A DNA stretch of 64,000 nt from NCBI GenBank assembly GCA_032718475.1, contig JAUCBJ010007751.1:1-64000 (forward strand), read 5' to 3'. Source of the stretch: Nemertoderma westbladi. Taxonomy: Eukaryota > Animalia > Xenacoelomorpha. Made by a program: the position numbers and the translations under genes. Below the pieces are notes generated by a model that saw nothing but the letters and a program-made list of their open reading frames with translations, did not search any database and was not told the origin of the DNA. Positions 1 through 64,000 of this stretch are shown one piece after another (within the stretch, counting starts at the first letter, position 1; each line of letters starts with the position of its first letter).

Positions 1-837
1 GGTGGTGGAAGAAATTTTAAAATAGTAATGGTGATGGATTTAAGTATAATAATCAAATTTGTCGGTATAATGATAATATTATAAATACAATAACCTTACT
101 TCGCCGTAGCTCGCCCCACAACTCATTAATGGCGCCCATATGCTAAGGCTTCACTCGCTTCATGGCTCGCCCCATTTTTTCAATGTTGGAAAGGAATGAA
201 GGGGACGTCGGGTGATGGTGGTAGTGGTAATGATGTTGTGGATGAGGAAGAACTCACTTCACGGCTCGCCCCCATAAGTCTGTGTTTATTTACCTTTTTT
301 AGTTGTTGCGTCATAACCTTACTTCTAAATAAATTGGAGATGAGCTGTTGCAACTGTAATTAAAAGTGTAATATTATGGGTTTGCCCACTTTACCTATTG
401 CGGTTCAAGGTCAAACGCCGACCGGTAGACACGAATTAATTAAATTACTTCCGTCTGTGGACTGGCCTTATACCTCATATGTCGCATATACACAGTGGTG
501 ACATATGTTACATATGCACAATGGTAACCATAGTAACCATGGCGGGGTCAAGAATGGTAACCATGGTAACCATAGTAAGTGGGTGGGGCAACAATAGTAA
601 TCATAGTAAGTAGGCGGGGCACGCCTGCAAACTGGTCTTATACCGTGTATGTCACATATATACACAGCGGTAACATATGTTACATATGCACAATGGTAAC
701 CATGGTAACCATAGTAAGTGGGTGGGGCAACAATAGTAATCATAGTAAGTAGGCGGGGCAAGAGCCGTTCGGCAAATTCTTTAACATGGTAGACTATGGC
801 AGACGCTGTCTCAATCACGTTGTTTAGCATACTACTG

Positions 838-3800
838 ACAACTCTACTACCTAACGTAAAACCCAACCAAGGACAACTCTACTACCCAACGTAAAACCCA
901 ACCAAGGACAACTCTACTACCCAACGTAAAACCCAACCAAGGACAACTCTACTACCCAACGTAAAACCCAACCAAGGACAACTCTACTACCCAACGTAAA
1001 ACCCAACCAAGGACAACTCTACTACCCAACGTAAAACCCAACCAAGGACAACTCTACTACCCAACGTAAAACCCAACCAAGGAGAACTCTACTACCCAAC
1101 GTAAAACCCAACCAAGGACAACTCTACTACCCAACGTAAAACCCAACCAAGGACAACTCTACTACCCAACGTACAACCCAACCAAGGACAACTCTACTAC
1201 CCAACGTAAAACCCAACCAAGGACAACTCTACTACCCAACGTAAAATCCAACCAAGGATAACTCTACTACCCAACGTAAAACCCAACCAAGGAGAACTCT
1301 ACTACCCAACGTAAAACCCAACCAAGGACAACTCTACTACCCAACGTAAAACCCAACCAAGGACAACTCTACTACCCAACGTACAACCCAACCAAGGACA
1401 ACTCTACTACCCAACGTAAAACCCAACCAAGGACAACTCTACTACCCAACGTAAAACCCAACCAAGGACAACTCTACTACCCAACGTAAAACCCAACCAA
1501 GGAGAACTCTACTACCCAACGTAAAACCCAACCAAGGACAACTCTACTACCCAACGTAAAACCCAACCAAGGACAACTCTACTACCCAACGTAAAACCCA
1601 ACCAAGGACAACTCTACTACCCAACGTAAAACCCAACCAAGGACAACACTACCACCCAACGTAAAACCCAACCAAGGACAACTCTACTACCCAACGTAAA
1701 ACCCAACCAAGGACAACTCTACTACCCAACGTAAAACCCAACCAAGGACAACTCTACTACCCAACGTAAAACCCAACCAAGGACAACTCTACTACCCAAC
1801 GTAAAACCCAACCAAGGACAACTCTACTACCCAACGTAAAACCCAACCAAGGACAACTCTACTACCCAACGTAAAACCCAACCAAGGACAACTCTACTAC
1901 CCAACGTAAAACCCAACCAAGGACAACTCTACTACCCAACGTAAAACCCAACCAAGGACAACTCTACTACCCAACGTAAAACCCAACCAAGGACAACTCT
2001 ACTACCCAACGTAAAACCCAACCAAGGACAACTCTACTACCCAACGTAAAACCCAACCAAGGACAACTCTACTACCCAACGTAAAACCCAACCAAGGACA
2101 ACTCTACTACCCAACGTAAAACCCAACCAAGGACAACTCTACTACCCAACGTAAAACCCAACCAAGGACAACTCTACTACCCAACGTAAAACCCAACCAA
2201 GGACAACTCTACTACCCAATGTAAAACCCAACCAAGGACAACTCTACTACCCAACGTAAAACCCAACCAAGGAGAACTCTACTACCCAACGTAAAACCCA
2301 ACCAAGGACAACTCTACTACCCAACGTAAAACCCAACCAAGGACAACTCTACTACCCAACGTAAAACCCAACCAAGGACAACTCTACTACCCAACGTAAA
2401 ACCCAACCAAGGAGAACTCTACTACCCAACATAAAACCCAACCAAGGACAACTCTACTACCCAACGTAAAACCCAACCAAGGACAACTCTACTACCCAAC
2501 GTAAAACCCAACCAAGGACAACTCTACTACCCAACGTAAAACCCAACCAAGGACAACTCTACTACCCAACGTAAAACCCAACCAAGGACAACTCTACTAC
2601 CCAACGTAAAACCCAACCAAGGAGAACTCTACTACCCAACGTAAAACCCAACCAAGGACAACTCTACTACCCAACGTAAAACCCAACCAAGGACAACTCT
2701 ACTACCCAACGTACAACCCAACCAAGGACAACTCTACTACCCAACGTAAAACCCAACCAAGGACAACTCTACTACCCAACGTAAAACCCAACCAAGGACA
2801 ACTCTACTACCCAACGTAAAACCCAACCAAGGAGAACTCTACTACCCAACGTAAAACCCAACCAAGGACAACTCTACTACCCAACGTAAAACCCAACCAA
2901 GGACAACTCTACTACCCAACATAAAACCCAACCAAGGACAACTCTACTACCCAACGTAAAACCCAACCAAGGACAACACTACCACCCAACGTAAAACCCA
3001 ACCAAGGACAACTCTACTACCCAACGTAAAACCCAACCAAGGACAACTCTACTACCCAACGTAAAACCCAACCAAGGACAACTCTACTACCCAACGTAAA
3101 ACCCAACCAAGGACAACTCTACTACCCAACGTAAAACCCCACCAAGGACAACTCTACTACCCAACGTAAAACCCAACCAAGGACAACTCTACTACCCAAC
3201 GTAAAACCCAACCAAGGACAACTCTACTACCCAACGTAAAACCCAACCAAGGACAACTCTACTACCCAACGTAAAACCCAACCAAGGAGAACTCTACTAC
3301 CCAACGTAAAACCCAACCAAGGACAACTCTACTACCCAACGTAAAACCCAACCAAGGACAACTCTACTACCCAACGTACAACCCAACCAAGGACAACTCT
3401 ACTACCCAACGTAAAACCCAACCAAGGACAACTCTACTACCCAACATAAAACCCAACCAAGGACAACTCTACTACCCAACGTAAAACCCAACCAAGGACA
3501 ACTCTACTACCCAACGTAAAACCCAACCAAGGACAACTCTACTACCCAACGTAAAACCCAACCAAGGACAACTCTACTACCCAACGTAAAACCCAACCAA
3601 GGACAACTCTACTACCCAACGTAAAACCCAACCAAGGACAACTCTACTACCCAACGTAAAACCCAACCAAGGAGAACTCTACTACCCAACGTAAAACCCA
3701 ACCAAGGACAACTCTACTACCCAACGTAAAACCCAACCAAGGACAACTCTACTACCCAACGTACAACCCAACCAAGGACAACTCTACTACCCAACGTAAA

Positions 3801-6800
3801 ACCCAACCAAGGACAACTCTACTACCCAACGTAAAACCCAACCAAGGACAACTCTACTACCCAACGTAAAACCCAACCAAGGACAACTCTACTACCCAAC
3901 GTAAAACCCAACCAAGGACAACTCTACTACCCAACGTAAAACCCAACCAAGGACAACTCTACTACCCAACGTAAAACCCAACCAAGGACAACTCTACTAC
4001 CCAACGTAAAACCCAACCAAGGACAACTCTACTACCCAACGTAAAACCCAACCAAGGACAACTCTACTACCCAACGTAAAACCCAACCAAGGAGAACTCT
4101 ACTACCCAACGTAAAACCCAACCAAGGACAACTCTACTACCCAACGTAAAACCCAACCAAGGACAACTCTACTACCCAACGTAAAACCCAACCAAGGACA
4201 ACTCTACTACCCAACGTAAAACCCAACCAAGGACAACTCTACTACCCAACGTAAAACCCAACCAAGGACAACTCTACTACCCAACGTAAAACCCAACCAA
4301 GGACAACTCTACTACCCAACGTAAAACCCAACCAAGGACAACTCTACTACCCAACGTAAAACCCAACCAAGGACAACTCTACTACCCAACGTAAAACCCA
4401 ACCAAGGACAACTCTACTACCCAACGTAAAACCCAACCAAGGACAACTCTACTACCCAACGTAAAACCCAACCAAGGACAACTCTACTACCCAACGTAAA
4501 ACCCAACCAAGGACAACTCTACTACCCAACGTAAAACCCAACCAAGGACAACTCTACTACCCAACGTAAAACCCAACCAAGGACAACTCTACTACCCAAC
4601 GTAAAACCCAACCAAGGACAACTCTACTACCCAACGTAAAACCCAACCAAGGACAACTCTACTACCCAACGTAAAACCCAACCAAGGACAACTCTACTAC
4701 CCAACGTACAACCCAACCAAGGACAACTCTACTACCCAACGTAAAACCCAACCAAGGACAACTCTACTACCCAACGTAAAACCCAACCAAGGACAACTCT
4801 ACTACCCAACGTAAAACCCAACCAAGGAGAACTCTACTACCCAACGTAAAACCCAACCAAGGACAACTCTACTACCCAACGTAAAACCCAACCAAGGACA
4901 ACTCTACTACCCAACGTAAAACCCAACCAAGGACAACTCTACTACCCAACGTAAAACCCAACCAAGGACAACACTACCACCCAACGTAAAACCCAACCAA
5001 GGACAACTCTACTACCCAACGTAAAACCCAACCAAGGACAACTCTACTACCCAACGTAAAACCCAACCAAGGACAACTCTACTACCCAACGTAAAACCCA
5101 ACCAAGGACAACTCTACTACCCAACGTAAAACCCAACCAAGGACAACTCTACTACCCAACGTAAAACCCAACCAAGGACAACTCTACTACCCAACGTAAA
5201 ACCCAACCAAGGACAACTCTACTACCCAACGTAAAACCCAACCAAGGACAACTCTACTACCCAACGTAAAACCCAACCAAGGACAACTCTACTACCCAAC
5301 GTAAAACCCAACCAAGGACAACTCTACTACCCAACGTAAAACCCAACCAAGGACAACTCTACTACCCAACGTAAAACCCAACCAAGGACAACTCTACTAC
5401 CCAACGTAAAACCCAACCAAGGACAACTCTACTACCCAACGTAAAACCCAACCAAGGACAACTCTACTACCCAACGTAAAACCCAACCAAGGACAACTCT
5501 ACTACCCAACGTAAAACCCAACCAAGGACAACTCTACTACCCAACGTAAAACCCAACCAAGGACAACTCTACTACCCAACGTAAAACCCAACCAAGGACA
5601 ACTCTACTACCCAACGTAAAACCCAACCAAGGACAACTCTACTACCCAACGTAAAACCCAACCAAGGACAACTCTACTACCCAACGTAAAACCCAACCAA
5701 GGACAACTCTACTACCCAACGTAAAACCCAACCAAGGACAACTCTACTACCCAACGTAAAACCCAACCAAGGACAACTCTACTACCCAACGTAAAACCCA
5801 ACCAAGGACAACTCTACTACCCAACGTAAAACCCAACCAAGGACAACTCTACTACCCAACGTAAAACCCAACCAAGGACAACTCTACTACCCAACGTAAA
5901 ACCCAACCAAGGAGAACTCTACTACCCAACGTAAAACCCAACCAAGGACAACTCTACTACCCAACGTAAAACCCAACCAAGGACAACTCTACTACCCAAC
6001 GTAAAACCCAACCAAGGACAACTCTACTACCCAACGTAAAACCCAACCAAGGACAACTCTACTACCCAACGTAAAACCCAACCAAGGACAACTCTACTAC
6101 CCAACGTAAAACCCAACCAAGGACAACTCTACTACCCAACGTAAAACCCAACCAAGGACAACTCTACTACCCAACGTAAAACCCAACCAAGGACAACTCT
6201 ACTACCCAACGTAAAACCCAACCAAGGACAACTCTACTACCCAACGTAAAACCCAACCAAGGACAACTCTACTACCCAACGTAAAACCCAACCAAGGACA
6301 ACTCTACTACCCAACGTAAAACCCAACCAAGGACAACTCTACTACCCAACGTAAAACCCAACCAAGGACAACTCTACTACCCAACGTAAAACCCAACCAA
6401 GGACAACTCTACTACCCAACGTAAAACCCAACCAAGGACAACTCTACTACCCAACGTAAAACCCAACCAAGGACAACTCTACTACCCAACGTAAAACCCA
6501 ACCAAGGACAACTCTACTACCCAACGTAAAACCCAACCAAGGACAACTCTACTACCCAACGTAAAACCCAACCAAGGACAACTCTACTACCCAACGTAAA
6601 ACCCAACCAAGGACAACTCTACTACCCAACGTAAAACCCAACCAAGGACAACTCTACTACCCAACGTAAAACCCAACCAAGGACAACTCTACTACCCAAC
6701 GTAAAACCCAACCAAGGACAACTCTACTACCCAACGTAAAACCCAACCAAGGACAACTCTACTACCCAACGTAAAACCCAACCAAGGACAACTCTACTAC

Positions 6801-9800
6801 CCAACGTAAAACCCAACCAAGGACAACTCTACTACCCAACGTAAAACCCAACCAAGGACAACTCTACTACCCAACGTAAAACCCAACCAAGGACAACTCT
6901 ACTACCCAACGTAAAACCCAACCAAGGACAACTCTACTACCCAACGTAAAACCCAACCAAGGACAACTCTACTACCCAACGTAAAACCCAACCAAGGACA
7001 ACTCTACTACCCAACGTAAAACCCAACCAAGGACAACTCTACTACCCAACGTAAAACCCAACCAAGGACAACTCTACTACCCAACGTAAAACCCAACCAA
7101 GGACAACTCTACTACCCAACGTAAAACCCAACCAAGGACAACTCTACTACCCAACGTAAAACCCAACCAAGGACAACTCTACTACCCAACGTAAAACCCA
7201 ACCAAGGACAACTCTACTACCCAACGTAAAACCCAACCAAGGACAACTCTACTACCCAACGTAAAACCCAACCAAGGACAACTCTACTACCCAACGTAAA
7301 ACCCAACCAAGGACAACTCTACTACCCAACGTAAAACCCAACCAAGGACAACTCTACTACCCAACGTAAAACCCAACCAAGGACAACTCTACTACCCAAC
7401 GTAAAACCCAACCAAGGACAACTCTACTACCCAACGTAAAACCCAACCAAGGACAACTCTACTACCCAACGTAAAACCCAACCAAGGACAACTCTACTAC
7501 CCAACGTAAAACCCAACCAAGGACAACTCTACTACCCAACGTAAAACCCAACCAAGGACAACTCTACTACCCAACGTAAAACCCAACCAAGGACAACTCT
7601 ACTACCCAACGTAAAACCCAACCAAGGACAACTCTACTACCCAACGTAAAACCCAACCAAGGACAACTCTACTACCCAACGTAAAACCCAACCAAGGACA
7701 ACTCTACTACCCAACGTAAAACCCAACCAAGGACAACTCTACTACCCAACGTAAAACCCAACCAAGGACAACTCTACTACCCAACGTAAAACCCAACCAA
7801 GGACAACTCTACTACCCAACGTAAAACCCAACCAAGGACAACTCTACTACCCAACGTAAAACCCAACCAAGGACAACTCTACTACCCAACGTAAAACCCA
7901 ACCAAGGACAACTCTACTACCCAACGTAAAACCCAACCAAGGACAACTCTACTACCCAACGTAAAACCCAACCAAGGACAACTCTACTACCCAACGTAAA
8001 ACCCAACCAAGGACAACTCTACTACCCAACGTAAAACCCAACCAAGGACAACTCTACTACCCAACGTAAAACCCAACCAAGGACAACTCTACTACCCAAC
8101 GTAAAACCCAACCAAGGACAACTCTACTACCCAACGTAAAACCCAACCAAGGACAACTCTACTACCCAACGTAAAACCCAACCAAGGACAACTCTACTAC
8201 CCAACGTAAAACCCAACCAAGGACAACTCTACTACCCAACGTAAAACCCAACCAAGGACAACTCTACTACCCAACGTAAAACCCAACCAAGGACAACTCT
8301 ACTACCCAACGTAAAACCCAACCAAGGACAACTCTACTACCCAACGTAAAACCCAACCAAGGACAACTCTACTACCCAACGTAAAACCCAACCAAGGACA
8401 ACTCTACTACCCAACGTAAAACCCAACCAAGGACAACTCTACTACCCAACGTAAAACCCAACCAAGGACAACTCTACTACCCAACGTAAAACCCAACCAA
8501 GGACAACTCTACTACCCAACGTAAAACCCAACCAAGGACAACTCTACTACCCAACGTAAAACCCAACCAAGGACAACTCTACTACCCAACGTAAAACCCA
8601 ACCAAGGACAACTCTACTACCCAACGTAAAACCCAACCAAGGACAACTCTACTACCCAACGTAAAACCCAACCAAGGACAACTCTACTACCCAACGTAAA
8701 ACCCAACCAAGGACAACTCTACTACCCAACGTAAAACCCAACCAAGGACAACTCTACTACCCAACGTACAACCCAACCAAGGACAACTCTACTACCCAAC
8801 GTAAAACCCAACCAAGGACAACTCTACTACCCAACATAAAACCCAACCAAGGACAACTCTACTACCCAACGTAAAACCCAACCAAGGACAACTCTACTAC
8901 CCAACGTAAAACCCAACCAAGGACAACTCTACTACCCAACGTAAAACCCAACCAAGGACAACTCTACTACCCAACGTAAAACCCAACCAAGGACAACTCT
9001 ACTACCCAACGTAAAACCCAACCAAGGACAACTCTACTACCCAACATAAAACCCAACCAAGGACAACTCTACTACCCAACGTAAAACCCAACCAAGGACA
9101 ACTCTACTACCCAACGTAAAACCCAACCAAGGACAACTCTACTACCCAACGTAAAACCCAACCAAGGACAACTCTACTACCCAACGTAAAACCCAACAAA
9201 GGACAACTCTACTACCCAACGTAAAACCCAACCAAGGACAACTCTACTACCCAACGTAAAACCCAACCAAGGAGAACTCTACTACCCAACGTAAAACCCA
9301 ACCAAGGACAACTCTACTACCCAACGTAAAACCCAACCAAGGACAACTCTACTACCCAACGTAAAACCCAACCAAGGACAACTCTACTACCCAACGTAAA
9401 ACCCAACCAAGGACAACTCTACTACCCAACATAAAACCCAACCAAGGACAACTCTACTACCCAACGTAAAACCCAACCAAGGACAACTCTACTACCCAAC
9501 GTAAAACCCAACCAAGGACAACTCTACTACCCAACGTAAAACCCAACCAAGGACAACTCTACTACCCAACGTAAAACCCAACCAAGGACAACTCTACTAC
9601 CCAACGTAAAACCCAACCAAGGACAACTCTACTACCCAACGTAAAACCCAACCAAGGAGAACTCTACTACCCAACGTAAAACCCAACCAAGGACAACTCT
9701 ACTACCCAACGTAAAACCCAACCAAGGACAACTCTACTACCCAACGTAAAACCCAACCAAGGACAACTCTACTACCCAACGTAAAACCCAACCAAGGACA

Positions 9801-9824
9801 ACTCTACTACCCAACGTAAAACCC
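838..9824. repeat. 35-bp minisatellite, about 257 copies (ACTCTACTACCCAACGTAAAACCCAACCAAGGACA)
   Basis: Direct tandem repeat with no spacers; period 35 read from the sequence. Confidence 0.98.
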
Positions 9825-10612
9825 ATTAATAACACTCGATTGCGTTATTGTGGATCCGTAAGTAACTTTGGCTACCGCCGTTACTTAATGAAACAAAACA
9901 TTTTCTATAATTCAGTTGAAAATATGAGATGCAGTGACTACGATTTTATGTATATTATACATAATATGTCATGGAATCAAAATAATCGCTGAGATGGGAG
10001 ATGCGTCAAGTCCCCCCCCCCCCCCCTTCCCCCAACCCTGTCTCCTGTATTCGGCCAAAGAATTTTTGAAAAAGTCAGGGAAATTTGAAAACGAATGGAG
10101 TGGCAACCATGGTACCATGCCTGGTAATCAGCATTCCGAACCAAAGAACCCCTCGCATATTCATAAAAAAACTCGACATACTTCAATAAGTTATTGACAT
10201 TTTCACTGTATATGTTCCTTTTCCAGTGTCATCACTTTTACTTTGTGAAAATATCTCCGATTGAGATATGTTACATAATAAGCTAAATGTGCTAATTATC
10301 ACCCTCGCAAATATTGTGTTATGTAGTACGTACAGTACAAAAAATTGAAATTAACTAAAATTAAATACATATATAATTAAATAGTAAAACAATAATAGAC
10401 ATCAGAAACAAAACATTTTTAAGATTTAGAAGAGAAAAATAAAGTTATCGATTCACCTCCATAAATTCAAAATGAAAACAGAATCACATTGACCAATCGG
10501 CGACTAATGTTTAATACTGTGGTTGATTATTTTTATGGTAACTTAATGTTTAAAATCCCAAAAAAAAAACAATATTAAGAGTAAGTAGACTAGCTAATAC
10601 TAAAAGTCGATA

Positions 10613-10853
10613 TCAGATAGTTGTATTTGTAGAGAGTTCCCCTGTGTGCATTGCGTGTCTGTGTCTCATATGTCGCATGAAGCTGTCTTTTCTACCGAAT
10701 GACGCATTACAATACAGACATACACAGACCTTGACTCTCGTGTGGGTGTTTAAATGACGTCGCATATCATTGTTGGATTTGAACCGCCATTTGCACCGCG
10801 GCCAACTGCAAGCAAATCGTTTACGTTCAATCCAAACCGATTCCAATTCAAAA
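10613..10853 (-). CDS. Alternative terminal exon V6: pair of C2H2 zinc fingers
   Basis: Acceptor ttctttgaatatttgcag|T TTT (phase 2). Motif CSWPRC...HLNTH-TRVKVC-VCLYC...HMRHRH. Adds 79 aa. Confidence 0.85.
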
Positions 10854-10940
10854 CTGCAAATATTCAAAGAATAAATTTCACGTGAAAAACAACCACCAAA
10901 ATTGCAACAACGTTAAATAGTAGAAAATCTTTAAATTTTA

Positions 10941-11170
10941 TGTGGGGCGTAGTAAGCGAGCTAGCCAAACGGAGCGTACAACTGTTCAGCAGTTGTCTAT
11001 CGGTCAGTTGGTCTGTCTACCGGTCAGTCGGTCTGTCGGCCTGTAGTTCTGTCTGTCGGCAAAAGTTTGAAGGATAATAACTCAGTCCATCTTTCAAGAA
11101 AGAAAACCAATCTTGGCAGACATTTCTGTGTAGAGTCTGATATCGAATTTGCGTCGTGGGGCCACAGCAG
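10941..11170. mobile_element. Short interspersed repeat family, possibly DINE-1/Helentron-like; related copies near 100-275, 18665-20075, 20089-20390 and 34713-34760
   Basis: Shared GTGGGGCGAGCC / GCCCCAC termini, CTGTC microsatellite and a shared AATAACTCAGTC-like core. Confidence 0.45.
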
Positions 11171-11226
11171 TTCTCCAGTCTTCCGCTGGAGGGCTGGAGG
11201 CACCGATTGATATAGTGGTACCCATA

Positions 11227-12468
11227 GACAAGCTTGCTTACTTCATTCTGCCTAAAGGTCCCACCAACGTGTTTATGGTTTTGGTTGTTACCCGTATGAC
11301 AAGCTTGCTTACTTCATTCTACCTAAAGGTCCCACGAACGTGTTTATGGTTTTGGTTGTTACCTGTATGACAAGCTTGCTTACTTCATTCTACCTAAAGG
11401 TCCCACGAACGTGTTTATGGTTTTGGTTGTTACCGGTATGACAAGCTTGCTTACTTCATTCTACCTAAAGGTCCCACGAACGTGTTTATGGTTTTGGTTG
11501 TTACCCGTATGACAAGGTTGCTTACTTCATTCTACCTAAAGGTCCCACGAACGTGTTTATGGTTTTGGTTGTTACCGGTATGACAAGGTTGCTTACTTCA
11601 TTCTACCTAAAGGTCCCACGAACGTGTTTATGGTTTTGGTTGTTACCTGTATGACAAGCTTGCTTACTTCATTCTACCTAAAGGTCCCACGAACGTGTTT
11701 ATGGTTTTGGTTGTTATCGGTATGACAAGCTTGCTTACTTCATTCTACCTAAAGGTCCCACGAACGTGTTTATGGTTTTGGTTGTTACCGGTATGACAAG
11801 CTTGCTTACTTCATTCTACCTAAAGGTCCCACGAACGTGTTTATGGTTTTGGTTGTTACCCGTATTACAAGGTTGCTTACTTCATTCTACCTAAAGGTCC
11901 CACGAACGTGTTTATGGTTTTGGTTGTTACCGGTATGACAAGCTTGCTTACTTCATTCTACCTAAAGGTCCCACGAACGTGTTTATGGTTTTGGTTGTTA
12001 CCGGTATGACAAGCTTGCTTACTTCATTCTACCTAAAGGTCCCACGAACGTGTTTATGGTTTTGGTTGTTACCGGTATGACAAGCTTGCTTACTTCATTC
12101 TACCTAAAGGTCCCACGAACGTGTTTATGGTTTTGGTTGTTACCGGTATGACAAGCTTGCTTACTTCATTCTACCTAAAGGTCCCACAAACGTGTTTATG
12201 GTTTTGGTTGTTACCCGTATGACAAGCTTGCTTACTTCATTCTACCTAAAGGTCCCACGAACGTGTTTATGGTTTTGGTTGTTACCGGTATGACAAGCTT
12301 GCTTACTTCATTCTACCTAAAGGTCCCACGAACGTGTTTATGGTTTTGGTTGTTATCGGTATGACAAGCTTGCTTACTTCATTCTACCTAAAGGTCCCAC
12401 GAACGTGTTTATGGTTTTGGTTGTTACCCGTATGACAAGCTCGCTTACTTCATTCTAACTAAAGGTCC
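11227..12468. repeat. 71-bp tandem repeat, about 17.5 copies
   Basis: Unit GACAAGCTTGCTTACTTCATTCTACCTAAAGGTCCCACGAACGTGTTTATGGTTTTGGTTGTTACCGGTAT. Confidence 0.97.
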
Positions 12469-12689
12469 CGGTAGTGGTTGATTTAGTTTATTAAGTTTCT
12501 TTATATGTTTCCCAGGAGTTTTTGCTATATCCGATACACAAAGTAGGGAACGTTGTTACATTGCTAATTTTCTCTTTAAAATGGAATCAACATTTTGCCA
12601 AAAATATCACTAAAATATATCTCTCTCATAAAATGTTTTGCTAGCGGTTGCCGGACTGCCTTGGTACAAATGTATCGTTACTTAAGTAC

Positions 12690-15600
12690 TGTTACAGATG
12701 TACAGTTACAGATGTACCATTACAGATGTACCGTTAATATTACAGAAGTACCGTTACCATTACAGATGTACCGTTACCGTTGCAGATGTAGCGTTACAGA
12801 TGTACAGTTACAGATATACCGTTACAGATGTACCATTACCGTTACAGATGTACCATTACAGATGTACCGTTACAGATGTACCGTTATAGATGTACCGTTA
12901 CAGATGTACCGTTACAGATGTACCATTACAGATGTACCGTTACAGATGTACCTTTACAGATGTACCATTACAGATGTACCGTTACCGTTACAGATGTACC
13001 GACCGTTACAGATGTACCGTTACAGATGTACCGTTACAGATGTACCGTTACAGATGTACCGTTACAGATGTACAGTTACAGATGTACCGTTACAGATGTA
13101 CCATTACCGTTACAGATGTACCATTACAGATGTACCGTTACAGATGTACCGTTATAGATGTACCGTTACAGATGTACCGTTACAGATGTACCATTACAGA
13201 TGTACCGTTACAGATGTACCTTTACAGATGTACCATTACAGATGTACCGTTACCGTTACAGATGTACCGACCGTTACAGATGTACCGTTACAGATGTACC
13301 GTTACCGATGTACAGTTACAGATGTACCGCTACAGATGTACCGTTACCGATGTACAGTTACAGATGTACCGTTACAGATGTACCGTTACAGATGTACCGT
13401 TACAGATGTATAGTTACAGATGTACAGTTACAGATGTACCATTGCCGTTACAGATGTACCGTTACAGATGTACCATTACAGATGTACCGTTACAGATGTA
13501 CTGTTACAGATGTACCGTTATAGATATACCGTTACAGATGTACCGTTACAGATGTACAGTTACAGATGTACCATTACAGATGTACCGTTACCATTACAGA
13601 TGTACCGTTACCATTACAGATGTACCGTTACCGTTACAGATGTACCGTTACAGATGTACAGTTACAGATGTACCGTTACAGATGTACCGTTACCATTACA
13701 GATGTACCGTTACCATTACAGATGTACCGTTACCGTTACAGATGTACCGTTACAGATGTACAGTTACATATGTACCATTACAGATGTACCATTACAGATG
13801 TACCGTTACAGATGTACCGTTACAGATGTACCGTTATAGATGTACCGTTACAGATGTACCGTTACAGATGTACCGGTACAGATGTACCGTTACAGATGTA
13901 CCGTTACAGATGTACCGTTACCGTTACAGATGTACCGTTACCGTTATAGATGTACTGTTACCGTTACAGATGTACCGTTACCGTTACAGATGTACCGTTA
14001 CAGATGTACAGTTACATATGTACCATTACAGATGTACCGTTACAGAAGTACCATTACAGATGTACCGTTATAGATGTACCGTTACAGATGTACCGTTACA
14101 GATGTACCGTTACAGATGTACCGTTACAGATGTACCGTTACCATTACAGATGTACCGTTTCCGTTACAGATGTACCGTTACCGTTACAGATGTACCGTTA
14201 CCTTTACAGATGTACCTTTACAGATGTATCTTTACAGATGTACCATTACATATGTACCGTTACAGATGTACCGTTACCGTTACAGATGTACCTTTACAGA
14301 TGTACCTTTACAGATGTACCATTACATATGTACCGTTACAGATGTACCGTTACCGTTACAGATGTACCGTTACCGTTACAGATGTACCGTTACCGTTACA
14401 GATGTACCGTTGTCGTTACAGATGTACCGTTACCGTTACAGATGTACCGTTACCGTTACATATGTACCGTTACCTTTACAGATGTACCTTTACAGATGTA
14501 CCTTTACAGATGTACCATTACATATGTACCGTTACAGATGTACCGTTACCATTACAGATGTACCGTTTCCGTTACAGATGTACCGTTACCGTTACAGATA
14601 TACCGTTACCCTTACAGATGTACCTTTACAGATGTACCTTTAGAGATGTACCATTACATATGTACCGTTACAGATGTACCGTTACCGTTACAGATGTACC
14701 GTTACAGATGTACAGTTACATATGTACCATTACAGATGTACCATTACAGATGTACCGTTACAGATGTACCGTTACAGATGTACCGTTATAGATGTACCGT
14801 TACAGATGTACCGTTACAGATGTACCGGTACAGATGTACCGTTACAGATGTACCGTTACAGATGTACCGTTACCGTTACAGATGTACCGTTACCGTTATA
14901 GATGTACTGTTACCGTTACAGATGTACCGTTACCGTTACAGATGTACCGTTACAGATGTACAGTTACATATGTACCATTACAGATGTACCGTTACAGAAG
15001 TACCATTACAGATGTACCGTTATAGATGTACCGTTACAGATGTACCGTTACAGATGTACCGTTACAGATGTACCGTTACAGATGTACCGTTACCATTACA
15101 GATGTACCGTTTCCGTTACAGATGTACCGTTACCGTTACAGATGTACCGTTACCTTTACAGATGTACCTTTACAGATGTATCTTTACAGATGTACCATTA
15201 CATATGTACCGTTACAGATGTACCGTTACCGTTACAGATGTACCTTTACAGATGTACCTTTACAGATGTACCATTACATATGTACCGTTACAGATGTACC
15301 GTTACCGTTACAGATGTACCGTTACCGTTACAGATGTACCGTTACCGTTACAGATGTACCGTTGTCGTTACAGATGTACCGTTACCGTTACAGATGTACC
15401 GTTACCGTTACATATGTACCGTTACCTTTACAGATGTACCTTTACAGATGTACCTTTACAGATGTACCATTACATATGTACCGTTACAGATGTACCGTTA
15501 CCATTACAGATGTACCGTTTCCGTTACAGATGTACCGTTACCGTTACAGATATACCGTTACCCTTACAGATGTACCTTTACAGATGTACCTTTAGAGATG

Positions 15601-16870
15601 TACCATTACATATGTACCGTTACAGATGTACCGTTACCGTTACAGATGTACCTTTACAGATGTACCTTTACAGATGTACCATTACATATGTACCGTTACA
15701 GATGTACCGTTACCGTTACAGATGTACCGTTACCGTTACAGATGTACCGTTGCCGTTACAGATGTACCGTTACCGTTACAGATGTACCGTTACCGTTACA
15801 GATGAACCGTTACCGTTACAGATGTACCGTTTCCGTTACAGATGTACCGTTACCGTTACAGATGTACCGTTACCTTTACAGATGTACCTTTACAGATGTA
15901 CCTTTACAGATGTACCATTACATATGTACCGTTACAGATGTACCGTTACCGTTACAGATGTACCTTTACAGATGTACCTTTACAGATGTACCATTACATA
16001 TGTACCGTTACAGATGTACCGTTACCGTTACAGATGTACCGTTACCGTTACAGATGTACCGTTGCCGTTACAGATGTACCGTTACCGTTACAGATGTACC
16101 GTTACCGTTACATATGTACCATTACAGATGTACCTTTACAGATGTTCCTTTACAGATGTACCTTTACAGATGTACCATTACAGATGTACCTTTACAGATG
16201 TACCGTTACAGATGTACCTTTACAGATGTACCGTTACAGATGTACCGTTACCGTTACAGATGTACCTTTACAGATATACCATTACAGGTGTACCATTACA
16301 GATCATTACCATTACTGATGTTCCGTTACAGATGTATCGTTACCATTACATATGTACCATTGCAGATGTACCATTGCAGATGACCGTTACAGATGTACCA
16401 TTACAGATGTATCATTATCGTTACAGATGTACTGTACAGTTACCGTTACAAATGTACCATTCCAGATGTACCATTACCGTTACAGATGTACCGTTACTGT
16501 TACAGATGCATCGTTACAGATGTACAGTTACAGATGTACCGTTACCGTTACAGATGTACCGTTACAGATGTACCCTTACAGATGTACCTTTATAGATGTA
16601 CTGTTACAGATGTATCGTTACCCTTACAGATGTACTGTTACCATTACAGATGTACCGTTACCGTTGCAGATGTACCATTACCGTTACAAATGTCCTGTTA
16701 CCGTTACAGATGTACCGTTACAGGAGTACCGATACCGAGGTACCGTTACCGTTACAAATGTACCGTTACCGTTACAGATGTACCGGTACCGTTACAGATG
16801 TACCGTTACCGTTACAGATGTACCGCTACCGTTACAAATGTACCGTTACAGGTGTACAGTTTCAGATGTC
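12690..16870. repeat. 14-bp minisatellite (TACCGTTACAGATG) with 20-bp variants and higher-order duplications
   Basis: Tandem unit is visible. Identical ORF translations recur at a 952-bp offset (13840/14792, 13950/14902, 14074/15026). Confidence 0.97.
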
Positions 16871-17695
16871 TTGTTATAATAATAATTAATAATATTTATA
16901 TTATACGCGTTAGTTGAAGCATAAGTTTGTAGTTGTAATTGAATTATTTATACAAAATTGCAATATTTGGCAAAATAACTATGACAACGGAAAATAAAGA
17001 AAGTACATTATTTCATGCACAGTTTCATTGTAAAGTACTTTTCTAGAGATATAAAGAGTACAGTAAAGCTATAATGTGATACGCCTCGCAGTTTATAGTA
17101 ACAGCGTTAAGTAATTCAGCTTATAATAATAATAATAAAAAATGTACAATACAGACAGACGTTATTACATTGTTGTAAATAATGACGTCACCATCACACA
17201 ATACGGTCTGGGGCAGAGATTAGTTATAGGGTTATTATTATTTATATAATATTATCTGACATCGGGTTTAATGTAATACATAATTAATAAAACAAATTCA
17301 TTGGGATAATGATCAAACATATAAATTATGTACAATACAGTACAATACACCAATTTAATTATATACTGTAAAATTGAGTTTGCTGCTTGTTTGTTATACA
17401 ACAAAAACTGTACCTGAAAAAACTCTAAAAATCTCTACCTGGAATGATCATATGATCATTGCAGGTGCTACGCATATGCCCTGTATAGCCCATAACAGAC
17501 AGACCCGTGGATTATATACCCAATACTAATAACAGTATACAATCACAGTGAAAAAAATAATTACATTTTGGAATAGGAATAACTAATAATATTGATAAGG
17601 ATGAAATGAGCCTGAAAAAGTTGAAGTTTGTGGGCGCAAACATTTATCCTAATGCGAATTTGTTGAGTAATAAATAAAACATCCGACATCCCTAA

Positions 17696-18006
17696 AGGCC
17701 CATTCACATCCAACGGACGGTACACCGCGCGGTGTACCGCAGGGCCAGCGGTACACCGCTGACTGTGAACGACCCAACAGGTAGTTGTGCGCTAAACCGC
17801 GCGGTTTACCACAGCCCATTTAAACAATGTTAAAACAATTAATGTAATTTCCTGTTGAATTCCCAGTCGACAGATAGACAATCAGTTACCGCAACCAACG
17901 GTACCGTTGGGTGTGAACGGGCTCCGGGTAGTGTGCCGCTGGCTTACCGCTTCAATACCGCTAGACTACTTTACCGCTCACGCACCGTTGGATGTGAACG
18001 GGGCTT
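17696..18006. mobile_element. MITE with ~21-bp TIRs, PIF/Harbinger-like
   Basis: AGGCCCATTCACATCCAACGG ... CCGTTGGATGTGAACGGGCTT; flanks TAA/TAG (imperfect 3-bp TSD). Confidence 0.6.
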
Positions 18007-18149
18007 TAGACCAATGTTAATACACGCTGAAGGTTCGCAGTACACTCGGACTCGGCCAATACATCACATAATTCCATCTTGTGTTTGAGTATATAAATAT
18101 AAGAATATTTAACGCCGTTACTACTATTAATTATTAGTATTAACAGAGG

Positions 18150-18417
18150 CTAGTTGTTATTCATCTTATGTATAAAGTTATTTTCCATGCGAGGGATATT
18201 CAGTGATTGGCCGGAATGTTTATCTGCTACATGTTCACGCCAACGGTACCTCCTAGAGAACTGTAAGTCGCAATGAGGACAGACGAATGGTTTATCTTTA
18301 CTGTGAGTCACGAGATGACGGTTAAGGGCTCCTTGAAGCTTGAATCGCCATGGACACCAAGGACATCTGTGCGGTCTAAACGGGTCGCCATGGTAACCGG
18401 TGGCTCGTTGCCATTCG
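18150..18417 (-). CDS. Alternative terminal exon V5: pair of C2H2 zinc fingers
   Basis: Acceptor gtttgttatgttgcag|C GAA (phase 2). Motif CPWC...HLVTH-SKDKPF-VCPHC...HVADKH. Adds 88 aa. Confidence 0.85.
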
Positions 18418-18912
18418 CTGCAACATAACAAACGCGTGTGTTGGTTGATATTCCCGGGAGTTACACATACAGCACATGCTCAGATGGAAAGAGTTTTTTA
18501 AGGTAAACATTAAAAGTTTGATTCACCCACATAAAAATGGATGCTAAACTAGGTTATAAACAAATGTATTCAAATATTATTCATATATTAACATGTTATT
18601 GAGATAACTATGTACACAACCTATGTAAAGTGCTAATTTACACAAGTAAAAATATTGCGAATAAGGTGTGGGGCGAGCCACGTAAGTCTAGGTGAGCCGT
18701 AGGGGTATAATTAGTGGACTCGTCTGTCGTTGTCGTCGTTTTCGTTGTCGGAAATGTTTGAACGCTAATAACTCAGTCAATCTTTGATGAAATGGAACCA
18801 AACCTGGTACACATGTAGTCTATCAAAAGTTTAGAAATTCTACAGAGAAACAGAATTCTGTAGTTCATCTGTCTGCCACAAAGGGGTGAATGACTAGTTC
18901 CACTAATTGTAC

Positions 18913-20016
18913 TATTGTTGCAACGGGATCCCGATGGAAAATCCCGATCCCGTCCCGATCCCGATGGAAACATATCGGGATTTGCTATTACTAAATTTAT
19001 ATGCCTTGCAGCTTAAAATTTGTAAAATTGTATAAAAATGTACAATTTTTGCCAATAACAAAAACAATAATTTTTGTTAAATACAACAATTTTAGAGGAT
19101 TTTCATTGGATGATTGATAAGATGATTGATAGGGATGTAAGTCAAGAAATGTAAGGAAATTATTTCCTAAATATTTTTCCCAAAATTTCCTATTTTATTA
19201 ATTGATTATAAAAAGATTACTGTTAATAGTAAATATTTGCAGAAATATCCTCATCTTAGCATAAAATAGTAATAATACGACTGGAACTAAAAAAAAGATT
19301 GTGACTTTGTGTTTTGGAAATTTCATTACTGTATTAACTAGATGTTTTATATTGAACGCAATTTCGGAAATTGAAACATTTTCAATTTTAAATCTTTCAC
19401 AATTTTACCTCTGCTATTTTCTCGGTTTTATACACATTCTGAATCTGAAAACACATAGGAAAAAACAAGTAGAGTAAGAAATGGAAACAAGTGATTCCTG
19501 CGTAGATGTGTTGAGGTGGTTCGTTGTCTTGGCTCTTAACTACGGGTGAAGTATACTTTTCCGGAAATTTCCTTAAAAAAACATATTTCCGGAAAACTCA
19601 CATCCCTAATGATTGATGAATGATTGATTGATTTACATGATTTATAACTGATTTCTGAATTTGAATTTATATCTGAAATTCATTCATTAAAATGTACATG
19701 AAAGTCTATATTATAAATAATTATTATTATATTATAATTATATTAAAAATGAAATACGTACGTGGGAAATAAACTACGCCAGTGGTGAACCATTTGAAAA
19801 CAAAGTCAGTGGATATTTTTACATATCTTGGTATTTTTTAGTACATGACATTTCTCGAAAGATTGATTTACTCCTATAAAGAGGGCAGGGCAGATAGCCA
19901 GTTTAAGCTTTGAACGAGTCGCAATAAAATAAAAAATCCCGATCCCAAAAATCGGGACCCCGGCGGTTGCAATTCCGATCCCGAAAATTGTGGATCCCGA
20001 TCCCGCTGCAACACTA
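18913..20016. mobile_element. hAT-type non-autonomous element (MITE)
   Basis: TIRs TATTGTTGCAACGGGATC / GATCCCGCTGCAACACTA, subterminal CCCGAT repeats, perfect 8-bp TSD AATTGTAC (18905-18912, 20017-20024). Confidence 0.85.
19130..19608. mobile_element. hAT-type MITE nested inside the previous MITE
   Basis: TIRs TAGGGATGT / ACATCCCTA, perfect 8-bp TSD ATGATTGA (19122-19129, 19609-19616). Confidence 0.85.
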
Positions 20017-20522
20017 AATTGTACCTCTACGCAAAGGCTCATATGGACTTACGCGCTGCGCGAAGTCCCCACGTACGTGTATATAGATAGGGGAGCGAAG
20101 CGAAGCCTTAGTAAATGGGAACCATTGACGAGTTGTCTGTCGTCGTCGACGTCTAATTTTTAATCGCTAATAACTCGTTCATTCCTTGATAAAATTAAAC
20201 CAAACTTGGTACGTATGTAGTCCGTCAAAAGTTTAGAAAGAATCTGAAGTTTGGTCCAAAAATCAGACAATCTGTCAGTCGGTAGCGGTAGTTTCAGGCT
20301 TTTTATAAAAAGTCGGACAATCATTGATGAAATTATAAATTAAACCAAACTTGGTAGATTTTCAATCTCGTGCTGCGCGAAGGCCCCACGAAAGTATCCT
20401 AATTACAAACGCCACTGATCACGTACAGTAAAACTGCTGTGATAAATAATCATCATATGTGCGCACAATAAATTTCCAGTTATTTAGCATTAGAAAGTGA
20501 AAGTAAATGTACTAGTAAACGA

Positions 20523-21264
20523 TCATAATCTTCGCAATATCTCAGGACAGTGGCGATTAACATTATCGTAGAGAGTTCGAAGAGGAATACCAAAATGGAC
20601 TGAAGCCTCGCGTATAGTCATTGTTCTAGAGGACAGATTCTCTAGCGCCATCTGGAGGTCATTCTGTGAATATGATTTCACTCGATACTCCCTCAGAACG
20701 CCTCTGGAGGTATCCCGTGTGGTAGTCTCGGGTGCATTAACGGAGGAGACACCGTCTATAGAGACAGACGCAGCGCTCAAAACCGGCGGTAATGTTGCCT
20801 CTTCCTTAACTTGGTTTAATGGCATCCACGACTCCCCCCTTGAGTACAATCCTCCCTCAGTTCCTCCCTGTTCTGCCCCTACTGCGCCCCTCCCCCGTCC
20901 ATCCACTGCTCCCACCCCTCCGCCCTCCACTGCCCCCAGCCCCCTTCCACCCACTCCACCCTCTATACTCCCCACTACACCAACCCCTCGCTCTTCCATT
21001 AAACCCACCCCTTCACCCACAGCGTCCGCTTCTTTCCGACGACCGAGCGTCGCGCCCACCCCGACCACACACCGTTTCTTCCTACGAGCGTCGGGTAACG
21101 GTAGACCGTGTTTCTGCACGTGGAAGTACAGCGTTCTGGATGGGATCTTATATCTGGCCGCGGCCGAAGGAACTGATAGTAACCCGGACTCAAGGGATCT
21201 CAACGCCATTACTAAATCCTCAAAGGTATACCGGTTCTTCCGACGCCGAAGTCGTATCTTCAGC
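20523..21264 (-). CDS. Alternative terminal exon V4: two pipsqueak-type (psq) helix-turn-helix domains separated by a Gly-rich linker
   Basis: Acceptor cctgttttgtctgtgcag|G CTG (phase 2). Motifs YTFEDLVMALRSLESGLLSVPSAAARYKIPSRTLY and YSQNDLQMALENLSSRTMTIREASVHFGIPLRTLYD. Adds 246 aa. Confidence 0.85.
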
Positions 21265-22069
21265 CTGCACAGACAAAACAGGCGGAATGGAATGAGTCTC
21301 TGAGTGAGGCTGACACCGTGACCAAGTAAAATCTTAATCGATATAAGTTACAAATATCATTCTACCTTTACCACTTGGAAATCACGGAGAAAAAAACAAT
21401 AAATATAATTGTAAAGCGAAGGCAGATAAATAAATTAAAGATGAAGATGGAGTAATTGAAATTACAAAAAAATTCTAGAAGAAGCAAAAAATGTAAATAA
21501 AATAAAATAAGATAATATAAAATAAAATTTCCTCGCATAGGTCCCAACCCTTCAACTTTTGAACGATCGTATCTCCGCTATTTTATGATAAAATTTAGAT
21601 TGCGTTACATTTTTGGAATCCATAAAGTCATTCATTCACTGAGAGTCTCATTTATTAGATTGAAGTGAAGTATTAGAAAAAATAAGCACGCATTACCAGC
21701 TTTTACTGAGTAGGGGAAAATGTTACAGTGGATAATTCAAAAAATTATTTAACCAAATTGCGGCAAAATTATATTCTAGATCCTCTAGTCGACCAGTATT
21801 GATTGACTGAAGAAGATAGGCAATGTGTATCTCATTGCGCGTCGTAGTAGCCTCTCGTCAACAAGTCAACCCAACCGACTAGCGGCACTGGCTGTTTCAG
21901 CTGACAGGGATCTTTCTTATTTGCTAGCTTGTAATGACCATTAGCAATAAATACCAATACAATAAATACCAATACCAATACTGTAATAAGATACTAACTA
22001 CCCGCCATAATACTGGTCCTGTGTAATTAGATTACATCATGTACTGGAATATAGTGTCGTTATTCAGGT

Positions 22070-22101
<32 letters not shown>

Positions 22102-23599
22102 ATAAAATAAAACATAAAAAAAAACTTTGAGATAAATGTTTCATTTTAGTTTACTGTTTTTTTAATGAGGTTCAGTAATAGACCAATGAGCTCCTTCTGT
22201 AGACCCCCTCCGGCCCTCCCCTGACCAGCAACCAACCGATTCCCAATAAAGAGCCAATTCATCCTAGTTTTGAAGACGCAGGGCAAATTGAAATGGATAT
22301 CATAAGTTTTCGAATAAGTATCATAAACTTTCGTTAAAATTTCATAATTAAAAATTAACGATCAATCAGTGGATACCACCCAATATTATGTAAAATACGT
22401 TAATTTAATTAAAGGTATAAGTAATTTAAATACGTAAATCATTAAAGAAATCATTAGAGCCGTTACTGTCTATCAATATGAACTAGATGCAACTGTTGTC
22501 TTTGGTGTAACCTGCTTTTGTATTATAATAGCATAGCTACTCGTGAAAAAATATAATTTTCCAGAAGCTTGGGTTAATTGTTAAATAAAATAAAATAGCC
22601 TCGCGCAGATGAAAAACCATGCAACATCAACATGCAACAAATCGACGCAAATAACAGTTGACTACTCCCAAAAATAAAACTGTAACCTGTTATATTGACT
22701 TTCGTTTATTTTTTTATGGTTATAATAATGTGCCACTGTAACCTGCTCCTTTCCCTAAATTGAGAATTTAGCATTAAGACGGGATATTAATTCGCCGAGA
22801 TGGGATTTGCGTTCAATTTCCCCCCTTGTCTCCTGAGCCCATATCGGCAGTACCATATCTGGGTATAGAGAACGTGTATACATTGCATATTGGCAGGAGA
22901 CAATCTGTTCTTTACATGACACAATACCATGGATGACTGACATCGATATTATGCTTTAAACTACCCTATAGAGTTTTATTGATTGCACAGCTCAATGTTG
23001 TAGGAGAAGACTTAACTCTATCTTAACTTAACTCTTTATCTATTCTTTACATTGTACACAGCTTACACATCAAACTTTTAATATTCACCATCCATTTAAT
23101 TTTTCTCACAGGTGTGGCCTGATGATATATACTATATACATTATGACCCGTAATATACTGTAGTGTAGTTTTATGACAACACGCCCCCCCCCCCAAATTT
23201 TTTCTACAAATCTTTATCATATTGTTTGAAATTTGAAACGCAACTAGTTTAACTCACCGTGGTTGTTACCATGAATGTGGAATTTTCGATTATGCCTTTA
23301 ATTTTTTTTTTGTGTATTTATGAAATAGAATAAATGGCCTGTAGCGAACGATAATTCTTGCAATCTTTGAACGCCTATATCTCCGCTGTTTCTAAACGAA
23401 ATTCAGATATTGTTACATATTTGGAATCCTTGTAACGCAAGCTTTCTATTGATGTGAAAAAAGCAAATTGGGGGGAAACTGGACGCAATAAAAATTCATC
23501 CCTCTAAAGGGGAAATTCGACGCAAATAACAGCTGATTACTCTCAAAAATAAAACGGTAACCTGTTCTATTGTGTTTAGTTTGTTGTTTTGGTTAAAAT

Positions 23600-24960
23600 G
23601 AGGTTCATTGGATATTTAGGAGCCTAGGTTTTTCAGTTTTGATGGTGATACTTTCCTTAATTAGAAGGTTGTAATCAGTGGTAGCTCTACCTATAATTTT
23701 GAAATCTTTTTAAGAAATTTTGTGATCATGTACGATTGCATGATCACATGCCGTGGAATGACGAAGGCAGGCAACGGTTTTCCAGTTCGGGAAGACCTAC
23801 CCAAGTGTTCTGAGTCTCTAACCACTTAAATTTATAGAGGGTGAGGGGTCTCATCTCAGCGGAAGTCTGTCCTTAAACGGGAAAATAGTAGCTAGTCTCT
23901 TCGTTTGAATATTATCTAAGTCTACTTGTGGATAAGCGTGGGATAGAATTTGGAGACGTTGTGGGAGTTGGAAAGATAAGTTACGTAAGTATGGCAGAAT
24001 TAGAAAGATGGGCTTCTTTCTAACAGTATGCACTGCAGGCCTTGGAGGTCCAGCTAGTGTAACCTAATTTTGTGAAAAATAGTCCAAAGTAGTTTACTGG
24101 GATATTAGGACCAGGAAGTCATGTAGTTTCTGTGAAACTGACACCATGTGGAGCAAATTGAGAAACTGAGGAAAATTAAGGTGGCAATATGGGCAATATT
24201 AAACTTATGAGGAATAAATCTTGCATAGTTAGTGTATAGGCCTTTGAATGTTGCTTTGCGGTATACAGACGTAAGAAAGAGTTGTTGCACCTAGAAATTG
24301 TGACATCGAGAAAGGAGATGCTATTGTCATGTTCATAATCCGCTGTAAATTCGAAATTCCTTATGTTGATTATTCCAGTTTAGGAAAGCAGTGGGATGTT
24401 GGTGGTCTCGAAATAAAATGAAACTTTCATCTACGCACCGTCTGTAGAAAAGTGATTTAATGTTTGTGGGACAGTTGCTAGGCCATTTCGTCTCATAGTC
24501 GCAAAGGAACGCGTTAGCGAATGTAGGTCCAAGGGGGGCTTCCCGTAGATACACCGTCAATTTGGGCCACTCGAATTGCATTCGTTGAAAACAAACTCAA
24601 TATTTTTGGCAGCATAGCTTTATACTGCGTCCTCGTTAAGACATCTACGATTTTCTTACTTTTAAATATTTCTAGTAACATTACAATAGTTTCGTTCACA
24701 GGTATATTTGTAAAGAGACTTTTGACACGAAGCTAGCCATGTATACATTTTGGTTAACTTTGATATTTCTCTTTTACAAAAGAGAAGGTGTCCTTGATTG
24801 TAAACTCATTACAAGTCTGTGGGGACTGTTTTGGAAAAAGTAAATTTGCATGGTTATATTGGGGAGTACCAATAGCTGAGAGTACAGGCCGGTGTGGCAT
24901 CCCTGTTTATGTTCTATGGGGAGACCTGCATGCAAATACATAACAGTGGTGATGGTATCC
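23600..24960 (-). pseudogene. Decayed Penelope-like retroelement (RT plus GIY-YIG remnant)
   Basis: Frameshifted pieces GVSTGS/PLGPTFANAFL, YRRCVDE(SF), VYRKATF.GLYTNY..FIP, LPYL and FPFKDRLP. Confidence 0.75.
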
Positions 24961-25164
24961 ACAGGTTACTTAATATCGATACTATTATAATATCATAATA
25001 GGTCTTACATTACCTGTTTACTATTTCACTTTTGCTGTAGTCATTTCACCTGGGAAAAGCTTCAATGGAAGATATTTAATATTATATATAGGAATTATAG
25101 GATTGTCTTCGGGAAATGATTGTTTTATCATGATGACACGGACAAGCTTTGCCACAACGATAAT

Positions 25165-26463
25165 ATGATTAAGTATCATTACTACTTCATTGGGGTTGTC
25201 TTTATCAGTACCATTATTTTATGTGTTTATGTGTATTTCGTTCAAACGGTCTTCACAAAGTTTACCATTCAGCAGGTAGGAAGGTACAATCAGCTGTTAC
25301 AGTCAGATGGAAACAACTGCCCAAACAATGTCGAGGTTTTCGAACTTTTGGATTCTGATGAATTTCTCCTTAAACAAATCGATAGTGATTACAGTTGTCT
25401 GAAGGAAGCTACATACTTCCCGCACAGTCTGTCTATAGGAAAATGCGTGTGTCGGCCTGGTTGGAACGGACACCAGTGCAACATACCAGACATCATACTC
25501 AGCTCTACACTGCCAACCACAATCAAGCCTATTTTACGCAAAGTTCCCCGTCGTATTATCAATGCGTTCCCTATAAACATTGAATTCGAATTACTACAAG
25601 CGAGATTTCACGAACTTTCAGGATTAGTGGACGTCTATGTTATTCTAGAATCGAACAATACAATGAATGGATCGGCTAAACTGTTGTTTCTACGTGACAA
25701 ACTCAGAGAAGGTGTTTTCGGAAAAGAAGCCAAGAAGATATTATACGTTTGTTTGGATTATTTCCCCAAAGGTGCGGACAAAAATGGTTGGATTTCTGTT
25801 GACTTGCACCGAAATTACATCGGGGAGGCAGGATTGGCTGAACGACTACGCGGATGGCGTCATGATGATTGGTTTATTCTAAACGACGCGGACGAGATTC
25901 CGCGTCGTGAATTAGTTATGTTTCTTCGTAGTCATGACAATATTCCCTTTCCCGTCAGCATCCGCTACCAGACGACAAGCTTTGGATTCTTTTGGGGTAA
26001 CAAACGGGCTTCAGAACTACAAACTGCCGCTCCTATGGCCTATATGCGCGACATTATAAACTATAGATGTAATGAATTGAGGGGTTTAAATAAACAAAGT
26101 TTGAAAACTGCGGCATTAACGTCCTTCAAGAAGTCATTCCCTGAACTACCTGTATCGGCGTGGACCGCAGGAACTGGTCGCAGCTACGGCGGATGGCATT
26201 GCTCCTGGTGTTATAGAATAGAGGGAATACTATGGAAACTAGTGTCTGCACCTAACTGTGACTACCCCCGATGGGGAGATTACCCGGAGAAGCAGGACTT
26301 GGGATATATTCGCGGTTTGGTCGCTAAGGGCATGTGGTTCACTGGGGATCAGCAGGCCTATGTGGCCAGGGATCATACGGCTACCGATTATGCACCCAAA
26401 TACATTATGGAGCACAAAATAGAGTTATCCTACTTACTTTACAATCCATATACTAACACATAA
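25165..26463 (+). CDS. MGAT3: Beta-1,4-mannosyl-glycoprotein 4-beta-N-acetylglucosaminyltransferase (GT17, GnT-III-like); intronless CDS nested antisense in the TF gene
   Basis: N-terminal transmembrane segment after ATG 25165. Motifs CVCRPGWNG, PRRIINAF..EFELL..RFHEL...VDVYVILESN, DDWFILNDADEIP, GWHCSWC and KLVSAPN.DYPRWGDYPEK are characteristic of GT17. Confidence 0.9.
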   Translation: MIKYHYYFIGVVFISTIILCVYVYFVQTVFTKFTIQQVGRYNQLLQSDGNNCPNNVEVFELLDSDEFLLKQIDSDYSCLKEATYFPHSLSIGKCVCRPGWNGHQCNIPDIILSSTLPTTIKPILRKVPRRIINAFPINIEFELLQARFHELSGLVDVYVILESNNTMNGSAKLLFLRDKLREGVFGKEAKKILYVCLDYFPKGADKNGWISVDLHRNYIGEAGLAERLRGWRHDDWFILNDADEIPRRELVMFLRSHDNIPFPVSIRYQTTSFGFFWGNKRASELQTAAPMAYMRDIINYRCNELRGLNKQSLKTAALTSFKKSFPELPVSAWTAGTGRSYGGWHCSWCYRIEGILWKLVSAPNCDYPRWGDYPEKQDLGYIRGLVAKGMWFTGDQQAYVARDHTATDYAPKYIMEHKIELSYLLYNPYTNT

Positions 26464-27056
26464 AAATTATGTTATTTTATGATTGAACACAAGGAAGTAC
26501 AAACATGAATAGTTCTGGGCACTACTACAGCCCATCCATTTTTACCAACTTTGATGAATCAATTAGTTATTAAGTTTAAGTTTAATGTTTCCTCAGAACA
26601 AGCACCCAAAATACAAAAAAAAAAAAATGTTATAACAAAGGAACATGGTTTGGCTATAGCAAAGCTAGTGTAGCCTTACCATATTCCTATAAGAGGAGGA
26701 AACGCGGAGAACAGGTGAGATACGGGTGATGCAGGCGTATGGAGTAAGATATAGCTGGGATTAAACTATTAGTTTGTTTACCTTTACTGTAGATTGTCAT
26801 GATAAATTTCTAACTGAAAGAATGCTTTGGTTTTTCCCAGATCCAAATTTTGCATAATTGCAAATGCACTGAGATATATATCTTATGAGATACTGAATAC
26901 TCAAGTGATTAAGAGCGGAAAACATTATAGACAATTAACATTATTAACATTAACATTATAATTTTTCAACCTTTGCATTATAAGAAATTTCCAGATTCAA
27001 AAATTTTCTTGCGAAAAATTTGTTAAAAAGAAAAAGATAGAAAATAGTTATTATTA

Positions 27057-28160
27057 TCACGACCCAGAAAGAAGATTGATTTTTACTTGTTTTTTGAAAT
27101 GCACCTTATTACTGCTATCGCGGATATCTCTCGAGAGGGAATTCCAGAGAAGAGGGCCCTGCATTGAAAGGGACTGATGCCGGACTTCCGTGTGCGTACT
27201 GGGTAAATGAAAAAGACCAGCGGAGGCAGAGCGAGTATTGTATGTGTGAACAGATGATGCTTTAGTGAATAAGTGAGAAAGAGGATGAGAAGGATTGTGG
27301 TAAATTTCATACATTAGTATGAGGACCTGGTATTTATACAGACGATCTAGTGGTAAAATGCGTAGCTGCTGATAAATAGAAAAAGATGAGGACTGATAGT
27401 GGCTGAAGGTAATACATCGGACAATTTTATTGAGTTTGGTTTTGAGGGGACGAGTAATAGATTTGAATGTATTTCCCCATACTATCAACCCGTAAAAAAT
27501 ATAGGGGTAGGTAGACTAACGTATAGAATAGAGTTCGCATTATATGAGCTGGGACAATATGGCGTAGTTTATAGAATAATCCTCCACTCTTGGATATTTT
27601 TTTCAAGATATGGCTGATGTGTTCCCTATATGATAAATTGGAATCTATTAATATACCTAGATATTTAGATGTTGTTGTGGATCTAATTGTTTTGTTATTA
27701 ATGATTATAGGTGGTGGCGGTATTTCTGACTTTGATTTTGAGAATATTGTATATTCAGTCTTGTCAGTATTTAGAGTTAGTTTGTTTTCAGTTAGCCATT
27801 CGGATAACAGTTTGAGTTCAGAATTCATATAGTCGATTAGTGGAGAGATATTTCGATTGTTGCACATCAGTGAAGTGTCATCGGCAAATAAGGTTACTAA
27901 TAGGGATGTGCAGTTTGGGAGGTCATTGATGTACAGTAGAAATAAAATCGGCCCGAGGACCGAACCCTGCGGGATACCACAGATTATAGACCTAGAAGAT
28001 GATAAAACATTATCTACTGAAACGAATTGATGTCTATTACATAGATAACTAGAAATGAGTGCTAGAGGACTTCCGCGGATACCATATATTGGGAGCTTCT
28101 TTAATAGAATCGAATGGTCGAGGGTATCAAACGCCTTTTTTAGGTCTAGATACAGTACAG
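27057..28160 (-). mobile_element. 5'-truncated L2/CR1-clade LINE (RT C-terminus), frameshifted
   Basis: YLDLKKAFDTLDHSILLKKL, GIPQGSVLGPILFLLYINDLP, LFADDT, KYLGILIDSNL; continues in a second frame (IVWGNT...GPLLWNSL). Confidence 0.9.
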
Positions 28161-30035
28161 TATTTTTCTCTGATAATTTGAAAAATGTAAAATTTTCCCT
28201 TATGGTTACACATAATAACGAAAATATGATAGCCCAATCCATAGCGAATAAATCTTCTACCGTCCTGGTAGCTCAGAGGTCTTAGGACACACACTCGGCT
28301 GATGATAACCGGAAGTTTGAAACCTAGGTACCGTGTTCGAGCCCCAATAGGGGCCGTTAATATTTTTCGCTTGTACTATAACATAAATATTTATAATAAC
28401 GAAAACTAACGAAATATGACGAAATTTATGGGAAAGAAATCAATGGGAAAGGTGGTGTGAAGTAGTAAGTAGGCTTAGCCTAGTTCATTAGTTCCCTATT
28501 GGAATAATGACCCTGAACCAATGGCTAGTCTTTATTTTGATTAACAGTGCTTATAACTCAATTAATCTTAATTAAATATGGATTAGAATTTGCAGGGTTA
28601 GAATTTAAAAAATTGTTATATTCCTCCCTCATACATAAACTGATGATTTCTTATTTCGCTATTATTCTTGCAAGTTAGTTAGTATTACCACCAATATTCC
28701 TATAACATTTATTCTACCCTCACATTTTCATTAGAATATCTTTTAAATAAAAAATAAATGAACAGGTTACTGTAGCAGGCTATTCTTCTAACCAAAACAA
28801 CAAAGGATAATGAATGTGCAGGTTTCACATGTCACTTGGGTAGATTTGGTCAGTATAAAAGTATCCAACTAAAGAGATACACATACTTTGGCAATAACAG
28901 TTTGTCAGTTTGCTCTCTTTGAGAGGTAATGCAAATGTATTTTTGGTAAATATTCCTAAATTCCAAAGTTGCGAACATTCAAGATTTACGCATATGTATC
29001 CAAATACATATATTTCATTGGATATACATGTTTGTCCGTTTCCAACCTAAAGACTCACTTTTACGTCTCCAGCGGCGATATTCAAAAATAGAGATCAAAT
29101 ACAATATGCATCACTACTGTAAATAAAATTAATTACACAACACAATAAACTGACCTAGAATGGGGTAAGGTAAAATAAGTAAAATTATTCGCATTATGGG
29201 AATAAACTGAAAATAGGTGCATATAGTCAAGCATGCACTAACTATTAATTATTGACAATCTTGGGTAGATCACTAAAATATAGTTATAGACACAATCATT
29301 AATTAAAATCTAAATAAAATTCTTTAAAATTAAATTATCAATTTAAAAATTAGCGGCACTTTAACATCGGTAATTGTCACATTTGGATGATATAAAGTTA
29401 CACAAGATATTTATTGAAAAGTTAAGGAATTCTAGTAAGACTTCCCTTCTATTATCAGAGTTACCTACGTCGCGGTTGTGATATCACAAATTAATTATCT
29501 TACAAACTATATAACTTGTAAAGCCATACTTCGATGATTAAAATGTTCTAAATAAAAATTTGCTAAATCAATGGTATATGTTTATAGAAAAGCTTGCCAG
29601 TTGCCAGCCAGATAGGTATGTACTGGTAATGTGTGCCAACGACACGGTGGGATAGACAGACAACAATATCGCTAAACTCCCGAGCTGAACTGTATCTTAC
29701 TGACTTCATGGCTCGCCCCTCACTTTTTCGTAATTTACAGAACAAGTTGGTTTACAAAGATACATTGGTAGCACTATACTGAAATGTCAATAATTGAAGA
29801 ATGAATCAGACCTGACTCTGACAGTCATTAAAGGCCTAAGTCCTGAAGTGTGAATGAATATGATAATAGGGTTAAAAAACAGATACAAATCGACAGATTC
29901 AATTCCGAGAAGTAGTACACAAGCAGTCATACATTTAATAGTTCTAATAAATGTTTCAGACACCGGGATTATTATGAATTAGCGAAAAAACATCATTCTG
30001 CATTCGATCATATAAATTTAACATATGCAGTGAAT

Positions 30036-30333
30036 TCATTTGTTTTTCGATATAAATCGATGACTTAGATAGGCCCAGGTTTCATCATCCAGACTATCGT
30101 TATGGGTGACCCAGGCGTGTTTAACAATATTAGTGGTCCCGGATCCCCAATAGAGTGACTTGTTGCAGACCAGACATCGAACTCGGCGTGAATCCTCGGC
30201 CATCAGCGTGTAATACTTCCAGACCAGGTTGGTAGCCTTCAGCGGTATAGTTTGGCCGCTAGCACGAATGCCGTCCAACACAGATATCACTCGGTGTTCT
30301 GAGACAACCCCAATTGGCCTTGTACGCACCGTA
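30036..30333 (-). CDS. Alternative terminal exon V3: BED zinc finger
   Basis: Acceptor ttttcgtattgttttag|T ACG (phase 2). Motif NLVWKYY...VRCLVC...GTTNIVKHAWVTH. Adds 98 aa. Confidence 0.85.
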
Positions 30334-30939
30334 CTAAAACAATACGAAAACGAGACTCCTTAACTTAGATATCCTCTGTAACGCCACTCGATTCACATCC
30401 CTTATATTCAATTGTTTCTAGCCCAACAATTTTTCGAGCACCAACCCTTTGTACCCCTGTGACTTATGCTTTATAAGTATAATAAAATAATATTTAATTA
30501 TAGACACTTCACAAATAAAGGACCAGTATATTTTACTAATAGATGTAACTGCAATAATCGATATAACACGACTGTGAACATACATTTAATACTGCACAAA
30601 ATAAAAATAACTAACACTAATACAGTTAATAAATATAGAACCAATTAAATAAATATGTATAACTATAATATAGAATGCATTACAATCAAACAATTAATAC
30701 TACAAGACTTAATTACTTAATATTACTAAATTTATTAATTCTATTTAGGATATTTATAGTTAGTCTACCTACCGATGGCACTTAATACAGTCAGTATGGT
30801 GTCATTATAAAATTAAGTGCAATTTTTTCATATGTTAAAGTTGTGACGATCGGATATATCGGACTTATTTTCTCACAACAGAGTTTCATAATAATTCAGT
30901 TTTATAAAATTAATTAGTTTAGTAATTAGTTATTAGTTA

Positions 30940-31340
30940 CGAGGGTGTCTGGACCGCAAGGGCCGGGTGGTAGGGGGAGTGCGAGCAGACCTGGTCGCTC
31001 GGGGAGTCTGGGCCAATCAACGGGTGGCGTCGTTTGATATATCGTTAATAAACGCTGACGCCACCTCGTATGCCCAGGCAAACCGTTCGACTGAGTCACT
31101 GTTCGACTGGAGCGGTGCAGGCTCAAGAAGCGCCACTACCGCACCGTCTGCGAGGACAGGAGGATGTCATGCGCGAAAGGGGCCTCGCATGTGTCCTGGG
31201 GGGTGTTCGCCGGAGGCTGCAGTTTGCGCTCCTCGGGTCCAGCTCCCTCTGCTTCCGTGGCGGACGGCGGTCTTGGCGAGGGTTAGGGTTCGGGGATGGG
31301 GCGGGGATCCGTGAGATGGGTTTGGCGGGGAATTATTGAA
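30940..31340 (+). mobile_element. 3' fragment of a non-LTR retrotransposon with a restriction-like endonuclease (CRE-like)
   Basis: RADLVARGVWANQRVASFDISLINADATSY, then frameshifted RRRLQFALLGSSSLCFRG; GC-rich island in AT-rich DNA. Confidence 0.55.
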
Positions 31341-31440
31341 TTCGGGGCGTTATACTTGTACATATCCACATATAATTAAATATAATTAATAAAAAATATA
31401 ATTATTGGTGCTGGTATATTATCTATATGGCATATCAAAT

Positions 31441-31714
31441 TATTTGTATTTAATTTAAAATTAATTATTTGTATTTAATTTTAAATTAATTATTTGTATT
31501 TAATTTTAAATTAATTATTTGTATTTAATTTTAAATTAATTATTTGTATTTAATTTTAAATTAATTATTTGTATTTAATTTTAAATTAATTATTTGTATT
31601 TAATTTTAAATTAATTATTTGTATTTAATTTTAAATTAATTATTTGTATTTAATTTTAAATTAATTATTTGTATTTAATTTTAAATTAATTATTTGTATT
31701 TAATTTTAAATTAA
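31441..31714. repeat. 25-bp AT-rich tandem repeat, about 11 copies (TATTTGTATTTAATTTTAAATTAAT)
   Basis: Direct tandem repeat. Confidence 0.95.
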
Positions 31715-32023
31715 AAAATTAGTGGATTTAAATAAAGTTTAATAAACATTTGGGTTATATGTACCGCCGCTGTATTAGTTTCGTAATATTATAATTTTTG
31801 GAAACAAACTACATACATACACAACATACATTTTTTTAAAAGCGTTCTAAACCTCGTATAATAATTTCACTCACTCATTACGTTCTCCACGTATACGAAA
31901 CCACTCGACTCGAATCAGTAAAGCGCTACTTTACACGTAGGTATGTAAACAGTTTTTACTCGAATTGATAATACACTGTTGCAAATATTAGCTCCCATGT
32001 TATCTGTAACCAGACATCAGTAA

Positions 32024-32243
32024 CTAAAAGTTTGACTTCTTAATGAATACTGAGTGCTGCGACTTTAGGTGTTTAACCAGATGGGAAGTGTGGCCATTCA
32101 ACACTTTCTGACAGAGAAGACAACGTGCCGGCCCATCAGCTGTACCCCGAGGTGCATCCAACAGCGTGAAGTACATCCAGGCGCCACTTCGCGCGCGCGT
32201 AGGAACCACATGATGGCTGCCATTCCCAGCAATCGCGTCGTAA
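32024..32243 (-). CDS. Alternative terminal exon V2: BED zinc finger
   Basis: Acceptor tgtttccgtttctatag|T TAC (phase 2). Motif RSGAWMYF...ARCLLC...TSHLVKHLKSQH. Adds 72 aa. Confidence 0.85.
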
Positions 32244-32704
32244 CTATAGAAACGGAAACAATATGATGGATATCATCGGGGATTCGAACCAATTAGCACC
32301 AATACTTAGTGGATATACCAGCAGCTGTACAACCGCCGCCATAGCGGTACTAGCATCGATCATATGCGCGAAGCCCTCACCAAATGGCCACACAAGCATC
32401 ACCCTGCAGACACAACATCTTCGTTTCGATGGGCAATATAGCGCAGCCCGTGAATCAGTAAAAATCAGGTAAATAGCAAATCATAAAAACCATATGTGGC
32501 TTCTCAGAGACACAAAGTCTGGAGAATGGCTAATTGTATGTCTAAGTAGCAGGATATCGTTTCTACGAATTACCGGTGTTGAGTCTTAAACGCGAATATA
32601 TATACGTAAATATCCCTTACTGCATAATAGAGTTTCATTTCGCAGCACAATGCCCCCATAAAATATTGATTAACTCCCCAAATAACATCCAATCATAACC
32701 ACCA

Positions 32705-33011
32705 TCAATCATTCGATACAGACTTCAATCCGCAATAATGAACACTATTCTTCGGGCGCGCGGCCTCTATTGTTATAGAGTGCCGATATCTCAGATGGGC
32801 AGTAAGGTTGGAGGTGTGGCGACCATAGGCTATGTATTTATTGCACATCAGACAGACAACACGTTCGCTTTGGTCTGGCGACGTGAGCGTAAAATAATTC
32901 CATACCGAACTGACGGCCCTCGGTGGTACTAAATGTGGGGTTGATGATTGGTTCCCGGTAAACATCGCATCCGCATTGTCATGGTTACTACGAATCGGCG
33001 TCACAAGGCAT
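32705..33011 (-). CDS. Alternative terminal exon V1: BED zinc finger
   Basis: Acceptor ttcctccctgtag|A TGC (phase 2). Motif SSVWNYF...CLMC...TSNLTAHLRYRH is a BED finger. Adds 101 aa. Confidence 0.85.
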
Positions 33012-33110
33012 CTACAGGGAGGAATTGGGAAGCATGCAGCGCATCACTAAGGCCCGCATCGACATAAAAATTAATAAATATATACCGGTAGTAAATCGAG
33101 AAGTTATATT

Positions 33111-33642
33111 TCGTCATGTGGCAATAAAAAGGCTCCATCTCAAATTTTAAGATTTCAAAAATTAAGTTATTCATATTCATTTCATATAAAATTCTGCATC
33201 AGATGATATAATTTTTGATAGTGGGTTCGGGTTGTTATTCAAATTATCCCATTTAAATCATTTGATTTAAATGAAATGTAGAAAATTCAATAAAACTGTA
33301 AATTAGAATATTGACGAATTCCAAGATAGCTCCTTATTAACGAATTCATTAAAAAGGCTCTATCTTAGAACTTATATATAGTATCCTAAGATAGCCCCTT
33401 TCCAATGAATTTATTAGAAGTATGCTATCTCTCTCTATACAGTTTCTGAGATAGCTCATTTTTAATGAATTCTTTAGAAAGGCGCTATCTTAGTTATTCT
33501 TATACAGTTTTAGAGATAGCGCCTTTTTAATGAAATTCATTAGAAAGGCGCTATCTTAGAAATGTGTTGACCAATTACATAAGTTCAATTTCCACAGTTT
33601 GTAAAGAAACTGAGATAGCGTCTATTTATTACCACATGACGA
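33111..33642. mobile_element. MITE with TIRs and internal GATAGC subrepeats
   Basis: TCGTCATGTGGCAATAAA ... TTTATTACCACATGACGA inverted termini; no clear TSD. Confidence 0.7.
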
Positions 33643-33900
33643 TATGTCGGTTAATTTATATATATGTCGGGTTTGTTAGTTTGTGTGTCAATTTATTCTA
33701 CAGCTAGGCGAGAGTTAATAGTGCAATGCCAGAAAAATATTACATTATATATTATATTATACCATGCAACAATGCATTGGGGCAGTGGGTACCTCGCAAA
33801 CTTTCAAACTATAAATCAACTAAGTACTCCCTAAATTTACAACTCAGCAATAATATCACGGGAGATAGAGTAAATGTTAATACAGGACAGAACTTACTAA

Positions 33901-33972
33901 TGGGGCTGGGGTGGGGTGGGGCGGGGTGGGGTGGGGTGGGGTGGGGTGGGGTGGGGTGGGGGTGGGGGGGGT
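33901..33972 (+). repeat. (GGGGT)n microsatellite, potential G-quadruplex
   Basis: About 14 consecutive G-tracts. Confidence 0.85.
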
Positions 33973-36212
33973 AGTCCTTGATGCAAGTAAAATTAAACAG
34001 ATAACAGGTTGAAAATCGAGGTTGCCTCATTAACAATTCCAATCATTGCCATTGCCGAAATAATTAGAAATAATAAACATAATAGGTGAAAAGGTACCCG
34101 GACAAATCGTTCCAGGACAAATAGTGCTAGGAAAAGACGTCCACTCACAAAACTAGTATATAGGTACATCAACACCATCATTTCTTAGGTACCCTGTATG
34201 TATACGGGATCATTTATCAGGATACATTTTGCCATGCTTCAAAAATATAATATATTAGGTGGATACAAGGATATATACAAAGTTAATGAGAGGGCACTTA
34301 AAACAACCTTGGTCAGAGTCAGAGCGAGTGATTGCCGCACACAATAAACAAACATAGAAGCATAACATAGAAGGGGGATTATACATTATAACAGCGCGCC
34401 GTGTTGTTTCCGTAGCAACTACACATCGCGCTGTTATTATAATATACATGCCGAACCGCCCACCTTAATAACCAATTAACCAATAAAACTAACCAAACAA
34501 TTAACCAATATTTCTTTTTTCTTTAGAATAAACATAATATTATATTAATTCTGTTATTGACATAACATTAAAACATAAAACACAACGTTTCGTTCTACAC
34601 ACTGTACAGCAGCATCAGGGCACAAATACACAACTCAGAACCGAATAATACAGGTATAATACAACACAGTACTAACAGTAAAAAAAACAACAGGTAGGCC
34701 AAACCAAATCATGTGGGGCGAGCCACGAATCCGATGGAGCCAGTAGCGAAGGGCGACTAGACTATTTAAATAAGAACAATGTGTATAATTTTTCTTGCTT
34801 ATTATGTGTTGGATTGTAATGTTGGATACATAAATTTCTTTAACATAATATTATTGATTTGCATTGCTAGTCATTGTTCCAGGCTCAGAAATATACAGGC
34901 TCAGAAACTCGAGCTAGATAGATTTATTTATACATTATGTAAAAACAATAACAAATACACCAAACAATGTACCGGTATAAAGGTATTGTCCAACATAAAA
35001 TATAGGATTACCCCTAAAGCTTTGCAGCTTATTTCCAAGGGGGTCCTTGAGCGTCAAGAGCGTCAAGGGTGAGATCAGTTCATTCAATACAAGGTTTGTA
35101 TTTTTATGATTTTTCGTTCTCACGGACCGCACGATTTCAATCCAAATTATATAATACGTCATTGAGGAACAATGTTGGTTGGTTTAAATAAATGTTGGTA
35201 AGGTGAGGAATACCGGATCCGAGTTATTAAATCCTGCATCATTAGGTCTGTGGTGTGATATCATAGTGTCGTTGAGAGAAAGGAGCAGATTACTGTGCTA
35301 TGTCATTCTAACCAAAACAATTTAAAACTACTGTATTTACGCATGAACTAACGACACAGGACCTAATGTCGCAGGACCCTAATGGCGAAAGTCCTAAATA
35401 CGCAGGAAAGAACGACCAAATAAGGGCCTAACGGTACAGGACCTCATACGACCAAATAAGGGCCTAACGAAACGATCACAAGAACAGGACCTATTTTTGA
35501 AAATTATTATTATTTGAAAATTTAATAAAATTATATTACAAAATAAAATAAAATTACAAAAATTCATTTTTGTAAAGTTTTACAACTAAAATATTTTACT
35601 CTTGTTCTTCTTATATCAACTTTCTTCTCAGACGGCCGATTTTAATATTTTCTATGACTAAATTACAATATACCTTTTAAATTTTTTTAAACTCAATTCT
35701 CATTAAACTTGTGTGAAAATTTCCGAAATTGCATAGCTGCAATTTGGTCTATTGGAATTACAATACCTGGTCATGTGTATGTTTTAGAATTGTTATATTT
35801 ATATAAGAATATATTTTTTTTGTTTTGTAGTTTACTAAATAAAACAGTTTTTTGGATTTTTTTTATGCAAAATATAAACATCACCACACCCTCTCATCTG
35901 CCGATACAGGTATCCGTAATTCTGTAATATCCCACTAAAATAAATATAAGTATAACTAATCATAGAGTGAACTGCATATACCTTATATCCTTCTTACATA
36001 CTTTAAGTCCTTAAAAAATATACGTAAACAACAAAAAATATAGATAACAAAACACAAAAAACTATTTTGTTTTGTAGTTTTTGAACAAAAAATGACGTTT
36101 TTTTTTTCAAGCCCTGTCATATTCAAGGTACCTTATGAGTCTTCCGAGGTAGTTAAGTTTGCTCGAATGGTTGATAGTGAGACAAAGTAATCTATACCTA
36201 TAAAAATCAAAT

Positions 36213-36245
<33 letters not shown>

Positions 36246-36550
36246 GTGTTCGAACTCCTCCAAAACAGGCAGAGGGATTGCGCTGGAACTTGGCATGTGT
36301 GTAACATTAACCAGCGGTCGTTATAGGTCACTTTTCGAAAAGTTTAATTCACGTTCGGTACCGGTACTGGGTACCGGTACGTCAGTAGGCCTATACCGGT
36401 ACCAGTACGCCAGTAGGCCTATGCCGGTAGCAGGAAATACCGGGTAACATGCCTCGGGTATTGCCTGCTAGTACCCCAATAAAGCCACAACAGTCGGCCA
36501 AAGCTGGAGGTAACCGGAAGGATCCTCTTTCAATAGCTGCTACTTACTAT

Positions 36551-36770
36551 AATCGGCCCTGCTGCATTGAAACTGCACATTGAGATGCTATGCCGGCTTA
36601 ACAAAAAACATTTTGCCACCACCATGCAATCCACAATTGGCAAACCCAATGCAACGTGCATTAAGAATGATAGGCCTGCTTCTCAACAAATTTGCACCAC
36701 CTGAGGGCTACTCCTTATCACCCATGACTTTCGCAAGATTATCCGCACCTTCATGGCCAGTGTCCTTTAC
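36551..36770 (-). mobile_element. Older diverged 3' fragment of the RTE LINE family
   Basis: Recognisable similarity to 51290-51420 (ATCGGC..GCTGCATTG..., TATCACCCATGAC...ATCCGCA...GGCCAGTGTCCTTTA). Confidence 0.6.
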
Positions 36771-37298
36771 GGGGGGGGGGGGGGGTACCCCCTCAGGAGA
36801 TTTGTTTTTAACAGCTCTAACTTCGTGTTGCAGGTCAATATCACTGATGTGGTGTTCAGCCAACATGGGGAAGGCCAAAGAGCAACAAAAATTGAAATTT
36901 TAAATTTTTTTGTGTCCCTCTAGTCTAGTCTACTAGTCGCTTAATATTTATACAAATTTTTGAAACCAACATTTTTTGGACTCAGCACCTTCGAATCTAC
37001 AAAAATTATCCAGACGATTTTATAAATTATTAATTTTTAAATTAATTAATTAAAATTAATAAAATCAATTAAATTTCAAAAAAAATTGAAAGAAAAGTTT
37101 CCAAAAAGTGCTGGAAAATTTTTCAAGATGTCCAGAAAACCTTTCAAACGAGTCATAAATTATCGAATTTGGGTGTAAAACGGCGGAGGAGTAGTATTTT
37201 GAAAAATTGAAATATCGTGAAATGTAATTCCGAGATAATTTGCTTTCAAGTTTGAACCTTCCCGCTCAAACCTGACTGTCTGTAGTCTGTTAATCGGT

Positions 37299-38687
37299 CA
37301 GTTCCCAAGAAGGGCAACCTAACACTCTATGGTTCTTTTCGGGGAATCTCATTGATCTCGATTGCTGCAAAGCTATACAATAGAATTCTATTAAATCGCA
37401 TCAGGGATCCCATTGAGAGACTGCTCCTTGGAAATCAGAATGGGTTCCGTAAAGGTCGTGGGACAATGGAGCCCATTTTGGCACTTATAAGGATAATTGA
37501 AGAGTTATCAAAAAAGAAAGACATACTGGCTGTTATCTTTGTTGACTTCTTCAAGGCCTTTGATTCAGTTTCTCGCTCACGTATGTTAAGCATACTTTCA
37601 TTATATGGGATTCCTGATGAAATTATTGCAGCAATCAGATCAGTATACGATGGTTCGACAACATTTGTGTCTACTGTTGACGGTGACACAGAACCATTTG
37701 AAGTGTTATGGGGCGTCCTCCAGGGAGACACACTTGCACCATTCTTGTTCATAATTGTGGTTGACTATGTTCTACGCATGTCCTTAGATCATTATAATGA
37801 TGATGGGGTGTTGATAACTACACCTACTGGCTCCAGAAGTCGAGGAAATCCTGCCAAGTACCTCACTGATCTAGACTTTGCTGATGACTTAGGAGTACTC
37901 TCAGAATCACTAGAGGGAGCCCAACGGCTCCTCAGCTCATTAGAACATGCTGCTTCTAGTGTTGGTCTTTTTATTAACTCCAGAAAGACCAAAATTTTGA
38001 CAGTTAACTTTGAAAGTCCTCAGCAAGTCTCTGATCGGATGAGCATAAGCTCAAAAGATGGTATGCTTGAGCATGTGGATGACTTCTGTTACCTGGGATC
38101 ATGGATCCGGAAGTCAGGTGAGGACCTTCGAATACGTAAGGGAAAGGCATGGGCAGCCTTGAATAGGCTCTCCAAGATTTGGAAGTCAACGAGAATTAAT
38201 CGGAAACTTAAGGTCCGATTATTTAGAGCAGCAGTAGTTCCAGTACTCCTCTATGGGAGTCCATGCTGGGCTCTAACTGCTGAGGACACCAAATCTCTGG
38301 ATGGCACATTCACAAGAATGCTACGCCGGGTTCATTGTGTCAAGTACAATGCACACATCTCCAACCAGACACTATATAACATTGGAGGTGTCTCATTGGT
38401 TCCCCCAAGCTTGACACTAGAACAAAATCGCCTCCGCTTTGCAGGACATTGCTTTCGCCGTGAGGACCAGCCAGTGCATAATCGTGTACTTTGGCAGCCT
38501 CATGGAGTGAATAAGCATGGTGGACAGCCCATGACTTTCTTGAGACGCATCTTAAAGGTAGATGGCATCTTGTAGATGCGGATGATCTAGCAAATGTCAT
38601 GGGTGATACAGAGTTGTGGCGGTGCAATTTTGTCGATAAGCCGGCACAGCATTCTTAAAAATGCAGCTGCAATGCAGCATGCCGATC
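37299..38687 (+). mobile_element. 5'-truncated RTE-clade LINE copy
   Basis: RT motifs QNGFRKGR, FVDFFKAFDSV, GVLQGDTLAPFLF, LDFADD; near-identical to 58018-59406. Confidence 0.92.
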
Positions 38688-38699
38688 CTGGTAGAGAAC

Positions 38700-39140
38700 C
38701 GTTATGTGTAGCTGGACTGCGGCGGAAGTAATGGATTATTACAAAATAAATTCTACTCCAGTTTATGGCTGTTTGTTAGACGTAGTCGAATGGAAGAAGC
38801 TATTCATAGAGCGAATTAGAAAAGGTTTTCGTGGTGCATTTTTAGGTGACTTTTGTATATTGCGAGCAATCCTGTTGTGTTCATTGAGGTCACGGTTCCT
38901 TTTTCTGTAAGAACCGGAGTTAGACAAGGGTCGGTTTGTTCACCGTTACTTTGTTTTGTATTGTGCTAGGCGTTTTAATTATTAGATAGCTGATAGCTGA
39001 TAGCTAGGTAGCTGGTGTAGGATGTTCGCGATAGGGCCTCTATTTTATAGTTGCCTTGCCTACGCCGATGATGTGATCTTACTAACTATGCCCTAGTATC
39101 GTGGGACTTCAGTATATGATAAAGATTTGCAAGACATTCT
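38700..39140 (+). pseudogene. Highly decayed LINE RT fragment
   Basis: Fragments YYKINSTPVYGCLLD, GVRQGSVCSPLL and LAYADDVILL in shifting frames. Confidence 0.55.
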
Positions 39141-39166
39141 GTATGAGTGTATAGATTTTAAATACC

Positions 39167-42100
39167 GGTACTATAGGACAAGGGAACGAGGTACTATAGG
39201 ACAAGGGAACGAGGTACTATAGGACAAGGGAACGAGGTACTATAGGATAAGGGAACGAGGTACTATATGACAAGGGAACGAGGTACTATAGAACAAGGGA
39301 ACGACGTACTATAGGACAAGGGAACGACGTACTATAGGACAAGGGAACGACGTACTATAGGACAACGGAACGAGGTAATATAGGACAAGGGAACGAGGTA
39401 CTATAAGACAAGGGAACGAGGTACTATAGGACAAGGGAACGAGGTATTATAGGACAAGGGAACGAGGTACTATAGGATAAGGGAACGAGGTACTATATGA
39501 CAAGGGAACGAGGTACTATAGAACAAGGGAACGACGTACTATAGGACAAGGGAAAGACGTACTATAGGACAACGGAACGAGGTACTATAGGACAAGGGAA
39601 CGAGGTACTATAGGACAAGGGAACGAGGTACTATAGGATAAGGGAACGAGGTACTATAGGACAAGGGAACGACGTACTATAGGACAACGGAACGAGGTAC
39701 TATAGGACAAGGGAACGAGGTACTATAGGACAACGGAACGAGGTACTATAGGACAAGGGAACGAGGTACTATAGGACAAGGGAACGAGGTACTATAGGAC
39801 AAGGGAACGAGGTACTATAGGACAAGGGAACGAGGTACTATAGGACAAGGGAACGAGGTACTATAGGACAAGGGAACGAGGTACTATAGGACAACGGAAC
39901 GAGGTACTATAGGACAAGGGAACGAGGTACTATAGGACAAGGGAACGACGTACTATAGGACAAGGGAAAGAGGTACTATGGGACAAGGGAACGAGGTACT
40001 ATAGGACAAGGGAACGAGGTACTATAGGACAAGGGAACGACGTACTATAGGACAAGGGAACGAGGTACTATAGGACAAGGGAACGAGGTACTATAGGACA
40101 AGGGGACGACGTACTATAGGACAACGGAACGAGGTACTATAGGACAAGGGAACGAGGTACTATAGGACAACGGAACGAGGTACTATAGGACAAGGGAACG
40201 ACGTACTATAGGACAAGGGAACGAGGTACTATAGGACAAGGGAACGAGGTACTATAGGACAAGGGAACGAGGTACTATAGGACAAGGGAACGACGTACTA
40301 TAGGACAAGGGAACGACGTACTATAGGACAAGGGAACGAGGTACTATAGGACAAGGGAACGAGGTACTATAGGACAACGGAACGAGGTACTATAGGACAA
40401 GGGAACGAGGTACTATAGGACAAGGGAACGAGGTACTATAGGACAAGGGAACGAGGTACTATAGGACAAGGGAACGAGGTACTATAGGACAAGGGAACGA
40501 GGTACTATAGGACAAGGGAACGAGGTACTATAGGACAAGGGAACGAGGTACTATAGGACAACGGAACGAGGTACTATAGGACAAGGGAACGAGGTACTAT
40601 AGGACAAGGGAACGAGGTACTATGGGACAAGGGAACGAGGTACTATAGGACAAGGGAACGAGGTACTATAGGACAACGGAACGAGGTACTATAGGACAAG
40701 GGAACGAGGTACTATAGGACAAGGGAACGAGGTACTATAGGACAACGGAACGAGGTACTATAGGACAAGGGAACGAGGTACTATAGGACAAGGGAACGAG
40801 GTACTATAGGACAAGGGAACGAGGTACTATAGGACAAGGGAACGAGGTACTATAGGACAAGGGAACGAGGTACTATAGGACAAGGGAACGAGGTACTATA
40901 GGACAAGGGAACGAGGTACTATAGGACAAGGGAACGAGGTACTATAGGACAAGGGAACGAGGTACTATAGGACAAGGGAACGAGGTACTATAGGACAAGG
41001 GAACGAGGTACTATAGGACAAGGGAACGAGGTACTATAGGACAAGGGAACGAGGTACTATAGGACAAGGGAACGAGGTACTATAGGACAAGGGAACGAGG
41101 TACTATAGGACAAGGGAACGAGGTACTATAGGACAAGGGAACGAGGTACTATAGGACAAGGGAACGAGGTACTATAGGACAAGGGAACGAGGTACTATAG
41201 GACAAGGGAACGACGTACTATAGGACAAGGGAACGAGGTACTATAGGACAAGGGAACGAGGTAGTATAGGACACGGGAACGAGGTACTATAGGACAAGGG
41301 AACGAGGTAGTATAGGACACGGGAACGAGGTACTATAGGACAACGGAACGAGGTAGTATAGGACACGGGAACGAGGTACTATAGGACAAGGGAACGAGGT
41401 ACTATAGGACAAGGGAACGAGGTACTATAGGACAAGGGAACGAGGTACTATAGGACAAGGGAACGAGGTACTATAGGACAAGGGAACGAGGTACTATAGG
41501 ACAAGGGAACGAGGTACTATAGGACAAGGGAACGAGGTAGTATAGGACACGGGAACGAGGTACTATAGGACAAGGGAACGAGGTACTATAGGACAAGGGA
41601 ACGAGGTACTATAGGACAACGGAACGAGGTACTATAGGACAAGGGAACGACGTACTATAGGACAAGGGAACGAGGTACTATAGGACAAGGGAACGAGGTA
41701 CTATAGGACAAGGGAACGAGGTACTATAGGACAAGGGAACGAGGTACTATAGGACAAGGGAACGAGGTACTATAGGACAAGGGAACGAGGTACTATAGGA
41801 CAAGGGAACGAGGTACTATAGGACAAGGGAACGAGGTACTATAGGACAAGGGAACGAGGTACTATAGGACAAGGGAACGAGGTACTATAGGACAAGGGAA
41901 CGAGGTACTATATGACAAGGGAACGAGGTACTATAGGACAAGGGAACGACGTACTATAGGACAAGGGAACGACGTACTATAGGACAAGGGAACGACGTAC
42001 TATAGGACAACGGAACGAGGTACTATAGGACAAGGGAACGAGGTACTATAGGACAAGGGAACGAGGTATTATAGGACAAGGCAACGAGGTACTATAGGGC

Positions 42101-44421
42101 AAGGGAACGACGTACTATAGGACAACGGAACGACGTACTATAGGACAAGGGAACGACGTACTATAGGACAAGGGAACGACGTACTATAGGACAACGGAAC
42201 GAGGTACTATAGGACAAGGGAACGACGTACTATAGGACAAGGGAACGACGTACTATAGGACAAGGGAACGAGGTACTATAGGACAAGGGAACGAGGTACT
42301 ATAGGACAAGGGAACGAGGTACTATAGGACAAGGGAACGAGGTACTATAGGACAAGGGAACGAGGTACTATAGGATAAGGGAACGAGGTACTATATGACA
42401 AGGGAACGAGGTACTATAGAACAAGGGAACGACGTACTATAGGACAAGGGAACGACGTACTATAGGACAAGGGAACGACGTACTATAGGACAAGGGAACG
42501 ACGTACTATAGGACAACGGAACGAGGTACTATAGGACAAGGGAACGAGGTACTATAGGACAAGGGAACGAGGTATTATAGGACAAGGCAACGAGGTACTA
42601 TAGGACAAGGGAACGAGGTACTATAGGACAAGGGAACGAGGTACTATAGGACAAGGGAACGAGGTACTATAGGACAAGGGAACGAGGTACTATAGGACAA
42701 GGGAACGAGGTACTATAGGACAAGGGAACGAGGTACTATAGGACAAGGGAACGAGGTACTATAGGACAACGGAACGAGGTACTATAGGACAAGGGAACGA
42801 GGTACTATAGGGCAAGGGAACGAGGTACTATAGGACAAGGGAACGAGGTACTATAGGACAAGGGAACGAGGTACTATAGGACAAGGGAACGAGGTACTAT
42901 AGGACAAGGGAACGAGGTACTATAGGACAAGGGAACGAGGTACTATAGGACAAGGGAACGAGGTATTATAGGACAAGGGAACGAGGTACTATAGGATAAG
43001 GGAACGAGGTACTATATGACAAGGGAACGAGGTACTATAGAACAAGGGAACGACGTACTATAGGACAAGGGAACGACGTACTATAGGACAACGGAACGAG
43101 GTACTACAGGACAAGGGAACGAGGTACTATAGGACAAGGGAACGAGGTACTATAGGATAAGGGAACGAGGTACTATAGGACAAGGGAACGACGTACTATA
43201 GGACAACGGAACGAGGTACTATAGGACAAGGGAACGAGGTACTATAGGACAACGGAACGAGGTACTATAGGACAAGGGAACGAGGTACTATGGGACAAGG
43301 GAACGAGGTACTATAGGACAAGGGAAAGAGGTACTATAGGACAACGGAACGAGGTACTATAGGACAAGGGAACGAGGTACTATAGGACAAGGGAACGAGG
43401 TACTATATGACAAGGGAACGAGGTACTATAGGACAAGGGAACGACGTACTATAGGACAAGGGAACGACGTACTATAGGACAAGGGAACGACGTACTATAG
43501 GACAAGGGAACGAGGTACTATAGGACAACGGAACGAGGTACTATAGGACAAGGGAACGAGGTACTATAGGACAACGGAACGAGGTACTATAGGACAACGG
43601 AACGAGGTACTATAGGACAAGGGAACGAGGTACTATAGGACAAGGGAACGAGGTACTATAGGACACGGGAACGAGGTACTATAGGACAAGGGAACGAGGT
43701 ACTATAGGACAAGGGAACGAGGTACTATAGGACAAGGGAACGACGTACTATAGGACAAGGGAACGACGTACTATAGGACAAGGGGACGAGGTACTATAGG
43801 ACACGGGAACGAGGTACTATAGGACAAGGGAACGAGGTACTATAGGACAAGGGAACGACGTACTATAGGACAAGGGGACGAGGTACTATAGGACAAGGGA
43901 ACGAGGTACTATAGGACAAGGGAACGACGTACTATAGGACAAGGGGACGAGGTACTATAGGACACGGGAACGAGGTACTATAGGACAACGGAACGAGGTA
44001 CTATAGGACAAGGGAACGAGGTACTATAGGACAAGGGAACGAGGTACTATAGGACAAGGGAACGAGGTACTATAGGATAAGGGAACGAGGTACTATATGA
44101 CAAGGGAACGAGGTACTATATGACACGGGAACGAGGTAGTATAGGACACGGGAACGAGGTACTATAGGACAAGGGAACGAGGTACTATAGGACAAGGGAA
44201 CGAGGTACTATAGGACAACGGAACGAGGTAGTATAGGACACGGGAACGAGGTACTATAGGACAAGGGAACGAGGTACTATAGGACAAGGGAACGAGGTAC
44301 TATAGGACAAGGGAACGAGGTACTATAGGATAAGGGAACGAGGTACTATATGACAAGGGAACGAGGTACTATAGAACAAGGGAACGACGTACTATAGGAC
44401 AAGGGAACGAGGTACTATAGG
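39167..44421. repeat. 23-bp minisatellite, about 228 copies (GGTACTATAGGACAAGGGAACGA)
   Basis: Direct tandem repeat with recurrent point variants. Confidence 0.98.
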
Positions 44422-44791
44422 TATTTAACATATCTGAAATATGGAAATTATGAGAATTGGTTTAAATTTTCTTTTTCATATCCTTAGGTATTTGTACTGT
44501 GCAATTTTTTTTGTTCATGTACGAAAATAATAATAATAAAGGTGCGCAGCAAAGAGGGGGAATAATGCAAGGGAAAATAAAAATTATCAGACACCCAAAG
44601 CGAATCCGCGTAAAAGGCAGCTCGGCACCAGGTAGTGGCGTTAAACCGTATCCATATACGGAATGGGGATAGCTCGATGAAACTCAGTGAGACTTTATAT
44701 AACGTGCTAAACCTAAACATGGAGTGAGTCGGTACGCTAGTACTAGTAGTAAACTAGTAGTGAATGCCGCTACAATGAATATATAACTTAC

Positions 44792-44882
44792 CCGCCAATG
44801 TTGCTCCCGTCCAATGTATTTGTCTCCCTAGACGTCCCTTGTAAGACAGACTGGTCCAGGTTGGACTCATCCAAAGTGAAAT
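44792..44882 (-). CDS. Common coding exon 3, the last constant exon (DFTLDESNLDQSVLQGTSRETNTLDGSNIGG)
   Basis: Acceptor ttttcttatcgattttatcag|AT (phase 1, matches exon 2). Open frame, then strong donor GG|GTAAGT (phase 2). 91 nt, so too short for the ORF track. Confidence 0.8.
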
Positions 44883-45373
44883 CTGATAAAATCGATAAGA
44901 AAATAGTCAATAAGAGTAAATACAACGCGATACGGAACAAGTGAATTTCAATATTTGGTTCCGGTAGATATTCTCTGTTGAGATTCTGTCACATTCGGGA
45001 TCCCCATATTGTTCTACAAATCTTTAACAATATTGTTTCATAGTGCTAAGTTATAGTTTTAGAGGATAAAGGTTAAGGGATAGGAGCAGGCTACAGTGGC
45101 ACACGGCACGTTAGTCTAACCAAAACAATAAACGATAGCCAAAAGAACAGGTTATATTTAAATTCTTGACAAGACGACCCCTGATGGCCTGGCCCCTTTA
45201 GGACCAACGTGATAGAATATTTGGAATCCTCGGAACGCAAGCTTTCTAATGATAATTAAATAACGACGAGTCAAGAATGGCGGCGAATAATCAGATCGCG
45301 AAGTCAACAGCAAATCTTTAAATACCGACACTATTCCGTTACTCTAGAACTACCTTAGTATATCACCGCTAAC

Positions 45374-45708
45374 CTTGAATGCCACTACTGTTCGGTAAAT
45401 CTTGGTTTATTCCACTCAGACGAACTGCGGAATCGTTATAGACTGGATCCATCGTAGAGGAATCCAGGTCCTCACTCGGCGACATAAACTGTTCGACTCC
45501 CGTCTCTCCGCCAACGCAATCCATCGGGGATTCCGATTTAATCATGAGAACCTCGCCGGGTTGGGTTCCGAGTAGATTCCCTTCCAGTGGATTCGGATCA
45601 CCTTTAGTCGGGTCGGGGGTCAGCTCCTCTTGGGTAGACACCATGGAGACGGACTGCTGGCGTCTCAGCTGTAAACTCGGCGTCTTTCGACCACGGTGTA
45701 TACGGAAT
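45374..45708 (-). CDS. Common coding exon 2 (RFRIHRGRKTPSLQ...VLMIKSESPMD...NSSGIQ)
   Basis: Acceptor tattatcttctag|A TTC (phase 2, matches exon 1). Donor CAAG|GTTAGC (phase 1). Acidic linker with an IKSE SUMO-type motif typical of transcription-factor linkers. Confidence 0.8.
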
Positions 45709-46468
45709 CTAGAAGATAATAGAGTATAAAACCGATTTCGGACAATATTAGGCCTATACAGGGTGTCTCTCGTAATTTTGGAATAACTCTGGTAAATAAA
45801 CCAAAACTAATTGATTGTATGTTAATCGGAAGATGATCTCAATTTAAAGCTAAATAATTCCAGAGATGCATATTGTTTTTGGCAGCCTTTCTCCAGGATA
45901 TACTACCGGCACCTCATACATTACTTGGAATTATTTTAACTCTGTGGTGCCTTATAGCATAGAGGAGTGCACATGCACACTTTTAACATACCGGTACTGT
46001 ATAAAGCAATAATTACCTGATTACACGAACTATAACTAACCTACCAGACCAGTATCCTATGAAGTTTAATGTTCATTTTAAGGTCTACCTATGTCATTAT
46101 ACTCAAATTCAATTAAATTCAACCAAATTATGTATGGAAATCATTAGAGTTCATTGGAGTCTAGGGAACTATAGAACAAGACCATACCGATAGAACCTGC
46201 TAATTAAAATATTGAAAATAACTAGGTATTAGTATAGGTAAAGGTACCGCACATTGTTAGGAATTATAATAAATGTTTCAGTTATCCGCGTAGCGGAAAT
46301 CGTTTACCCGGCTTTGAGCTTTACCACGTCCCGCACTGCAGCATACCAATATGATATTATAAACAGTAACACAAACCTTAGTCAAGTTTTACTAACACCA
46401 AACATTAGGGCCTGGTGCCTGGCCTACTATATACTATAGACATAAACCACAAAAGTGAAATAGCTAAC

Positions 46469-47016
46469 CTCGATCTATTATGCATAGAGTATATATTTCG
46501 CGTGTTGGTTTGTCGACCAGCGGCACCGAATCTAAGATTAGGGGAGTTTCCCCCGGTAAGTGAAGGGCTCCTTAAGCGGGGATGGGAAAAGGCCAGATTG
46601 TCCGGGATTCCGGGATGTGAAGAATGGACTGGTGGGGGATCCAATGGAAACTCCTGGTCTTGGGACGTAAACGAAGTCGACATACCGGGATCGTCATTAA
46701 GGAAAGAATATGATTGGTCGTAATGTTCTTGCGATATTTGTTCATTGTGAATGACCTCTCCGGATACATTAGTATCGGAATTACTCGCAATGTTCTCTGA
46801 GTCACTAGTCAACAATTTCTGTAGCCAGGATGTGATACGCCCGGCATTGCAACTGGATGTCACGTATTCATCGAGGAAGGCCGGGTCGTTATTAAGGTAA
46901 TCCCTTAAAAAGCTACGCATAAACAAACCATTCTCTAGACAGAGGTTGATGAAAGATGTCTTTGGGATCAAAAACGATGACTCAAAATCAAGAGTATCTG
47001 CATGCCCTTGTATCAT
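46469..47016 (-). CDS. Common coding exon 1 (MIQGHADTLDFESSFLIPK...SMHNRSR)
   Basis: ATG at 47016 with an in-frame upstream TAA at 47085-47083. Donor AG|GTTAGC at 46469/46468, phase 2 (548 nt). Confidence 0.75.
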
Positions 47017-47143
47017 GATTACAGCTTCAGTATCAGTATATATATATAGGTATACACTATACAGGTATACTGACTTATGCAGTTACAGTTATGTTGAATG
47101 CCGTCCGTGTGCCGTGAAAACTGTGAGGCTGGCAGGAGCAAGA

Positions 47144-47273
47144 CTGCAAGAGCAGAAGATGGAAGAGGTAGGCATAAATCCACAGGTCAGGTGTTACTGT
47201 TAGGCTATACACCTACCGGTAGGCTAGCCTGCTAGCTGCCTAGACACTATACTGCTATATACAGTCAGACTGA
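47144..47273 (-). promoter_or_regulatory. Candidate core promoter (TCAGTC initiator), short 5' UTR exon and 73-nt 5' UTR intron of the TF gene
   Basis: Minus-strand TCAGTC at 47273-47268. Donor GTAGGT at 47216, CTGAC branch-like motif, long pyrimidine tract cctcttccatcttctgctcttgcag| ending at 47144. No ATG between that acceptor and 47016. Confidence 0.4.
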
Positions 47274-48576
47274 ACACCGGGTCAATTCGCCCCTCGACCT
47301 ATTCGATACAAGTCTATTCGCCCCAGATGCCAGATTTCAGGAGTATAGTTTAATAGTTTAAAGGGTGATGAGGAAAGTATAGGCTGATAGGCCTATGGAC
47401 TTGGGGCGAAAGGACTTTGACAGTTAACCGATTCACCCCAACTTTCAGACTTTAAGCAGTTAAGTCCGTAGGTATAAGTATATAAAGGACTTTATAAGGG
47501 ACTTTATAAAGGACTTTATAAATATAAAGGACTTTATAAAGGACTTATACTGTTATAAAAGGACTTTGTTATATATAAAGGACTTTGACAGTTAACCGAT
47601 TCACCCCAACTTTCAGACTTTAAGCAGTTAAGTTCGTTCGCACCAGACAGCCAGGTGACTTTATTTAAGGGTCCTACGAATTACCCAAAAAAACACAATA
47701 TTACCCAAAAAAAACACAAAAATACACAAAAAAACACAAAAAAATACAAAAAATTACACAAAAAAAACACAAAAATACACTAAAAAACACAATATTACCC
47801 AAAAAAACTACCCAAAAAGACAAAAAAAAAATGTTTTTCATAAACAATGTACCGGTACCGCTACCGGTAGGGTAAGATACCCCTATTCCGGACATTGCAA
47901 ATTCCGGACAACCGACTCAAATTCCGGACAAACCACTTATTCAACACAAATTATACCACGAAAATTAAGAATTCTGCGGTTTTTCTGTAACCTGTCTTCT
48001 GGTCTGTCTGTATTGCATTGCGTTACTTTTATTACTGAATTGAGTAGTAGATTATTCCTAAATGTATAAAGGGCCCTCAGAATAGGATAGTCAGTTACAT
48101 AAGGCCTGACTTTTGCTATACAGCTATTGCTATGCTATACACCATGTCCCGTAATATAGTGTCATTTTCTGATGACCCCCCCCCCCCCCCAGATTATTCT
48201 ACAAATCTTTATTATATTGCTTGAAATTTGACACACCACTAGTTCCACTCACCCTCGATTAACCCCATGAAACAGGAATTTTCGATTTTGTCTTTAAATT
48301 TTTTTTATAAGCGTTTTAAAAAAGTGTCTTTTGCGAAATCGCACCCTCCGTATCGTGGACATTCTTCACATTAGTCGTAATTTTTTTAATATAATTAGAA
48401 AGCTTGCCTTGCAAGGATTCGAAATATGTAACAATATCTAAATTTCGTTGAGAAACAACTGAGATATAGGAGTTCAAAGATTGCAAGAATTATCGTTCGC
48501 TGGAGGCGGAGGCCATTTATTCAATGTAATAAATACACAATGTTCTGGAACATTTCTACGCAATATATATATATTG

Positions 48577-50445
48577 TAGGGCTCGATCGGAGTTGGGATT
48601 TGGCCGGAGCCGGAGCCGGAGTTGGACAATTTGGCCGGAGCCGGAGCAGGAGCCGGAGTTTTTCAAAAATTTTAAAAATTTAATTATTTATTTAACCCTG
48701 CCCCGGTATGGTAAAAAATTATCCTTCACCGGTAACATGGGGTATTTTTATACCCCAAATTGATAAGACATTTTAAGTAACATTAAACAGAAAAACACTT
48801 GCAATCCCCCTCCCAGAATTTGCCAAATGGTGAAAAAATAAGTTGTGAATTTTTTTTTTCAATTTGGTTGAAGTCTACCCAACGCTCAATGCCACAAAAG
48901 TTATCCCACTACAATCGCGATCATCGTTAACGTCGCGATGGGGCGTTTTGCAACAAGATACTATCATAGCGAAGCATTAGCTGTGAGAGTGTTTCTCATT
49001 TTAGGTTTTTTAGTGGTGTTATGGGTCAAGTACACCCTGAAGTATACCATTGCAGTTCCAATAAGCATAAAATGAGTCAAATACCGCCACTAAAAGTCAA
49101 CAAAGTGATATATATATACAGATATATCACCTCGCAATAGCACAAGATCTTGAATTGTAATATGAAATATACACCATGACTGCAAAAGTACTGATGATTT
49201 GGTCATAATATGTGATTATTGTCCAACTAAATTACACATTGCAGTTTCAATGAACCCAAAATGAGACCCAAAAGGCCAGAACACCTCTAAGAAAGCCTAC
49301 ACAATAAGAATTATTCACATATACTTAGCAATCTATCGCATCGCGATTAGGCCGAAGTCTTGGCTTGTGAAATACAGGCCATACACAATACAGTAGCTTC
49401 ATAATACTGATAATTTGGTCTTAAAAGACAAAGTTAAAACATGCCTCTAGCTGTCTAGTACAACTAAATCGACCATTGTGGTTCCAATGAAACCAAAATG
49501 AGTCACAAAGCACCACTAAACGAGCACCATAACGTTATGGGGTATTTTTATACCCCATCTTACCTAACTAAGTTGTTTTCAAATTAAGGGCCCATAACAT
49601 TTTTCATAAACAAAATTTTATGGGTTTGACCCCCACAATTGTTAGATTACAAGTTTTTTGGAAGATACTATGAAGTTGGACATACATAATATGAGAGATT
49701 TTCGAAAAATATCAAAAGTAATCCCCTTGGGGTATTATTTTACCCCACGTTACCGGGGGAGGGTTAAAAAAAATAAAGTATGGTTATCGTTCACCAATCG
49801 CTCATAATCAATCATACTGCTGTACTGTAGGTCTAATTAATTTCATAATTTATAGATTTACGAATTTTCAATTTAAAATTTAAGTAGGCCTAATTAATTT
49901 ATCATGGACAGACGGCCTGACGCTGACGGCGACGGCCTGATGCTGACGGCGACGGCCTGACGCTGACGGCTAAAAATTACCTACAGTACCTTCCTCGCTA
50001 ACTGTCTAACTGTGGTAGAGGTGTGTACTGTAGGTCTGTAGGTAGCCTACCGTACGTGTACCAGTACTGCAGTAGGCCTACAGTATGCTGGCATGACAGC
50101 AGTAAATGGCTGCAGTGGTAGGCCTACAGTCTGACAGTGTACAATCATAGCATTTACAATTTTTTAAAGTAGGGCCTATCTGTAATAGTCCTCTAGTCAG
50201 CCAGCTGGCCAGTACCAGTACTGCCTGACTGCAGTACAGTCAGTCAGTCATTGACTTTAAGTAAATACTGCAGTATTATCAGATTATATTTGATATTGAA
50301 GCTGTACTACAGTAGGCTAATTATAGTGTTAAATAATTGTTCAGATTAGAATATGCACGAATTATAATACTTTATTAAAAAATTAACTCCGGCAATATTT
50401 TTACCGGAGCCGGAGTAGGAGCCGGATATATCTGTAGCGACCCTA
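48577..50445. mobile_element. hAT-like non-autonomous element with GCCGGA subterminal repeats
   Basis: Termini TAGGGCTCG / CGACCCTA with (GCCGGA)n clusters at both ends; TSD not evident. Confidence 0.55.
48696..49763. mobile_element. piggyBac-type MITE
   Basis: TTAA on both sides (48692-48695, 49764-49767); TIRs CCCTGCCCCGGTA / TACCGGGGGAGGG. Confidence 0.8.
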
Positions 50446-50468
50446 AAAGAGTAAAGGTTGTCTGTGAG

Positions 50469-50600
50469 GTGAATAAGCCTGCTAATCGTCAGACTGCAGG
50501 TCCCAGTAGAGAGAATACCACCATCCTGGCTTGTGGTGATGCAACTGGGAAATTGATGGCTCCAATGATACTATTCCAAGGCAGAGTTTTTGGACCAGTT
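50469..50600 (+). pseudogene. pogo/Tigger-like DDE transposase fragment
   Basis: RENTTILACGDATGKLMAPMILFQG matches the conserved start of the pogo-type DDE_1 domain. Confidence 0.65.
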
Positions 50601-51282
50601 GGATCCCTGAGCAATCCAAGTTATATGTTCGCGCTTTTAAGACCTTTGGCAGTTTAACCCGCCAAATCTATATGTCTTCTAGGTTATAAATCGACTTTAG
50701 CCTATGACAAGTATTTGACACAAATAAATCCAACATTAGCCGAAGCCAGTCTATGCGCGACCATTCACCCGCTGGATATACCCGGGAGACTGGATTCGGA
50801 TGCTTTAATTTGATTGCGGTGCAGGCCTACCGTACTATTCGATTGATCGTTAATATATAATCCCTGACAAATATCATTCACTTTCGGGAAATATTAGCAG
50901 TTCCTTTAGGACGTGGCGCTCTATCTATATAAACAGAGCTATGGCTTACACTAAACACAACGGAATGGATTATAAGTTACACATAAGGCGCATTCTTTAG
51001 GAGATGCTTTGTTACGCGGACAAGCACATACAGACTATTGCACACCGCTGCACACTGAATTGACGATAGTCACTGATTTTAATCATATATAAAGAGAATA
51101 GCAACCGACATTTGTAGGGCCTATAAAATAGCATTCAATTCACTACAAACCACGATAATATAAGTCGCAATTGCTATATGTAACCGGTCTCTCTAACCTT
51201 AGTGTATCAAGAAGATCGGGGTTTCTGATCGTTTATCGTTATTCTCCAAATAACAATATGTAAACAACTGATACAATTAATA

Positions 51283-51649
51283 CTACTAGGATCGGCATGC
51301 TGCATTGCAGCTGCATTTTTAAGAATGCTGTGCCGGCTTGTCAACAAAATTGCACCGCCACAACTCCCTATCACCCATGACATTTGCTAGATCATCCGCA
51401 TCTTTAAGGCCAGTGTCCTTTAAGATGCGTCTCAAGAAAGTCATGGGCTGTCCACCATGCTTATTCACTCCATGAGGCTGCCAAAGTACAAGATTATGCA
51501 CTGGCTGGTCCTCACGGCGAAAGCAATGTCCTGCAAAGCGGAGGCGATTTTGTTCTAGTGTCAAGCTTGGAGGAACCAATGAGACACCTCCAATGTTATA
51601 TAGTGTCTGGTTGGAGATGTGTGCATTGCACTTGACACAATGAATGACA
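51283..51649 (-). mobile_element. Short 5'-truncated RTE LINE copy with TSD
   Basis: Matches the RTE 3' end; (TAG)n tail; 12-bp TSD ATACAATTAATA at 51271-51282 and 51650-51661. Confidence 0.9.
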
Positions 51650-52632
51650 ATACAATTAATAACAAACAGTAAATAGCAGTAAATAATGTGCAATACAGCA
51701 GTAGGTACCGTACCGTACCGGTAACAGTTATGTGTTCTTATAATTAAAGCCGTTCTAATGTTGGAATAATTCAGAATAATTCCATAGCCGATGTTCTAGG
51801 CTCTGGAAAAACCAACACACTGAACCCTGTGAGCTGTTGCAGGTAGCTTTCAACACAAAGAGGAAAAGCTCTCATTGGCAGAGCTCCATATTCCACAGAT
51901 TCTACGAATGTCTAAATGCTGAACTATTCGGGTTTTTGCAGCCCTTAGCCAACACACAGGATGAATCACTCTGCTTGGTTGACCTTGCTCTGGTTGGTTG
52001 ATCGAACAGAACAAAGAGGCCATACGTACAGCAAATCAGCCAATCAGCCGGTAGCTTGCATCATTTGAGTTAGGGAGTTTTTCTTTAGAGTATTTGAGCG
52101 CATTGAGGGAAACTGGATTGCGAAGCAAAAGGGCCAGTTATATCCCACAAAAGCTTTTACACCGTTCCCAGAAAATGGGATTTAATTCTATAAAATATAA
52201 AACATCACAGTTTCTAAAATATAAAAATACTCTAAACAGTTAGTCTTTCTTGCGTGGACGGCGTTTACGCAGTTTTTTAAAGCTAGCAAGAGTCCTTTTC
52301 TCTTTGGGGGGAGCCACTTTACTAGGAGGGCTATAACTCCTGGGTGAAGGGTGCAATATGATTGCATCAGAAGGTGTAGGATTATGGTCGGGGTATCCGC
52401 CGTTTCGATATGCTTCTCCTCGAGCTGATTTTCCTCCGCTCGTAGCTGGATACGTTCATCCAAAAACTCTCGCAGAGAATAGGGTCGTCCAAGTTCGATA
52501 ACTTCCTAGAGATTCTGGATTTCCCGATCGAACTGAGATAAAGTTACTTTGTTTACCGCTTGGACTTACTAGTGCAATTTACGTTTATCTGAACAAGCGT
52601 AAGTTCCTTTTCTGATCTTTGTAGAATAGCGT

Positions 52633-53609
52633 CTAACTCATTTGGTACAACGCTCTCCGCCACTTTGGTGACAGGTTATATCGTGTTAAGCCGGGACGAT
52701 GGTAAGGGTTAAACGGCGATATTAAATGTCCGCGTCCCAATCCGGCTAGGTAGGATGGGCTAATATCTAGGAAGCCCACAACCGGGGTGCCACCGACTAA
52801 TTGTTCAGGTAACACTAGATCTTTGAACAGTGAGTACAGCTCGGGAGGATCCGTCATACTAATAGGATCAAGAGTCTGAGGTCTCACTAGGGAATGAGGA
52901 GGTCTGATCGAGTATTCCGAAACTCTGATCATTGGTTTATTTAAGGATCGTCTGAGTCGAACGAGCGTAGGTGATACGTCAAACAAATTTCGCTCGAAAC
53001 TCCCGCAAGTATAGCGAGTAAAACCGTGTTTAGTGCAACGTCTCCGCGGATGTTTAGGTCTTTCCGTTTGTTGGTTGGGTCTAGGGCATTCATCGCAATA
53101 ATACCAAAGACGCACGTCTTGTAGGGGAAACGCAAGTGATCTTTCTCCAGCTTACAATATTCCTCCATCTGTTCGAAGCTATCCGGTACAACAGGTAGCG
53201 GTCGATCGGCGGTAAGATACATCATAGTGGAATAGAGGCGTTTGAGTTCTACAATGCGGTCATGATGTATACCTTGAGGATATCGAGTTTCTAGATTCTG
53301 TTGACTGGTAATATCGAGATAGGTTTCTCTCAAGAATTCCAGATATTTGGTGAAGTCGCTGCGTTTATCCGGCTCTTCAACATCTTCACTTTCGAGTCGG
53401 TTTCGAATAGAATTTTCGTGTTCGAGTCTCAGTTTATCATTCCGCTTCCGCTGGGTATGATATTTAAATAAAACCATTTCCCTTTTGGTGTCTATATCGT
53501 TCGTATCGTGTAGGTCGATAGGATGACCAGTAGTTAAGAAGTCCATATACGTACCATTTACGACGCGCACAGCGAGCGGTGAATTTTCTACAGTCCAACC
53601 CACGCGCAA
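52633..53609 (-). CDS. Unknown frameshifted ORF (222 aa plus overlapping 160 aa) downstream of the BEL/Pao pol remnant
   Basis: Protein-like composition, same strand as gag, overlapping frames consistent with one frameshifted gene; no motif recognised. Confidence 0.4.
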
Positions 53610-55439
53610 GTTGTCTCCCGGGACATTGGCGGTTAGATATAACGACCATCGTCCTCCGTAGTAGTTGGACCAGCGTCGCCGCGTATCAAGCTATCAACAA
53701 ACGCTTGTAAAGGTAGAGTATATCGCTCCCTGATACCAAGATCATCTTCTATCAACTCAATCATATCTGCTATATAAGTTTATCCATATTATAATGAGTT
53801 TATATTTAGGCGAGCGGGCGTCGCTGCCTACCACTCTCTGCCCCCGGACAGTGCGAGATCCTCAGCGCTGGTGTACTTTCGCCGATGTGCCTATCGCCAA
53901 CGTCGTAGCTGTACAACGACTACAACAACCAGCACGAGTCACTCCACCGTCCGTCCCAAAGGCTTAGATATACTTCAGGTTCTTACTGGAGAGTTAGGGC
54001 TACTTTCACAATTGCGACTCGCTACTGTAAACACACCTTAGTAGTAACATTCACCTACAAACGCACAAATTCCACGTAACTGTCACAAATTGTACACATT
54101 CTATCACACATTCGGGTTATTTGTCCGTTAGTCAAGGGCCTTACAGAATGTCACGTTGTTATTGGGTATCCTGGGATACTAGCAGTGTGCTATTTATTCC
54201 TTATGCTATTCAATGGGCAAGCTTTATTGTTCTTTTAACTCACTTCTAATTCTAGCGTGGTTTTTGCCATGGTGACATTATGGAAAGCTAGCGGTAGAAT
54301 TAGGGTAATTCCCATGCATACAGATCTGGGATGCTATTTAATAGTAAGTCTTTAATGGTCAATATCATCTTTATATATGATTTTATGAATTTTATCGGCT
54401 ATTGACTCTATATTGGAGATTCTCGCACACTAATACACTTAATAGGTGAATCTCCGCTCCCATGATCTATTAATTAATGGAATTTTGGGAATATTATAAA
54501 TTGTATAAAATAACAATTTATCAAATTCATTAAAAGATGAATTTAAATTTATTCCCACAATTTCATTATTTAATATTAAAATAGACACAATTTTATTCCA
54601 GAACAAGTCTGGGGACTGGGATCCTTGATTCTAGGAATTTTGTCTTTTTAAGAGTATCGGTAAGTGCTACGATATCTTAATCGACTAGAATGTTAAAGGA
54701 TCTGAAATTTGACAGATTTTATAAATATTAATAGTTAATATTTAGGATGGGCACCGGTTTATTCCAGAACATGTCTGGGGACATTAACCACTGATTCTAT
54801 AATTTTGTCTTTCAAGTATATCGGTGGGTGCCGCGATATCTTAATCGACTAGAATTGCAGATGGTCAAAGGGTTTAACAGATTTATTTTGCGTTTTACGC
54901 TACTGTTAAAGGGACATCACACTACTATATGTATTATTTAATATACGGTATGAGAGCAATATCGCACGAAGCAATGTCAGTGTGAAGAGGCAAGTCGTTT
55001 CCAAGGTCTACCCAGAGCTTGGTTTAGCCGAGACACGAGGATCTGAACTTTGCATTCCTAATACTCTGCTTACCAATAATACTTAAATATAGTAGGAGCT
55101 TTATTGTACTTTAATAAGTACGGATATTTCATCTTACTGTAGTCACGTATTTATAATATGATACGGACAGTAAGGAAAGAGAAAAATAATTATTTCTCGC
55201 CGTCGCACTAAATATAATATATAAGTAATTAAGTAATAAACACTAATATATTGCACTAATCTACTAAATAATCGCTAAATAACATTTGACTAAATAAAAT
55301 TAAAGAAAACGATTATAATAAAATTACATAATAATACATACATAATATAAAATAATAAAAATAAATATAAAATAATATAGTCACACACCCACTCCATATG
55401 TTGTTACGTTATGGAGTCCCTAGATATTTGTCGGATTAG

Positions 55440-58400
55440 GGAAGTGGTCGTAGGAAGAGTATCTTGCCTTCCATAGTTTCCGGACAGTTTTCGGTCTCTT
55501 TCCAGTAAATATAAACGACCAGCTGGGCGATTGAGTTGTTGTGTTACTTTCTCCGCTCCCTTGGCCTGTCTAATCTCAGCCGGGTTAAGGTGGGGAGGCC
55601 ATTCATCTTCTTTACTTAGGAAGTCGGGTTCACCTAACCAGTCTGGAGTATCTGTCAGTTCTTGCGTCCTCTGGCTCCTCTGGAGGCGATGTCGGCTAGA
55701 TTAATCGTCTCGGGGCAATGTCTCCATTGATCTACATTGGAGTTGATGTCGTCATTATCTGAGGAGTATGGTCTTCCCTCAGTTGGATCGTCTAACTCAC
55801 TGCTCTCATCTTCCCATTCTCTTACTTGATATACCTGATCTTTCGGTAATCTTTCCATGAGAGTTCTACGGGAAGGGCCAGTAAAGTACCAACCCACTCT
55901 AGTTCTTCCCGCATAAGCTTGTAGTGGTTGCGGTTGAGCAGGCCGTTTCTCCAATGTCTCGAGCGCTTTATGCGCATTTTGACCGATGAGTATTTGGACT
56001 CCAGGGTAATCGGTGTTGAATCTAGGTATTTCAAGCTGCTGGGTGAAATCGTCCTCATCCCAGTTATAAGGTTCCACTTGGCTGGTAGCGAAGTTCTTTA
56101 TCGCTACCATTTTTACTGACCTTATGCTGTGTTCTCCTAGTTCATCCTGGGGGGTGGACAACGCGCCTACATAATAATCCGCTATTACGGTAGATTTCCA
56201 AACCTGCATAATTCCTGACATGTTTAGCTTAGTTCGGAACTTGGGTTGCCCAGCAAAGATGTCTTCGGCTAGTTCTTTGTCGATGAATGTGCCTGTGCTA
56301 CCGGAGTCAAGGAGGGCGTTCACTATATAACTCCTTTTAGGTCCGTGGACCCTTAACTGTACTACAGGAAATTCTCGGATTCCTACATTGGAAGTTGGCG
56401 CTTTCCAAGATGGTTGTCGATCAGAAGTAGTTAGGGGGAGCTCACTGTCGGTTTCCTTCTCATACGTAAGTGCTCGATACACTGCGGTATTTATTAAGTA
56501 ACAGGATTCGTTTTCGTCCGTATAGAATCCTTCCATTTCAGAACTTTGGTCGGAGAATTCGTCCGTATAGAATCCTTCCATCTCAGAACCTCGGCCAGTG
56601 CCGTTCACATCACTGAATTGGACATGTAGTTCGGACTCACTTACCTGACTCGGGCTGTTTCTTTCGAATTCGGTTTGCAACAAAATATGATGTTTCGCGC
56701 CGCACTTCGCACACCTTGCGTCGGAGTAACAGGTTCGCCGTTGGTGTCCTCGTCTGAGACAATTATAACACAACCGCTTATCCCACATGACTTCACGTCT
56801 ATCCTTTAATGATTTCTTTAGGAATTCATTACACACATTTAAACGGTGGGGCCCGTCGCACAACACACATTTGGGCTTGATGTTACTTACTTTAACATGT
56901 GCTGTGTGGTGCACGCTCGTTCTTTTCTCGGGCTTTCTTCCGTGAATTCTTTTAGGAGACGTGGGAGGAGTTTTTCTTACCTGTTCTCTCCTGTCATTGG
57001 TTCGAGACTTGAATTTACTTACGTCCTTAGGCGTTGTGTTGTCATAGTAAGATCTTTCAGTGTCTTTCCCGCTGTCTTCCTCTCGAGAAGCCTGGCTTTC
57101 GCCGTCGTCTGTATAACACACTGGTATTACCTTTCTCCTAGAAACGGGTTTCTCACTTACCTTATTTTCTGGTAGGGTCTCGTCGTTGTTGCTCCATCAT
57201 ATATAATACTTTCTTGTCCCAGCGTTTACCTACTCCACCCTTTGGCAGAGTTGATGCTAAGGCTCCTACAACCATAGAATTCTGGTATTCATGAGACTTA
57301 CCTAACCAATCTAGCTGTCTACAGATCTCCTGAATTTTGTCGGAAAACTCTATAATCCCGCTGCTAAGAAACTTTCGGGGCGCCATTAATTTTGCATACA
57401 AATACCTAGCTATGTTATTCCTATTACCATACCTGATGTTTAATGTATCCCAAACTTGTCTTAATCCATCTGGATGTCCAATAAACTTTAACGCCATTAA
57501 CTTGGGAGATCCTTCCAAGCACTCGATGAGGAATCTAAGTTTTTCTCCATTAGATAGCACAGAGTTCTGTATGTTATCTTTGTAATATTCATTAAAAGGT
57601 AACCATTTCATCTCATCTCCATTGAACTTGACGATCTCTCCCACTTTTACCGCTTGCCGGGCTTCGGTTCTAGCCATTTGATGCGTAAAACTTTCTTGGG
57701 CCATCGTATTATTTAATATCGAGTTATCGGTATATAAATTTCTCGGATTATGATCAAGTCTATATGGAATATCACTGTCAACAGGTTTATAATTACCCTT
57801 AATAGGGTTTACTATAGGAGTTTCTACTTCACTAGCAGTATAGATGCATGTAGGCTCCACACCTTGCGCATGAAATACTTCAGACCTAACAGGTTGACAC
57901 ATTGTTACAGAAGGTCTTTAAAATACCTGAGTGTTTAAAGCTCATCTATCCCATCATAGTAGACATGTACCGAACAACAAGAGTCCCACAAGAAATGAAA
58001 ACAAATAAGTTGGTGCCAGTTCCCAAGAAGGGCAACCTAACACTCTATGGTTCTTTTCGGGGAATCTCATTGATCTCGATTGCTGCAAAGTTATACAATA
58101 GGATTCTATTAAATCGCATCAGGGATCCCATTGAGAGACTGCTACGTGGAAATCAGAATGGGTTCCGCAAAGGTCGTGGGACCATGGAGCCCATTTTGGC
58201 ACTTAGAAGGATAATTGAAGAATTATCAAAAAAGAAAGACAGGCATCTGGCTGTTATCTTTGTTGACTTCTTCAAGGCTTTTGATTCAGTCTCTCGGTCA
58301 CGTATGTTCAGCATACTTTCATTATATGGGATTCCTGATGAAATTATTGCAGCAATCAGATCAGTATACGATGGTTCGACAACATTTGTGTCTACTGTTG

Positions 58401-60621
58401 ACGGTGACACAGAACCATTTGAAGTGTTATGGGGCGTCCTCCAAGGAGACACACTTGCACCATTCTTGTTCATTATTGTGGTTGACTATGTTCTACGCAT
58501 GTCCTTAGATCATCATAATGATGATGGGGTGATGATAACTCCACCTACTGGCTCCAGAAGTCGAGGAAATCCTGCCAAGTACCTAACTGATCTAGACTTT
58601 GCTGATGACTTAGGAGTACTCTCAGAATCATTAGAGGGAGCCCAACGGCTCCTCAGCTCATTAGAACATGCTGCTTCTAGTGTTGGTCTTTTTATTAACT
58701 CCAGAAAGACCAAAATTCTGACAGTTAACTTTGAAAGTCCTCAGCAAGTCTCTGATCGGATGAGCATAAGCTCAAAGGATGGTATGCTTGAGCATGTGGA
58801 CGACTTCTGTTACCTGGGATCATGGATCCGGAAGTCAGGTGAGGACCTTCGAATACGTAAGGGAAAGGCATGGGCAGCCTTGAATAGGCTTTCCAGGATT
58901 TGGAAGTCACCTAGAATTAATCGGAAACTTAAGGTCCGATTATTTAGAGCAGCAGTAGTTCCAGTACTCCTCTACGGGAGTCCATGCTGGGCTCTAACTG
59001 CTGAGGACACCAAATCTCTGGATGGCACATTCACAAGAATGCTACGCCGGGTTCATTGTGTCAAGTACAATGCACACATCTCCAACCAGACACTATATAA
59101 CATTGGAGGTGTCTCATTGGCTCCCCCAAGCTTGACACTAGAACAAAATCGCCTCCGCTTTGCAGGACATTGCTTTCGCCGTGAGGACCAGCCAGTGCAT
59201 AATCTTGTACTTTGGCAGCCTCATGGAGTGAATAAGCATGGTGGACAGCCCATGACTTTCTTGAGACGCATCTTAAAGGACACTGGCCTTAAAGATGCGG
59301 ATGATCTAGCAAATGTCATGGGTGATAGGGAGTTGTGGCGGTGCAATTTTGTTGACAAGCCGGCACAGCATTCTTAAAAATGCAGCTGCAATGCAGCATG
59401 CCGATCATAGTAGTAGTAGTAGTAGTAGTACAGAGGGTGGTGGTATACCCTTTTGTGTATTTACTAATTTATCGCGTTCTAACGCGATACTTTGCTGCAC
59501 TTCTTGCAACTCTAACCTACTCTCTCTAATTGTTCCCTTTAACTGCTGCACAGTTCCCTCCATCTCCTGGGCCTGCTGAGAGGAGCGAGAATGTTGTTCC
59601 CTCAGCTGTCCGAGCAGGAGACCCATCTCCCGTCGTCCCTCATCTACCCACTCGACCGCCGAAGCGGGAGGCGCCAACGTTGTAGTGGGCGGACGAGGGA
59701 CAACGGGCGACAAGTCATGAATATTTCGCTCGGAGTCCAGGACATGAACAATTTCAGGGGTGGTTCTGTGGGGCACAGGTAGCTTCGTGCTGTGCAGAGG
59801 GAATTTAGAGGTAGGTTCAGGGAGTACAGGTGTCTCTATCACCGAAGGGGTGGCTTCGAGAACAGGCCTAATTATTTCAGGCTCATCTACTATAGTAGGG
59901 AGTCTTTCTATGTTAATTATTTGGTCTGTGGGTTCTATACTACCTAAGTTTGTGTTATTTAGTTTCCTTCTAACAGCTGGGGGCAAATCAGGCAATTTCT
60001 GACGGTGGACATTCTTCTACGTCTGCTTAGACGAGATCTATTTCCTCCGCCTTCAGGATCGGTGGTATCGCCTTCCTCAGATGATGTATATCCCTGTCTT
60101 TTGGGAGTTGATCGACCCATCATCTGCATTTGACTAGCTGTTAACTGTTTATTTATGCAGTCTTGATTCTCCTGAATGTTTTCCAATTCTAGTTGGGTGG
60201 TTTCTTCAGAGGCTCTCCGTTCTGCTTCTGCCACTGCCTCTGCCGCTGCCACTGCCGCCTTTCTTTCCGCTTCGGCCGCTGCCACTGCCGCCTTTCTTTC
60301 CACTTCTACTGCCTTTCTTTCCACTTCTACCGCCTTTCTTTCCGCTTCTACTTCTGCCGCTGCCGCTGCCGCTGCTGCTGCCGCTTTTCTTTCCGCTTCT
60401 GCCGCTGCCACTGCTGCTGCCACTGCCACTGTCTTTCTGTCTGCTATACGTTTTTTCTTTACTTGTTCTTCTTGGACCCTAGTGATGCGGAGGCGTTCAT
60501 CAAATGTAGCTTGGTTCGCAGCTATCCTATCCGCATCTATTGCGTCCAACACAAGCTTGGCTCCTTCACTATTAGGGCTAAGTCCCGCTTGCGTCCTTTT
60601 GGGCTCCTCCCCGAGGCGCAC
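55440..60621 (-). mobile_element. BEL/Pao LTR retrotransposon gag-protease, frameshifted, with most of pol deleted
   Basis: DUF1759-like KFNGDEMKWLPF...LSNGEKLRFLIECLEG; three zinc knuckles (CVLCDGPH, CYNCLRRGH, CAKCGAKHH); protease ALLDSGS; ILIGQN; RNase H tail QWRHCP..NLADIASRG and WLGEPDFL...EWP. Confidence 0.88.
57902..59430 (+). mobile_element. 5'-truncated RTE LINE with open RT frame, inserted into BEL/Pao gag
   Basis: 491-aa open RT ORF, short 3' UTR ending GCCGATC, then a (TAG)n tail. Confidence 0.93.
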
Positions 60622-61884
60622 CCATGAGGCGGACGCTGTCCCACCACCCTTGGGGCCAGTCTGACTGATGTTATTATCAGGCCGGGCCGGAGGGTAGCCC
60701 GATGCTTCCCGGGTTCAATTTTCAATCCCCCGATCACACCGGCACAGCTCGTCGGTGTAGCCAGATGGTCGGCTACTGTCAACTTACTGTGGCCTGACTG
60801 TACATTGAGCCAACTCAGAGAGTCAACCAGCGGGTGGACCAGTCGATAGCGATCGAGCATCAAGGTCGCCCTTGAGCCAAACCGACGGTCTTGTCCCATG
60901 TGGGCTTGTGCTACCCAACATGGAATATTGACACGTTTTCACCCGCCTCGCCGGCAGTATTGAGGGGAAGTCGGTTCCGCAAACAATACTGACTAGCTCG
61001 AAAGCTAGGAACAAGTAACCACTTACCAGTCACTGTACACGTGTACTCAACAGATGTTCACAATATCAAGTACACTACGGTAAACACAAAATCTGACACA
61101 TACCATGCACACACAGAGGACATAATCGGGAAAGACAAAATTGGGGACAAAATCAGAGGGGACAAAATTGTATCGACTGTTAAAAGAGTCGAGAGTACCT
61201 TATTTTGCCGTCAGGGCAAAATAACTTTGTGTGCACAAAGTATGCTGGGGCGCAGTAAAGATATGGTCCTACTAATACCAGCGGCGACTGAACCAACCGG
61301 CAAGGGTTCCCACACTCACTCGCAGTGGCCATACATACACTCACGTATACCACGTACCCACAGCAACAGAAAGCTTAAGCAAACTGCCACTGATCGTCCA
61401 CACACAAACCACAGATTCCAGAGTATCATTCACTCGGACCATACTACAACACCAACCCCTCCTTGCAGCCGATATTCCGGGTGCCACCTCCATTCCAATA
61501 GTAGTACCAACAGAATCATCAGAAACCTGCCCATTCCGATGCAACACCTCCATTCCAATAGTGCTACCCTGGGAAAAGACACGTTTTGGCAACCGATCGG
61601 AGACAGTAAAGAGTCTGGTCAACTCATACATACCAAACATAGACCTACCACATAGACCACATAAACCACAGATCACACTAAGCCACCACCCCTACTGTGT
61701 ACAGGACTGGCAGTACGGCAACAGGCCGACTAGACGGTACCACGGCACCATGTTGATTCATGGTTCGTAAGACACGAGGGCCTTCAGTAACTCCCTTGCA
61801 CTATAGAAGAGATTTAGCGTGCCCCCAGACCCTCACGAGTCCGCCGCCGCCTGTTCTAGACACACTTATAGAGACCTCACCTCC

Positions 61885-62913
61885 TTATGCATCTAGCCTT
61901 CTCCTCAACTCTTCATCTCCTACAAAACGTTGATAGTCCGACAGATAGATGTCAATGGCATCCCTCTTATGCGGTTTCTCTGCCGTCACTTCACTTTCCA
62001 CTTGGGAAAATGTAGCGTCTGTTGATTCTCCATGGGTTGAGCGCTCATCCAGCTGAGCTTTCCACTGAGCCGTTCCTTGAACCTGGAGACTCACCCGTTG
62101 AAACCAAGTCTTTACGGCAACTTGCAACGAAGTGTCTTGTCTTCTTTTAGAAGCCTCCTCAAAGGCCGATAAGATTAGCCTGATTCGTAGAATTATTTCT
62201 CTAACTTGATAAAGCAGCTGTCCCTGCTCTTGAGGTCCTTGGGGTTGTTGAAACAGTTGTTCTTTTAATCGCTCCATAGAGCTGAAGAATCCCTGTACGT
62301 ATCCTGCTGCTGACCTCTTCCACACAACTGGATCGATGGTTTCCTTGTTTACTCCCATCCTGTGTATGTCTTCCCAGGCAGCTTCCGATAAATCAAACGG
62401 GAGTCTGGGTCCGGGGAAGTTCCCTTGCGACTCGACCATAGGCTTCAGTTCTTCCCTTGTGTATCCCGCATAACTATCCTTAGTCGATCGCTTATTTCTC
62501 GCCCAATCAATCTGGTGTTCCTCCACCGCAATCAATAACCTCGTGAGTACGGCTGCAGGAAGGATGAGAAGGGGATCCGAATAAACCGCATCTGTCATCT
62601 TTGCTCCGTGCTCGGGTGTCAGCTCTACGGTATCCGCACTACTGGAGCTGTCGGGCTGCTGAGAAATAAGTTCTCGGCTCGCGGGTAGTTGCTGTTCTGG
62701 TGCTTCTTGGTCCCGCTTGACCTGAGCTCAAGTGCCTATGATAGACCTACGATGTTGGACTAGCCTAGGGTCTGATATTACTACGGGAGGGATGATCTTT
62801 CTTACAGTAGGAGGTGAGTTGAACTTCGGTCCTACACATTCCACACTCCTGTCTGGGTCACATATGGTTGTATCTAGGAGACTGTCTGACAGGTTTTGCT
62901 TTGTGTCAGACAT
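61885..62913 (-). CDS. Unknown helical-type ORF upstream of BEL/Pao gag, interrupted by one TGA at 62730-62728
   Basis: ORFs 62728-62913 and 61885-62598 are in the same frame (315-nt offset), separated by a single stop; no motif recognised. Confidence 0.45.
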
Positions 62914-64000
62914 GTTGGATTGTACAGTTGAATGCCTACTGCTATATTACAGTTTAAGCAAGTCTAGTAATTCAGTATCACCGTTAGCCTAGTAATTAAT
63001 TACCGATACTGCTACTCAGTGTAGCGTGATATATATATAATATATTAGAATACCGGTATGCTTATAGTATATATAAGTATTATTACAGACTAGGTTTGTC
63101 ACAGAATACCGGTAGGTAATTTCAGCACAAATATATATAAATATATAATAGGCCTATCGTGAATACCGGTATGCAGCTTACACTTATAGTATATATAAGT
63201 ATAATTATGAACTAGAATTAATTACAGAATACCGGTATGATTTCAGCCTAAATTTATAGAAACAAATATAATAAGCCTATGGTAAATACCGGTATGTCAA
63301 TTATTTTAGAATAATTGAATTTCTGAAATTTTAGGGGTTACTTGGTTATTATGCTTTACTTGATTACCGTTATTTAAGAAGTAGTCCAACTGATATTTAG
63401 ACCTAATTGTTGTATGACAGGCCTACTATTTTATAAATCGGTTTGAGTTGATTTAAAATATATATACCCCTATAATGGGTTTTGTCAATATTTGAAATAA
63501 ATGTTATTATTTCTGGGGGGAGTCACTACACAGAAGCTGTGCGCTCTCAGTGAAGTGCTACTTGTTGGACACTAAAACAAATAATTCTAATTTACCTAAG
63601 TTACTTAATACTACAAATTATGTACAATTCGGGGTGAGATTACAATCTCTAAATAAACACAAAAATTACACGTACGAAATTTTAGGGTAATTTTATAAGA
63701 AGTCTACAAACCAGCCTAACAAAGGGTTAGAATATCTGGTTATTACAACGAACAGGGTACTACGGTATTTGAAAATAATAAGTAGTAGTAAATATACTGC
63801 GTTGTCCAGGTAGGAAAATACCACCGTCTGACAACTTATAGCCGTATCGCTATAAGTACTACGTTATGTATCACGGAGTATTCCTACCTAGAAGTTAATT
63901 ACCGCGGTCTACCAGAACCAACGTGCCTATTAACCACTTTACAACACAAATATACTGCCTACACACTAATCACCTTCGGAAAGCACTGTACACTAAACCT

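Follow-up and report, generated by a model that had tools for sequence, protein, structure and literature searches.

The window analysed here is a stretch of 64,000 nucleotides at the start of contig JAUCBJ010007751.1 of the xenacoelomorph Nemertoderma westbladi. Its minus strand carries three putative coding exons which together would encode a common N-terminal head, followed downstream by six candidate last exons (Table 1). These exons probably belong to a single gene, in which the three common exons are spliced to one of the six alternative last exons. Such a gene would give six transcription factor isoforms with the same head and differing DNA-binding ends: three BED fingers, one double psq-HTH and two pairs of C2H2 fingers. 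Every exon join at the locus is deduced from the genomic sequence, from the phases, the quality of the splice sites, the integrity of domains and stops, and the lack of start codons. Six isoforms with separate targets are predictions, which the initial annotation had worded too strongly.

The sole conserved gene in the window is the glycosyltransferase ORF, which sits between variable exons 3 and 4 and is not a member of the cassette. Its best match is fish MGAT3 (43% identical over 76%), and its first Met is at codon 16. The end 836 bases of the window, past the 9-kb satellite, hold no domain; the repeat at the left edge is telomere-like by skew and is a 35-bp satellite. No Rfam family was found in the window, and CpG observed/expected is 0.88.

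Table 1. Features of the locus; exons are predicted, and slashes mark their borders with introns. Acceptor ranks are among 2458 minus-strand AGs outside satellites.
Feature	Positions	Strand	Details
Probable 5′ UTR intron	47144..47216	-	73 nt; donor CCG/GTAGGT after 47217, acceptor TTGCAG/ before 47143
Constant coding exon 1	46469..47016	-	548 nt, ATG at 47016, exit phase 2
Constant coding exon 2	45374..45708	-	335 nt, phase 2 in, phase 1 out
Constant coding exon 3	44792..44882	-	91 nt, phase 1 in, phase 2 out; ends at common donor CGG/GTAAGT
23-bp satellite	39167..44421	.	228 copies (Tandem Repeats Finder); intron directly after common donor
Variable last exon 1	32705..33011	-	zf-BED, 101 aa, stop; PF02892 E 8.5e-12; acceptor rank 13
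Variable last exon 2	32024..32243	-	zf-BED, 72 aa, stop; PF02892 E 2.1e-08; acceptor rank 10
Variable last exon 3	30036..30333	-	zf-BED, 98 aa, stop; PF02892 E 7.5e-07; acceptor rank 27
Nested single-exon MGAT3-like glycosyltransferase ORF	25165..26463	+	Antisense; Pfam Glyco_transf_17 E 1.9e-22
Variable last exon 4	20523..21264	-	Two psq-type HTH repeats, 246 aa, stop; PF05225 E 2.4e-11; acceptor rank 17
Variable last exon 5	18150..18417	-	Two C2H2 fingers, 88 aa, stop; PF00096 E 3.1e-09; acceptor rank 107
Variable last exon 6	10613..10853	-	Two C2H2 fingers, 79 aa, stop; PF00096 E 5.6e-08; acceptor rank 33
9-kb satellite	837..9825		Beyond last variable exon

The constant head

The three constant exons are compatible in phase and form a stop-free frame of 324 codons plus 2 nt that ends at GG/GTAAGT in phase 2, as the initial annotation had proposed. 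Splice sites were scored with generic weights, based on general knowledge and not fitted to this species. By these weights the common donor at 44792 ranks 4 of 2582 and is the best below coordinate 56000, and reading past it gives an immediate stop (GGG TAA). The acceptors of exons 3 and 2 rank 14 and 42 of 2458, respectively. Exon 1 lies in a 225-aa stop-free frame, a length reached by 0 of 1000 shuffles, and exon 2 in a frame of 145 aa. The donors of these two exons are modest (GAG/GTTAGC, rank 93, and AAG/GTTAGC, rank 79, of 2582), and an alternative donor at 46686, in phase 1, outscores that of exon 1; spliced straight to exon 3, it would give a head of 140 aa, in phase. Because of the modest donors and the stronger site at 46686, the exact head is uncertain, although its exit phase is not. 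Between the common donor and the array there is no good internal exon and no other coding head. Upstream, the acceptor of the probable 5′ UTR intron ranks 2 of 2458 and its donor scores 4.78. The 127 nt that separate this acceptor from the start codon contain no ATG and two in-frame stops, so upstream exons entering at 47143 cannot code in the frame of the head.

In terms of composition, residues 1-75 are hydrophobic and predicted to be helical, and are followed by a low-complexity linker. Exon 2 encodes an acidic linker, rich in S/T/P/G, whose single IKSE motif (residue 239) fits the SUMO-site consensus; residues 184-203 are unlike the remaining linker, with 30% K/R. No Pfam family, BTB included, matches the head better than E 0.1. 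No homologue was found at E 0.001 among 115 longer proteins that share words with it, nor for residues 1-150 among 1.84 billion cluster representatives, nor in the metagenome and viral contigs searched, and an exact-sequence look-up of four window proteins in a protein collection gave no match. With no homologue detected, the case for the head being coding comes from the length of its frame and from its splice signals.

These properties bear on the possibility that the cassette is real and that its head departs from the one modelled or extends further, for instance into coding exons outside the window that might even encode a BTB domain, or that only some of the six exons are used. Consistent with such a head are the weak first two donors together with the in-phase shorter form, the lack of a homologue, an upstream exon (donor after 47217), and the 17 kb of upstream sequence, made up largely of mobile elements, in which a long intron could lie concealed. 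It is nevertheless improbable, given the two stops ahead of the ATG, the strength of the donor at 44792, and the absence of BTB from 112 minus-strand frames of at least 36 aa between 44420 and 64000.

A weak lead suggests that residues 8-80 may be a SAM domain. Single-sequence models of the head have five helices, the last being the longest (mean pLDDT 57 and 65, pTM 0.36 and 0.43). The first match in the Atlas is SAM_NCD1, with 125 of 256 features in common and a score of 0.84, below the lead threshold of 0.9; eight of the ten best named matches fall in one clan. At E 0.001 Foldseek found no similar fold. VIA-align gave none with Z of at least 5 and no SAM entry among the matches listed, the best being an unrelated helical domain (Z 4.7, rmsd 4.4 over 67 residues). 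No SAM profile matched residues 8-80 at E up to 10, in a search whose HMMER filters drop weak matches, and a PDB sequence search returned nothing better than E 0.89. A homodimer prediction for residues 8-80 scored 0.02 (mark 0.32), with an uncertain fold. The helical residues 1-75 might, tentatively, be a protein-interaction or self-association module, conceivably a divergent SAM domain, and would then fill the role of BTB in lola.

The six variable exons and the phase of their acceptors

The six variable exons were described previously as minus-strand exons with phase-2 acceptors, each holding a complete DNA-binding module and a stop, and this description is correct. Searches with HMMER place all six modules above the curated Pfam cut-offs: 45.4, 34.5 and 29.5 bits for zf-BED in exons 1-3 (cut-off 20.6), 43.6 bits for HTH_psq in exon 4 (cut-off 20.4; single repeats 21.3 and 28.7), and 37.2 and 33.3 bits for zf-C2H2 in exons 5 and 6 (cut-off 25.2). 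The BED profile also matches the BED structures of ZBED1, ZBED2 and Hermes, and the psq exon weakly matches the LCoR structure 2cob (E 0.18). The Cys/His ligands or the HTH are intact in all six modules, and the zinc-ligand exons keep their frames at 35-49% mutual identity (38-49% among the BED fingers). The two psq repeats, 41% identical over 41 aa, flank a G/V/E-rich spacer. Recognition residues differ between the C2H2 exons, with helix positions -1,2,3,6 reading LGAR and RYRE in exon 5, and SNDR and RDSR in exon 6. BED, psq-HTH and C2H2 modules are thus all present, but the earlier statement that they are three unrelated families must be reduced to two folds, because BED, by one proposal, descends from the C2H2 finger and has a common core with it (excerpt of PMC1702500).

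Each acceptor (33011, 32243, 30333, 21264, 18417, and 10853) is an AG preceded by a pyrimidine tract, and that of exon 5 is the weakest. In a phase-blind test, all AGs from the preceding in-frame stop up to the domain were compared, and the highest-scoring one was the phase-2 acceptor in all six exons. As a control, the best early AG in 93 other open frames of at least 70 aa fell in phases 0, 1 and 2 in 24, 25 and 44 cases. The figure of (1/3)^6 offered in the initial annotation for chance agreement is therefore too small; the null for phase is about 0.47 per exon, that is, 0.011 for six. Phase 2 combined with a strength at least that of the weakest real acceptor, a threshold set after the fact, occurred in 11 of the 93 control frames, which corresponds to approximately 3e-6 for six independent exons or 2e-3 if there were three founding events. 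The agreement in phase and strength exceeds chance under either count. Moreover, the 68 strong acceptors downstream of 44792 outside satellites yield 13 acceptor-frame pairs open for at least 60 aa: six are the variable exons, five lie within retroelement ORFs or antisense to them, and two fall inside the psq exon.

Five of the six variable exons lack an in-frame Met before the domain, exon 1 having one. An AATAAA or ATTAAA lies within 800 nt after the stop in five of the six (ATTAAA at 96 nt in exon 3 and 97 nt in exon 6), exon 1 having neither before the next acceptor. The G+C content is higher in every variable exon (0.44-0.54) than in the 300 nt upstream (0.29-0.44), and a YTRAY branch motif within 70 nt is found at only three of them. 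No further variable exons turned up with a Cys/His pattern, which covered every frame of at least 30 aa outside large satellites, with tblastn of the six exons across the window, or with Pfam, which covered 94 short minus-strand frames and most of the longer ones. A similar-looking start at 20166 (RLKIRRRRR) proved not to be a duplicated psq. A comparison of the psq exon with longer proteins gave no relative among 7968 candidates, which is weak evidence.

In the gene proposed here, one promoter upstream of 47217 would drive transcription, an acceptor 11.8 to 33.9 kb downstream would be chosen, in a manner coupled to polyadenylation behind the selected exon, and each isoform would bind different target sites, as the differing C2H2 recognition residues and the low identity among the BED fingers suggest. 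The variable exons might instead be separately promoted and trans-spliced to the head, as in Drosophila mod(mdg4), rather than joined in cis across 12-34 kb. All mod(mdg4) mRNAs are trans-spliced and lola mixes cis and trans (excerpt of PMC13490949), and the long satellite arrays and the antisense gene within the array would suit such a mechanism. Cis-splicing suffices, however, because all six exons lie downstream of the head on the same strand; the intron from 44791 to 33011 also has no extra GGTRAG U1-type site, by a crude test. Trans-splicing is accordingly quite improbable at this locus.

Possible origin of the DNA-binding exons

Transposases of the hAT and pogo/Tigger types often carry BED and psq domains (PMC1702500), and mobile DNA abounds in the window. 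The six frames could therefore be independent small genes, or domesticated or decayed pieces of transposons, with no connection to the exons upstream. An alignment of the BED exons against metagenome contigs retained two loci from 88 candidates and no cassette, one of them a hAT transposase and the other a close relative cut by the contig end; the BED exons are 38-54% identical to these two transposon-type fingers, and no source element for them came to light. The BED finger of exon 3 is closer to the hAT transposase (27/50 identical) than to its neighbour exons (20/51 and 18/47), in a comparison that is biased because the transposase was found with a pattern built from these exons. This transposase (542 + 114 aa) matches the window at residues 16-66 only, which are the BED finger. 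Each BED frame reaches a stop some 25 codons or less from its finger and has no catalytic or dimerisation region of a hAT body, and no transposase body was found in the window. None of the six exons has exact inverted repeats of at least 12 nt with arms up to 1 kb upstream and 2.5 kb downstream, a search that misses decayed repeats, and none lies inside a repeat dispersed within the window. C2H2 pairs are not known to be typical of hAT or pogo/Tigger transposases. Together with the single strand, the six of six phase-2 acceptors, the lack of a start codon in five exons, and ligands and frames kept intact at such divergence, this makes independent small genes or unrelated fragments very unlikely. 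A constant head with alternative 3′ exons, as first suggested, stands as the best explanation after the phase-blind, start-codon and transposon tests, with joins read from sequence.

Like exons adjoin like in the array (three BED, then psq, then two C2H2), the pattern expected from tandem exon duplication, and like-with-like grouping has been reported for the FLYWCH exons of mod(mdg4) (excerpt of PMC4667647). The array likely grew by recruitment of DNA-binding exons and by local duplication afterwards, and the source of the BED and psq exons was probably hAT- and pogo-type transposases. A bolder proposal is that the locus invented the lola strategy independently, outside BTB, with a lineage-specific, SAM-like, self-associating head as the platform on which C2H2 pairs of the host and domains of no fewer than two transposon superfamilies were captured as ends, and with isoforms whose DNA-binding domains differ in fold co-assembling through this head into mixed complexes. 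This is conceivable but, taken as a whole, doubtful.

Comparison with known systems

One head with many DNA-binding ends is textbook knowledge for arthropod TTK-BTB genes only. If the present reading is true, an unrelated head with zinc-finger and HTH ends in one locus would mean that this design has been reached repeatedly in animals, and would offer a route by which transposase domains turn into transcription factors. Gene predictors likely retain one isoform of such a locus or label its ends as transposon debris, and the transcription factor repertoires of little-studied animals may consequently be undercounted. A literature search found no published non-BTB locus of the same design, most subscription journals being out of its reach.

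The vertebrate host-transposase fusions KRABINER, SETMAR and CSB-PGBD3 join a host head to a transposase domain, mainly via alternative splicing to an acceptor before the domain (excerpt of bioRxiv 10.1101/2020.05.07.082677). The putative gene is similar in that the DNA-binding domain would be reached through an acceptor in front of it. Those fusions, in contrast, are single captures, often of an identifiable transposon, whereas here there are six ends and no catalytic domain, terminal repeat or KRAB. Among insect BTB factors, transposase-type DNA-binding domains are found in pipsqueak (psq HTH), fruitless (BED finger) and mod(mdg4) (FLYWCH), and POZ + C2H2 proteins have repeatedly acquired transposase-derived PSQ HTH and BED domains (Babu et al., PMC1702500). 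The same three kinds of module as at the present locus are partners of a common head in those insect factors; there they are spread over separate genes of the family, while here they appear as alternative ends of one gene with another head.

The closest systems are lola, with 20 isoforms of which 17 have different C2H2 ends, and mod(mdg4), with at least 30 isoforms, mostly FLYWCH; TTK factors usually have one or two C2H2 fingers (excerpt of PMC11426971). In genomic layout the locus is alike: behind constant N-terminal exons comes a series of alternative last exons, matched in phase, that carry short DNA-binding modules. It differs in having no BTB in the head or upstream within the window, no FLYWCH, six ends as opposed to 20-30, a mixture of BED, psq-HTH and C2H2 at one locus, and a layout that does not require trans-splicing. 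The best reading is that it would be an analogue of lola and mod(mdg4) rather than a member of their family, because its head lacks the BTB domain. The principle is already known, as are the modules, which insects use too; what sets this locus apart from lola and mod(mdg4) is the unrelated, non-BTB head without detectable relative, and the presence of three kinds of module at a single locus.

The predicted constant head and its common donor

The constant part of the gene comprises three minus-strand coding exons whose stop-free join yields 324 codons plus two bases and which exits in phase 2 at the donor 44792, as the initial annotation had described. Of the 2582 GT sites on the minus strand that lie outside satellites, this common donor ranks 4, and none below coordinate 56000 scores higher; the donors of constant exons 1 and 2 rank 93 and 79. 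The stop-free frames holding these two exons span 225 and 145 codons, the former being reached by none of 1000 shuffles of the region. Position 47016 is the likely start codon, since it is preceded by two in-frame stops and no ATG. That the head is different from, or longer than, the one modelled is improbable; a stronger donor at 46686 could splice straight to exon 3, giving a 140-residue head with the same exit phase.

Residues 1-75 of the head are hydrophobic (39%), with five helices predicted at low confidence, and the remainder is a low-complexity linker. No homologue of the head was detected in sequence searches, and no BTB domain was found in it or in 112 upstream minus-strand frames. 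The ESM Atlas gave a weak pointer to SAM domains (first match SAM_NCD1 at 0.84, lead-only by the tool's rating), and a SAM-derived head is a tentative, somewhat doubtful option.

Six probable alternative last exons

The variable exons sit 11.8 to 33.9 kb downstream of the common donor. Each of them enters in phase 2, carries a complete DNA-binding module (zf-BED in three, HTH_psq in one, zf-C2H2 in two) and is closed by a stop codon, as initially proposed; every module passes its Pfam cut-off, and in the HTH_psq exon each of two repeats is above it alone. Mutual identity is 38-49% for the BED exons and 38% for the C2H2 pairs, whose recognition residues differ (LGAR/RYRE vs SNDR/RDSR). Ligands, frames and acceptors are nonetheless intact in all of these exons, which suggests long selection.

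Since AGs that fitted could have been chosen beforehand, every AG was scored with generic weights, blind to phase. In the interval from the preceding in-frame stop to the domain, the top AG was the claimed phase-2 site in all six exons, and these acceptors rank 10 to 107 of 2458. In control frames, the best early AG was in phase 2 in 44 of 93 cases, and 11 of 93 also equalled or exceeded the weakest real acceptor in strength. The chance of six matches is ~0.011 from phase alone, instead of the (1/3)^6 first put forward; with strength included it is ~3e-6, or ~2e-3 with exons of one family counted once, all rough figures because the threshold is the weakest real exon's acceptor. In agreement with this, the 68 strong acceptors scanned downstream of the donor give 13 acceptor-frame pairs open for at least 60 aa: the six variable exons, five retroelement-ORF sites and two sites internal to the psq exon.

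From the observed layout, phases and domains, we infer the splicing, the DNA binding and the role of the head. A single transcript would begin above 47217, the spliceosome would choose among six acceptors for the third coding exon, and polyadenylation would take place behind the exon chosen; AATAAA or ATTAAA occurs within 800 nt in five of the six. Every isoform would thus have the common head and its own DNA reader; the analogy with lola's BTB suggests that the head may mediate pairing of isoforms or cofactor recruitment. A common head spliced to one of six alternative DNA-binding last exons is the probable arrangement; production of the isoforms by trans-splicing is quite unlikely. The observation of the initial annotation is confirmed and its interpretation, though unproven, appears largely right, with two details overstated.

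It is very improbable that the six frames are independent fragments unrelated to the head. Five lack an in-frame Met ahead of the domain, the BED frames hit a stop soon after the finger, and the only part of a metagenomic hAT transposase to match the window is its BED finger. The exon at 33011 fits less neatly: its domain is preceded by a Met, and no canonical poly(A) signal is present ahead of the next acceptor, 462 nt further on. None of the exons lies in a repeat dispersed within the window, and no flanking inverted repeats were found. In a biased comparison, the hAT finger (27/50) is a closer match for exon 30333 than the neighbouring BED exons are, which may hint at separate capture.

Genomic setting and mobile elements

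The window is animal DNA, with 41% G+C, spliceosomal signals, LINE and LTR remnants and large satellites; CpG is barely depleted (observed/expected 0.88). The satellites are very homogeneous, total ~20 kb and lie mostly within introns of the cassette gene. The sole conserved gene in the window, the GT17 ORF, encodes a protein with a hydrophobic segment at the N-terminus and a short EGF-like region, with best matches at 43% identity to fish MGAT3. The frame 3 kb upstream of the cassette gene presumably resembles the DDE region of pogo/Tigger transposases, a superfamily that carries psq-type HTH domains. In another metagenome contig (L002), a separate transposase-like frame pair (2454-4849; THAP-like start, 690-aa body), which we take to be of P-element type, adjoins a BED-encoding element.

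Features of the cassette locus and its surroundings
Coordinates	Strand	Feature	Remarks
837-9825		Satellite, 35 bp x257	99%
11227-12469		Satellite, 71 bp x17	
12665-16869		Satellite, 14/20 bp x200-300	
23800-24970	-	Frameshifted reverse-transcriptase remnant	No Pfam match; motifs presumably Penelope-like
25165-26463	+	MGAT3-like glycosyltransferase (GT17)	Intact, single-exon; antisense, nested in exon array
27057-28272	-	Second LINE reverse-transcriptase remnant	Two frames; presumably CR1/L2-like
31438-31714		Satellite, 25 bp x11	
33319-33565		Imperfect palindrome, 250 bp (77%), 65-bp units	300 nt upstream of first variable acceptor; possible MITE-like element or RNA hairpin
37286-38694, 57890-59424, 51272-51644		LINE reverse-transcriptase element, three copies	96-98% identical, hence recently active; presumably RTE-like
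39167-44421		Satellite, 23 bp x228	
47016-46469, 45708-45374, 44882-44792	-	Constant coding exons	CGG|GTAAGT at end
47216-47144	-	Probable 5' UTR intron, 73 nt	Precedes head
50379-50657	+	Short frame	No Pfam match
52188-53690	-	Three overlapping ORFs (249, 172, 105 aa)	No match in Pfam, PHROG or PDB; compact layout suggests unclassified mobile element
55400-57917	-	LTR retrotransposon remnant	DUF1759 gag, zinc knuckle, aspartyl protease; presumably BEL/Pao; interrupted by LINE copy at 57890
59405-62727	-	Long ORFs (203, 251, 280 aa)	Coiled-coil or alanine-rich repeats; no family match; possibly gag-like

Comparison with lola and mod(mdg4)

The reported 20 isoforms of lola and at least 30 of mod(mdg4) each have a common BTB head (PMC11426971), and the working logic described for these genes (PMC11426971, PMC4667647, PMC13490949) would be the same here. 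However, the defining BTB is missing, which places the locus outside their family. Insect POZ proteins are reported to have acquired transposase-derived PSQ and BED domains repeatedly, and the BED finger is proposed to descend from the C2H2 finger (Babu et al., PMC1702500); on that account the three modules are familiar partners with two folds only, and not three structurally unrelated families as first annotated. In vertebrates, capture of transposase DNA-binding domains via splicing has been documented (bioRxiv 10.1101/2020.05.07.082677). No published non-BTB locus of such design was found in the literature searched, which takes in only a minority of subscription journals. Judged from its sequence, the locus would apply a lola-like scheme to an orphan head that lacks BTB, bringing zinc-finger and helix-turn-helix ends together.
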